From NCBI GenBank assembly GCA_030295235.1, contig AP026162.1:1426001-1490000 (forward strand): a stretch of 64,000 nt of DNA. Direction: 5' to 3'. Shown here one piece after another: positions 1-64,000 of the stretch. This stretch comes from Fistulifera solaris. Taxonomy: Eukaryota. The notes beneath the pieces are model-generated. The model was not told the DNA's origin and did not search any database. It was given only the letters and a program-made list of their open reading frames with translations. Position 1 is the stretch's first letter, and each line of letters begins with the position of its first letter. The translations under genes were made by a program, and so were the position numbers.

Positions 1-1056
1 TACAATGAACTATCCGCGAAATTATTGCAGGCTGCTGGAGGCGCCAGCTTTTCATTCGGGTCCAGAGAACGTCTTCAAGACCGTGTTGTTGCGCGATTGG
101 GAGATCTTATCCAACAAGCGGATGGGGATATTTTGGAAGCGGAAGGTTCCGCACAAACAGTGCGATCTTTGCTTTCCAAGGTGATTCAGAATCCCATGGA
201 AACGAAGTATCGCACAGTCAAGCTCACAAACAAAGTGATTGCCGCGAAAGTAAGCAAATACAAAGCTGCTTTGTCAATCTTAAAAAGTGCTGGTTTTCAA
301 GATAACGGTGACGTTATGGTACTTGGTGCAGGTAAAAACATTATCAACGTCGCTCCTCTGATATGTGCTCGGGACTGCATTGATAAATGGATTAGTGAGA
401 AAAGATATGAAGTAGCGAAAGCGACTCGTAAGCGCCAAGATGAGGAAGCACGGCAAAAGCTGTTAGCTGAGAAGTTGGAGAGGAATCAGGATGAGGAAGA
501 AGATGTTGAAGATGAAGAAGAAACTGTTGTCGATCCCAATGCTTGCACATTGAAGGTACGGATGGAAGGCAAAAGAAAGTCCACTCTCTTGATTTCCATG
601 GAGATGACCCGTTGAGCTCCATTCTTGAAAAAGTCTTTTTGTCCACCGATTCACATTTGGGACAAGACGTTCAAATCACATGCGTCGCTAAGAAATTGAT
701 TGTCAAATCGTCGGATGCAGTATCCATGTCCAAATCACTGCGCTCGCTTGGGCTCATGCCGTCTGCTTCAATCGTGTTAAGCGTTGTTTCGGACAAGAAA
801 GAAACGTCCACAAGCAATCTTGCAGAACGGGCTGCAGCAAAGAAGAAAAAAGAGAAGAGGAAGCCATACAATGCAAAGCGTGGGCATATATGCAAAGGAT
901 GATCATCTCAAAGGCGAGCTTGTTGACGGAGGTGGCGGAGTGCTGTATGAGCAGGATGTAACCGACGATGAGGAAGAAATCGATGAAAAGCAGGACACAG
1001 ACATTGACGAGGCACCAAAAGAAGAAGACGGAGCGTCAGAAGAAGATACGGAGTAA
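1..1056 (+). CDS. PUB-domain p97/Cdc48 cofactor with a UBX/ubiquitin-like C-terminal region; 5'-partial, two homopolymer frameshifts
   Basis: PUB motif (LLSKVIQNPMETKYRTVKLTNKVI...ILKSAGF). ORFs 25-615, 543-902 and 784-1056 join through single-A indels at about 571-574 and 846-851, giving TLKVRMEGKKKVHSLDFHGDDPLSSI...SLRSLGLMPSASI (UBX-like). Confidence 0.7.
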
Positions 1057-1144
1057 CTTGCTAATTATCAATCAATAAGAACTATGTCTCATGTACAAAG
1101 TATGAAACGAAGTAGACTTTTGAAGGAACGAAATCAGCTCAGAC

Positions 1145-2671
1145 TCATTCTGCGACACGGCGGACTAGCCCGCCCGAAGATAGATCCATCTCAGGCTGTA
1201 CTAATGCTTGCAAAGCACGTTTCAAGCACCCGATGTTGTAATTGATCAGTCCTTTGCGACGAAAGTTTTCTGATCGAGTGATGCACACCAAAGCAAGCAT
1301 TGTATCCACTTCTTTTAAATAGAGCACCTAAAGAGAAACATAGTTGTTCAGTGAGAATATACATTTGGAAATGGTAATGACATGTCGTCGACAAAAGATA
1401 GCTTTACCTACCATTCCGTTACTCAGTCGGATCACACTAGCACTTTCGCTATCGTAGGCTGAATCTTGATCGACAATCTCTTCCTCCAAATCTTCTGCGG
1501 GGACTTCACTCGTCAAAGTATCTGCTGCCACTGCAAAACTTTCGGACTTATCTTTGCCTTTGGCGGCGTTTGCTGCTGCTCTTATAGCTTCATGCGATGG
1601 CCCAAGCCCATAGATACCGCTTACATCCAGAACAACATCGATCATGTCAGAGCAGAGCTCCACTGAGTTGAAAAACAAAACGTTGAGAACCTGTTTAAAT
1701 GAAAATACTAAAGTCCTCCGATGTTGTCTTACCACTCTGCATATCTGCTGGTCCAGTATCTGTACTGATGTAAAGCTTTGACACAACTGAAAGAGAACCC
1801 AAACTGGTCAGCAACTCGAGCAAAGTAAAGTAATGCACATCCATCCAGCAACTCACCATCAAATAAATAGGCCTTCTCCATCGAACATGTCGACACCATG
1901 ACGTTCAGAAGGTTCTCCAAAGTGGGTAGTTGCGGAATGAGTCGCTGCACAACGCGACTCAGCGCTTCGTAAATAGAATGGTCGTAAATACTTGTCAAAT
2001 GATACCGAATGCTGATAGAGTCGGGGCTGACACCAGCTTCTGCGAGTTCGTCGGTCACTTGGGTCATGACATCTCTACGACAATCGTACTTTGATTCATC
2101 CGATAGAAACAACTCGCCGTCCACTTTGTTGATAAAGACTTCGATTGCTGTGTTCGGATTCACTTGCAGCGCCGCCGTGACTGTACTGGTTAATGATTGC
2201 AAAACGTGGTCGTAAGGTTCATCCTGAGCATCGACTACAAAAATGAGGGACGTTCTCCCTCCTTCAAAATCCGAAGGTTCATAGTAATCACCCGGAAAGT
2301 CGTGAACGACGAATCGGCATAACGGAGTGTGATCTACCAGCGCGCGCTCTAATCCTTGCGTAGCTTCGAGGCGAAAAAAGCGTCTCGTGTGGAGACATTT
2401 TTGAAACACGACGCGCTGCGAGCAACACGAAAATGAGACTCTTCTATCAGTAACACATCCGGTTCAAAGCCACGAAACTTACCTGAATACTGGTCTTCCC
2501 CGCTCTCCTCGGACCCATCAGCATGACTCTAGGCAGTGACGCGATGGCTGGATCGTCAAAGTCGACCTTATCCTCCGCCTGTTCAACGTCATCGTCGAGA
2601 AACAGAGGACCGTCGTTGGTCGCTTCGCGATCCAGGTTATCGTATACATCATATTGCCCGTAGTCGTTCAT
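1145..2671 (-). CDS. GTR2: Rag GTPase RagC/D (Gtr2), 5 exons
   Basis: Motifs LMGPRRAGKTSIQ, DFPG, LIFVVDAQD, VFINKVDG, TSIYDHSIYEALSRVVQRLIP, VELCSDMIDVVLDVSGIYG and KGLINYN. GT-AG introns at 2482-2416, 1856-1787, 1732-1663 and 1411-1328. Confidence 0.95.
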
Positions 2672-3208
2672 TTTTGTACGTCTTCAGTGGTTTGACGGAT
2701 TGAAAAGGATGTAAAAGGCAATACACCTTTATGATTCGATGATGATTCGATCTTCACAATGAATGATTGAAACACAAAACAAAAAAAGACGAGACACGCG
2801 ACACGCGATACGCGATGCGCGCGGCGAGGATTGCGACGCTTGAAAAGACTTTCGAATTCCTTTCGAACGGACACTTTATAACTATACTGCTGTATTCTTC
2901 GTATCGGTACTCAAAACACTGTTTGACATTATACACGGTACCTGGTGCCGGTACTGAACGACGTCGAGAGCTAAAGGCGGAGGAGAAAAGGTGCGCGACG
3001 AGCAAAGAACTTTGGTCTCACTTATAATCTAATCAACTTTAGGAAAGCAAGCTTGCAAGTTAAAGCAACGCTCTTTTTAAAAAAAACAAGACGAAAAAGG
3101 ATAGTATGACAGGCCGCGCTCGCTTCACGGGACACGCGCTTCCCTCTCCACCGCGTTCGCCGTGGCGTTCGCCTTCCCCCTCGCAACGCCAAGAATGAAC
3201 ATCTTCAG

Positions 3209-4850
3209 ATGCCGCTGAGTAGCTCTTCTCCTTCCAAATCATGGGATGAGGGCGATGAGCGTCCTTGCTCGGTGCGCATTTCCCCACGACCTACGGAACA
3301 GCCGTTTGTGGTACCCGTTTGGACGGACGATGATGACGAACCTCCGGTAACGAAAAAGAAGCCCAACACCACCCCATCGTCACCTGGAACTACCAAAAGT
3401 GATTCATGGGATTCAGCTTCAGTAAGTTCGGAACAGGAAAGATCATCACTTTCGTTAAGAAGAGCCTTAGCAGATGTATTGGAACAGCGTGACAAGGCGA
3501 TGGCGCAACAGGAACGATTGATGGAGCTGAGGTCCCTGGATAAGTTAAAGATCGAATCGCTAGTGAAAGAAAGAGAGACTTTATTGACAAAACTACAAGA
3601 GCAGAAACAAAAGGGGAATTTTGAGACTGTTCAGAAGAAACTAGAGGAGAAAACACAGGCACTCGAAAGCGCCAAAATGATTATCACATCTTTAGAGTCT
3701 GCGAGTGGGTCGCAGATTGCGGATTTGAGGCAAAAAGTTCGCGACCGGCAAGCTCAGATTTTGAGATTGGAAGCCAATCTACATGAAAAACAGAGAGCAA
3801 TCGACACTCTGGCAATCGAATTGCGTGACAGTGGCATGGCAGCAGCTGTACCGAGACAGGTCGTAGAACGACTCGAACTCAATCTGGCTCGCATTCGTTC
3901 GGAAGCGGTGGTTCTAGAAGCGACACAAGATGCGGCATCTGTAACAAAGTTATGTGACTACTTGGGCGACGCAATCCTTGCTTTGAAAGAAGGTCTGGAG
4001 TGTTTCTCGTCGGTATCTTCGTCTCAGAGCAGTGCCGATTCATCGAATGAACACGAACTGCAACAAAAGAACACACGAATACAGCAATTAGAAAATGAGC
4101 TTCACCAGCTGAAGGATGAGTTAAAGAGTTCCCGCTTAAGTAACCGAAAAGCTGAAAACGAGGAGCTACAATCGTTAAGGAGTGAAGTACAGTGCCTTCG
4201 TGAAAAAACACAACGAATATGGCAATCTTGGCGAAAAAAGAGAAGGAATTATCTGTGTTGAGAGATAGTCTGAAAGTTGACGACGATGACGGCGGTGTGG
4301 GTTATATATCGGATGATGCTGAAGACGAGGATGACGCACCGCAGCCTTCGACGTCGCAGCTAATTACGAGCAGTGAGCTGATCAGCTTATCCCAAATTGA
4401 AGCTCTGGCCACCCTGCTCGCTCATGGAGTCCCTGTAGAAAGGCACAATACTGATATGCAACTTGACGAAATCGAATTGATTAAGTCACAATTGCATGAG
4501 CTGACCAGTGAAAAGAAAGGGCGCTTGCTGAACTAAAAATTGAACGCGAGTCGCTCGCCAATGCCAAAATGATAATTTCTTCGTTAGAAAACGCCAACAA
4601 AAGCATGATGCAAGACCTGCGTACGAGGCTGCAGGATAGTAACGTAGCCATAGCATCGCTTCTGCAAAAATCTTTGGGCAGCGAAAACACGACAGCACAA
4701 CTCCGTTCCGAGCTCGAAACATTAAAGCGTGAACGAGAACAAGATCGAGAGAGATACCAAAAGGAGTTAGATCGTCTCCGAACCGAAAGCTGGACTCCTC
4801 ACTTGCTCGTGCGACAAGATGATCAAATGATTACCGAGACGATCGATTAG
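3209..4850 (+). CDS. Long coiled-coil protein of unknown function (two frameshifts)
   Basis: Three overlapping E/L/Q/K-rich heptad ORFs (3209-4261, 4219-4536, 4569-4850) that switch frame near A-runs at about 4203 and 4511-4518. Confidence 0.65.
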
Positions 4851-5006
4851 GAATGCTTCATAGAAGACTGTTTTTTGTAACGATAGTAGCCCGAAAAGGT
4901 TTAAAAGAAAAATGCATTATTGAATGAGCGTTAACTACTGCGGCGACCTGTTGTTGGCTGTTCCCTTTCGTTATTTGAATAGCATGTTGTAAAACGTCCA
5001 AGATAT

Positions 5007-6218
5007 TTATGCCGAGCCTTCAAAGCGCATCAACAAGCCGTTGCTGCCGAGCGCCCATCCAGCGTTGTTGTATTGCGGGAAAAACTTGACGTTGTAGAGG
5101 TTTCCTGGAATGTCATTCGCACTTTTGTCGAAACTAAACTTCTTGCCGCCATCGTAGCTGACGTACATGGTATTGGAACCTCCGACGGCCCAAACTTCGT
5201 TTGGCGTTCGCCATGCTACATCGGTGATACCATATCCTCCTGTCTTGATGTCCGCTTCGACGAAGTCAAAAGAATCCTTGGTCAGGTCGGGCTCACCCGC
5301 GCTGATAAAAAGTTTTCCTCCATTGAGTGTCATCCATAGACCCTTCTGAATATCGCCTTCGACGAAACCCATGTTTTGAATACGACGGGGTGTACCTCGG
5401 TTGTGTGGAATCCAGAAATCGTCTTCGGGTTCCCAGGTCAAGAAGAAGTTACCTCGGCTCGACACCGCCAAGTAAGCACCTTGATCGTCTCGGACTTGGT
5501 TAATAATGGATCCAGTAAAATAAGAAGCACCACTGATACCGCTGCTCGAAATTCGGTTTAAAGTAGCATCAATCGTTTCTTTGACTTGTGCTTTCCAGTT
5601 TCGACCGGCGTTGTCCGTTGTGTAGATCGCACCCGTGGTGGTAGTCATCTCGGCCTTGGAAGGTCCGAGAGCGACAATAGCCGCGGGCTCACCCGGTAGC
5701 TTGGGAGACAAGGGAATACGTTCCCATGTCTTTCCGGCATCTTTGGTATGCAACAATAGAGAAGGGCGTCCTAGAACCCAACCTTCACCGTCCTTGAACG
5801 AAATTTGCTGGAATCGGTACGTAACTTCTTCCTCCGGATCAAGGTTCGCGAACGATCGAGGCTCCCACGTCTTACCACCGTCGTTGGTTTCCGCGAAAGC
5901 ACCTCGAGATCCGACCAGATAACCATGATTGGCATCATCAAAAGCAATGTCGTAGATGGTATCCTCGAACGGAATATCGACTCGCTTCCATTGCTTGCTG
6001 GTTGCCGCTGCCGCCGATTGTGGAGAGGAAAAGCCGGTAGCCAGTGCGGTTCCCACTACAGCAGCGGCAGATTGTTGCATAAAGGTTCTTCGATCTTCCA
6101 GTTCAATGCTATCGTCCGCCATGAAAAGTCGTTGTTGACGGCGCAGAAGGGCCGGCGAAGGAGCGAATGCTCCGGATGTGGCTACGAGACACGACAAGAG
6201 CGAAAAACGAAGAAACAT
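5007..6218 (-). CDS. ycf48: Photosystem II assembly factor Ycf48/HCF136, plastid-targeted
   Basis: BNR-type repeats (ETNDGGKTW, HTKDAGKTWERIPLSPKLPG) and AVSSRGNFFLTWEPE..WIPHNR. N-terminus has a signal peptide, SGA|FAP motif and a twin-arginine (RRTF) lumen signal. Confidence 0.96.
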   Translation of the reverse strand: MFLRFSLLSCLVATSGAFAPSPALLRRQQRLFMADDSIELEDRRTFMQQSAAAVVGTALATGFSSPQSAAAATSKQWKRVDIPFEDTIYDIAFDDANHGYLVGSRGAFAETNDGGKTWEPRSFANLDPEEEVTYRFQQISFKDGEGWVLGRPSLLLHTKDAGKTWERIPLSPKLPGEPAAIVALGPSKAEMTTTTGAIYTTDNAGRNWKAQVKETIDATLNRISSSGISGASYFTGSIINQVRDDQGAYLAVSSRGNFFLTWEPEDDFWIPHNRGTPRRIQNMGFVEGDIQKGLWMTLNGGKLFISAGEPDLTKDSFDFVEADIKTGGYGITDVAWRTPNEVWAVGGSNTMYVSYDGGKKFSFDKSANDIPGNLYNVKFFPQYNNAGWALGSNGLLMRFEGSA

Positions 6219-6482
6219 GGTAGATGGTCAACTAATAGAATATGAGGACGAACAGAGTCTTTTGCTTTGTTATGTTGATGATGGCCTTATGTTTTTGTGC
6301 CAACACAGCAAGTCAAAGTGTCACAGTCAGGATTTTGTGCTCTCGTCATAAGAAAAATCCGATCCGAGACCGTCGCTGACGTGCGACAACGACTCACACG
6401 TCTGGACGTCGTCAGAGTAACACGTGACTGAACTTGTTGCTACGTTTGTGACTGGTGTCGCAGTGATGATGCTTTTTCATCG

Positions 6483-6660
6483 ACTATAGGTTTATGTGTA
6501 GATTACATTTTCCGCGACTGCAATTCAGTCATGAACTACCTGCTTTGCGAGACGTTTTGCTAGAAGAAAGCCATTCGTTGTGCTAGTTTCGCTAGCTAAG
6601 ATAGTACTGTACCTTCAGCTTCATTACAGCAGGCGAGGCGATTTTCGATGTCGAAATTTC
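6483..6660 (+). repeat. Intergenic element family A, copy 1
   Basis: ACTATAGG..GTGTAG at 6483. Palindrome CGCGACTG-CAATT-CAGTCATG at 6513-6533. Downstream ATTCGTT, CATTACA and GATGTCGAAA are shared with the copies at 25 kb and 56.7 kb. Confidence 0.75.
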
Positions 6661-6896
6661 TAGCGGATTATCATCGGTCATAGTCATGAGTACTTGAAAA
6701 TCTGTCTGTGGAAGCTCCAGAAATTCTGGATACGCACTGTGTTCCTGGTATGTAAAAAGGCCAATAAACTCAGCTGCGTAACGAAAAACGACATTACCTA
6801 GTATATATTGAGCTTATTATTTCATTATCACTTGTCAGAATTTAACTTGAGAATCACAATCAGTAAAGGAATATAAAAGAAGGAATTCTTTGAGCC

Positions 6897-7448
6897 ATGT
6901 CTACTGAAGCAGAGCTTACAGAGCCGCATTCGATGAGCCAAATACTACCCATCCGCATGACTTCACGAGTCGTTCGAGGATACGGACGAGGATCCAAAGA
7001 GCTGGGTATTCCTACGGCCAATTTAGATACCGAACAACTGCAATTTTCCAAAGATGTGACTTTAGAAGAGTTTCCTACCGGCATTTATTGGGGAGTTTCG
7101 AGAATTGCCGACCAATCGGTCTACACCGCGGCCGTCTCGGTCGGCTACAATCCCACGTACGGCAACGACACGAAAACCATCGAACCACACCTCATTGCTC
7201 CCGAACAAGATCCGCGAAGACACGCAAGCTCTACAGGGGAAACGCTGATGAAGGATTTTTACGATCAGACGTGTCGTTTATCGCTGATTGGATACATGCG
7301 ACCGGAATTGCCCTTCGAAGGATTAGACAAGTTGATTGAAGCAATCAAAGGAGACATTGCGAAGGCGGTGCAATTGGGAAATGAAGTCAATGATACTTTG
7401 ATGACAGAAAAGGATTGGGTGCAGTCGGATGAGCCAGCGCGTGTGTAG
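6897..7448 (+). CDS. RFK: Riboflavin kinase
   Basis: Motifs VVRGYGRGSKELGIPTANL, GIYWG, SVGYNPTY, EPHLI and GYMRPELPF..L..LIEAIKGDI. Confidence 0.95.
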   Translation: MSTEAELTEPHSMSQILPIRMTSRVVRGYGRGSKELGIPTANLDTEQLQFSKDVTLEEFPTGIYWGVSRIADQSVYTAAVSVGYNPTYGNDTKTIEPHLIAPEQDPRRHASSTGETLMKDFYDQTCRLSLIGYMRPELPFEGLDKLIEAIKGDIAKAVQLGNEVNDTLMTEKDWVQSDEPARV

Positions 7449-7595
7449 TTTTGCTATCTTCCTATGTTCCATAACAACGAAAGAGTTTTTTCATTTCAAA
7501 TAAAATTCAACTCTAGTCAATCAGTTATTCTATGATCTAATTATCAGTCGATAATGATGCTACTAAATAGAAAAATGAATACCCCTTTCATCCTC

Positions 7596-8693
7596 CTAAG
7601 CGTAGGACATGCGAAGACGCTTCGGTCTCTGATCTGTCAGAGACAGCGGATCGGCTTGACGAACCATATGACTGCTGGGGACCATGGGCTTGGCTACCGG
7701 AGCCATGGTGATCCGAGACGTCCATTCTACAATGCGAGCATCTTCACCTGCTGTTATGAATGACTGACCACTGAGTGGATGCCAAGCTCGGATGACACCG
7801 ACATGCCCCGCCGTAAACAATTGACGGGCTTGCCAGCGTCCTTCATTGGTGAGATGAAAAATAGCCCCATTCCCCATATTCGACCCCACCGCCATAGCTA
7901 AAGTATTTGTAGGTGCCTCCCAATGCGCATCGATCAAATAGTCGACTTCTTTTCCAACTTGAAGCGACAAGAGTTGCCGCAAATCCCCGTAGTGGTGCAT
8001 ACATGTCCCGGACTTGAGATCCCACAGACTCGCAGTTTCTGATCCGGTCAAGGCATAGGCTCGACTCGAATCACCGCAAAAACCGACTTTGCGAAGTCCG
8101 GCACCAATATTGCATATCGAAACCGAAGCAGCCTCTTCGGTAGGTTGTGTTGTGTCAAAGTAACACAAAAGGCCGTCGTCCGCTCCCGAAGCCAATTGTT
8201 GGCCATTGAAACAGAGCGACGTGATGGGCCCGCGATGCGAATTGACATAGGATCCCAGCGTCGACTGCTGTCGCCAATCAGCAAATATTATCTTCCCTGA
8301 AGCGGTCCCGGTCGCGACAATTGTATCGGAAAAGCCTACTGCGATGGATTGCAACGGCGCGGCGGCAAGGGGTGTGCGCAGGATATCGGATTGCCGCAGA
8401 TCCCATACCGCTAGACATCCATCGTGCTGTGCCATGAATAATATATTTCCATCTTCTGAGTACACCATGTCGTGTGTAGTGGCGTCGGAAGCGCTGCTTT
8501 GCATCAACAAACTCATTCGTTCCCGATCGTACACTTGCACTTGCCCGTTCGAGAGTGAACAAGCAAAGCTGCTATCGGAAACTTGCATATTCAATACCCA
8601 ATCACCATCTCCCGCAAGAGCATTTGAAGTTTGACGAGGTGTCAGCGACGTTACTACCGTTCGGGATGGTCGCAGTAGATTGATGGCGTTCAT
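7596..8693 (-). CDS. WD40-repeat protein (WDR89-like)
   Basis: WD repeats (LAVWDLR, SYVNSHRGPITSLCF, LASGADDGLLCYFD, GHVGVIRAW..FITAGEDARIVEW). First ATG at 8693. Confidence 0.8.
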   Translation of the reverse strand: MNAINLLRPSRTVVTSLTPRQTSNALAGDGDWVLNMQVSDSSFACSLSNGQVQVYDRERMSLLMQSSASDATTHDMVYSEDGNILFMAQHDGCLAVWDLRQSDILRTPLAAAPLQSIAVGFSDTIVATGTASGKIIFADWRQQSTLGSYVNSHRGPITSLCFNGQQLASGADDGLLCYFDTTQPTEEAASVSICNIGAGLRKVGFCGDSSRAYALTGSETASLWDLKSGTCMHHYGDLRQLLSLQVGKEVDYLIDAHWEAPTNTLAMAVGSNMGNGAIFHLTNEGRWQARQLFTAGHVGVIRAWHPLSGQSFITAGEDARIVEWTSRITMAPVAKPMVPSSHMVRQADPLSLTDQRPKRLRMSYA

Positions 8694-9402
8694 CCTTGAG
8701 GCTTGAATAGAATTATTGCGGGGCTGTGTCTTTTTCACAAGGCAAGTGTTCAGCTTCGCGAACGTCGACTACACTCGGAGTGAGAAAACAAGAAGAGGCG
8801 ACGACTGAGCGAGTAGAACGGCAAGAATGGCTTCGTTTTGAAAGGAATGCAATTACAATGTTCCTTCAATGGACGCTTGGAGATTTTTTTGAACGGTCTG
8901 AGAGCTGAGAGCATCACAATGGCGGATGGCGTGATATTTCACCGCGGGCGCGGGCACGGTCCTTACCAGGTACCGGTAATTACCCACTGCCCCACTGCAA
9001 ATACGTAGTACGTGGTACGTATCTGATACAGGAATGTACTCTAAGCAATCGATGCCGACGCACCTTTCTTTCACTATGAATTTTTCTGTGCAAATCCAGT
9101 TGTCAGTCCCGAATCGGAATCCAGAGGAACACACCCGACTACTTTCTATTTCTGTGTATTCCGAAGCTCGCGAAGCGACGCGCGCATGCCTGTTGTTCTT
9201 CAGCGAGGTCTCCGTGTCGGAGCGGGGCTGCTTTGGTTCGCGGATTGTTGATCGTGCCGCGCGTTGACTGCACTCGAAAAAAGAGAAAGGTCACAATAAA
9301 GCATTTGAAACCTTTTCGTTGTGAATAAATCGTTGCTCTTGTTGCCGAACAAGAATTATATTCGTTTATTATTTTATTACTGGTTTATCAATCAACTGAG
9401 GG

Positions 9403-10209
9403 ATGGGTTGCTGCATGTCTTCGACGGAAGTAAGTCTTGACTGAGAAGATTCGTATGACATGAGGTTTTGCGTTACTCGTGAAAGAAGAACAATATCATA
9501 TTTGATACTCATTGTTCCTCTTTTCGTTTTCTTCTACTTATAAAAAGTACGTTGTTGATCCTGTCACGGGAGAAGAAAAGGTGAAGAAGAAGTTGGGTGG
9601 CGCCTATCCGGGTCAACGACGACCACAACATGCTCCGTATGCGCCTCCGGATTCGGCCTTTGGCGCGGATAACAAAGCAACCGTGCATTTCAAAGCGTAT
9701 GGAGGAGGAAATGCATTGACGCTGGTGCAACAGGATGGTACTGCTGCTCCCGAGTCGGGTAAACCGCAAACTCAATTCATACAAGGTACGTAGAAGTGAG
9801 CGCTGGCTGCTGTCGATTTCTTAAGAAGGATCACTTATTTTATTCGTTGTATTCAGTGACATTGCCGAGCGGCGTCGAGGCGGGACAAACAATACACGTA
9901 CAAGCGCCGGACGGAAGATTGAATGCAATTGTCATTCCTCCCGGATTTGGGCCGGGTTCAACTTTTACGGTCGAATTTGCGCCCGAGGACGTTCCTCCGC
10001 CTCCGAAACCCGAAATTCCCGATTCGGGCGATGGCTTTGCGGCCGGTTTTCACAATCCCAATTGGCGACCCGACGCGACCGCGACAGCTGTACCTGCCAA
10101 TGAACCAGAAGTTGTGGTGCATGCTACCGAACAGGATGCGGATGGGTCGTACCCAACTACGACCTATCAACCCTTGTACACACCTACACCGGCTTATCCT
10201 TCCAAATGA
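9403..10209 (+). CDS. Hypothetical protein with an MGCC dual-acylation N-terminus and a small V-x-P-G beta domain; 3 exons
   Basis: Exon 1 reads MGCCMSSTE (9403-9429). Introns 9430-9547 and 9786-9856 keep the frame. Domain sequence is VTLPSGVEAGQTIHVQAPDGRLNAIVIPPGFGPGSTFTVEF, followed by a Pro-rich tail. Confidence 0.75.
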
Positions 10210-10285
10210 GACTAGTCGATCCATGGATAAAAGTAACTTTTTAATAAATAATATACATGTATTTCTCATTCCATCTACATTCGGA

Positions 10286-10747
10286 TCAACATTTTGAAGT
10301 TGTTGTTTGCGAAGAATCTTCTTTGATTTCTTGATTCTGTCGCTCCGCTACGATGCGTTGCGACCGCTTCCAATCGTCATCCGACATAAACATGGTAACA
10401 TCATTCATACGCGGAGTATGTAAACCCAGCGATCGAGCCAGTGGCTGGCCTATGTGGTCATCGGTCCACTGCGATGCGCAAGACAGAGCATAAAGACTGC
10501 GGTGCCAAAAACGAATCCGTGCCGGAATTTGCGCTTGATCCTCCTTGTTGGAAACGACATCCCAGTAATAGTGTTCTGGAATCGGAACAACTTTGCGGAA
10601 AGTCCACTCGAGCGGATCCATGTCTTCTGCATTCATATCAACGACTTGCGTTTGCTGCAAATATTCGATCATTTCTTCAGTCGACTGGAAGGCAGCGGGC
10701 ACTGCTGTTGCCGTCTTCAAAGAATCTTGATCAAGTGTGGGTGTCAT
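10286..10747 (-). CDS. Hypothetical protein
   Basis: 153-aa ATG ORF with protein-like composition, convergent with the previous gene. No family recognised. Confidence 0.6.
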   Translation of the reverse strand: MTPTLDQDSLKTATAVPAAFQSTEEMIEYLQQTQVVDMNAEDMDPLEWTFRKVVPIPEHYYWDVVSNKEDQAQIPARIRFWHRSLYALSCASQWTDDHIGQPLARSLGLHTPRMNDVTMFMSDDDWKRSQRIVAERQNQEIKEDSSQTTTSKC

Positions 10748-10881
10748 GAATGTTTTAGACGCTGTTATCTTCTAAGGAAATGATTTATGTGGTCCACTAC
10801 AACAGAATGAACGAGAACGGGTTCTATGTTACTCCGTATTACGTATAGTATTTCTTTGGTGTCGCAAAATCAGGCACAATG

Positions 10882-11410
10882 TCCGGGTTCCCCCTCTGTC
10901 GATAAACTTCCCTACGGGGTCTACTTGGAACTCACGTAGGACATTCGCAGCATTGCATCTGTCGTCTTTTCTTCGTTTGGTGTTCCAAGTAAAATCGATT
11001 CTTACTTCTAAAGCTTTATGAAGGCATATTTAGGAATATTTCAATGAACTTTGTCGCTGTCGGACCCCGGAAAGATGAGGTCGAATTTGAAAAGTACCGG
11101 GTGCTACCTACTAGAAAAAATACGTAGCCGTATTTTTTCTAGCTACCTACATCGATAAAATTCCTACGGGGCCAACGTGCCTTTCACGTAGCCATTCGAA
11201 GCGTCGTATCTTCGCTCTTTTCTACAGTTCTGTTTCGAATTGATTGTAAAGATCGCTTATTAGTACCAATTAGCGATGTTAGTTCAGGGTATTAAGGCAT
11301 TGCAGTCAAACATAATCGGAAAATGGATGATGTTGAAATACAGAATATCCGGGTACCCCCTCTGTCGATAAATTTCCCTACGGGGCCTACGTTAAGGTAC
11401 GTAGACGACG
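10882..11410. repeat. Intergenic element family B, three degenerate tandem copies
   Basis: A 43-nt block at 10882-10924 matches 11348-11390 with 3 mismatches, and a partial copy lies at 11152-11192. Each is followed by CTACGTG-N5-CACGTAG-like inverted repeats. Confidence 0.85.
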
Positions 11411-11570
11411 TCTTGCTGCGTTGAGTTACGCGTTGCATGCAACGAAAAAGCCGCATTGCGTATGACTCTTGATTCCACAATCACACGTTGATTCTTCTAA
11501 CTGAAGCACCTTGTCTTTCTTCGTCATCCATTTGCATCTTTCTTTCTGACATAGTTGAAAGAAATTTTGC

Positions 11571-12005
11571 ATGTCATTTTCTCCAATGCATCAGCGAAAG
11601 GCACGGGGAAGTAATCACAGCAGCAGCGACAGCGACATGTACAAAGGTGGCTACGGCGACATTGAGGGCGGACGAAGAGGCAATCGCAATGGCTTTTCCT
11701 CGAGAGACACCAACACGGGAATCCTCGAACAGCAAAACAATGAACGCATCAATGAGCTTTCCGAGCACGTGGCGCGTCTGAAAGGACTCACGATTGACAT
11801 TGGCGATGAAGTACGACAACAAAACTCGTTACTCGACGGCATGAACGATGGGTTTCAGAATACGCGTGACTTATTGCAAAGTAGTTTAATGAGAATTGGA
11901 ACTATGCTTGAATCGGGTGGCGCAAAGCATATGTGCTACTTGGTTGGTTTCAGTGTGTTTGTCATGGTCTTTTTGTGGTGGCTCATGAAATATCAGTCCT
12001 CATAG
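11571..12005 (+). CDS. BET1: Bet1-like Qc-SNARE
   Basis: SNARE motif LEQQNNERINELSEHVARLKGLTIDIGDEVRQQNSLLDGM and a C-terminal transmembrane helix (HMCYLVGFSVFVMVFLWWL). Confidence 0.88.
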   Translation: MSFSPMHQRKARGSNHSSSDSDMYKGGYGDIEGGRRGNRNGFSSRDTNTGILEQQNNERINELSEHVARLKGLTIDIGDEVRQQNSLLDGMNDGFQNTRDLLQSSLMRIGTMLESGGAKHMCYLVGFSVFVMVFLWWLMKYQSS

Positions 12006-12109
12006 TTTGGAAAACGTTCACGCGCAACACAAAAGAGTACTTAAACATTTGATTTGCATCTCTCTTTCCCATATTTTGTACCAGGTATACTTGTGAGAGT
12101 CCTCGTTTC

Positions 12110-12333
12110 TATTTCGCGGACCATCTTATTGTACCAAGGAGCTTTCATTTTTTATCCAAAATCCCCTGCATGCCTATGTAACGCATCATTCCGTTAGCCT
12201 TCCTGGCCGCCTCAAATTCTCCTTTGGCCATCCCATCCGTATAAACAAGGTCTTTGCGAGGCATACAAATGACCTCTGAAGTGTCGCAAACGCTCTCAAA
12301 CACGGTGCTGAATACAAGTCCTTTTCGTACCAT
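12110..12333 (-). pseudogene. Degenerate tandem duplicate of the 3' end of the adjacent C3orf33-like gene
   Basis: MVRKG...RKDLVYTDGMAKGEFEAARKANGM...MKAPWY parallels MVRQG...RKDSAYTDRIAKAELEAAKKSYGM...MKAPWY. An identical 22-mer occurs at 12129-12150 and 12439-12460. Confidence 0.8.
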
Positions 12334-12407
12334 TACTTTTCACTGATAGTCACCGGTCCTTGTAGTTTGAGATGCACAAAAGTCCGCTTTGACCTTTTGT
12401 AACATAG

Positions 12408-13453
12408 TTAACCTCCTCGTACCCAGCGAAAGACCTTCTTGTACCAAGGAGCTTTCATTTGAAACTCTACCTCTTCCACAATATCCCGACGGGCTTCTCG
12501 TACCCGCTGATCGCTCCACATTCCGTACGACTTTTTGCCGCTTCCAACTCCGCTTTAGCAATCCGATCGGTGTAAGCACTATCTTTGCGAAGATCACGAA
12601 TGAAATCCGAAGCATCGCGGATCTTTCCATTTACTGGGATCGGGTACAAACCGTCGGTGCACGGACTCGCATGTCCTTGTCGTACCATAGTTTCACCAAC
12701 ATCCACCGGGAAAAATTGCAATTTATTTGATCGATAGTACATTTTCACAATTGCGACTTGCGGCTCTTCCTCGTGGTAATGATTTTGATTGTGACTCGAA
12801 CTGTCCTCCGGCAATTCCAACTCTGGCAAAATCAATTTGCGCTTCGTTCGAGGAGTCTTGTCGTCTCTCGACGACACATTTCTGACTTGACGTGCCATGA
12901 GCTGACAGCTTACCGGAGTTCGTTGCCGTATCAATTGATCCCACCATTGCCCCGTGGCGTACTCATTGTGCACCACCGCCGCCAGTTGTACCGTCAGGAG
13001 TTCACGATCGAGTTCATCCCGACGTGCTCCTAACACGGCGGCTGCCGGATGCATGCGCATGAGCCTATCAAACCAAGATTTCGACAGTACGCGTTCCATG
13101 GGGGAAAGATGTCGAACTTGACACAAAATGGCGTGGTTGTTGGAACTGACGGCTCGTTTGACGAGACGACAATGAATCGTTCGACGTTTGGTGAAAAAAT
13201 GTGCGGGCAACTCCGAGACCGTTCGATAGCGAAAGAACAAAGGCGTGTGCGCTAATCCGTAGACTGCCAAGGCAGTGATGGTTGCCATGGTAGTATATCG
13301 AGCTAAAATGAGATTCTCATTAAGAGAATCGGAAAATTTTGCGAGGGAATTCCCAAAGGAGGACTGTGTATTGCCGATTTCCGTTTGAGGGGTGTCATTC
13401 GTTGAAACTGACAAAGTAGATGCTTCTACTGTGCTATTTTCCTTTTCGTCCAT
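12408..13453 (-). CDS. C3orf33-like protein (SNase-like fold, N-terminal TM); one frameshift near 12534
   Basis: After a TM segment: RYRTVSELPAHFFTKRRTIHCRL, LLTVQLAAV, VGETMVRQG and KAELEAAKKSYGMW (the last after adding one A). This resembles the C3orf33/LCL3 SNase-like pattern. Corrected stop at 12408. Confidence 0.6.
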
Positions 13454-14043
13454 GGTTCGCACAACGCATTGGAGTCAAAAGTCGTACGGATTTATTCTCC
13501 TTGATGTCGAAAGAGGTGCGACGTTGAAGCAAAAAAATGAAAATGCGATGGAGGGAGAAAAAAAATTTGCAGAGGCGTCAGTCGTCAACCGTCGTCGTTC
13601 GCGGAATGAGCGTCATCAACTGCAAGAGTTGCAGGTGGCATTCGTCCGACTATCATTTACAATGTAATATCCGACATCTTATCACGTTTCATAGTATGCC
13701 GGTAGAGCCGTGAAGAAGATGACGCAACCTATAAAGAGTAGCGGGTCTGAATTATTGGTGATCGGATCTGAAAATTTGCGTTCCATGTTCTTTTGATGAT
13801 AAAAAGAGAACTGCAATCACAATCGAGTCAACGCATCGGAATTCTAAAAACGAAAAAGGAAAGATATTGAATCATCTCCTTCTATCAATCAACCTCTGTT
13901 ATCTTTCCTGTATGGCGAGATAACATTATTCTGAATGAAAAAGGATTATTCGTGGCGGCCTCAAAAGACATTACAACAGACGACTTAAATCACCACGTCA
14001 AAGCAAAACGACATTCTTTTCGACGGTTTAAGAAACGATCAAC

Positions 14044-14766
14044 ATGACACGAACGGTTTCCGCCTCCCGCAACAAAGCACGCACGTCGACGCTTTTCCTT
14101 TACATATGTCTTCATCTAATGACGGCGACGACAGAAGCATTTCTCGGCGCGAGATGTCACTACCGAATTCCCTCCAGTCATTTGAAGTACGGCGACCATC
14201 ACGATCGGTTTGATGACAAAGAACTGCAACAGCGTCTTACGCAAATGCGTATAAAACTCATGGAAGCCGAAATTCGCATGTTACCCAAGCCGAATCTGTC
14301 CCCGAAAGCGTTTGTGATGGAACTCTTGGAAACAATCGCCAACAACGGAGAGCCGTTGCCCGATGCCGGCTTTCGTTCTTTGATACGCGCGTCCACTCCT
14401 TCCTGGAAACGTCGACTGTATCATTCCGTAGCGGCACCGCCGTCCGCCAATCTGGATCATGTGGCATCGGCTTTGGGTGAAGCCATGGCGCGGACCGATA
14501 ATCAATTTGCTATCCTGGTGGGAGAAGGAGAAAAGTTTAGAATCACTTTTCCTACCGATACGGTCGATTATGGCGACGGAACGAGTTGGGTGGAGTGTCG
14601 CTTGCGAGGAAGGGACAACGATAAGCTTTTGGTCATGATTGGTTGGCAATTGGTTCAACGAGAAGACGATGGAGCTTGGTTGGTTGACTCGGTTGACTGG
14701 CAAGACTTTCGTGACCAGTTTCGACCCGGAATTGGGAGAGAAGAATGGATGAGGATTTGCGGCTAG
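14044..14766 (+). CDS. Hypothetical protein, probably plastid-targeted
   Basis: 240-aa ORF with a hydrophobic leader ending TEA|FL (ASAFAP-like). The C-terminus WQLVQR.DDGAWLVDSVDWQDFR is NTF2-like. Confidence 0.7.
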   Translation: MTRTVSASRNKARTSTLFLYICLHLMTATTEAFLGARCHYRIPSSHLKYGDHHDRFDDKELQQRLTQMRIKLMEAEIRMLPKPNLSPKAFVMELLETIANNGEPLPDAGFRSLIRASTPSWKRRLYHSVAAPPSANLDHVASALGEAMARTDNQFAILVGEGEKFRITFPTDTVDYGDGTSWVECRLRGRDNDKLLVMIGWQLVQREDDGAWLVDSVDWQDFRDQFRPGIGREEWMRICG

Positions 14767-15125
14767 TTCAACACCGAAGCAATCACATCGTTTCGGTTTC
14801 GTACCCTTGTTTTGTTTGTCAATAGAATGTTTGTTATCGACTCCCTACGATCTACTGCCTTATTGCTGTTACCAAACTGATTCTTGTATAATCCCCAAAT
14901 TACCCCTTTTATTTATCTATGTTGCCCCGTTGTCCCCCAGTTTCTTAGTTTGAATTTCAAGACCTCGCATGTGTCCGTTATTTCTGAAATTTTACCCCTT
15001 CATACGTATAGCACTCAATGGATCCCCCAATCAACTCGTCATCTCACCATTTCTCCCCCAATGCCCCTATTCTTCTTGAGCGTAAAATACATCCACTTTT
15101 GTTCTTATTTTGTTGTTTGTATTTG

Positions 15126-16143
15126 TTATACCTTTCGATGCAACAATCGTCCCGCACACGCCGTCTCAAGTCGAATGGCAGGTGTCACATCATCCCGATA
15201 CTCGTTGACAACCTCCACCGCGCTGAACAGTCTCGGGTATTCCGTACGCACCAGTACTGGAAACGAAGCCGAACGCTGCCCATCCATGGATGAAAATTGC
15301 GCCTGAATCTCCAATGCTTCCCCCGGTTGAAGACTTTTGATCGACCAAGCAATCGTTCGTTTCATTTCGTCCCAGACACCACCGGATCTCGACAATCTCA
15401 CCGACGCTCCGTCCATGTTTGGCGGAACAGCCATAATGATCATGATTTGGTACAGCGGAAATTGATTGGATGGGTTAGCTCTGATTTTGAATCCAACACG
15501 AGTGTGCTCTCTCGATTGTTGAACTCGGCTTTTGACTAACTGCGCCAGTGGAGACAGAAACGAGTGAGATTGATCCTGGTCATCCTCATTTTGAGTATCA
15601 AGAGTAGCTTACCAGTGGTACAGGTCGTAGTGTTGGTATGCAAAAATATTTGAGTACGATTGTTTCTCGGAAGGGAGATGCTGTTGAACTATTCAATGAT
15701 ATTCTCAGTATTCGGTCGGACAAATGCAGGCCCCGGGACGAGACTCTGTCGGTAATATCACAGCATACATCCTCTTGTTCTTCAATGCGATCGATTTGCC
15801 CCAGTAAATCTCTCAATACGATACAAAAAGGTGCCGACGATGGCCCCATTGCCTGTACATAAATTGTCCCCTCTATGCTCATCTCGCCCTCATTTGAAAC
15901 GTCATCATACCGAGCCGCCAGCTGCTCGTGAATATAGACTTTAACGAGCGGTGTAGACGACGCGTTTGGTTCATTGGTGACAAGCGAACGAAACGCATGT
16001 TCAGTTGCGCGAGCAGTAGATTGATCGGTAGAGAAATCAAACGGGACGCTGTCAAACGACGATGATTCCGGCCTAACCCATGCATCGTCGCCTCGTATGA
16101 AACGGTCGGACGAGCGATCCGACAAGTCTCTGCCGCTTCGCAT
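15126..16143 (-). CDS. Mu-homology-domain (muniscin/stonin-like) protein, 2 exons
   Basis: Motifs VKVYIHEQL..MSIEGTIYV, VLKYFC..LRPVPL|LVKSRV, KIRANPSNQFPL..IMAVPP and GVWDEMKRTIAWSI..LQPGE. In-frame intron at 15612-15540. Confidence 0.72.
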
Positions 16144-16262
16144 GGCATCTATCGGCCAGGATTGATTTGTTTATCAGTAAAAGCAATTTAATTGGGCATT
16201 GATAGACGATCGCAGTCCTATGCATTGTACATTGTCATTGTTGTGGACGACATTGGTATAGT

Positions 16263-16320
16263 ACTATCCTTCAAAATGTACCGGGGCCCGGGGCCGTGAC
16301 TACATTTCAGTCATGAATCT
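16263..16320 (+). repeat. Intergenic element family A, copy 2
   Basis: ACTATCCTTCAAAATG at 16263 and CGTGACTA-CATTT-CAGTCATG at 16295-16315. A second upstream box, ACTATAGTCGCAAAGTG, lies at about 16394. Confidence 0.65.
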
Positions 16321-16641
16321 GGAAAAAGTTCATTAACCTTAATTAGATCAACCCCCACATGCTTCCCCTTATAGATTACAAGGTACACCATCGACTATAG
16401 TCGCAAAGTGGTTCTAAGGTGCTAAGTCCGTTTCATGTCGTTTCGTTAAGTAAAATCCGTAGAATTTTGCAAGGCGTAGTAAGGAAGAAAGTTGAAAACC
16501 AAGGGGAAAAAATGCGTTTCGCGTTTGTTTCATTTTTTGTCTTCATTGATGTGAAATCAAAGTCACCGCGTTGTAGAAGATTCGTTACTTGCGGGTTATT
16601 TGCAAATAGAAGGGACACGGTTGGCTTCGGAGGCCCGCACG

Positions 16642-17813
16642 ATGAATTCACAGCACAAATACTGCTACCTCGACTTTGACTTGGACGACACGCGCAACAA
16701 ACTGGGTCAAGCGGCTGCCTTTTGTCATGCGACGAACCAGCGCTACGGTTTCAGTTCGCCCGACTTGCGACAACTGGGAGGAAGTGAGTTGAAACGGATA
16801 CATGACTATTTGGAAAATGATCACGAGTGGAAGGGAAAATCGATAGCTCTATTGCCGGTAAAAAGTAATCGTATCGTCTTGCTGTTAAAGTGGGATGTTG
16901 CACCTTTGGCTTGTGAAAACTTTCTTGCACTATGCTGTAACGATGAGAAGCAAATTGGGCAATCGGGCAAGCCATTGACGTATCGCAATTCAACAGTTCA
17001 TCGTGTTATTCCGAAGTTTGTCGTTCAGGGAGGCGATGTAAGTCAGTTCGATGTGAAGGTCCAGCCTCGCACTCATTTCTTCCTCTAATGGCGACGATTA
17101 AATAGTTCGTTTTCGGAAACGGTAGCGGAGGAGAGTCTATATTCAATGGCAAGAAGTTCAAAGATGAACGACCTGGTTTGCTGCTGAAACACGATCGTCG
17201 CGGAATCCTTAGTATGGGAAATAGTGGAAAGAACAGCAACTCGTCCCAGTTCTTTATTACCTTCGATAAGGCGCCACAGTGCGATGGGAAACATGTTGTT
17301 TTTGGCGAAGTAGTTAGCGGATGGGATGTTTTGGATGCTCTAGAAAGCACGGGAATGCCCAATACGGAAACCCCACAAGTATCTATCAGAATAACCGATT
17401 GTGGTGCTTGGACTCCTTTGCAAACCCCTGGTGCCGGTTACTGGTACGATCAACCCGACGAGGAGAGCTACTCAGGTATTTCCCCTGTCTTTATGGTGCG
17501 ACCTCGAGTGGCCGTTTTGGCCCCGAATGACCACGTGGCGGACAAATTCAAAGTAGCCCTCGAACCAGTATGCACTGTTGTTACGTTTACAGCAATCGAC
17601 ATCATTAATGCATGGCTTCAGAGCTATGCAATAGATCTTCTTGTCGTGGCTCCGGCTTGTGAAACGGAAGCGCACCAAATTACGCTACCCTCGGATTGGG
17701 AAATCACCAGAGAACAAGTCATTCTCGTTTCCAAACCGATGGACGCACTACAGAATATACGATTTAACTCATGGCTAGTCTCCAGGAACTGGCCACTCGA
17801 TGGTGCAATATAG
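16642..17813 (+). CDS. Cyclophilin-type peptidyl-prolyl isomerase with N-terminal insertion and C-terminal extension; 2 exons
   Basis: [62 protein letters not shown] and [10 protein letters not shown]. Intron at 17038-17105. Confidence 0.93.
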
Positions 17814-17883
17814 GAAGCCGAAACGCTATCAGTCACAAGTCATGTTGACGAAACATTTCTAAATTACTTAGTCATATGCTATA

Positions 17884-20800
17884 TCAACTGGAAGTAAACT
17901 CGAACAATTTTGGTAACTGGGCAGCTAGCGTCCACACACTTTTCTCCAGAGGGTTACCACGAAGACACAAGCGCTCCAATTCCGTGCAATATAGAAATGA
18001 CGGCGGAAGCTCGCGGAGCTTATTGTCTTCAGCAGAAAACAGCGACATGACCGGTAGATCCACGGTGTTAGGAAGACGGACCAGATTGTTCTTACTTACG
18101 CACATTGACTTCAAGGTTTTTATAAGAAACGCTGACTGAGGAATTTCTTCTAGATCGTTCTCGGAAAGATCAAGGCTCTAAATGCCGCAAAGATTTCAAT
18201 TGTGAGCACGGATACAATCAATGAGCAAAGAATTAATTCGCGTACCTCGAGGCGAGAAAAGTAGATTCCAAACTGATCTGGCAGCAACTTCAAACCAGTT
18301 CTCGTCAGAGAAAGCTTGTTAATCGATGTGCCAATGACAAGGAGAGAATGAGGTATTGGGGACATAACTCCGGAACATGGACCTCGTGATCCTTGACTGA
18401 CAAGCTTGCGATCAGAAATTTTGAAGTCCATCGGGGGCAAATTATCTTCAACCAGTCGCTCATGAATACTCTGGAACATCAACCCGATTTCCTCGCTTGG
18501 TTCATCTATCAAGGCGGATGTCAGATTCCAATCATTTGCAAGAACAACATGGTGTGGGCGAACACCATAGTTTGTAACCAGTAATGCGAGTAGCTCGTGT
18601 AGCTCTGCCACATCCAGAGGGAGCTGGTAAACCCCTTTCAATGCGACTATTCGATCAGCTGGCTTCGGCAGGGAAGCCTCAAGTTGTAGCAACTGGGACC
18701 ACAAAATTTCAGAAACGATTGACAAAGGGGACGGCACGTAACCTCCTAGATATTTCTCGAGTCTGACAACGACGCGATCATAAGCGTTAAGCGTAGTACC
18801 AAGGGCAACATTCGCCGCCAGAACAGGGGACAATAAGAACTCCAAGGATGGAAAAAAGGAGCAAGATTTTTGAATAGAAAACAGGAGCTTGTCAATTGCC
18901 ACCCAAACGTCAAGTATCTGATTGCGTACATTCTCAATTTGTGAATCCATTTTCAATTCGATTGCGACGGCCTCAATGGTTCCCATAACTAGTTGCGATA
19001 TCAGCATGACGCCCATGAGAAGGACATCCTTGGTATGTTGGCCTAATCGTATACTTCGCTCGACGAACTGCTCGAACCAGCGCAATGACGGCTTCACGGC
19101 ATCCGCAACAAGCTTGCTTGGGGGCCTGATTTTTAATACATCTCTTCGAAGTTGCCGGGTTTTCGCCATGTGACGGATGAACTGAGGTAGATATTCCTCC
19201 AAAGATACACTCTGTCGAGCGTCGTTTTCCATCGCAACAGGATAAAAGTAGATAGGTAGTCGGTCTTGTGGTTGATCACAATCAATCTCATCGATATGAG
19301 TCACCTCCCTTTCCAGCGCGGTGAGTGTACGAAGGACAGCTGCAATGCTTTCATCGCCGATCCTCGGCATCACAAATTCAAGAAGACAAGAAACAACAGC
19401 AAGGTGCTCTTGGGTCCGATACGCTATCTGAAAAACACTATCTCCTGGTTCTGTTTCCAAAGCAAAGGCCCTCTGTTCAAGCACATTTATTATACGGACG
19501 ATCATGGACGAAAACCCCACAGTGGATTCTTCAAGCGACGGTCTTTCTTTCTCGAGATTTTCACTCCATTCAGAGGAGAAATCGAGTATAGCTCGTGACA
19601 CGTCAAATCTGCCTGCATGGATACAAAGCCTTACCACTTTAGTTAGTCGGACTAGAAACAGCAAGACTTCTATTGGAGTCTTGACGCGTTCAAGCTCTAT
19701 AAATATAGACTCTTGTTGCTCCTCCAGATAAAAATTACCGCCTTCTAGAAGCTTTTTGAAGGATACATTATCTTTCGTTGTTTGCTCCATCTGCTTCCGT
19801 GAGAGCCATGATTTGTCTGCCTTATTTATAACGTTATACGTTTCAAGCACGGGCAACAGCGCATAGTCTTCAAACCCTGAGTTCGCATCGGAGCTGCTCA
19901 GACCCAGTTCTGGAAGAAGTATAAAATCTTCTTCAAACGTTTTATCCGCCAGCGGTGTTGGCGACTTAGCAGCAGGTCCCTTTCGATGTTTCTCTTGGAA
20001 GTTCGGGATCGCTGGGAGTTGAAGCTCGTCTTCTGCTTCCTCTACCAGTGATAAAAGGAGATGCGGAAGTGGGAGAAACTCTCGGGGGAGTACTCGACCG
20101 AAGCTTCTTGGTTGAAGATGCTGATATGCACAATACTCGTCTTGACATTCGCCAGATATTTCATACGGACAAATGGGAATGTAGGGATCAACTCGATCAC
20201 TGAAAGGCTTCAGTGAGCTGTTGGAAATTCGGTCAGAGTTGGCGGGCCGTGTTTCACTTCTCCATATATCGCTTATAATGAGCCGCACATCTAAACACGT
20301 GTTCCACATAGATTCTCGCCGCCACCGCCAACCGTTCGCTGCTTTGTCAACGGCTAGCGTTTCCATCGCGTTGATATGAAGAAAAGTCTTAATTTTCTCT
20401 TTTGTAAATAGGACTGAGCCGAAGGTCGCAAGTCGGAAAATCGGATCCCTTTTCGACAGCCACAAAGCACGCAGTCTATCGAGTGCAATGTCGGCGAGGT
20501 GAAGAGTATGTCCCGATCGATGTTGATTAATGGTATTTTGGGCTTCCTGGACTGAACTCGAAGAAGAATATGAAAATGTTTTGTCTGTGTCACGGTTCAA
20601 AGAAGCCGTGGATTCACTTCCGGCAAGCTCAACAAGATCATCTAAAGAGATCTCATCTGTCGTGCTAAGCATTTGAAGACGTTGCTCTGCCTTCGCCAAC
20701 AGCTTCGTCATTTGTTGTTGTAACTTTCGTTTCCGTCCCAACGTTAGAAAAAGCTCCTTCTTTTCGCCACTAATCGGACTACACGGTCTTCTTTTTCCCG

Positions 20801-22544
20801 AAGGTCGGCGACTGCTGTATCTTGTTCCTGTTGCAACAATTTGCGCCGATCTGCAATGTTTTTCAACATGGCTTCCAACAGGAAAATTCTTTCCTCCAAA
20901 CGCAAAGCGTCTACTTCAGATTCTAGCAACCCGACAGTTGACGCATCCTCATTTGTGTGCGCCACGCTCTGTGATCTTCCTGATGGTGAACCAACTTCGC
21001 TAGCTATTTCTGGTATGCTGATTTTCTCAGGTATATTTGAATCGGACGCGTGAACAGCCTTTTCTTCGACGACGGCGTCATCTTGAACCTCTGCCATCGA
21101 TTTCGAGTTAGAAAGATTTTCTTGCGTCAAAATAGAAGATCTGGTATCAGATTCGTCAATCTGTCGTTGAGTTTGTCCCGACATTGTTACTTTCTTTAGA
21201 TCATCGATCAAAGCCTGTACGACTTGCGCGTACCTTGGATGCCCATCAATGATGCACGCTGCAATTTCGCCTGGTTGCGCCTCAAGAAATTTGGTGAAGG
21301 ATGGTGCTTTGCGATAAAGTACAAAAGGGATCTCTTTCTTCACACAATCTCTCAGTATAGGAATTACAGGGTTCTTGGCGACTCGCTGTGGCCTTAAAGC
21401 TAACACGAGGCGAGGCCGGCCCTGTGTCACCAACTCACGAACTTTGTCAATACCAACTACCAGTGCGGACTGGCTATCACCACTGCTGTCATGATTGGCG
21501 TTTGCAGATAGAGGTGTAGGACCTAGGGCGTGTATCGTTTTTATTATCGTTGGTAGCGCCGGTGGTGTAACAGCTCGGGTTCGTAGAACGTCAGCCAAGA
21601 CAATATTCTGGATGCCCTCAAGTTTATATGTATCAGCTTTTCTGACTTTTTTTCAAGCAAATGACTAAAACTCGGGATGCATTTTTCTTTCCGAGTTTGT
21701 CCAAGTTCTCTTCCACAAAAGGGTTGAAAACGTTGGGGGGAGCACTCACCAGGGGCACAGTGTGAGAACGGCACAGAGTTTCAATATGCGCAAGGAGAAA
21801 CGATTGCTCGCTTTTACTGCCTGTACTTTTACGGCAAACAACCAATTCCGTATCGATTAGTATTAGCCGTAGCCAGTCATCCATCGCATCACTATCACGA
21901 TCATCGAAACAAACCAGCTGATACTCGGGAGCTTCTTCCGCCAAGTACTTTTTGAGCAGCGCTACCCAGAGCGGGTGAACATTAGCTGGGGTTACTTCTT
22001 CATAATTCCTTTGCACAGCTTGGGCTGTCTTGTTTGCGTTCTGCAGCGCGGGAATCTTCTGCGGCGTCTTATTTACTTTCACGCCCGGGGAAGCTTTCTG
22101 CGACATCTGCTTTTTCTCACCTTTTGACAGCTTCTTTCCTTTCTTACTGGGGGTAAGTTTCTGTGGCGTCTGGTTTATTTTCTTCTGCGATGGGGATTTC
22201 AGCGGCTGTTTATTTCCTTTCTTACTTGGAGGAACTTTCTGCGGCGTCTGGCGTGCTTTCTTACTTTGGGAAATCTGCAGTGTCTGGCTTGCTTTCTTAC
22301 TTGGAGGAGGTTTTTGCGGAGTCTGGTTTGCTTTCTTTTGTGGGGGAACTTTCAGCGGCGAGTCGACCGTCAAATCAACAACATCACCAGTTTTCTCGCG
22401 GTCCACTTCTGCTCGTTTCCTCTTCTTACTATTCGTATTTCCGCTTGCTGTCATATCGACAATGTTCTTTGCTTTATTGTTTGTGGCATCGTTATTCATC
22501 TTGATATCCTTTTTATGAATCACGACCACATTTGCATCTACCAC
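17884..22544 (-). CDS. About 1530-aa protein: basic TPQK repeats, two L7Ae-like domains, coiled coil, ZFC3H1/Red1-type C3H1 zinc finger, C-terminal LRRs
   Basis: ORFs 22544-21633, 21598-20744 and 20741-18150 join at A-run indels (21647-21653 and 20761-20764). Intron 18245-18178 leads into an LRR exon (SLDLSENDLEEIP, DNKLRELP, LRGNPL). Zinc finger reads DPYIPICPYEISGECQDEYCAYQH. Confidence 0.7.
22057..22350 (-). repeat. Coding 39-bp (13-aa) tandem repeat, SKKxNQTPQKxPP
   Basis: About 7 degenerate units within the N-terminal region of the 17884-22544 gene. Confidence 0.8.
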
Positions 22545-22728
22545 ATGATGAGTTATAGTCTAATAGTGCGATGTGAATGTGAATGCAAATAATAAGAGCG
22601 GGACGAACGACGAGTAGAGATTTACATAGTAAAGTAGTACCGGGTACTGTCGCCTCCTACATTTGAGCCCACAGTTTTTAAAAATTTTAAAGCTAAGGTG
22701 TTAACACATCAGCCCTTGGCCATTGTCT

Positions 22729-24795
22729 CTACACTTGTTCATCTATTCTAAGCAATGACTTGGTGAGACGCTCTAGATCAGCGCCATCTTCATTATTCCG
22801 TAAAATACAGGCCACGTGCCCATCGGGGCGGATGACAATTGAATATGGCTTTCTTCCGTCTTCAAGAAATGAAAACGGCGATGTCCGCCTAGCCCTGGCT
22901 TCACGCACAATCAATTTTCCTGAGCTAGCAACTGCCTTTTCATCGTCAACCAAGTGTACAATTTCAATAGGTAGTTGAACTGCCTCGCCAAGTCGTTCGG
23001 CAATTTGATCAGCCAATCCCCAATTTCGATTATCCATCCCAACTGTCAGCAGCACACAGCAAGGATGCTCAGTGCGCTTTAACTGCGCTGGAAGATCGGT
23101 CGAACTCAACAATTTCTCAGAGGCAGCGTCTACAAATTGTAATCCATCGTACTTTTCCTTCCCGGAAATCGCTTCGAGTAAAACGTGGGGAAGTAGATAT
23201 CCTTCCTGCAGTCTTGGAGAGCTCGCCCACGAATCCGTGTGCTGCCTCGTACGTTTGTCGCTCGTCTCGGAATAACCAAAGCCGATCTCAAAACTAGGAA
23301 ACAGAAGCGGAAGACCGGCCCCCGATTTTAGCGTTTTTCTCAGTGAGGATACAATATGCCGAGTATACGGCGACTCGAACCGCAACCCAGAAAGCGGAAG
23401 CATCACCATCTTTAAACAAGATAGAAACATAGACCGCTTTGTAGCTCTAGACATTGGCATGTAATCCATCATGCGAAGAGTCAATTTAGCGTGATCTTCG
23501 TCCAAGTAGAATGATCGAATGACTTTCACAAGACGTTTGTAGTTTCGAATAGAAAGGGCAGCATTTTGTTTTGCAATAGGCTGGCGCTCATCATGATACG
23601 ATTTCAGAAGATTTCTTATGACCCCAGAATTACTCATCTGCCGGTTGTGAAACGCGTGAGCGATTTTCCAAGCCAGATTGTGCGCATCCTGTAGACCCGT
23701 ATTCATCCCAAACCCTCCAGCAGGAGGAAATACATGTGCAGCATCACCAACCAGGGCCATACCATCTTCTGTATAGTAACGATCGGCGACTTGCGCACTC
23801 ATAACCCAAGAGTTTGACGATACGATCTCCCATTCCTTCACTTTTTCACCAAAGATGGCTTGAATGGTTTTGTCGAGTCGACCGTTCGAGTAGTCTTCTT
23901 GAAACGATTGATAAGGATGAAAGTACGGAATCTGGATAATATACTCTCCCACCGAGTGACACACAACCATAGATAAGGCTTCTGGTGAAAAAGTGGAGTA
24001 CAACATGGCATGATTCCCATTCTCATGGAGGCGAGCGGCGTCCTCCGGCGGTAGACGAACATGCACATTCACTAGGTGCTGTAGAGCTTCATCACCCCGG
24101 AAATCAATACCCTTAGTGCGTCGTATTTTGGAGGCAGAGCCATCGGCTGCGACAAGGAGATCGGTTGATATTCTTTGTCCGTCCGACGTCTCAACAATAT
24201 GGCGGGTGTCACCCGACGATGTAATCTTTTCAACTGCAGTTCCGTAAAGCAATGTCGACTCGGGGTGTAAACAAGCATGATCGTACAGTATTTTTCCAAA
24301 GGTATGCTGAGCCAGATGCCCAACCGAGCAGACTGAAACGTCTGCATTGCGCGTGAAACGTTTGACGTCGTCGCGTAGGACACCGTTGGCGTCACAGTTT
24401 GCTTGTAAAGGTCTGTCTAAAGGATGAATGACCTCAGCCAGCGGCGTTGTTTGCGACATATCGGTAACAAATCGAAATGATTTCCATTGATCAACTGGGG
24501 GCATTTCAAGGAGCACGCGCTTGTACGCGCTGGGCAGGCAATGTTTGAGGATCTCCATGGTTCGAGTATTGAGGAAGTGTGCCTGAGGATGCCGGAAACG
24601 TGTTTCAACACATTGTGCCTCAAAAACGAAATTGGGAACCTTGTAGTTGCAGGATAATAAATTTGAGAGCATTAAACCCGACGGACCTCCACCGACAATA
24701 ACAACTGGGCTGTGCGAGTCGCATGGCGGAAAAGAGGAAAAGCAATGCGTGGCCTTTCGCGTTCGACGCACCCGAAATATTCCGCGAGACAACAT
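22729..24795 (-). CDS. FAD-dependent aromatic monooxygenase (FAD_binding_3, dichlorophenol hydroxylase-like), probable mitochondrial presequence
   Basis: Motifs VVIVGGGPSG, HPQAHFLNTRTMEI, LVAADG, LVGDAAHVFPPAGGFGMNTGLQDAHNLAWK and C-terminal IRPDGHVA. Arg-rich N-terminus. Confidence 0.9.
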   Translation of the reverse strand: MLSRGIFRVRRTRKATHCFSSFPPCDSHSPVVIVGGGPSGLMLSNLLSCNYKVPNFVFEAQCVETRFRHPQAHFLNTRTMEILKHCLPSAYKRVLLEMPPVDQWKSFRFVTDMSQTTPLAEVIHPLDRPLQANCDANGVLRDDVKRFTRNADVSVCSVGHLAQHTFGKILYDHACLHPESTLLYGTAVEKITSSGDTRHIVETSDGQRISTDLLVAADGSASKIRRTKGIDFRGDEALQHLVNVHVRLPPEDAARLHENGNHAMLYSTFSPEALSMVVCHSVGEYIIQIPYFHPYQSFQEDYSNGRLDKTIQAIFGEKVKEWEIVSSNSWVMSAQVADRYYTEDGMALVGDAAHVFPPAGGFGMNTGLQDAHNLAWKIAHAFHNRQMSNSGVIRNLLKSYHDERQPIAKQNAALSIRNYKRLVKVIRSFYLDEDHAKLTLRMMDYMPMSRATKRSMFLSCLKMVMLPLSGLRFESPYTRHIVSSLRKTLKSGAGLPLLFPSFEIGFGYSETSDKRTRQHTDSWASSPRLQEGYLLPHVLLEAISGKEKYDGLQFVDAASEKLLSSTDLPAQLKRTEHPCCVLLTVGMDNRNWGLADQIAERLGEAVQLPIEIVHLVDDEKAVASSGKLIVREARARRTSPFSFLEDGRKPYSIVIRPDGHVACILRNNEDGADLERLTKSLLRIDEQV

Positions 24796-25014
24796 AATGC
24801 CTCCGTGAGCGCCTAGAAGACGGCTATATCATGGAACCTTAAATTGTCAATGAAAAAAGCTAGAATAGCGTCAAGTTAGATCCATTTGAATAGATAGACC
24901 TGTCATTTTCATTTTTTTGTCGACGATCCTACATTCTCATTCTGTCGGACCACGTGTCATGTCGTTTCGGTTCCGCGTGGGGACCGCCGAGTACTCTAAT
25001 ACATCAGAATTTCA

Positions 25015-25470
25015 GTCTGCTTTAAAGAAGGGCAACGTATCGACTATGGTCCAGAGTGTGAAATCTACTTATTCACGACTGGGATTCAGTCATGAATCAA
25101 TAGTCTTTCGAGCGACTTCGCCGCCTACAATTCATTCGTTCGCCAATTATTATTCTTGAGCTAAATCTGTCGTCCATGCATTTAATAAAATAGTCTTTTA
25201 GCAGCTTGTCAATGTCGAAAAGCCCGCGAAACTGCGAAAAGCCGTTTGCCGTATTTCACTATGGAGCAAAGTGTTGTCCGTTTCTCGCCACGACTGCACT
25301 TCAGTCATGAATCAGTATTTTTTTATAGCGACAATGTTTAGTCTAGTCTAGGCTATCTACAATTCGTTCGTTCGCCAATTTTCTCAACTCTATCTGTCGT
25401 TGTTGCAAGCAAATACTCTTAGTAGCATTTGCATTACACGCCTCGATATTTTTACGTCGAAAACCCTATG
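25015..25470 (+). repeat. Intergenic element family A, tandem dimer (copies 3-4, period 215 bp)
   Basis: Palindromes at 25074-25094 and 25289-25309. Both are followed by CTACAATTCRTTCGTTCGCCAATT...ATCTGTCGT...GTCGAAAA. Confidence 0.9.
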
Positions 25471-25678
25471 ATTCACCTGTTCTACATTCACTTTCCGCAT
25501 CATAAGGCGCTTGCCCTAGCACTAGAGCTGACCCAGCAAGGTCTCAGATTAAAAAGTTTATGAGAAAATGAAAAATAGCAATGGAAAAATCAAATTAGGA
25601 TTTAGTATTAGGGTTATTCATGATTGTTTATTAACAGCGCAACGTTTGAGAAATAAACTTAAATCGTAACGTAACGAT

Positions 25679-27896
25679 TTATTTAATGCGTCTGGGTGCC
25701 CTATACCGAAATTCCGTGGGCACATTCATCATCCAAAATTTTGGAAGATTATTGTTCGACTGAAGTTCTGGAATGGCCAGTGCTAGTGACCGACTGAGGT
25801 TAGCCTCCTTCATGGCCTCGATTACCAATCGACTTACAGCACCCGCCTTGCAAGCCTCCTCAAAAACTATGCGTACTTTTAGTTCTCTTTCCGATGACCC
25901 TGGAACAGTATGTTTGGCGAGGCACTTAAGATAAGCGGCGTAGGTATGATGATCGGGAGACGCACCCAAACCATGTACGTTATCTCGTAGCTCCAAGAAA
26001 GTTCGCTGAGCAATGGAATATGCATCATTTGAAGTATCAATTGAATCCATGAAAGCATCCTTAACTTTTTTCGCGGGTCCCACCTCAGAGGAAGGGTAAG
26101 TTGCCGCAACTGTGATGACCGATGTGAAAGGACTAGCTGGGTTCCTCGATGCGCTTATGTCTCCATTCTTGAAACGGGTCAAAAGGGAATCTAATAAGTC
26201 GCGTGCTTCGATGATTCTGTCTGCTTTCTCCGAATCAGAGTACGCCCTTATGACAATCGCGTACGATTGAAAGTCCGGCAAAACGGACTCTCCCAGAAAT
26301 CCACCAGCAAGCTCGTGCTGAAAAGAAAGCATTTGTGAAGCTCTTTGAGCAGCATCCTTATGAAAATTAGCAGACTGTGACCATGCTGAGGAAGAGCAAT
26401 CGATTGTTAGATAAGGAAACAAGCAAATCTCGTTTTGCCGCACAGACATCTTTCTCACCGTTAAGACATGCATTGAACGACGCAACATCAGGGTATATCT
26501 TCTCTTCCAACATTTTCTGCAATATCTCTTCGCAGCGTGGCGCGGCCTCGCGGGTTCTTGTCTTGGACCAGATGTCGAGACAAACGTTGAATCCTAGCAC
26601 TAAAGCTTTGTCATCGTCAGAGATGTCCTTTTCGATATCATCACTCCTTTTCGCTCTCACGAAATCCACCATGTACCACAACACTTGTTCTGCCCGTTCG
26701 GCGGCACGAAGTCTTTTCCTTGGATCGCTTTGCTTCGCAGCCGACCCTTTGAATGCCGCCATGGCTGTAATAAAAGTTCTCAAATCGGGAGACACCGTTT
26801 CTGATTGCATGATTTCTTTCAAGAGCTCCATTGCCCGATCCGGTTGCCTCGCGGCTAAAGCTTTCAAAGTACTAGTGTAGGATATAATATCAGCGGTAGC
26901 GATCTTTCTCTTGTTGTTTGCAGGATTTTTCTCGTCGTATGGTATGCCGTGATCGCGCTCATATGTCATTGCTTGCTCGTTGTGAGTTTGCTGCAGAGAC
27001 CTCAGAATGGACAATGCTCTTTCGCCAGCCTCCGGTGCATTTGTATTCCCCCATGCTGTAATAACGTGGCCGTAGCTTTTGGTGTTCGGCCGCGTGTGCC
27101 AGCCAAGTTCTTGGTGGTATCGATTCATTTCATGTAAAACACCTTCCGCCATGATGGCTGCTTTCGAATGTGACTTCGAAGCTTGTACGAGTCCTACCAG
27201 ATATGTATTATACAAGTCCGCATCAGGTTGACTCAGCGGAGGATCCAGCACCTGTCCACTTCCCAACGTGTATACTTCAGGATTCGCACGAGCTGTCTCA
27301 AAGACCCGCCGATCAATAATCGCCTGTTCTACAGCAAGCTGCATCAACTCTTTCATCCGAAAGAAAGCGACATTTCGTTGATCCGAAATGACACCCCAAC
27401 CAAAAACTACCATTTGAATTAAACGGGAAGGTACAGTAACAACAATTTTTTGTTCTTCTAGTAACCGCCGCTTCTCGACAAACAGGCGATCTAAAATATC
27501 ATGCGCCATTTGAAGTCCCACCAACGAAGATCCTTGTTGCTTGCGACAGCATTCTCTCATCAGATTTTCAAGTATGGTAAAGTGATATGGCTGAATTTGT
27601 TCGGCTTCTAGGAGGCACTCTACACGGCGCTGTAAGCTTTTGCGAGTATCCATCCAAGGCGGAACCGATCTTATTTCCGATGGTGACGACGGGCTCGATA
27701 AGTCGCAAGTGTCGTGAGTTGCCGTCGACGAGAAGTTTCGTAAAGAAATTTGACTCGATGACTGAGAGACATGGCTGCTTGGTTCAATCGCACGAAACAA
27801 TTCAATGTCGGTCCTCGGTAAAGAATTCGACACAATCTGGTTTACCAAACGCAGAGATCGGCGTCTAGCTGTCAGTTGTGTAACACGTCCTAGCAT
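25679..27896 (-). CDS. Pentatricopeptide-repeat (PPR) protein, probably mitochondrial; 2 exons
   Basis: PPR-like motifs PDADLYNTYL, PNTKSYGHVITAW, ADIISYTSTL, PDVASFNACLN|AWS, PDFQSYAIVIRAY and PDHHTYAAYL. Intron at 26458-26386. Arg/Ser-rich presequence. Confidence 0.85.
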
Positions 27897-28380
27897 TCTT
27901 TAACATCCACACACCCGCCAGACACTTGTACAACATCGAATTGGTCGTTTTCATAAATTCCCTGTATTGAAGGTTGCTATGCAAATGCGAAGTCTTCATC
28001 GACCATGTTATTTCTTTGAAGAAAATACGGAGTAATGAATAAGAGCGGGTGCGAGAGCGCGATCGAGAGCGAGACCGTGACGGACGGCGGACGACGGACG
28101 GTTAGTCAACGTCACACTTGCTTGGTCCCACTTGTTCTACTATAGTGATCTTTATTCGCGGGAAAACGCCTTTGAAAAAGACTTATGGCCTCCAGCGAAT
28201 ACATAGTACTTATAAACATATAGCTAAAAATTTAAAAAATTCAAAGTGGGCTTCGGGGGAGTTTTTTCCGGGCCCACGCATTTTTCATTTTCCCCACTTA
28301 TTTATTCTCCATTTCCGGCCATAGCGAAACGTTATTACTCCGTATTTCCCCCACAAGTCCATTTAACTAACAATTACATC

Positions 28381-28920
28381 ATGACATCAACCGATCACTC
28401 TTCGCATCTCTTCGCACGTATCGGAGGACCCAATGCAGTGCGTGATATTGTGGATGAGCTTGACAAGCTCGTATCGAACGACCCGGAACTCATGGAGCTC
28501 TTTGACGGTGTCCGTCTTTCGCTGATAAAAGTTCACCATCACATGATCCTTCGGATGGCTTTTGAGGGAGTAAATCCAGAAGCCGAGAGATCAATTCTTT
28601 TGAATCATAAGCGTCTTTTTCTTGAAAAGGGACTGAATGGAGACCACTTTGATGCACTGTGTTGCCACCTCGTCGATGCCTTGGAGCGGTGTAATGTCGC
28701 CCATGAATTGGTCGAGGAAGCCGCTGAAAATATCAGCAAACTGCGCGACTTGTTTGAAGACGGAGGAACTTCTTGTCAATTCATTCAAGCGGAGGAGGAG
28801 GTCCGAAAAGAGCATAATCTCGAAATCAAGAGTCCTTTGCGGAGTCCCCGGAAAAATCGTAACGTGTCTGTGAGAGGCGCCTTGCGTCATATATTCTCCC
28901 CTTCCGCTCATGCTGCTTAA
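28381..28920 (+). CDS. Group I truncated (2/2) haemoglobin-like protein with C-terminal extension
   Basis: LFARIGGPNAVRDIVD, DPELMELFDG, proximal His in NHKRL, and GLNGDHFDALCCHLVDAL...V...LVEEA. Confidence 0.85.
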   Translation: MTSTDHSSHLFARIGGPNAVRDIVDELDKLVSNDPELMELFDGVRLSLIKVHHHMILRMAFEGVNPEAERSILLNHKRLFLEKGLNGDHFDALCCHLVDALERCNVAHELVEEAAENISKLRDLFEDGGTSCQFIQAEEEVRKEHNLEIKSPLRSPRKNRNVSVRGALRHIFSPSAHAA

Positions 28921-29187
28921 ACGATTTAGATATAGACGATGTAGAATGATGCGTAACTTAACCTAGACTTTTAATTTACCATATCTAGTTGCGTGTCGTT
29001 ATTTTCAGTCTGAGTCGCTATGGGACCTTCAAGTGTACTTTACAGCGGACAAGCAGGAAACAGATTTGAAAAAAAGAAAACTGCCCGCAAGACCATTCAA
29101 CACCATAACATCCAATGATCTTCTTATAAGAACGATGGCGCATTATTTATATACAAATAACGACGTACCTTCAAGCTCTGAAATAAT

Positions 29188-29953
29188 ATGTTTTTGTTGA
29201 TTGAGAATCCGCACAAGGGGAATAATCTCGGTTCCATCATTCGCTGTGCCTGTGCATTCGGAATACAAATCGTTGTGGCCGTCGGATACGAGCAATATTC
29301 TGCGGAAGGTAAGCGCGCACGATTCTTTGACAGTCCTATTGCAAACGATACTCAACTCCTTAAATCTTGAAGGGTCTCACGGTGCGTCCAAGAACGTGGA
29401 TGTGGTTGCTTTTCCTACATCGCAACAAGCCGCAGAATACATAAGGACGGAGCTTTGCTGCACGGAAATTATTGGTTTGTTAGGATCCATTGAGAACGGC
29501 TACAGCACTTTGAATCTCGGAATCGATGAAAAATCGAACAATCTAAGAGCGCAGAAGGATATTACGACAGAGGATTTGAATCTACTGACAAGCGAATCAT
29601 GCCCAGTCCACGAGTTTAAGGCGAACCCAAACTGCTGTCTCGCCGTGCATCGGAAGTTTGGTCTTCCCCTTGATTTAGCTCAGCACTGCTCTCGGTTTGT
29701 GCATGTTCCTGTTCTATCTGGAATACTGGACTCTCCAGCTTGTATGTCGATTGTTTTGCATGAGTTTACGGAACAGTTTGAGTACACGGAGCAAGGTTTT
29801 CGAGGCCAGAAATTCGCAGTTGTTCGACCTAATCTGGAAACTATGAAAGCAAAGAGAAGTCAAGAACGCCTGAACAAAAAGTTGCTGCACCATAAGGAAT
29901 GTGACGAGATTGATCATTACGGACAAGTGTTCGAAGAAATGGGTGATTATTAG
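29188..29953 (+). CDS. SpoU/TrmH-family RNA methyltransferase, 2 exons
   Basis: LLIENPHKGNNLGSIIRCACAFG, EG|SHGA and GLP...CSRFVHVP...LDSPACMSIVLHEF. Intron at 29309-29372. An ATG at 29135 is possible if one A is missing. Confidence 0.8.
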
Positions 29954-30550
29954 TGACCATCACACACTCTATGGAGCGCAGCGTCTACCTTAGATTGCTC
30001 AGTTGCGTAACCTGCTTTAGCATGAAGGCATTATGAAATCGTTGGCAAACTCAGATGACGAATCATTGCCTTATGAGTATCACACCTGATAAAGGGTTAC
30101 AAAGGAACGAGAGGATGAGACATTCGAGACGTGCTCATCACCCTTTGGGCATCTTTGGGTTCAGTGCGAATGCTAGGCTAAGTTATTGAACTTTACAGAG
30201 ATAATAGACAACTACAAGGTACCGGTACCGGTACCTTATATTAATAGGTTTACGTCGTGAACTTAAAATGTACAGTAGCGCCTTTTTTCGCAAGGAGAAA
30301 ATAAATTTATTTTCTCCTTGCCTTTTCGTGGTGATTATAAGATCAGAGATAACGTCATTTACGGACAAATGACGGACAATGCAGGTACCGTATAATGGTA
30401 CCGTAGAAAATCGCGTCATCGCATTCCCTTTTCGGTGCTTGTTTCTTCTTTTTCATTACTGAGTATTTGTGAATGCTCTTTTAAAAGAAAGAGGCTTTCA
30501 TAAAAGCAATAACCACAAATCAATCTCCTTGTGTGTCAAAGTATATCGAA

Positions 30551-30877
30551 ATGTCGTCATCATCATCCGAGGCAGACACTGCGGGCCGTCTGAAGGACTT
30601 GGGCCGTGAATCACGACTGTCATTCCGAAACATTGCCGAACATCAACTTCGACGTGAGCTGAAAGAAAAGGCTCTCGAAATTTGCGATCCAGTGATTAAG
30701 TCATTTGCCGAGTGTTCACAAGAAAAAGGTCTCTGGGTCATCTTTTCGTGCAAAGAGCAATTTAAAGAAGTGAACGAATGTCTGAATCAATACAATGGAG
30801 AAGAAGCATGGCAGAAATATAAAGCGGAACACCAAGATGAAATCGAAAGCAGAGCTGTCGGAAAAAAGAGAATGTGA
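30551..30877 (+). CDS. CMC1: COX assembly twin-CX9C protein (CMC1-like)
   Basis: AEHQLRRELKEKALEIC-X9-C...WVIFSC-X9-C pattern. Confidence 0.82.
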   Translation: MSSSSSEADTAGRLKDLGRESRLSFRNIAEHQLRRELKEKALEICDPVIKSFAECSQEKGLWVIFSCKEQFKEVNECLNQYNGEEAWQKYKAEHQDEIESRAVGKKRM

Positions 30878-31421
30878 GGGGCTGGAAACGAATAGCGGGG
30901 AATGGTGGTTGATTTCAAGGCATACAATCCTAATTTTTCATCAAATGAATTCTTCCATTTGCCCTTCTGTTACTGTCGCTTGCGCCTTTTTTTAAATCGA
31001 AACTTTTTGAAGAATAAGATACAGCTAAAGGATAGGATGCTCAAAACTTCCGTGCGCTTGTCAATGCAGAACTATTGCGTCGAAAAAATTTCCGCCATTT
31101 GTAGCCAGTAGAACTTTGGATCGTTTTTGCTCCAGCATTTCCCGTTTCATTCCGTTCAATCGATCGAAACTACGAGAACGCTTGAATATGTCTTTCGTTT
31201 TTCAAATTTTGAAATATACTTCTTAGCTGCCTAGACTACCTTATCACAAATCATCGACACATAGCTAAAGTGGTCGACGATAATCGTACCGGTATTCGAT
31301 TTCGACTTTTCGGATTTTGCTGTTTTGTATTGCGACCAAAATGAAAGGTCATAATAACAGGTGCAGATTGCAAAGCTGTTTATTTCAAACTGCTGTTGCG
31401 TTTTGATAGTTGAAAACGAAA

Positions 31422-32517
31422 ATGGATTTTTCATTGCCGTCAGCGCCGGCCGTTGGGGCAGTTATACCGAGCCGCTACGAGGCAACGAGTATGTGTTATC
31501 ATGAAGACGGCAAACGCTTATTTGTTGCGTACGAAGGAGGCTCTCTCCTCCAAGCGATCGACTGCACGAGTGGATCGGCCGCCAAACCTGCATTTAAATG
31601 CGAGGATGAGCAAATACATTGTGTTGAAGCGACGTAAGTGGATTTTGTACGGAGAGTTCTTCTTTGTTTTATGATCCTTCTGATCTTTTCGCACAAATAT
31701 TAGACATCACGAAGAGTGCGTTCTTATTGCCGGCAAAGGTTCTCCTACCGTCCCTTCAAATCAGAGAAGTGCTATAACCTATTGGTCGCTGTATGATAAT
31801 AAGATCTTGCGGAAATTTCGTGGCCACACCGATCAGATCACAAAAATTTCAATGAGCCCCGCCGATGACACCTTTCTCTCGTCTAGTAAAGACAGAACCG
31901 TTCGATTGTGGTCCGCTCAGTCCGCGGGGTCGCTTGCTGAACTAAAACTACCAGGAGATCGTACCAGTAAGGATCCTTTGGCGGCGTTCGATAGTACGGG
32001 TCTTGTGTTTGCCGTGACAGCCAAAATGGCGGAGAATCAAGGACAATATCTGCACCTCTACGATGCGAGAAATTACGGGGTCGGGGCCTTCGCCGAATTG
32101 AAAATAACACGGGATGATATTGAAAAGGCTTTGCAGAGTTTCGTGAGCGTGAGTCCAGATCAGCTCTCCACATTCAGCCAAGCGGATTTAACGTCTCTTC
32201 AGTTCAATACATCAGGAAATAAGATCTTGGCTGGCACCGATCGAGGCATGTCTTTTGTAATGGACGGTTTCGAAGGAACAATTCAAGGGGTGTTTGTCAG
32301 TACTTCACAGCGCCCGGCTGTATCATGTTTCTCTTCGGATGATAAAACCGTCTTGGTTGGGAACGAAGATGGAAGTATTACTTGCTGGGATGTTGAAACT
32401 GGTAGTATGATGAAGCGACTTGATGGACACCCGGGTCCTGTACAATGTATAGCTTCCAATCCGAAATTTGCACAATTCGCATCCGCTTGCACGCAAACAG
32501 CTTTGTGGACATGGTAA
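31422..32517 (+). CDS. WDR82: WDR82/Swd2 WD40 subunit (COMPASS / PNUTS-PP1), 2 exons
   Basis: YWSLYDNKILRKFRGHTDQITKISMSPADDTFLSSSKDRTVRLW, AAFDSTGLVFA and HLYDARNYGVGAF. Intron at 31634-31703. Confidence 0.88.
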
Positions 32518-32569
32518 ACAAAACATAATTGAGCCAGAAACGTAACTATTCTATCAATTACTACTTCGA

Positions 32570-32944
32570 CTATCCTAAGATATTTTCGTTTTCTCTGTGC
32601 CACTGCTCTAGTGCCTCCTCAACCTGTGTTATCAAGTGGTCCGTCTCGCCTCCCAGATCCTCAATAGCGTTCGATAGAACCGCCTTTGGGTCGGTTGTGG
32701 CGCTGTTGGTCTGAATTTTGAGATCGATGTAGTGCACAAGAGGATGCGGGTGAATGTAGCCGGCAAAACGGACGTTAGGGTCCCGAAGAAGTTGCATTCT
32801 CAATAGATTTGCGATTGTATGATCTTCCTTGTTGAATCGAAAGACACCAGCATTCGCAATCTTCGTATCCGGAGTGTAGACGATCTTTTGCTCCCCGCTA
32901 CCTTCGTCGAGGAGAAACGACGATGATCTTTCCGGTGCGTTCAT
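32570..32944 (-). CDS. RPB11: RNA polymerase II subunit RPB11
   Basis: MNAPER..FLL, DTKIANAGVFRFNKEDHTIANLLRMQLLRDPNVRFAGYIHPHPL. Confidence 0.97.
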   Translation of the reverse strand: MNAPERSSSFLLDEGSGEQKIVYTPDTKIANAGVFRFNKEDHTIANLLRMQLLRDPNVRFAGYIHPHPLVHYIDLKIQTNSATTDPKAVLSNAIEDLGGETDHLITQVEEALEQWHRENENILG

Positions 32945-33606
32945 AGCTGAGTCTGTTCGGCTTCTTCTTGCAAATACAACAACACGTTAGTGATTACTTC
33001 GTAAATAAGTTTGATGCGGAATGTTTTTAAGGTAATGGATGTTATGCTCTTATGTGATTTACTCCGGAGTACTTGTATTTTTTCTTGTTTTGCTCGTCTC
33101 GGATCGTTGCACGCCGCACGCCGGCCACACGCCGAGAAAAGGTACTGTACGTCAGGCTGTACGGCTGTACGTTGCCTGCCTATGACCGTCAACCGTTAAT
33201 TAAAATCGCCGTAAAGAAGCTAGGTACAAAAACAGACCTAATCTTAGTTTTCTCGAAGATTACTTGACCGATTCTCGTTGACTTAAATATTCAACGACAA
33301 TGAAAAAGGATGAAAGAAACTGGAACTTCGTCGACTCTTTGTACGTTCGTTCAGGGTCAGGGACGTCGAGAGTCCGGCGAATGCACGGAAACTAGCTAAT
33401 AACATAACATCCTTTCACAAAAATAAGTGTTACTATAATAAAATTGGAATCATCAATGAGTCCGTTACACAACCCACTCCGTCCCTTCTTTTCTTGGCGT
33501 ACCAAGTTTATCTCCAAAAGCTTCCATCCAGTAGTGAACAATAAGCAAACCAAATCAAGGCCCTGCTATTATACACCTTCGTCAAATGCAGTTCTCTCAT
33601 GCTCAG

Positions 33607-34955
33607 TTATGATTGTCGTCCACGTTTTGCACCATTGGAAATTGGCGCCGTGGCTCCGCTTCGCTTCCTATCATCTACTACGATAGGCGGCCGTCGAACT
33701 TCAGCGGAATCTACGAGCGATCGGAGAGAGGACAGCGGACCGGTGTGTGTTTGACTGTCATCGATAGGTGCGACGCTGCTTCTTCGCCTCGCTAAATTCT
33801 TCTCGGGGGCGTCTTCCTGGCCGAGAGTCTGTTCATTGAGACGACTGATCATATTAATGAAAAGTCGTTCGTCCTCGTACAATGCCTCGTTGCCCTGCTC
33901 CAAAAGTGACTTTGACACGTCCTCATACATTTGCTCACATCGGTTGATCATGTCAAGAACTTTGGGGTACGAGGCAAAGTTGCTCTTCGGAGACCAACGT
34001 GAGTCGGACAGGAGGAGAGCAATTGCGAACAGGCAAACCCTTTAAACATCTTACCTTATTGACTATTTTCGACATAAAAGCGGTACGTGTCTGGTGCCCT
34101 GTTACTTTGTCATGCTTCTTCAAGATTTTCGAAAAGAACAGTACGTCATGATCGCAAAAGTCTCGAGGAGCAGCAAGTCCTTGTAAAGTCTATAAATGCT
34201 TTTCGCCGATAGCGCCCACTTCTCAGATGCAAGAGCATCTGACCTTTTCATGATCTCCATCCCCTCTCTGACTCTTTCCTCTCTAATCGAAAACTCTTGC
34301 TGAGCTTTGTCGAAAAAGTGTGACGCTTTCTTGAACTCAACATGAAGTTGTTTGAAAAGGCGATCTCACCTGGGTTCCTCCCCAGTTCTTGTTTCTGATG
34401 CTGCACACCAGATTCAAGATCCCCTGTAAAGTCATCTTCGCTGGTACGAGGATCGCATTGTGACTGCTCAGATTCACCATGTGCAACGCAATTCTCTTGA
34501 CTACAGACTTTCGAAGTATCCGATAAACTCACAATCTTTTCCTCTGCTTCTGGTTTCTCCAGGGACTCATCCGAAGGAATAAACAAAGGAAGATCTTTTA
34601 TCAGTTTCTGTGGCACAGGGTTGTTTTGTTAGAGTCATTCTATCGAAAACAAAACGCATTTGCATAGCAATAACGAGCGAATCGTTTGAAAGAGATTCAT
34701 TCGTCAAGATTCATTTCGTCTACGACATTAAACGCGACTGGAAATTGATAGCAAAATCCATGAAAACTTATGGACGGGTACCGGAACGATACGGAGAAGA
34801 CACTCCAAAGCAGACAATTTTGGAGAACCGATCGCCTTGGACCCGTGACTATGAGCAGCTTTCTTACCTTGAGCATTTTGTAATTCGTCCAATACGGTGC
34901 CCATTCTGGATCAGAGATATCTACAACTTTCTGCAGATTTTTTACAAAACTTCAT
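33607..34955 (-). CDS. SPX-domain phosphate-sensing protein; 3 exons, two homopolymer frameshifts
   Basis: Corrected exon 1 reads MKFCKNLQKVVDISDPEWAPYWTNYKMLK|KLIK. Further SPX motifs are EIAFFKQLHVEFKKASHFF and LLLLETFAIMTYCSFSKILKKHDKVTG. Introns at 34867-34608 and 34054-33985. Confidence 0.88.
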
Positions 34956-35700
34956 GGTTCATTGTGCGGGGTCTCAGGTTACCGAATGATAAGCGCTCGT
35001 GTTTTGCTTGTTCCGTGCGTTTGTGAGAAGAGGCGTGATTTTGATGTGTCGCGTTTTTTGGAGGGTGGAAAAATTCGAGGCGTCCACGTTGGCAAGCGGC
35101 AAGCGCACGTAAGAAAATGTACTGAGAAAGCAGTAGCAATGCTAAGTACATTGTGCTCAACCGTATACGTCACGAGAGACTTCTCGCTTCCAGATTTCTT
35201 GTTACGTAGTAGATACCACTGCAATGACTTCTTTGCACCAAGACTACTTTCCGGATGAGAGTGACAAGAAAGCTGTTTCATCAATGTGTACTTTTCAACC
35301 TGATACTTAAACCTAAAAAGCTGTAAATGCGATTACCGTTACGACGATACCTAGTACACTTCGTTGTCTTCATTTTCTTTTCGTCTCGCTCTTATTTGCT
35401 TTGCCGGGCGAGAGGCGAGAGGCGAGAACCATGGCCGTCATGGACGCCCAACGCCCGATACCGATTACAGCAGCATTATTATTCTTTTCACCTTACCTGG
35501 TAGACTTCATCCGTGTACGGTCGAGACAGCCGTTTGATTCATCAATCTATCCTGGTCATTGCTTCAATTGATTGGAAGTCTCGATCGACGATACTTAATT
35601 CTTCCTCGCACCTTCACAGTGGCGTTTCATAAACAAGTGTTGCAACTTGTAACTCAAGTACTTATACATCAAGACAATACAATATCTCCCTCGGGGCACA

Positions 35701-36714
35701 ATGTCAGCTAATATTTCTAACGGAGTGCAGAATTCGCTACCTGAGACTAAGGCAACACCTGCCCAAGTCGATCAACGACCCTCGCAACGGCGAAGAAAAA
35801 TGTAAGTTCTGATATCTTTCGCAGCGAGCGAGAGATAGGAAAATACTCACCATTTTATCTCATACAGCTATGCGGTATCAACAACATGGGAACGACAATT
35901 AGCCGAAGGTCGGTCGCAGCCGGATGTTCACACGTATTTCTGTTGTTGCGCACGCCGCATTGGGAACATGTTCTCCCTTCTCTCATACCAGGATGGATCG
36001 CCGATGGTCATTGCCGGCCCGTGTTGGCCGTTTTGTGCATTAGTGACAGTTCCTTTGATTCTCGGGGTGTCCGGAACGGTGTGTTACTTTTTGATAGTCG
36101 ACAACAGCTACTCGTCACTGGTGAGTGAAAGAAAGAGACTCTCTTCCGGTTAAATTGTTCCTCGATACACTCACAAAATCGACGCTCCTTTCATGAAACG
36201 CACAGCCACAATGGCTACTCTATCTGTATATTCCTGCGGTGCTTTTTTGTTCTTTTGAGTCTTTTCTGCGTGAGCTGTCGAGATCCTGGTCTGATGGAGC
36301 GAGTGACGGTAAGTTGCCGAGAGTCTTATTCATTCATAGTTGCAGCCTTATTGCCTGACCTTGAGCTTTAAAAGGATGAGGAAGCAGGAGAAGGTGGCTG
36401 GTTTTGGAATGAGCAAGTAGGAAGTTTTCGTCCTCCGGGTGCTTTGTACTGTCGAGAATGCGGTGTTCTGATCCAAGATTATGATCACTTGTAAGTAAAA
36501 TTGTGGGCTTGTTTTGCTCTTTCATCACGTTCTTACATCATCCTGATCTTATTGCCCCTCCTCGTGCACATTAAACAGATGCCCTTGGACCGGTACAAGC
36601 ATTGGAAAGAAGAACATGTGGGCATTCAAAACGTTCGTCATTAGCGTCAATATGCTTTGCTACTTGTCCATCGCTATTCTTGTTTGGGCACTATTAGATG
36701 GTTTAGTATCTTAG
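35701..36714 (+). CDS. DHHC-family palmitoyltransferase-like protein with a DHLC motif; 5 exons
   Basis: AGPCWP TM, SCRDPG and FRPPGALYCRECGVLIQDYDHL|CPWTGTSIGKKN. Introns at 35802-35867, 36121-36205, 36309-36374 and 36491-36578. One extra T at about 36243-36248. Confidence 0.85.
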
Positions 36715-36972
36715 CGATAAGATCCCTTTGTACTTTTGTCGTTTCAATAAAACGAGCAAGCATTTCTGTATCCCTAATTGTCGACGACGTCTATCCGTCA
36801 GGAATGTTGTCATTGCCCTACCTGAACGCTTTTGTCGATCGTTGTGAGCGTCCAGATGCCAACTGTAGCTCGTCATGTTGAAAATCAAACTTGAATTTTA
36901 ACGCAAATCAACAACATGGAACTCCTGAGCAAAAATTGTTGTGGCTCGAATCATCGTGAGCTTCATAGTTTT

Positions 36973-37260
36973 ACTGTGGTCTGTAGGCCCACTTAACCAA
37001 GACTGAACTTCAGTCATGAGGCTTTAACGCTTCTTTTGTGCGAGCTGTATACGTTGTTGCCTTCTGCGTATTGTGTGTAATTTCCATGTATTGATAGATA
37101 TGGCTTTGACATAGGGGTTACGTCTTACGTCTGCCTCAAATTCCGATTGCAGTCGACGATGCGCTTGAATCATCCTGGTCTTCATTATTTTTTTCTTTTC
37201 TTTTACTGTGGCCCAAACTGTTAGTTAAAGGAGCCATGACTAATTTCAGTCATGAGACCT
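36973..37260 (+). repeat. Intergenic element family A, tandem dimer (copies 5-6, period about 236 bp)
   Basis: ACTGTGG boxes at 36973 and 37205. Palindromes CAAGACTG-AACTT-CAGTCATG at 36998-37018 and CATGACTA-ATTT-CAGTCATG at 37235-37254. Confidence 0.75.
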
Positions 37261-37384
37261 AACCCTTATTATTTCGAAACGTTTCTCCGTTATTGTTCGA
37301 GTGTTCGCCAAGACGGAGAGAAAAGAAAATAAATTGTTGATGCCCTATATTGTTATTTGTTATTTCACAAACGAACGCTTAACC

Positions 37385-38928
37385 ATGGATTTTGAGAGGG
37401 CGGCAGAAAGATTGAAGAAGGATCATTCCAAAATTCAAAGGCGACGTCCCGTCGCTACATCCGCACAAGCCAAGCAGCAAGCCGAGAGGGCCAAACAGCA
37501 ACGGCAACAAGATGCTGCCGAAAGAGAAAAGAAACGACGTCAAGAAGAATACATTACTGAATATTATAGACAATGCGAGCGTAAGTTTTGATGTATGGCC
37601 TTGATTATTCTTTTGCTATATTTTCGCTCTAATCTTCGTCACAGGTGTTCTGGGAGTGCGACAATTATCAAACGTGGCACCGTTGACACTAAAGGCTGTA
37701 TCGATTCATGGCGAAGGTGACAAAATCGCTTTACCTCCGAGTATCCTAGAGTACATGACGGTGTTCGAAACCACATCACAATCTCCCTGGATATTTCGAA
37801 TCGGTGTACTGAATCCTGATTATCATTTCCCGGCGTCTCCGACCTTGCAGCAGTTACTGCCACCGGACGAAAACGACCGTGACGAGATGAGTGACGACGA
37901 CGGCACGGAAGGATCAGATAACGAATTATCTCATTCAATTTACTTGGAAGAGCTCTCTCAAAAATACTTGGCGTATACACACGGAACAGTTGTGGAGTTC
38001 ACTCAAGAAGAAGGATATGCCGGTTTGCCGGAATCCATTGCAACAGCATTGCTCAAAAACCCAACAGTTCGCAAAACACGAACAGTAGATCCATCAACAC
38101 TGAGTACGACTAAAAACAAAGATGAAGATAATGCGGACGAGGAAATGTCATTGGGTGAAACGGATGATGATAGTCCTAAAACAGCCGGCCACCTGGCTTG
38201 GGGAGCCTTTGACGTGCCCGACTTGCCGCTTGAAATCACTTGGATTCAAAAATTGCCGAGAGGAAAAGCTTGCGAATTGACGCCGACTTTAGAAGCAGTT
38301 CGGTCGGGGTTCTATTCTTTGCAAGATATCAAACTAGTTTTGGAACAGAGTTTAATTCGGACGCGTGCTACCCTTTCCGTCGGAGATACCGTGCACACCT
38401 GGCATCGGGGTATGAAGTACGATCTGCAAGTAACTTCGGTTACCCCTTCCAAATACAATACGATTATATGCATAAATACTGATTTGGAGGTTGAATTTGG
38501 AAAAGTGTCGGATGATGACACAAAAGAAAAAAGGTCAGGATAGTAGACCATTTGTCGAACCATTGGGTCAGGCTCTAGGATACAAGCTATCGCCGCTTGC
38601 TTCCTTGTCTTCCGAATCTGCACCTATTATGAAAGCTAAAGCTATCACGTTGATAGACGAGCCACCTTTATCGCAAACCGACCATGTGTGCACGGTACAG
38701 ATAAGAGCACCCAACGGTGTCAAGGCACAACGTCGGTTTGATGTGCGTCAAGCAACACTGGACGATCTGATGGCTTTCGCCGAAACGCTAGAACTGGGCA
38801 ATGAGCAATTTCAGCTGGTTACTCGATTTCCGAGACGAGTTTTCGAAAAGATAAATGGTAGAAAAAGTCTAGAAACGGCTGGAATACTTGCGGGACAAGA
38901 AGTCTTTCTCGTAGAGAAGTTGAGCTAA
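37385..38928 (+). CDS. UFD1-like protein fused to a C-terminal UBX domain; 2 exons, one frameshift
   Basis: UFD1 motifs GDKIALPPSIL, THGTVVEFTQEEG..GLP, KLPRGK..L.P, KLVLEQSL..ATLSVGD and ICINTDLEVEF. UBX motif VQIRAPNG..QRRF...LVTRFPRRVF...SLETAGI. Intron at 37581-37644; A-run frameshift at about 38527. Confidence 0.85.
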
Positions 38929-39004
38929 CGGAATCATTGCAGATGATGAATGTCAGATTCGAAACCTGTAGTAGTTATGAATTATGAACTAGTTTTCAAG
39001 TTTG

Positions 39005-40839
39005 TTAACTTCCTACAAAAAACTTTTGTGTCTCCACGATTTCAGCCTCTTCGATAGTGCTACACGGTGTCAGCGTCCAGACTTCTAGATACTCGATTTC
39101 AAACTCTGTGTTATTTGTCAAGTTACCACACAGCCTTGGGCTTGCGAATGTGGCGCATGAATTGGTCTCGCCTCCAAGTAAATCCCCGTCGATGCTAAAA
39201 CCGACACCCGTCGGCTCTTGCGGGAACGGATTGGTTTCAGTCTCGTCCCAAACGCCTCCTCCGATGGCAAGTGTCTTGTTTGTAACATATTGTACAAGAA
39301 CATCGTGACCTGTAAGCGGGTAAACTTCCATTTCGTTGTCGTTTGAATGACTTCGAGTCTCGCCGTTCCTTCTTCGACGCGAATGCTTCAAACGCCACAC
39401 GAATGATTCTTCTGAACCGAACCAGGAACGCTGGATGCGCCAGGGCGTGGAACAAAATACACCAAAGACAAACCCAGCGGTAGTCTCCACGGTTATTATT
39501 GTGTGCATTGAAGTTCGGATCGTTGACAAAAGTGACATTAGCGACCCATCATCGCCGTGAAAAGAAAACTTCATCCAAAAATTCTCTTCAGCGATATGCA
39601 TTGGCAAAAATCCACGAAGTGCTTCCATAACCGCCGGAGTTAAAACTTTAGGCTTCCTTTCAGACGTACCAAGAATTCGAAACGGATATTTTTTAGTTTC
39701 ATCGAGGGCATACGGGGCTACTATATTTTTTCTTCGAACAGTTTTGTCGTCCGCCTCGCTTGCTTCGCTTGATTTTTCGTCTGGTGATTTCAGAAAGGAT
39801 GAGGAAACACGAAACAAGGGATCCGACGTGAGAACCTCGGACGCTTGATTCACTGCGTCAATTTGTGACGGCAAGGGGTCCTTAGAGATTTCCCGTACAA
39901 GATTATGCAGAAAATCGCTTTCAACAGCGTTAAGAGTTGTTTCTTTTTGCATCATGGTTGTTTTTAAAAGTCGGCACGGCAATAGATATTGTTCCCGGAC
40001 GTCGGTACCAACGTCGCTTGGTAGATCTGAAAGGTTAGTATTGAAAGTACGTTGACGATGTTCCCTTATCTCTCCGCGAGCACCCGTGCTAGCATTGTGT
40101 AGTGGCTGGTCAGATCTTTTAAAATGGTTCAGAGAAGGCTTTGGTTGTGACCGAGTGGATGGTTTCTCTTTCATAGTCGTCACTAGACAAGGCTGTGAAT
40201 CATTCTCGTCGGATGACAAAGATGGTATCACAGTGGTAGGCGACCAAACTCTTGAATAGTTTACAATTGTGGGAGACGGTGGATAAGTGTGCTTGTCCAC
40301 TGCTACCCTGTCTCGAGCAGTGACGAGTTCATTCGACACGATGTCCTCAATCGTCCCTAAAATTTGCTCATTCGACTGCTGAATTCGTCTTGGAGAATCT
40401 GCTTGCCGTACTCGTACGTTAGGAACCGTTGCTAATTGTGGAGCGTGGATACTAAGAGGTTTCTTACTGTCGAGTGAGTGTGTTATACGATTTCCTTCGC
40501 CGTTCTTGAGAGAAGGACTGACCGTCCTGGGATGATCGACTTCAATCGAATCCAAGGTTGCCATCTTCGGCTTGTCCGGTACTCCTGAAGGAAATGTGCG
40601 CTGTAAGGGCGGGTCGGGTTGCTGTCTCTGTTTCGTGCTTTGCTCTTTCTGTTCCTTCCGGGACTCGCTTTTCTCGAATCTCTCCACGCTTTTACAGCCT
40701 GGATGTCTTCTTCGAAAGCAGGAATGGGTTCACCTCTCGATATGTAGATTTGCAACGGTGCCGTAGGTGCTGGATGATTCGCCCGTTGTTCATTGTCGGC
40801 ATCATTCTCACTGCTGTCGATACAGCACCAACAGGCCAT
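39005..40839 (-). CDS. TLDc (OXR1-like) domain protein with a Cys-rich N-terminus; one frameshift
   Basis: TLDc motifs FLPMHIAEENFWMKFS..DDGSL, TIITVET..GFVFGVF..PW, WFGSEESFVW, LAIGGG and NSCATFASP.L...FEIEYLEVW. ORFs join at the T-run at about 40690. Confidence 0.88.
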
Positions 40840-41037
40840 GATCTCGAAAACCTAGGACCGAGTGATTTGATTATTCAAAAGGAGAGAGCCTTGTTTTACA
40901 ATAGCTTCACAAATTTTCTTGCCGATTATAAAAACGTGTCTTATGTTTGATGTTGTTGATTATTATTGTTTGTGAGCCGACGACGATCCGAATGCGGGCC
41001 TCTCATTTTTGTTGGGATTTTTTGTACCTGGTAGCGG

Positions 41038-41245
41038 TTTGTTACGTCTCCAGAAAATGTGGGGGTGCGGTTTGTTTTACGTGTCCAGAAAATGTGGGGT
41101 TTTTTTGTTTTTTACTTGTCCAGAAAATGTGGGCGTGCAGTTTGTTACGTCTCCAGAAAATGTGGGGTGCGGTTTTTCACGTTTCCAGAAAATGTGGGGA
41201 AGCCTTTTTAACGTTTCCAGAATTAACTTGTCCTGAAAATCTGGC
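41038..41245. repeat. Minisatellite, 32-35 bp unit with core TCCAGAAAATGTGGG
   Basis: Cores at 41049, 41084, 41119, 41152 and 41184, with degenerate copies at 41216 and 41231. Located in the divergent promoter between TLDc and DPH5. Confidence 0.92.
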
Positions 41246-41628
41246 AGTGTGATGCAAGGTGAGCAAGGATTAGGTGGTGAGTGGTGGGAAAATTCGATTT
41301 TCTATAATAATTCTGCCTCGCCGTAGGCGCTACGTAGTATATTGTACCGGAGGCAGAATTTTAACGTCCTTTCTAGTAGGTTATCACTCATTGCTCATTG
41401 CTCATTGCTCATTGCAACTCATTGTAGTACACAACAGTGAAGGTGGACACGGATGAATGACGGACTCCTGTAAAAGCTCGCGCTCTTCTCATTTTTTGAC
41501 CATCAAAAATTCCGTCGTTTTGACATTTCACAGTCTTTTTCTCCTTCGTGGCGACGAGAGCCTTTTAAAAAAGAAATCACTCTACAAATCGTCGGCTTCT
41601 CGTCCCCTAACAGGTTAGCCATTACAAG

Positions 41629-42495
41629 ATGGTGCTCTATATGGTCGGTCTCGGCCTGGGAAATGAAGAAGACATTACCGTGCGTGGCTTGAATATCGTC
41701 AAAAGCGCCGACCATATCTTCCTTGAAGCGTACACCAGCGTTCTAGGCGTGGATCGAGAGCGCTTGGAAGAATTCTACGGCAAACCCATTACTATCGCAG
41801 ATCGAGACATGGTCGAGCAGCAAGTTGAAGATCTCGTACTCGTACCTGCAAAAACGAAAAAGGTCGCCTTTCTCGTGGTAGGAGATCCAGTTTGCGCAAC
41901 AACACACACCGATTTATGGTTACGGGCCCGACAAATGGGTATTGAAGTAGAAATGATTCATAATGCGTCTATCATGGGTGCGGCGGGTGCTTGTGGCCTG
42001 CAGCTATATAACTTTGGGCATACAGTCAGCATTCCATTTTTTGAAGAAAATTGGCGGCCTACTTCGTTCTATCCTAAGATCAAGTTCAATCGACAAGGCG
42101 GCATGCATACACTGTGTCTTTTGGATATTAAAGTAAAAGAGCCCGATTTTGAAGCAATGATGAGAGGCAAAACGAAATATCTCCCACCGCGGTTCATGTC
42201 GGTAAATACAGCTGCCGAACAATTATTAGAGGCGGAACAAACTGTCGCACAGCAAGCGTACGACGGAGCAAAGACTTTGTGCGTGGGCTTGGCTCGTATG
42301 GGACAGCCTACGCAATGCATTCGAGCAGGGACGCTGGAAGAACTCCGCGAGTACGATTTTGGTGGGCCGTTGCATTCTATGATCATCTGTGGTGACTTGC
42401 ACGACTTGGAACTGGAAGTACTAAAAGAGTATCTCATAGAAGGATCAAAATTTGAGCTCGAACATGCAGAAACGCAGCTTGATGAAGTCAGATAA
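41629..42495 (+). CDS. DPH5: Diphthine methyl ester synthase
   Basis: LYMVGLGLGNEEDITVRGL, FLEAYTS, LVVGDPVCATTHTDL, HNASIM, GLQLYNFG and HTLCLLDIKVKE. Confidence 0.97.
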   Translation: MVLYMVGLGLGNEEDITVRGLNIVKSADHIFLEAYTSVLGVDRERLEEFYGKPITIADRDMVEQQVEDLVLVPAKTKKVAFLVVGDPVCATTHTDLWLRARQMGIEVEMIHNASIMGAAGACGLQLYNFGHTVSIPFFEENWRPTSFYPKIKFNRQGGMHTLCLLDIKVKEPDFEAMMRGKTKYLPPRFMSVNTAAEQLLEAEQTVAQQAYDGAKTLCVGLARMGQPTQCIRAGTLEELREYDFGGPLHSMIICGDLHDLELEVLKEYLIEGSKFELEHAETQLDEVR

Positions 42496-42693
42496 GCTAA
42501 TGTATGTATATAATGATGCGAGTGCGATCCATTTGTTGACTAGGCGACAGAAAGACTGAACAATTAAAAGAGACTGTGTTCTTGAGATCATATCAAATCT
42601 GCCGCACGTTCCCGATCAAAGCAAAGTAGTCATTAGCGTGACTTGCGGATCTTCGATAACTATTCCTTTCACAACAAGAGGAGAACTGTATTG

Positions 42694-43097
42694 TTAGGAA
42701 GCGCCCTGCTCGGCTGCAAGTCGAGGGATGTCGACAAAAATGTATGGCCCATGTACACACCCTCAGGAATTACGACAGCGATCAACCGATTAGTTCCATC
42801 CGGTGGGAAGATGAATAATATGTCACCAGGAACTACATTTGCAGGGGCTACAACAGCAACTAGCGTGTCGTCGGCGCCCTCTTCAAGAATAGAGCGCGGT
42901 ACCGCCTGCAATGCGTTGCCTCCCGTCTTCACAAGAACGGCATCCATAGGCGGATTGCATCCTCTTAGTGGTGTGCGTCGATTTCCAGGAAAAGACAGAG
43001 GGTCGCCGCATCGTGCTCCGATAGTCGGGCAGCTTGCATCTGATGTTTGTAAAGAAGTATATCTTGCAGTTGCGCTATACATTTCCCATGTCTTCAT
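42694..43097 (-). CDS. Hypothetical protein with a V-x-P-G beta domain
   Basis: VAVVAPANVVPGDILFIFPPDGTNRLIAVVIPEGVYMGHTF resembles the domain at 9857-9980. A missing T at about 42737 would give GHTFFVDIP and a stop at 42694. Confidence 0.6.
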
Positions 43098-43553
43098 AGT
43101 TGGTATGTGTGTGTATTCGTGTAACTAAAGCCGTAAAAAGGAAGCAGATAGCGAAAAGATACGACAAATAAAATACCAGCGTGTGGGATTGATGCCAAAG
43201 GTCCCTGTGGAAAATTAAAAGTTAATGCAGCTTTGCAATGATTGCACCCAAAGCAACCAAAGTTATTGTTGTCCCATTTTGACAGGTCAATCGTGGGATA
43301 TAGTATTGGTTCGCATAAGGTTCACGACTCAAGATGCTTCAAATAGAGCGTGAATGAGGAGGTGATGGCAGTCCCAGTAATATAAAAGTATGTATGTTGG
43401 TCCTATCGTCAAGGTTTCCGAACACAGGCGTTTGATCCACTATGTAAACTAAAACGTAAACTCGACTTAAAAAACAGATTGAAAATTCAATCATTATTTA
43501 GTAACGGAAAAGCTTCAAAAGGAACAAATTCGCTAGATAACGAAAACAGTTGT

Positions 43554-45307
43554 TTATTCTTCCTCTTCATCGTCGTAATAATCCTCATCGTCGTACTCAT
43601 ATTCATCCCCCATAGCTTCCTCTTCTTCAACAGCCTCGTCTTCGGAAGACGAAATCGACTTTTCTTCTCTGACTGCGGGCTTGGCTTCAGCTTCTTGTTC
43701 GGCTTTTGTTTCTTCCTCTTCTTTAGATTTCGACGCCTCCTTTGCTTCAACCGCTTCGCTTTCCTCATTGACACTCTCTTCATCTAAGTTCATGCCTTTC
43801 TCAAGAATATCCGGAGCGACAGTAGTACCCATGCGCGAGGGCAAGAAAAGACCAAAGGCATCCAACTTTGGGGAAGTCTTTTGACCATCGATTTTGTCTG
43901 TGGTAATAATTCCTTACTATAAAAAGAGCACCATTTTTTCAGAATAGCCGGATCCGCTCCCTTCAAATCATCGTCTTTTAGTGCCCTGTTCAAAGCAACG
44001 GCGACAGCGGAACAGAGTCCAATCATGTCAGCAACCACTCGCTCAACTGCTAGCGCCGTATTTTCACATTCTTCGCCATCCTTCAACTGACATGCAAGAC
44101 CGGCTTTCAGTAGAACTGCTGCACTTTCCAACTGCTCGACTCGAAGACAGGTTGAAGTAATGGGCTTCGGTGCTTTCTTCTTATCCGATTTGGGAGGAAC
44201 TGCGATTTCGTCGAACATTCCACCATAGCACTGAGTTCGCAAAAGAACATAGTGGGAGTAACGCGACAAGAATGCCCTGAACTTAACATTTTCTGGAGTG
44301 GTGTCGCCAGCTAGTAGTTGTTTCGTGTTGAAAAATTTATCTTTTCGCTTCGGATCCCTCGTGCGACGGAGCTCACGCAGACGCGCCTTAAGAGCCGCTG
44401 CATGTTCTGGCGCACCGTCTGCTGAAAATCGATGCATAATGTAAACAGCTTTCATGGTAGTTCGCCAATCCTTCTCTACCATCTTTCCCCATAGTTTGCG
44501 AAGCACCGCATCGTAAATGTCGAATTTCGGACCAATTTGGTAAGTTACACCCACCAATCGTTCTACGTGCTTTCCCTTTACCGGTGTATCGTCAGGTTTA
44601 GTGGCTTTCAACATGACTTGCTCCAGTTCCGAGCTCGTAAATCCCTTGACTTCTCTATATAAATTCGCTGAAATGGACGATGTTGCCTTCCGAGCAGTGG
44701 AAATCGAAGATAGCGCAGCGTCTTTAACAGACGATGGATCCGGCATGGAGTTACGAATAGCGGCTAATCCTTTGGTGAATGCAGTGGCGGCTCCTTGCGG
44801 TTTCGAATAGCGCACGAGGGAACCTTGTTTCGGTCTTCCCCCCGATGGATGAGGACGACGTGAGGGAGGTCCACGCGACGATTTCGGACGGGGGCGATAG
44901 TAATCATCCTCGTCTTCATATCTTGGTGGGGCGCGCTTTCGGCCTTGACTGCGGGGAGGGGGTTGCTTCCTCGATTTTGGTCCAGGGCCCTTTCGTTTTG
45001 TCGGCGGAGCAATATCATCGTCGTAGGGCGATGTACTGCCGTCCTCGTCTTCTTCCTCTTCAAACGACTCTTCTCCATCAGCAGGCAAATCAAGCAGATC
45101 ATCTGTCTCATCCTCTACCTCTTCATCTTCTTCGACATATTTGGGTCTCCTCGAAACGGGCGCTTTTTTGGACGATCGCGACGGTTTACTCGAACGACGA
45201 CTGGAAGTGCTTGGCTTTCGTGATGGTTTCTTTGCCGACACCACTTGCGACTCCAGCAGGACCGCTAGCACGGCTAGTATTGCAACAGTGGTCGGTAATA
45301 ACTTCAT
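43554..45307 (-). CDS. ANTH (AP180/CALM-type) domain protein with an N-terminal signal peptide and acidic tail; one frameshift
   Basis: ANTH motifs LEQVMLKATKPDDTPVKGKHVERL, KDWRTTMKAVYIMHRFSADG and FLSRYSHYVLLR. Leader MKLLPTTVAILAVLAVLLESQVVSA|KK. Joins ORF 43865-43554 at the T-run at about 43880. Confidence 0.82.
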
Positions 45308-45624
45308 TTGAATGCTAATAAATGTAAGATGTTGCGTTTTAGACACACTATTTGACGAGAGCGTTTCGCCGATTATCAGCCTTATTATTTGCTGCCGCAG
45401 ATGCAACGTGGAAGACACATACCGCACAAACAGCCGACACGTGGAGTGTCACATTCGTGAATGAATGAACACTCGTGACAATGACCGCGACCGTCTGGAC
45501 GTCAGTCACCCAAAACGGAATAAGCAAGCAAGACCGTTCATAAAAAAGAACAAGAACAAAACTATCCGACAAGAGCGGCTTTCATTGTTACTCAAAAGAT
45601 ACCCATCAAAGGACACGTTTTACG

Positions 45625-46269
45625 ATGGAAAACGACGAAATACCGGAGAATAATCGAAAGAGGCCAAATATCTTGGTCACGGGCACCCCTGGAGTTGGGA
45701 AAACAGTAACAGCATCCTTGCTTGCGGTAGGTCTTTCGATCGATTGATGTTCTTTGTTTTTTATGTCTGTTTCCAACTATCTAATGGACTTTTCACAGGA
45801 AAAACTTGGATTAAGACATATCAACGTGGGTGAGATCATAGCTGAGAATAAATTTTATGAAGGAAGAGACAATGAACTCGACACAAATATCTTAGATGAG
45901 GACAAGCTCCTGGACTTGATGGAAACCATGCTGGAAGAAGCAGCAGATGAAGGAGTCGGTATAGTAGCAGACTTTCACTCGTGTGAACTATTTCCAGAGA
46001 GATGGTTTGATCTCGTTTTAGTACTTCGGACATCCACCGAAGTCTTGTTCGACAGACTCACCAAACGAGGGTATAATGACAAGAAGCGAGATGAAAACAT
46101 GGAAAGCGAAATTATGCAGGTCATACTAGATGAAGCAAGAGAATCTTATGATCCTCAAATCGTGCACGAAGTCCCTTCGAATACGTTGGAAGAGATGGAG
46201 AGCAATGTGCAGCGAGTAAAGCAATGGATTGATCAATGGATTGAGGATCATGCGTGCGAAGCGGAATGA
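45625..46269 (+). CDS. AK6: Adenylate kinase 6 / Fap7, 2 exons
   Basis: PNILVTGTPGVGKT, ILDEDKLLD, DFHSCELFPERWFDLVLVLR and IMQVILDEARESY. Intron at 45727-45798. Confidence 0.95.
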
Positions 46270-46353
46270 TAACAGATACTCTTTAGTTCAAAGTCATGAG
46301 CTAACAATGATAGATCACCAACTAAAATCATAAGTTAAGGGTAGCTGAGTTGC

Positions 46354-49158
46354 TTAAATGCTAGTTGCTTTATCGAAGCGTTGTCGAACAACATTCGTCC
46401 AACTATCGACGGCACTAGACCCTTCGGATCCAAATGATTTCAGAACCGATAACGCTTCTTTGCAAGAATGTAGGGTTGCATTACGAGATTCAATACCACC
46501 GTCTGTTATCAACAAAGCTGCTTCGGAGATAGATCCGACCTTAGCTTCTACCATGGCCTTAGCAACTGCCGATCGATAAGTAAGATCAGTCAACTTGTTC
46601 GAGTGGATTCGTTCAGCGGCGGCTTTAACAAAATCAATGATATTCATTCCGCCTAGCAATTTCGGCGCCTCTTCGTTAATGATACGCTTCACTGTATCCG
46701 AAACATCACCAATGTCACCGAGTTTCGAAGAAAAGTCAACGATGCGAGTGAAAATCTCGCTACTGGTCTTGTCAATCGAAAGGCCCTTGAAAAGAGCTTG
46801 TAAGGCCATCAGCATCTTCTTCCGCCGGATAGCTACATCATACTGCATCGTCCACGACTCTATCGATTTTGGAGCATATTGAGTCAACATAGCAGCGTAC
46901 TTTCTGGCCTCGTCGAGTGGGTCTTTCTGAAGAAATTCTTTTCCAAAAGGATCTTCGTCGACAACTCCTGATTTTGCTCCTTTTCGGTTCTTGCTGTTAC
47001 CACTTCCATTGGTAACCTCCTTATCATTATCTGCGGAAGACTTTTCTTCGGTCTTCTTCTTCTTACGCGCAATCGCTTTCGCCTTCTTTCTCTCGGCGGC
47101 TGTCATCTGAGAGTAATCAGGCTCGTCCGATTCCGATGACGAGGGGCTGTCTGCGAGGTGCAAGTAAATTCGAATGATTCCAGCAGCAGCTCTGCAGTAG
47201 TACTCCTCTCCAAACACAGCGTCTTCGAAGCGAAGAACACTCACATAAGCGCGAAGTGTCACCTTTCTTAAACAGTACGAGTGGAAGTCAAACTGGTCTT
47301 CGTTGAAATCGTCAAAATGTTTGATGACGGCAACTATTCACACAGACAGTGAGAGAACTAAATCAAACAAAGGGTTGAGAATCTCCTTCCTACTTACAAT
47401 ACTTTTTCAGGCTTCGACCCCAATCCTTTTTCCTCTCGAGACACGCAGCCAGTTCGAGCTCGTACCATGAGCATTGCATTTCAGACAAGTTCTGCTCTGG
47501 ATTTCCTTCATGTTTCGTAAACAAAGATATACATTTAAGCGCTTGTTCCTCCTTCCCAGCTTGTAGCATGTATTTAGCCGTTTGGTTGTTGATGTAACGA
47601 TCTTGCAGATCCATATTTCTGCCTGTATCTAAGCATTCCACCGCCGAATCGATGTCACCAGCGGCACGGAGAAGCTTTGCTTTTAACTCATACACATCCA
47701 CGATAGATGGCGTATGCTCAATACATTTGTCAAGTAAAGCAAGACCTTCAGTGTACTCCCCTGCCACGTCATGAAGACTCGCTCTTAAAAACCATGTCCA
47801 TAACAGTGTCGATGCTGGTTGTTCCGTCTCGTCTGTCTCTGAGAACCTTGTAAGCGACGTCAAATTCAATATGTACCCGTCAACCATTCCAGAAATCATC
47901 TTAAAAAGCGCGTGGGATTTGCAGTCAACAGGATCCGTTACCCTATAAAGCCTACCATTTGCTTCAGCGAACAGGTAAGAGCAAAGCTCGGATGACAAAG
48001 ACGGAACTCCTTTTGGGAGATCCTTTTTGCAGCGTAGGTCAAGCTTGCGAATCAACTCATCAGGCTCTAACCAGCTGTATGGTATCCTAGCGACCGCATC
48101 AGAATGGGAAAATGAGGGTTCCAGATCTTTTTGTATGCTACTGTCAGTTTCTCCTTTTCTTCCATAGATAAAGGTATCAGAGTTGCCAAGGTCTGCGTGC
48201 CTCGAAGACTAAGAACTTCATCCACCACGGAAGGCTCCACTTGCAATACCGAACACATAAATAACGAGTGAACCAGATAATGTTCCGTCATACCGCGCTG
48301 AAACATCTGAATTGTCGTCTCACGCGCTTCGTCGTACTCCCTGAGTCTAAGTTGATACTCCGCTCGCTTCAAAAGCCACGCACCACGATCCACAACCACT
48401 CCTTCGCACACACTCAAATGGTGCAAGGCTTCCTTGTAATTGTCGGGCATTTCGGCCAGGATACTATTTTTATACAAAGCCAGCTCACTGGAATCAAAGC
48501 AACGCCCTAGTTCAGCGCTCCCTTCAGTCAAAGTGCCCATGTATGTATCAATGACTTTCACAGCTCCGTCGAGTTCACCGTTCATATGTCGAGACAAAGC
48601 AAACGCCATCCAGTTGATCTTTGCATTCGGTTTTAACGTAAGAAGCTGATTCCGAGTGACCTCGAACCCACTCAGGTCTCTCATTTGTATCTGGAGCATC
48701 GACAGATCACGCAAAATCTGCAAATTTTCTGGGTCAATGCGTAAAGCTTGTTTGTAAGCTTTGATAGCTTCGTTGTAATTCCGATCCGAACGGTAAAGGA
48801 GACCATACACATGCCAGCAAACGTGCGACCTGGATATTCAAAAAAGAAAAATTTAGCAATCGATCTTTAGAGTCAATCGACACGGACGACTAGTGTAGTT
48901 CACTTACCGCATATCGTTTCTTAAGCCTAACTTAACAAACTCGTGTGCTTCGTCTTTCATCGCCATGTAGTTCAATGTGAGACCCTTCATCGCCAAAGTT
49001 TCTCCGTGATTCGGAAACCTCCGAAGAATTGTATCAGCGTGCTTAATAGCTTTCTTGTACTGCTTCATTTCGTAAAGCTTGACTACATTTTTGAACAAAT
49101 CAGCTTCTTTCTTAGGCAGAGGGCGACCTGCCCCCGCTTGCGGATTGTCATCTGTCAT
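46354..49158 (-). CDS. NAA15: NatA auxiliary subunit NAA15/Nat1; 3 exons, one frameshift
   Basis: LPKKEADLFKNVVKLYEMKQYKK, HGETLAMKGL, R|SHVCWHVYGLLYRSD, DLQDRYIN and EDQFDFHSYCLRKVTLRAY. Introns at 48907-48830 and 47397-47334; missing A at 48128-48132. Confidence 0.95.
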
Positions 49159-49654
49159 GGCGATATGTTCGTGTCAAAAGCGGGATAAATGCAGCGTTGC
49201 GTCGGCTCTCTTTTGTCTTAAACTCGATATTAATAACTACTAGAAGTCCACAAATAATAATGATAAAAACTACTACCCGTATTGTGTTTACGCGATGTTC
49301 ACATTCTCGGTGTTTCTCTTCCACCCAATGAATGCATCTGTTCTGTTCATCTGTCCAACTTCATTCATTCGTTCAATGCAAGCCACAAAGCTGCTCGCAC
49401 CTCCTTCGCTTCCGAAGTCGTATCGGTTTCGCAAGGAAATCGCAACAATCGACCTACCAGGTAACCTATAACCTTACCGAGACTTCGTATTGAATTACTC
49501 CGTACGATTTATGCATAAAGAATCGAATGAATCATAAACGTCGAGAACGCTGATACAGTGTAGACTAATCACTCTTAGTGAGCCATCGATGATTCAGTTT
49601 AGTCGAACCTTTACCCCGGCACAGGATAATAATTAGAGCGATTATAACAACTCA

Positions 49655-49940
49655 CGGGACTGAATTTGTTGAGTCGGAGGAAAGGTCGCCTACACTTCAT
49701 GCAATAGTAAAAAAGTGAGCTTACCAGGTACGAAATCCAATCGACGAAGTCTAATTACAGTAACTCAGTCTGGAAGTAAGATAATTACCAACGATAAAAA
49801 ATGTGGTAATTTTGCAACATCCATGGGCCCAAAAGTGCCCTTTAAGAATGTAGTGTGGCATTGAAATCTAGCATTTTATTGATCCGGGACTGAATATCGA
49901 TTGAGTCGGAGAAGATAGAACCTACACTTTACGAGATAGT
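49655..49940 (-). repeat. Intergenic element family A, inverted tandem dimer (copies 7-8, period 232 bp)
   Basis: On the minus strand: ACTATTGCATGAAGTGTAG...CCGACTC-AACAAA-TTCAGTCCCG (49708-49655) and ACTATCTCGTAAAGTGTAG...CCGACTC-AATCGATA-TTCAGTCCCG (49940-49885). Both keep the 33-bp spacing from box to GACT. Confidence 0.7.
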
Positions 49941-50073
49941 TCATCTCGATAAACAAAATACTCCGTACTCCGTGGTCAAAACGCATTGAAGCGCATGTTG
50001 AATGGAAATTCAAAAGTATAAAACCAAATCATCACTAAAACCAATCAAAATAATTAAAGAATCTATAATAAGC

Positions 50074-50343
50074 ATGACAGGGGCAACAGCGGCAACCCGA
50101 TCGCGAGCTCTTTCGTTATACCGTCAGCTGTTACGCGCTGCCGCTCAAATGCCAACTCCCAATCGACGAAGATTTGTCATCAAAAAGACGCGAACTGAAT
50201 TCAAGGCGAACAAAGGCCTTACGGATCCGGAGGAGATTGAATTTGGCTTGCGTCTTGCGGACACCAATCTTGATACCGTATTAGTACAGGCGGAGCATTT
50301 GACTCGATTAATGAAGGATCCGAATTATCACGCCGACATCTGA
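50074..50343 (+). CDS. LYR-motif mitochondrial protein (Complex1_LYR family)
   Basis: RALSLYRQLLRAA..MP..RR.F...TRTEFKANKGLTDPEEI. Confidence 0.88.
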   Translation: MTGATAATRSRALSLYRQLLRAAAQMPTPNRRRFVIKKTRTEFKANKGLTDPEEIEFGLRLADTNLDTVLVQAEHLTRLMKDPNYHADI

Positions 50344-50472
50344 AAAACGCGCCCCATGCAACAAAATGCAAAAGAGGCATTTATCGTCGTCACTGCGTTC
50401 ATTATAATATCAAGATTGTCTAATAGTGAAGCTTATACTAATTGAGATTAATGGCTAATCGAGCTTGACTGC

Positions 50473-51874
50473 TTAAAGCGAGAACGGGCAGATAATTTTT
50501 CGTCCCTGGACGATCTCTTCCATTCCTTCACCACTGTAAGAGGTGAGAGGCGAAACCTCACAAATCCCACTTTCATCGCCAGTAAGTTTCCCTCCTGCTG
50601 CCGTTACAAAAGTCTTGGACATGGCAGAGATGAGTTCCCGGGCAGTGTCAGGGCTGTCAGCGGGAGACCCAGGCTTGTTTTTCACGGGGGCGAACTCCAT
50701 GGAGCGATCGACATCCAGTACAGCCATATTCTCGGAAAATGGAAAGACATCAAAGATGAACGTCTCCAATTTCAGACCAGTGTTGGCAGAGGGTGTAATT
50801 GTCTCTTTCTTCTCCCCGTCGTAGTATTTGATCTTTTTGCGTGCAATGTGATACAGATTCCCCAAGTTAGGAATGATTTTATCTTTGATAAACGCGATGG
50901 TGTAAAAGTGATTGCAGATATTCCCCGCTCCGTAAACCAAACGACCATCCTCGTCTACACTTTCTGCCATCTCCTTGGAAATCTCCGAGTACTCGACAAT
51001 GCACGGCTTTCCTGATCGCGTCGCGACAACTCCGACCGACTCGGCGGCGTCTACTTTCCAGCAAACCTTGTTTCCGCAGTCGGAACCCTGGTTGATGCAG
51101 TAGCCCATGAAAACAGGATCAGCGGGTTTAATCAAAGCGTTATCGATACTAAAGACGTGAAGGTATTTGACGCCTCGCTTTTCCATATCAGCGAGTGCAC
51201 CGGACGACACCATAGAGGGGTAGATGCCTCCGTTACCGTCCGGTGCCATCGCCACTTCACCAGCGGTCTCCATGATAATCTTTCCGTCGTCTTTCATACA
51301 GGGCAACATTCCTTGCGAAAAGAAAGAAACGTTCTCTTTCCAAGACCAAAATAGTTGTGACTTTCCCAAAACTTTTCCGTTTCGGCGTGATTGAGGGGTG
51401 AAGTCATAATGTAGAATGGCACGATGACATTATTATCCCCGGCAAGCGTTTCAAGACGTTTGATGCGCTCAGCCATCAATTGAAAAAGAGACTTTTTACT
51501 GGGCAATCCGATGTCGTACATTCCTTTTGGGCCATCGTAACCGAGTCGAGTACCTTGTCCGCCCGCAAGAACGAGAGCAGCAACCTGCCCTTTCGCGATG
51601 GCCTCCATTCCGACCTTGCTACAGTCCGCAACAAGCTTTTCATCCGTTGTACGCCCGACCGGACCTCCAAACGGCTTAATATCAGCGTCCGAAGTTCCCG
51701 CAGACTCCTGTTCTAAAGCGGACTTGAGGAGCGAATCTAGTCGCTCGACTTGGATCTCGTCCAGCTGAGAAAGCAACTTTTCTTTTCGTCGACATTAAGC
51801 GAGTCATAATAGTCAAAGACGTGCGACTGTCCTGCGCTGGCGTATCTATCTCGAATCTGCTGCTCGTCGGCCAT
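50473..51874 (-). CDS. UAP1: UDP-N-acetylglucosamine pyrophosphorylase; two frameshifts
   Basis: GQSHVF, LAGGQGTRLGYDGPKG, FYIMTS, FSQGMLP, APDGNGG, IVEYSE, KLETFIFDVF, EFAPVKN and EVSPLTSYSGEG. Frame switches at about 51780 and 51338. Confidence 0.93.
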
Positions 51875-52731
51875 GGTTCCTTTGTTACTCCGTATTCAAC
51901 AAGGTTATCTATTAATTATTGTGCTTACTGTATTATTTTTGTTTTTCAAAAATGGCAGGGGAAATAAAACTTTTGGCCCGCGATCATGAACATGGCATTA
52001 ACTTTAACCCTTTAGAGAACGCATATTATTATTCGATGCCGGATGCCGGATGCTGATTGCTGATTGGCTAGTTTGAAGATAGGTCATATCTTAACAGCTG
52101 ATAATGTACTCATCACACGTATTTCTGCTACTTTTTGATTTACAATGACTTGTTTGCGCTACTGTCTTAACACGAACGACAATCTAACGATGTCCAAATC
52201 ACAGTTCTCCACTATACTAAGTTAACCGTCACAAACTGTTAACTGTATAGCTTCAGTAGTAAAAATGACGCATGACGTACGAAATCTACACCAATAGGTA
52301 AAGTGATAAGCCCCCACCAACCTTGTATACGGTTAATTTGTAGATTACTTTTTTATACTCGTTGTTTGTCGCGCTGATTTTTTTGCGGTACGTTTTTTAC
52401 GTAGCCCAACCTCCCACTTGTGACGACGGCCGACGGCTTGATGATCTGGACCAGAAAATGAGTTTCACCGTTTATCTTCCTCGCGGTGAAGCTCTGTCAA
52501 GGTTGCGTTGCTGTTGCTTCATTGCTGCTCCTGGAATTCAAGCAGTTAAAAAAAAAAAAAAAAAAATAAGCACAACAGATTCTCAAGTATTGCTTTGAAC
52601 AAAAGCGCTGCCGCGAGATTTCTTGAAAGCTTGCCTGAATTCTTCTTTTGGGTAAGTCGGAGTTTAATTCAAAAAGAGGCCGAACTCCGGTGGAGAAGTA
52701 GAGCAATCGACATCAGTAATTTGCGGTCTTT

Positions 52732-55548
52732 ATGCAGAAAAAAGATCAACAAACAGATTCTCCTTCTTCTATAGATAAACCACTTCAAAATATGGACAGC
52801 AGAGACGGCGGCTTACTTATGGCAGCTCGATCGATTTCCCACCCGGTGCCCCCCCAAACGATTTCCGCCGATTCCGGGTCTTCGACATTTGCACAGATGA
52901 TCATCTCAAGTGAAGAAGAGAGAACAGGAGATAAAGAGAGCTAGAAACATTGTCTACAGCGTATGAAATGTTAGCTGGGAGGGTGAAGAGAAATCGGCCA
53001 GAGGTGGAGGAGGAGATTCAAGAAACGGGCGAATCAAGTTCGAGTGGAGACCAGAATCAATCATCAACACGCGCTCAACATGAAACTTTCAATCAAGAAG
53101 AAGGGGAAAGCAATGTAGACGACAATATACTTGCGCAACAACGCAAAGCAGTGCTTCTAGTCAGATTACAAGAAAGATATCCTTGCGGGAGACTAACAAT
53201 GGTAAGGCCTTTTTGTTTGAGTCTTTCACCAAAGCCCTTTGCTTATGAAACCCTTGACAGATTAATCTTTCGCGGCGGTGCTTGGTAGCTGATGATGCCC
53301 TGTTGCTGGCGGATGCTATTATAAACAATCGGTTTCTTTCGGTGCTCAAACTTAGTTACAATGAAATTGGAGATGAGGGAGTTTCACACATTGCCGCCGC
53401 GATCGGACATGATGGACATCACCATCGAAATTTATCGGTATTAGATTTAGGCTTTAACTCGATTGGGGACGCTGGATGCCGAGCAATAGCAACAAAATGC
53501 ATAGCAGGGAATTTTAACCTCCGGACACTGTTCTTGGCTGGAAACTGCATAAAGAGAAAAGGGGCGATTGCTCTTGCAGAAGCAATTCTTCACGGAAGCG
53601 GCTTAACGAAGCTGCACTTGACAGCAAATGAAATCGGTGCAAGGGGCTTGAAAGCAATAGCAGGAGCGATCACAAAACACGACGAAAGAGCTGCTGCTCA
53701 AATGAGGGTGAGCACTAAGCCGGTACCTAGTGTCGAAGAACTATACATAGGAAATATTGGTGTGAGCGGCGACGAATTTAGGGTCGTACCGGCCATGATG
53801 ATGTCCAGTGTATCTCTCCGATGCATTTCAATAGCGGGTTGTGGCGTGGGAGACCACGAAATGCAATTACTCTCTCAGGCTATTTCGCAAAACAAAAGTC
53901 TCCCTTTAGAAAAGCTTGTATTTTCCTTCAACGAGATTTCCTGTCAAGGCGTAGAGTCTCTGATGAATGCCGCTTGGGGATCAAAGTCATTGCGTGCCAT
54001 CAGATTGGATAATAACAGGATACAGGACAGAGGAGCGCAACTTTGTGCCGTCGCGCTTACGTCTATTCAAATGGAAATTCTCGATCTTAGTTTCAATCGC
54101 AACATTTCGACCACAGGAATTAAAGCGTTGATGAAGAATATATCTGAAAATAACTCATTGCGCTCGCTGGGTTTGGCGGGTATACATCTGGATCAGAACT
54201 CATCAAAGGCGCTTTCTTATGCACTTGCTTACAACATGTCGTTGCAAACATTGTATCTGGATAACTGCAATGTTGGATATGCCTCCCAAAGACACATTGT
54301 CGCTGGTATTGTATCCAACCAGAGGGCGTCGCTTCGCTTGGTAACAGGATTCGATATTGCTCGTAAGTTTTGTTGAGTCTTGCGTCCTCGTTTCGGTCTT
54401 ACATTGATCACGACTCTAATGGTCGCTTTTTATTTTCAGCAATCGCAATAACGCTCGGCTTGCCACGGCTACCAGAGACCTGGTCGAATGACCAGGTTTT
54501 GGGCTTCATTCGCTACATGTGGCAACAATGGTTATTGAAATCTGGAAGGGGAAAGGCTTCTAACGTAATGGAAGTTCGGGGACCTGCTCCACCTGCGGCT
54601 GTCGCCGCAGCTTCCAAAATCGCATTCTCTTCACTCAGCTCTGATACAAGCGATCTATTTCAGACTGAACTACATGAGAAATTGCCGTCTGAGCAACCTC
54701 CAATGGATCGCATAACAGATGCCCTTCTGGAACGAACCGATTCGGGAACTATCGAAATTCCGACATTTGATGATGCAAATGAGGAAGACTTGAAGGAATG
54801 GACCGGTGATCGCGTTAGAACGTGCCAAGTCTCATCTTACTCTATGGTGCGCTCGGCATTGGAAGATCCTGAAAGACGCAACCAAAACTTGTTGTGGCTC
54901 AGAAGCCATTTTAGAGCCTTGAACGATATTGGACGTCTTCCTTTCAACAATGCAGATTTATGGCAGCTTCATCAATACTACTTTTCTCCTCCTTATTCAG
55001 ACACCGACAACGACGACAGTAAAGTTGCCGCAGGCATGGTTGTAAGCGCTGCTGGTGTTACTCAGCAACCTCTTTGGGGCGAGGAAACAACTATGGTTGC
55101 CTCGCGTTCAATTTCATATCAAACCCTTGGTGATGCTATCGCCGCTTCAGTGGGGACACATCAAAAGCGCCGCCCGTCTGATGAAGATGAAAACAGCGGA
55201 GAAGATAATATGCCTTTGGCGAAAAAAGCAAAAAACTACCGAGCAAGGATCGCCTACTATCCCCGTATCACCGTGAGTCACTGGTTATTTGTTCACCTTT
55301 AGCCGCTTCGGATTATTTGTTCTAACACGTTACTCCCTCCCTTTCTCTATATCGCTCATTAGGCCAAGGTTCAGGAACTTGGCAGTCGACCTATGGACCA
55401 CACTCTGTCATTGCTTCGACAGCTAAAATATACTGAAAACATCATGTTTGCGGATCGCAATCCGTATGATGACGCGCAAATCAAAAGGTCCGATCCTTCC
55501 CGACCTTCTCACGCAGACGTAGAAATGGTCTTGCTGGACTTGCTATAG
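52732..55548 (+). CDS. RNI-like leucine-rich-repeat protein; 4 exons, probable frameshift in the N-terminal region
   Basis: Multiple 28-aa LRRs (LKLSYNEIGDEG, LDLGFNSIGDAG, LRLDNNRIQDRG). Introns at 53202-53260, 54364-54439 and 55273-55362; stop at 55546-55548. The start is uncertain. Confidence 0.82.
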
Positions 55549-55670
55549 AAATAGACGGTATAAATATTTACCTGTAAATATGCTTATAATCATTTTTGCA
55601 CACTCTTCTTGTGTATTATCTTTAGTACAGCAACAAGATGGCACTCGAAAATGAAGCAAATGCTTACAAC

Positions 55671-56481
55671 TCACAGGGGACTTATAGCAAGAACATCCGC
55701 CATTTCCGCCATGATGCAGTCCACAGATGCGAGCGCACCCATTCCCACCCTCACCACACGCGAGTACCTTAGAAGTCGGCTCAATAATGCGAATGGAATT
55801 CTTTTCACCTTCTTGACGAGACTCTATCGACACGAAGCTTTGAATCGTTTGTAAATGTTGAAATGTGAGGGGATGCTGCCACATGGCCGTGTTCATGGCG
55901 GGTGCAAGAAGAAGAGGTTTAGCCGGTCTCGTGGAATGATACCCAAAGTCCCACGCCCGCGCCACACAAGACAGTGTATCGTCGCAAAAGCCCTGCGCCA
56001 GTTTCGCCAATGTGTGGGCTGATAAGGGTGCAATGAGGAAAATGTCGGCCCAGTCTCGTAGGTCAATATGTAGAACTGGGTCCCCTAACCGGTTCCATCC
56101 TTTCCACTCCTCTTCGGAGGCTTGTTGAGTGGAGAAATCGTCACTTTGTCAGACGTACAGTTCAAGTCGACGCCATCTTTCGGTCAGTCGACGAAGATAC
56201 GTACAGTAAAGCTGAATTGGGGCTCCTTTAGTCGATGACTCCGCCGAATCTGATGTCTGAACCCCGGTGATATAGTCCTGACACAAATCCCAATTTTCCT
56301 TGTCGTATTCTTCAGCTTTCTCCCAAAAATTCGATCCACCAGCACTCAACAAAACACGAACGTGAGCATTAAACTCACGGACGAGTCGCACTGCAATTTC
56401 GGGCGCTTTAACGGCTGCGACAGACCCCGTCACACCAAGTAGTATTTGCGGTCTTTGTTTTCGTTTACTTAATTCCTCCAT
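55671..56481 (-). CDS. PPCDC: Phosphopantothenoylcysteine decarboxylase (HAL3-like flavoprotein), 2 exons
   Basis: ILLGVTGSVAAVK, DPVLHIDLRDWAD, APLSAHTLAKLAQG.CD, PAMNTAMW and LACGEVGMGA (after removing one G at about 55749). Intron at 56204-56121. Confidence 0.93.
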
Positions 56482-56607
56482 TCGAGACGTCGAGAGATGG
56501 TTCTAGTTGTGATGAAAGGGCACATTGAAATGATTGGAAATGATCGGGAAATGTTCTGGGAAAATCTGTCAGTCATAAGCAGGCTACCGCAGATCCTCAG
56601 ATTTTCC

Positions 56608-56850
56608 GTCTGCTTCAAATTGAGCGACAACCTCCTCCACTATAGTCCAAAGTGTTGTCACCGCAATTTACCCACGACTGCGATTCAGTCATGAATCGAA
56701 TTTCTTTCTAGATACAATCAAAGAATCAAAGTACAATAGGTCTAAGTTCGTTCGCAGCAATGTGTTATTATTGCAGTGCAATAATGTCTTAGAGCTTAGA
56801 GGCGCTTGCATTATTACACGCCTTGTTATATTTTTGGGTCGAGAAGCCTG
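56608..56850 (+). repeat. Intergenic element family A, copy 9
   Basis: GTCTGCTTCAAA at 56608, ACTATAGTCCAAAGTGTTGTC at 56639 and CACGACTG-CGATT-CAGTCATG at 56673-56693. Downstream GTTCGTTCGC, TCTTAG and TTACACGCCT..ATATTTTT..GTCGA match 25.3-25.46 kb. Confidence 0.85.
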
Positions 56851-57006
56851 TCAAAGTCAACTGATGTCGTACTATGTGGACGGTATGTACCTTTCGAGTA
56901 CCTGTATGATAACATCGTGTTCTTGAACGCGAAAAATCGAAGAGGGAAAGATAACTTTCGAAAGGTGTTGCGGAGCAGCATCAAAAGACAAAGAAAGACG
57001 TCCCCA

Positions 57007-57700
57007 ATGACAACGACACAACAAGAAGACGAATTAGGTGACCCCCGGAAGCGGTATCGCAGCAAAGGATAACAAACAAAGCTCTAAGATTTTATTGTGA
57101 CTGCGTCGGAGACATACGAAAATCATTAACTGGTTCCTGCAGCCTGTTCAAAATCGAAATATCTTGACGGATTACAAAAGCAAGATCAAACATCCCAAGG
57201 ACTTGACAACCTTACAGAATCGACTAGAGAGTGGCAGTCATACCAAAGCAGATGAGTTTTTTCGAGCTTTGACAAATATTCGCCAATTGTTTGATATTCA
57301 ACACATCGATACGAGACAGTTTGAGGCCTTTCGCTTGTGATGTGTTTGAAAGTGTGGAATATCTGCTTAAACGGTTCTCAGGGCTGCCATCAGAAGGATC
57401 TTACCCTCCGGTGATCTTCTGCTGGAAATTGTGTGTTGAGATACTGGATAACTTGACCAACCCTACAGATGGTCAAGCGACCGTTTTGTACTTCTTGCAC
57501 CCGGTTTCGCACTATTGCGGTAGAAACTTTTCGCCGGATTATTCAGCAAGGTTGGGAAGCCGATGGGCTTTGGAACTATAACTGTCAACTTGATCGAAGC
57601 TCGCTACCAGAGTGTAGACGAATTTGCTACCGATTGTCGTCTGGTAATTACGAACTCTAACAAGTACTACAGTGATCGCGAAGATGGCAAAACGAGTTAA
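57007..57700 (+). pseudogene. Decayed tandem-bromodomain gene fragment
   Basis: Fragments YKSKIKHPKDLTTLQNRLESGSHTKADEFF, YFLHPVSHY..PDY and PMGFGTITVNLIEARYQSVDEFATDCRLVITNSNKYY, interrupted by in-frame stops and frameshifts. Confidence 0.75.
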
Positions 57701-58341
57701 ATTCTTTCTACCGCTTTCGTTGCTTTGTGTAAAAGTAAAAAGGTTTTCACGTTTCTCAAGGCAAACCCTTTCTACCGCTTTTAATGCAAACCAAGCATAC
57801 TGTACTGTTTTTCGTTGCCTTTTTGATGTAAAATTGTCGAATGTCTTCACTAGCCAGCTACCAGGTAGTTCTCAACTCAGCAGCATTTCTCGTTCAGTAT
57901 ATAGCTTGTGTTCAAACTTTTAATGGTCTCGATAACCGGGTCAGTACTCTTTCATGAGCATTTGTTCAATTGCTGTGGCTGGTGGTTCTATGAGCCCAGA
58001 TGTCCGCCTCCGCTAAAGCTTTCAACGAAACTCCAAATTCTTTTGCCCCGCCATTCTTGTTTCGCAGTTATTCCAGTCCCAGCGATGATTGATTGCTGCT
58101 TGCTGCTCGCTGCTTTCGAGGTGCTATACTGGCCCTGGCATGCGAAACTTGTGCATGCTGCTTGATGCTACATGACTTTTCGCTTCAATCACAAACGACG
58201 TCTCCGAATTCAATCACACGAACTCCTTCACTATTTGTGTTTGCCGACGACTGGTCCATTACACGTACATCCCTTTTATGAAAAATACCCCATCATCGCG
58301 ACTTCTTCGCGCCTCCGTTCTATGTATCGCACTCTTCGGTT

Positions 58342-58410
58342 CCATGTCGTACGGACGCGGGAGCGTTTAGACTTATTCTCGATTCCCGTTCATATCTCTT
58401 TCTTTTCGTC
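58342..58410. repeat. Left copy of a 70-bp direct repeat (right copy 63262-63329)
   Basis: CCAT.TCGTAC.GACGCGGGAGCGTTT.GACTTATTCTCGATTCCCGTTCATATCTCTTT..TTTCGTC is present twice, offset 4920 bp. Confidence 0.9.
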
Positions 58411-59021
58411 ACTGAATGATGTAAGCGCTTTATGACGAAAACAGCCATACTCGCCAGCATCACAGCAATTTGACTCCTAATACAGAGCGCGGTCTCTCGC
58501 TTCGCGCCGTTTCGCGACAAGAGGCGACTGTCACACACAACAGCGACCTGGAATTGAAACGAGAAGGACAATAATCATTACAATAACGACAAAGGGATGC
58601 GAAACTTGCAATAACAACGAGTACATGTACGACATCTCGCAACGGAAACGCGAAAGAAAAGGCATACCTGGAGATTCCTGGCGACTGCGACAAAACCATT
58701 GCTTTAGAATCAAGTGTGCACTTAAATAACTGCAAGAAAAACGAAAGAGGCTACAATAATGATACAACCGGATCACCTTTTGCGCTTTTCCTCTCAAACA
58801 AGAGGAAACTAAGTTGTATAAAACAGAGCGGGCTGTATATTTTGGGCATACTAACAGTTTATGCTATACTATCCTAGTCGTGTATAAAACATTATACCCG
58901 TATTATCGCATTGTACCGCAGCAGCCCGTCGCCGCTTCGCTTCCGCGGTACAGCGCGCGGTACCCAGGTACGCAGTAGATTTGCCGCACTTTTTTCTCTT
59001 GAAACAAGGTCTTGCAACACA

Positions 59022-62000
59022 ATGATAAAATCTATCAAAACAAACAAAACTTTCGCGAGCTTCGTGCTCTTTACTTGCATCATTACGTCTCCTGTCGGCC
59101 GGATTGGCTCTTTCTTCGCTCCGGCGGAGATTCAGTTTGCTCTGGAGATTGTAAGTTTGCTGCGCAACAGCGCAAGTGTTCAGTCGCTTTCGGAGTCGGT
59201 GTGTGTTTTCTCCTGCGTCTGTTTGCTTGTTCTGTCGCTCTTGTCGGTTCTTCGCATCATTCTTGTGCCTGCTTGCGTTGCAGGGCTTGTGTTGATGCGT
59301 TTCTGCGCTCGGACCGTCGCAGAAATTGCTCTTCTGGCGCTGAAGAGTTTGTGCTCGACCATGTGGGCGTTGTTTGGTCGTCGTGCGGCTGTTTGCTTCG
59401 TTCTTTTCAGCGCAAACGGCTGTTTGTATCGTGAAGATGTTCTCTTGCAAAAGAACACGGAGTTTCCAGTTCGTTTGGAGACTCTACGTCTCACGATGTT
59501 TCGTCCTGTAGCTCCGGTACGTGAGGCTACGGGGAAACAATTTGTTTTGAAGCGAAACCACCGTGTCATTTTTCAGGTGTCTTTCGTCTTGGTCCTCTTT
59601 CTTATGTTGATTGGAGTTGTTGCGGCTTGTGGAGATGCCAGATGGATCGGTACTTCCGCAGTTGGCTTGTATTTGTTGTTTGCTGAGCTTGGTCGGTCGT
59701 CCGCAGCAACAGCCATTCAGAATTATTTGCGATTGGGCGACTTCGAGACGTCCAGCTCTTTTGCTCTCGATCCCATTCGCCGTGTGTGTGAATTTTCAAA
59801 CAAGCGTGTTGTTTGGAACGCACATTTCCGATGCTTGTTGAAGGAAAGTGGTCTTCTTCGCGTTCATTTTCTTCCCGATGATGATTTGCTGTCGTTTTGT
59901 TTCATCGAACGGATTGGGCAACTAAATGCTCGTGAATACCTCACTGATCCTCGTCATTGTCGTCGTCGCATTGGGGCGATGCCTTTTGCTCCAATAAAGA
60001 CGAAACCGGCTGCTGAGTCTTCTATGAGTTCCGCGTCGACAGTTCTTGCTTCGGTCAGAGTGAAATTGTTTGAGGAGACGATCGATACGGACGATGCTGT
60101 GCCAATGGACTGGTCACCGACGCCTCCCACTCCTGTGAATGCGAAGCGGTTTGCCGAGGAAGCTGTACCGATTGAATGGTCCCCCACAATGAAGCGTCGG
60201 GTATTTGCAGAAGAGTCTCCTGTCGGCCGGATTGGCTGTTTCTTCGCTCCGGCGAAGATTCAGTTTGCTCTGGAGATTGTGAGTATGCTGCGCAACAGCG
60301 CAAGTGTTCAGTCGCTTTCGGAGTCGGTGTGTGTTTTCTCCTGCGTCCGTTTGCTTGTTCTGTCGCTCTTGTCGGTTCTGCGCGTCATTCTTGTGCCTGC
60401 TTGCGTTGCAGGGCTTGTGTTGATGCGTTTCTACGCTCGGACCGTCGCAGAAATTGCTCTTCTGGCGCTGAAGAGTTTGTGCTCGACCATGTGGGCGTTG
60501 TTTGGTCGTCGTGCGGCTGTTTGCTTCGTTCTTTTCAGCGCAAACGGCTGTTTGTATCGTGAAGATGTTCTCTTGCAAAAGAACACGGAGTTTCCAGTTC
60601 GTTTGGAGACTCTACGTCTCACGATGTTTCGTCCTGTAGCTCCGGTACGTGAGGCTACGGGGAAACAATTTGTTTTGAAGCGAAACCACCGTGTCATTTT
60701 TCAGGTGTCTTTCGTCTTGGTCCTCTTTCTTATGTTGATTGGAGTTGTTGCGGCTTGTGGAGATGCCAGATGGATCGGTACTTCCGCAGTTGGCTTGTAT
60801 TTGTTGTTTGCTGAGCTTGGTCGGTCCTCCGCAGCGACAAAGTTGACGCATCATTCCGTGCGATTGCGGAATCTCGAGGCATCCAGCTCTATTGATTTCG
60901 ACCGCATTCGTCTTTTGCGTAAGTTTCGCTGTCGCTCCATGCCAAGCATACAACAATCTGCTTCAAAGCAAGAAGTCCATTCATTTGAGAATCGGGTCTG
61001 TGGTCACCGTCGTCGAGTTCGTTTTGCACCTGGAGGCCAGCTGTGTTCGTTCGTCCTTATCAAGCCATATTACGAGATGAGCGCGGAAGAGCTGGCAAAT
61101 TGCTACGATGGCCGCTTCATGTCGAAGGAGTTCACTGACATGAAAAGACAGGAAGTTAAGTGGGAGCGCCAGTTTGAAGTGTTTCCAAGTGACGACGAAT
61201 CCACGTTTTGCGAACACACGTACTGGAAGTTTGTAAAGCACATTCCGGCCTTTTCAGAGGAGGTGTTTTTCGTGGATGAGAAGGAGAGAGATGCCATCCG
61301 GCTCATTGGACGGCATTTTCAAGGGACCTTCTTCCTTACTTGCGAAAATTTGGACACATTCCTCCCGGATTTGGCTCGTGGGAATCATACGAGCGGCACT
61401 TGGTATGGTACAACAAGTTTTATCAAAAGTGTATTACGTGGTACGACTATCACTTTTGCGGTTTTCCGGTTGAGCCACTGCAACTGCAACTGCCTCAGGA
61501 TGAGGAGGATGAGGAAGCAAGTCTTGACAGTGCTGATGTTTACGCTAACGCTGCCGGTGACGGATACGGCTACGGTGACAGTGTTGACAATCAACCTGAC
61601 AGCTTCTTGGAAACAGAAGCAATGCATGAGCATCACGTTTCCGTTGCAATTGGGGTAATACGTTCTGATCCAGTGAAGACAGCACCGGCTGCTGAGTCCC
61701 CCATGCGTTTCAAAAAATCGACAGTTCTTGCTTCTGTCGAGAAGGATCCTATGACTGAAATGGAGTTAGATGGAGAGATGGCGAGTTCGGACGACCCTGT
61801 TGACGTGGAGGTGGATGCTATGCCGAGTTTGAATGATGCGATTGACATGGAGGTGGATGCAATTGCGTGTTTAAATAAAGTGGCTGAACCCGAGGTGGAT
61901 GCGATAGCGGGGTCGAGTGTTGAGATTCCGGTGGACATGGGGTTGGATGCAATGCCAAGTTTTGATGATGCGATTGACACGGAGGCGGATGCAATGGCGT

Positions 62001-62285
62001 CTTCAATCAAAGAGGCTGAACCGGAGGTGGATGCGATAGCGGGGTCGAGTGTTGAGATTCCGGTTGGTATAGAGTCAGCTGTGATGCCAACTTTGGATGA
62101 TCTGGTTGATATGAAGGAGGATGCGATGCCGAGTTGGGATCATGCGATGTCAAAGAAAAAGAAAAAGTTCTGTTTCTTGCCTCCGCACCCGTCCTTACCT
62201 GGAGCGGAAGTGCAAGGTTGTTGTTTGCTCGCGCATGCGCCCGTACTTGCATCGGCAGTGCAAAAGAATGTTCGAGTTTTGGTAG
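59022..62285 (+). CDS. Large orphan multi-TM protein built from internal duplications, with acidic repeats; two probable frameshifts
   Basis: A 915-aa ORF (first ATG 59022) is followed by an overlapping 317-aa ORF, with a frame change near the T-run at about 61316. A C-terminal RxRPYLxRxCK repeat lies in the original frame and ends at TAG 62283-62285. Confidence 0.55.
59087..60838 (+). repeat. Near-identical internal duplication of about 620 bp (59087-59710 vs 60215-60838)
   Basis: Offset 1128 bp (in frame). The peptide SPVGRIG...AELGRSSAAT is repeated with only a few substitutions. Confidence 0.95.
61795..62135 (+). repeat. Coding higher-order repeat: about 42-45 bp xExDAM/I units with a 129-bp super-period
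   Basis: AEPEVDAIAGSSVEIPV occurs twice, 43 aa apart, and DMEVDA/DAMPS units are repeated about 8 times. Confidence 0.85.
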
Positions 62286-62476
62286 TTCAATAAATTGATT
62301 TATTGATCTTGGTGCCAGAAAAGCGGAGGATGAGAGAATGTCATGAGGAGGTGCTGGCATCCCGGTTGCGTTGAACTCGACGATAGAATAACTGGCAGGG
62401 ACCGTGACAAGGTACGATCACTCTTGAATCCAAAATCTTTTCTGTGTTTTTCTTTCAAAACCCAATCAATTGGCCA

Positions 62477-62880
62477 GGCGTGGCGAGCCAACTCTCGCGT
62501 TGCGATGAAGGTAGGGCCCCATTCTCTCGTTAAGACGCCAGATGCGTCGTCTGCGAGTGTGATTTATGTGTTGAATCACTCGTAGTTCGGTGACTTGGTG
62601 CAGTGAGACTCAAAATGGTGTTCTTTCTTCTAGCTCCGCGTGCAAGAGTTGAGCTCCTTTTGATTTTGGGATCTAGGCGAGGGCAAGCCAACTCTCCCAC
62701 TGCGATGAAGTTAGGACCCCATATCTCTCGTTAAGACGCCAGATGTGCCGTCTGCGGGTGCGACTCATGTGTTGAATCACCCGTAGCTCGGTATCTTGGT
62801 GCAGTGAGACTCAAATTGGTGGTCTTTCTTCATGCTCCTCGTGTAAAGAGTTGGGCTCCTTTTGGTTTCGGGACCGGCGT
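62477..62880. repeat. Tandem duplication of about 200 bp
   Basis: AGCCAACTCTC...TCTCTCGTTAAGACGCCAGATG...CTTGGTGCAGTGAGACTCAAA...GCTCCTTTTG occurs at about 62477-62675 and again at 62676-62880. Confidence 0.92.
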
Positions 62881-63261
62881 TCTATCTATTTTGTCTAAAA
62901 AATGAGAAGTAGTAGACTGGATTTTTTATTAAAATCTTTCTAGTTTTGTAGTTTGCTCTATGTTTGATCCTGGTATACACAGATCGCAGCGTTGGTGACT
63001 ATCGAGTCTTCCGATTGATCGAATACAATTCACGTCGAACCCGGTAATCCCTGATTCGGGAGCACTGGCAATCGACCCTGCTCGACTTGATTTCCACTCA
63101 ATAATTATGCTTTCTTCTTTTCCGAAAAGTTAGTCACCAATAGATCATCTTCGGAGAACTATGTCAGCACTTGCTCATTGCAGGTAGCCATAGGGATTAA
63201 ATACAGTATGCCCGTATTCAAGTTACGACCAAGCGCAAGCATAATACGTCCATGATCTCTC

Positions 63262-63329
63262 CCATTTCGTACTGACGCGGGAGCGTTTGGACTTATTCTC
63301 GATTCCCGTTCATATCTCTTTTTTTCGTC
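63262..63329. repeat. Right copy of the 70-bp direct repeat
   Basis: Matches 58342-58410. Confidence 0.9.
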
Positions 63330-63503
63330 TTTTGATGTTTTATTACAGCTCATATCATGGACAAGCTGTCTAGAGAAGGTGCAGTGACTAGATTTGCACG
63401 CCGCAACCCTCTTCTCGAGAACAAGTACCAAGCGCGCTATATCTTTACATTGTTACGAAGCTGTCATGCAACCTTGGTGAACATGTACACTTTCTTTTTT
63501 CAA

Positions 63504-64000
63504 TCACAGTCTTGATTCGAGCGCCTTTTCTTCGTCGGCTATCTTTACCCCAGTGGATCGATTGTACTCCACCTTATCCGTAGAATAGCCGCAAGGAATG
63601 AATATCCCCCAACAGACCCTCTTTAGCCGCAAGCTCACATACCTGCCGTTGGAAAGATAGGTTGGTCGAAAATCCCACGTTTCGACTTGATATGCCTCAC
63701 AACATCTAGTACAGGAGTCCTTTCCAACATGATCATAGCAGCTGCTACAATGATCATAGCAGCTGCTACAATCAGAACAAAACGATTTTGTCCTCCGAGG
63801 CAATGAAGTAGAATTGTCCCACCACTTTCTTTGGCTTCCTGTAGGAAGTTCCTGCATTCTTCTCGGTGCAAACCAAGCATATCGTAATGTTCTTCGTCGA
63901 CGCCCTTGAGATAGAAATGTTGAATGATTTCACTGGCCAGTATCCTGGAATCGACTGTAGCTTTTCGTCCAGCATGTAATTTTTAGTCACGACGTGTGTA
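63504..64000 (-). pseudogene. Dual-specificity phosphatase, disrupted (5' part outside the window or decayed)
   Basis: GVDEEHYDML...FLQEAKESGGTILLHCLGGQNRF (CX5R intact, following Ser changed to Phe). A perfect 21-bp tandem duplication lies at 63729-63770 (IVAAAMI x2). The tail TNLSFQRQVCELAAKEGLLG is frameshifted. Confidence 0.72.

Follow-up and report, generated by a model that had tools for sequence, protein, structure and literature searches.

Budding-yeast replication origins are built from an ACS and B elements, and the upstream-motif mini-genes of the C. elegans 21U-RNAs and the Dictyostelium class I RNAs have upstream motifs comparable to the cassette described below. Helitrons and Helentrons start with 5' TC and carry a hairpin about 10–12 nt before a CTRR 3' end, and dispersed euchromatic short satellite arrays, such as the 1.688 repeats of Drosophila, are a comparable kind of repeat. 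HomolD and HomolE constitute a promoter architecture of Schizosaccharomyces pombe, as described in the accessible part of PMC5769750. According to the accessible part of PMC10253590, the HomolD octamer CAGTCAC(A/G) is bound by Rrn7, replaces the TATA box, lies 39–52 bp before the start site and works in either orientation, including the inverted one. Very little is understood of what specifies promoters, boundaries or origins in diatoms. In the collection of papers searched, a query on diatom core promoters returned nothing resembling the module reported here. Further searches of the same collection returned nothing on diatom snRNA promoter elements or on diatom non-autonomous elements like it, and no paper for any of three literal 12-mers.

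In a 64-kb window from the diatom Fistulifera solaris (the window is the whole stretch of 64,000 nucleotides that was analysed), nine copies of a cassette of about 60 bp, here called the head, were found at six intergenic loci, three of which are tandem pairs. The head consists of four short boxes at set distances: Box I (ACTATRG), 10 bp further Box II (AAAGTGT), then about 20 variable bp, Box III (CRYGACTG), 3 bp and Box IV (TTCAGTCATGA), with Boxes III and IV forming a small palindrome. The exact sequence GACTG-N5-CAGTC occurs five times in the window against 0.07 expected, and none of 100 shuffles attained five matches. The more relaxed form GACT..AGTCATGA is present in seven plus-strand copies (6516, 16298, 25077, 25292, 37001, 37238 and 56676), and on the minus strand there are two variants, whose GACT starts at 49675 and 49907, with GACTC arms and a longer gap. 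The palindromes that a first, sequence-only reading of this DNA had listed are therefore real features. That reading had also placed an ACTRT box 28–37 bp, mostly 33–35 bp, before GACT, and the distances measured in all nine copies agree with this (33, 35, 34, 34, 28, 33, 37, 33 and 33 bp; 33–35 bp in seven of the nine). Box II lies 10 bp past Box I in all six copies in which a pattern scan placed it unambiguously, and ACTATRG-N4-AAGTG with at most one mismatch has five matches in the window against 0.32 expected. Six copies have a gap of 7 between GACT and AGTC; in the other three it is 6, 10 and 12. The palindrome is followed by ATGA(A/G) in the seven plus-strand copies and by CCCG in the two minus-strand copies. 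The three tandem dimers that had been noticed were all recovered, with periods of 215, 237 and 232 bp (previously given as 215, 236 and 232). The heads, and the longer units that contain some of them, are as follows.

6431..6719, plus strand: full unit with leader, head, body of about 150 bp, T-run and GTCGAAA tail box (unit HMM E 2.5e-55, by construction; alignment)
6471..6538, plus strand: head with Boxes I–IV, Box II weak (TTTATGTGT) (nhmmer E 3.6e-14)
16253..16324, plus strand: head with the arm variant CGTGACTA, without the shared body (nhmmer E 6.1e-12)
16393..16412, plus strand: partial second head with Boxes I and II (ACTATAGTCGCAAAGTG) and no palindrome (local alignment to the heads, p 0–0.05 against 300 shuffles)
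25001..25257, plus strand: full unit 1 of a tandem pair, head at 25034–25105 (head and unit HMMs, alignment)
25233..25501, plus strand: full unit 2 of the pair, head at 25246–25318, 215 bp past unit 1 (head and unit HMMs)
36956..37028, plus strand: head with the Box I variant ACTGTGG and arm CAAGACTG (nhmmer E 1.3e-12)
37197..37263, plus strand: head with Box I ACTGTGG and perfect 7-bp arms CATGACT/AGTCATG, 237 bp past its partner (nhmmer E 1.9e-12)
49643..49721, minus strand: head variant with arm GACTC, gap 10 and CCCG after AGTC (nhmmer E 1.7e-11)
49875..49952, minus strand: head variant with arm GACTC and gap 12, 232 bp from its partner (nhmmer E 2e-11)
56595..56874, plus strand: full unit, head at 56631–56701 (head and unit HMMs)

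Because the head HMM was built from the same nine copies, their recovery by nhmmer in the window, at E values of 1.8e-15 to 2e-11, is by construction. The next matches have E values of 0.014 and worse and are mostly the same palindromes read on the opposite strand; the remaining ones are isolated and weak (E 0.6 and worse), and the best E value in ten shuffled windows was 0.12. Possible relics that the sequence-only reading had seen at 52211–52350 did not hold up: they gave no HMM match, and their local-alignment scores lay within those of shuffles (p 0.07–0.79). The same applied to our own by-eye 'degenerate second heads' at 6650–6730 and 56860–56950 (p 0.28–0.87, no HMM match), and an idea that the gene-proximal head is better kept was dropped, being built on these rejected heads and relics. 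The partial head at 16393–16412 is an addition to the earlier list. A pattern scan of public metagenome contigs gave 10 loci, which were chance matches without the upstream boxes; prokaryote genomes gave one chance locus, also without them, and viral contigs gave none. Look-ups in a sequence index and in relatives returned no look-alike stretches.

The conservation of the head is position-specific. At least eight of the nine copies agree in 22 of about 85 columns of the nine-head alignment, and the spacers vary without restraint; all nine copies agree in GACT and TTCAGTC. The tandem partners all retain the boxes despite low local-alignment identity (65% over 181 nt at 25 kb, 65% over 97 nt at 37 kb and 78% over 58 nt at 49.8 kb), and they have local variants in common, namely ACTGTGG at 37 kb and GACTC..CCCG at 49.8 kb. 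Boxes retained in diverged partners, together with these common variants, suggest that an old duplication took place locally and that the boxes were retained afterwards. Outside the heads, single boxes are not enriched in the window (CAGTCAYR 10 against 7.8 expected, ACTATRG 8 against 18, AAAGTGT 9 against 9.7), and so they do not form a promoter vocabulary in general use in this genome. Like a mobile element, the cassette moves only in one piece. The constancy of the arms and of the box spacing does mark a constrained site, as had been proposed, and binding by a protein accounts for it best. The four-box module may be an old dispersed repeat in which selection maintains the head as a double-stranded protein-binding module at promoters; we prefer this explanation tentatively, with somewhat less than even confidence.

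All six loci lie in spacers with at least one gene 5' end, each gene start being provisionally set at the first ATG on the basis of ORFs and Pfam, with introns left unmodelled. The loci at 6.5, 16.3 and 49.8 kb lie between divergent genes. The earlier statement that orientation does not track the neighbouring gene stands insofar as no one orientation rule suits all six loci, and needs amendment in that the Box-I side faces an ATG 62–265 bp away in five of the six and, on the hairpin side, there is a facing co-oriented ATG at 85–497 bp in four of the six. No gene was found on the Box-I side of the 37-kb locus, nor near the hairpin side of the 25- and 56.7-kb loci, and the genes flanking the six loci have no function in common. 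The unrelated flanking genes, the unenriched single boxes and the lack of a uniform orientation rule also speak against a promoter module.

The gaps between the six loci are 7.0–12.7 kb (CV 0.206, n=6 loci), as the described range of 7–13 kb implied. This spacing is more even than random, with P = 0.004 for uniform placement and P = 0.006 for random picks among 32 intergenic spacers, in a post hoc test on six loci of one window that was chosen because the pattern had already been seen. Even spacing is the sole hint that the heads might serve chromosome organisation, as a replication origin or as a boundary or loading site (TFIIIC-type extra sites, insulators) bound by a multi-subunit complex and placed at intervals along the chromosome, and we give this explanation little credence. 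It would suit a modular multi-box site in intergenic DNA, often between divergent genes, with pairs at a nucleosome-scale distance of 215–237 bp. Like budding-yeast origins, the heads are modular, oriented, multi-box, intergenic and fairly evenly spaced; unlike them, they occur about once per 10 kb and are unrelated in sequence. The motifs of Fistulifera solaris proposed as centromere/ARS signals in the accessible part of 10.1101/2021.11.10.468027 have 0 matches in the window with up to three mismatches. The more specific proposal, that the heads are diatom origins or boundary/loading sites at intervals of about 10 kb, promoter-side and spread on a mobile unit of about 230 bp, is hardly probable; if true, it would be one of few examples, beyond the budding yeasts, of origins or boundaries specified by sequence.

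Four copies (6516, 25077, 25292 and 56676) share a downstream body of about 150–170 bp with 65–73% identity, and the homology of about 150 bp that had been reported for the 25.1-, 25.3-, 56.7- and 6.5-kb copies was confirmed by alignment and the unit HMM. A GTCGARAA box is conserved about 125–155 bp past the palindrome. In three of the four full units it is preceded at 2–5 nt by a run of T4–T5, and so it is in a further genomic copy; in the fourth unit (25077) a T4 lies about 20 nt before the box. Copy number was estimated from contigs of sequencing runs whose nature was judged by contig behaviour: X1 and X2 behaved as DNA, and X3 and X4 as RNA, with poly(A) ends and GT..AG joints. Immediately ahead of the palindrome, at 25284, the summed contig depth is 2821 in X1 and 707 in X2, against single-copy depths of 15–22 and 6–17, respectively. 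The entire 666-bp bin averages a depth of only 329, from which the excess is read as confined to about one head length. The head of the unit at 25233..25501 has the most look-alikes in the DNA runs, which suggest 70–150 or more genomic look-alikes of this best head (25246–25318). Only the head, not the body, is high-copy at 90% identity, and contigs from other genomic copies join the hairpin and body through differing linkers.

These copies bring in a selfish reading, in which the module is a non-autonomous mobile element (SINE-, MITE- or Helitron-like) whose head is the signal for its own transcription or mobilisation, source copies having a common head with different bodies and promoter regions being favoured landing sites. 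An entire unit of about 215–280 bp common to four loci and other genomic copies, the many copies, a cassette found only as a block, the unrelated neighbouring genes and the presence of some copies in RNA contigs would all agree with it. Short tandem arrays, body subfamilies and promoter-side preference are likewise features of non-autonomous elements. The termini that define such elements were not found. An inverted-repeat scan of the six loci revealed no inverted pair at the unit ends that recurs between loci; no CTRR was seen at a constant distance after the palindrome, and homology continues for about 150 bp past it in four copies. The earlier suggestion of a MITE or rolling-circle element thus found no counterpart in these searches. 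In the SINE tail test there was no A-tail at the unit ends, among only four diverged full copies, and no simple-repeat tail was seen. No tRNA, 5S or 7SL likeness was found; ARAGORN detected 0 tRNA genes in the window, and Rfam searched over two loci gave no tRNA-like match even at E up to 10. In addition, the boxes are intact in nine of nine heads and the spacers and bodies are scrambled, which contradicts the even decay expected of inserted copies. High copy number of the head alone and spacing more even than random also argue against this reading, and we regard it as unlikely. If the module were merely a selfish repeat, its box-limited conservation would still need explaining.

The head could also be an external promoter, snRNA-type or similar, driving many short non-coding units with variable bodies, the tandem pairs being mini-genes. 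It resembles snRNA-type promoters in having several boxes over about 50–60 bp with rigid spacing, before unrelated sequence and independent of neighbouring genes. The fixed geometry of the upstream cassette of about 55 bp, the separate head of every unit in a tandem pair, the T4–T5 run with the GTCGARAA box in three of four full units and the low RNA contig cover across 25098–25763 are consistent with this. These contigs give no starts, ends or levels, and the bins at 15108–17771 and 19104–25097, without RNA contig cover, are not informative on expression. Against an RNA gene, the bodies fold no better than shuffles (z = -0.03 and -0.59) and have no structure in common; an alignment fold retains only a 7-pair hairpin with 0 compensatory pairs, and Rfam 15 gave 0 matches at gathering score in the 64 kb and chance-level ones only at E up to 10. 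The structured ncRNA family that had been considered a candidate is disfavoured by the same results. By Rfam, no known snRNA follows any head, and the copy number is far higher than that of snRNA genes. T-runs of at least four are misplaced, with a T7 about 8 nt past the palindrome (25292) and a T4 about 20–25 nt past it (6516, 37001), and this inconsistency makes a 150-nt Pol III product unlikely. The human PSE consensus, TCACCNTNA(G/C)NNNAA(A/T)(G/A)N in the accessible part of PMC5493778, is matched at 7 of 11 specified positions by the best copy and not by the others; its starting TC is not conserved among the heads, and the match to the 3' box from the same part of that source is weak. Taken with these points, the promoter of an RNA gene appears improbable. 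Two X4 RNA contigs from other copies include the palindrome (loose ends at 6535 and 25288), which does not fit a site lying always before the start site, as a promoter-side docking site would. Further candidates were rejected: tRNA-type A and B boxes formed from Boxes I/II and III/IV (poor by-eye fit, no Rfam or ARAGORN support), a short peptide from the Box IV ATG (by eye, frames stop after 3–27 codons and differ between copies) and a long-range stem of CTTTCGAG with GTCGAAAAG closing the body, which the alignment fold did not retain.

Recognition of the palindrome by shape, as an extruded hairpin (a cruciform, single-stranded DNA or an RNA stem-loop), was weighed with the same alignment and appears highly improbable. 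The arms are conserved and the loop varies, and gaps of 6, 7, 10 and 12 are better tolerated by a loop than by a duplex dimer site. Each of the two copies that lack the inner G-C pair (GACTA) has an additional T-A pair on the outside, which holds RNA stability at -7.4 and -8.4 kcal/mol. Set against this, none of the seven pairs is changed on both sides, four pairs are invariant, and the observed share of paired cells is attained in 58 of 500 shuffles. The stems are short (-1.6 to -4.8 kcal/mol as DNA; -2.5 and -4.4 for the minus-strand RNAs), the TT that ends the loop is invariant in sequence in nine of nine copies, and the GACTC arms break the fifth pair uncompensated. The arm gaps of 10 and 12 in the minus-strand copies would be intolerable for a rigid dimer on duplex DNA and are also a difficulty for the protein-binding explanation.

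The module probably serves as a docking site for protein, of an undescribed kind, in gene control or in the organisation of the chromosome, and is probably neither an RNA gene nor an active jumping element. Its anatomy, its box-limited conservation, its many look-alikes, its adjacency to gene starts and the lack of RNA-structure and transposon hallmarks are observed; protein binding, a transcriptional function and spread by some mobility are what we infer. The composite site would be recognised on double-stranded DNA, its four boxes covering about 60 bp. It would ride on an old repeat unit of about 215–250 bp whose copies reached many promoter-side spacers, frequently in tandem pairs, and purifying selection may since have kept only the box positions. 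The most likely job of such a site would be transcription initiation or promoter organisation. Boxes I, II and IV start at 0, 10 and about 43 bp, roughly whole helical turns, and so could share one helix face. By extrapolation from the density in the window, hundreds to thousands of promoter-side spacers may contain the cassette. With four invariant boxes, it is a defined 60-bp molecular probe in a species used for biotechnology, and a portable TATA-less or bidirectional promoter core or insulator, if it is truly one, would be a practical part for diatom engineering.

Under this docking-site explanation, Boxes III and IV would be two inverted, HomolD-like octamers of the CAGTCA type, and a second factor would attach at Boxes I and II. 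As far as the accessible parts of the HomolD sources go, the likeness lies in a CAGTCA-type octamer that has another box upstream of it at a short, constant distance. Unlike HomolD, the diatom octamers face each other 5 bp apart in a 60-bp cassette that spreads as a block, their neighbours are not ribosomal-protein genes, position 7 is T and not C, and the organism belongs to another phylum. The likeness amounts to a match of 6–7 bases and could be due to chance. Box IV (CAGTCATG) agrees with CAGTCAC(A/G) at seven of eight positions in seven of the nine copies. Box III agrees with the inverse octamer at 5–7 of eight positions, the copy at 16298 (CGTGACTA) at seven. Two more inverted octamers, CGTGACTG at 6423–6430 and TGTGACTG at 6447–6454, lie between the 6.5-kb head and the YCF48 gene.

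The palindrome family described in the sequence-only reading was borne out by pattern scans of the window. GACTG-N5-CAGTC occurred five times against 0.07 expected, far above chance; GACT..AGTCATGA occurred seven times on the plus strand, and the minus strand carries two palindrome variants, near 49.7 and 49.9 kb. When the nine 80-bp heads, i.e., the cassettes of Boxes I–IV, were made into a profile and searched against the window, exactly these nine came back, by construction, with E values from 1.8e-15 to 2e-11. The next matches (E 0.014 and worse) were mostly opposite-strand readings of the palindromes, and the few that remained were isolated and weak (E 0.6 and worse); the best E value from ten shuffled windows was 0.12. 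The relics that had been suggested at 52.2 kb were recovered neither by this profile search nor by local alignment compared with shuffles. Apparent degenerate heads at 6.69 and 56.88 kb were dropped, as profile and alignment against shuffles did not support them.

Box I (ACTATRG) lies 28–37 bp, mostly 33–35 bp, upstream of the GACT, and Box II (AAAGTGT) follows 10 bp after Box I in the six copies placed unambiguously by pattern scan. Boxes III and IV are CRYGACTG and TTCAGTCATGA(ATC), and the gap from GACT to AGTC is 7 in six of the nine copies and 6, 10 and 12 in the other three. The heads, named by the start of GACT, lie at six loci, for which genes were mapped from ORFs and Pfam matches with the first ATG taken as a guess of the start codon.

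Loci of the head and their gene neighbours
6.5 kb: head 6516 (+); YCF48 gene (−), ATG 6218; other side, riboflavin kinase gene (+), ATG 6897
16.3 kb: head 16298 (+); unnamed ORF (−), ATG 16143; other side, cyclophilin gene (+), ATG 16513
25 kb: heads 25077 and 25292 (+); FAD monooxygenase gene (−), ATG 24795; other side, 3′ end of PPR gene, poly(A) site 25584
37 kb: heads 37001 and 37238 (+); no gene found; other side, UFD1/UBX-like gene (+), ATG 37340 or 37386
49.8 kb: heads 49675 and 49907 (−); NatA auxiliary subunit gene (−), probable ATG 49158; other side, LYR protein gene (+), ATG 50002
56.7 kb: head 56676 (+); PPC-decarboxylase-type flavoprotein gene (−), ATG 56481; other side, no close gene found

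The key feature is the contrast between boxes and spacers within each copy. Of about 85 head columns, 22 were identical in at least eight of the nine copies, while the intervening spacers varied freely and the bodies, the shared stretches 3′ of the palindrome, were near saturation in the alignment of full units. Conservation limited to the boxes is not produced by an even decay of dead insertions; either every genomic copy is selected at the boxes, or the source elements are about as numerous as the copies. Tandem pairs were found at three loci, with periods of 215, 237 and 232 bp, and a fourth, at 16.3 kb, carries a partial second head of Boxes I and II only. Partners share variants (ACTGTGG at 37 kb; GACTC with CCCG at 49.8 kb), and therefore arose by local duplication or are subfamily pairs; even so, the identity of their local alignments was only 65% at the 25- and 37-kb loci and 78% at 49.8 kb. 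The 13-mer TCATGTCGTTTCG is identical at 16433–16445, 3′ of the partial head, and at 24957–24969, about 85 bp upstream of the 25077 head; with up to two mismatches it gave four matches against 2.67 expected, so that its recurrence beside two family loci may be chance.

Four copies (6516, 25077, 25292 and 56676) are full units of about 260–290 bp, sharing a leader, the head, a body of about 150 bp with blocks including TTCGTTCGCC and TTACACGCC, a T-run and a GTCGARAA tail box, with just 65–73% pairwise identity. Single boxes were not enriched in the window outside the heads, and the cassette therefore dispersed as one block, not through box-by-box evolution. Such travel as a block, and the dispersal of the whole unit, would suit a selfish mobile element, which we consider somewhat unlikely; no inverted repeats recurring at the unit ends, no A-tail and no CTRR-type end 3′ of the palindrome were seen.

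Our preferred reading, at somewhat less than even probability, is that the head is a protein-binding module on duplex DNA with a role in the initiation of transcription or in organising promoters. Boxes III and IV are two inverted CAGTCA-type octamers, and Boxes I, II and IV start at 0, 10 and about 43 bp, roughly whole helical turns, as would fit a complex occupying a single face of the helix. Box IV agrees with seven of the eight positions of CAGTCAC(A/G), the HomolD core-promoter box of fission yeast, in seven of the nine copies. According to PMC10253590, HomolD replaces the TATA box, lies 39–52 bp upstream of the start site and functions inverted; the likeness counts as a lead, not as membership. 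Between the YCF48 gene and the 6.5-kb head there are two further octamers with a spacing of 24 bp, CGTGACTG (6423–6430) and TGTGACTG (6447–6454); both are in inverted orientation, and the latter is the exact inverted HomolD sequence given in that paper. A predicted 5′ gene end adjoins all six loci, against about three quarters of spacers expected, which is only a trend; three loci lie between divergent genes. From the first-ATG guesses, an ATG lies 62–265 bp off on the Box-I side at five of the six loci, and a co-oriented ATG 85–497 bp off on the hairpin side at four. The neighbouring genes had no function in common. No printed description of a similar module was found in the literature searched.

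The T-run and tail box, together with an snRNA-like layout, could instead indicate a promoter of short non-coding units, but the match to the PSE consensus given in PMC5493778 is poor, and we regard this as quite unlikely. T-runs shortly 3′ of the palindrome are inconsistent (in the 25292 copy, a T7 begins about 8 nt after it), and therefore a Pol III product of about 150 nt is disfavoured. ARAGORN found no tRNA in the window, Rfam gave no match there at gathering score, and relaxing the cutoff to E 10 for two loci brought up chance-level matches only. Folding of the bodies was at the level of shuffles (z −0.03 and −0.59), and alignment folds retained nothing except the short hairpin. Recognition of this hairpin by its shape seems very improbable: as DNA the hairpins reach merely −1.6 to −4.8 kcal/mol, covariation over all nine copies gave four invariant pairs and none changed on both sides, and the hairpin's share of paired cells was reached by 58 of 500 shuffles.

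The spacing noted in the sequence-only reading was indeed more regular than random placement, with gaps of 9.8, 8.8, 11.9, 12.7 and 7.0 kb (CV 0.206) and P values of 0.004 when compared with uniform placement and 0.006 when compared with loci drawn at random from 32 spacers, both post hoc on six loci in a window picked for the pattern. A replication origin or boundary site, for which this spacing is the sole support, we likewise regard as quite unlikely. A Fistulifera solaris preprint (10.1101/2021.11.10.468027) proposes three centromere/ARS consensus motifs; as given there, they are absent from the window and have the 8-mer CGACTGAA in common with Boxes III and IV. Two of them, TTGACATTCGACTG and CAGTCGAATRTCAA, share 14 overlapping bases in reverse-complement orientation, and therefore may represent a single dispersed repeat taken from the two strands.

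Pattern scans of public contig collections gave chance matches only and no further family copies. Four public sequencing runs were viewed as contigs, which do not resolve RNA start positions; X1 and X2, covering every bin, behaved as DNA, and X3 and X4, with GT..AG joints and poly(A) ends, as RNA. Five bases upstream of the 25292 palindrome, at position 25284, the summed contig depth was 2821 in X1 and 707 in X2, against about 15–22 and 6–17 for single-copy contigs; there are therefore on the order of 70–150 copy-equivalents elsewhere, at least 90% alike over that short stretch. The 666-bp bin around 25284 had a mean summed depth of only 329, and we read the excess as confined to about one head length; the body is therefore not high-copy at that identity. 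In some contigs the hairpin from one copy in the window is connected, via different linkers, to the body from a different copy, and therefore full units exist elsewhere too. The palindrome is also present in two X4 contigs that derive from other loci, with loose ends at 6535 and 25288, and therefore some copies are transcribed.

A separate high-copy repeat at 10875–11400 (summed depth in bin 11112–11777, 868 in X1 and 915 in X2) has numerous loose contig ends at 11340–11392 and is flanked by 50-nt direct repeats, 90% alike, at 10875–10924 and 11341–11390; a transposable element, or the terminal repeats of one, is its probable identity. The spacer that separates two divergent genes, for a TLDc protein (−) and a tetrapyrrole methylase (+), holds a tandem array at 41037–41211 of five roughly 34-bp units with the core TCCAGAAAATGTGGG. 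Just past the 6.5-kb unit, at 6704–6743, lies a sequence 63% like it (CTCCAGAAATTCTGGA, a GAAnnTTC-type palindrome), and the two may belong to a second family of promoter-side repeats. An ORF lacking a Pfam match (21636–22559, −) contains, at 22054–22355, tandem repeats of about 39 and 75–78 nt. The ORF at 59022–61658 (878 aa, also without a Pfam match) has repeats inside and after it, and its predicted product is a repetitive protein; a 300-nt repeat, 97% alike, lies at 59087–59386 and 60215–60514, and repeats of 132 nt and about 200 nt lie at 61754–62059 and 62482–62846, respectively. A 64-nt repeat, 94% alike, occurs in non-coding DNA at 58342–58405 and, 4.9 kb away, at 63262–63325.
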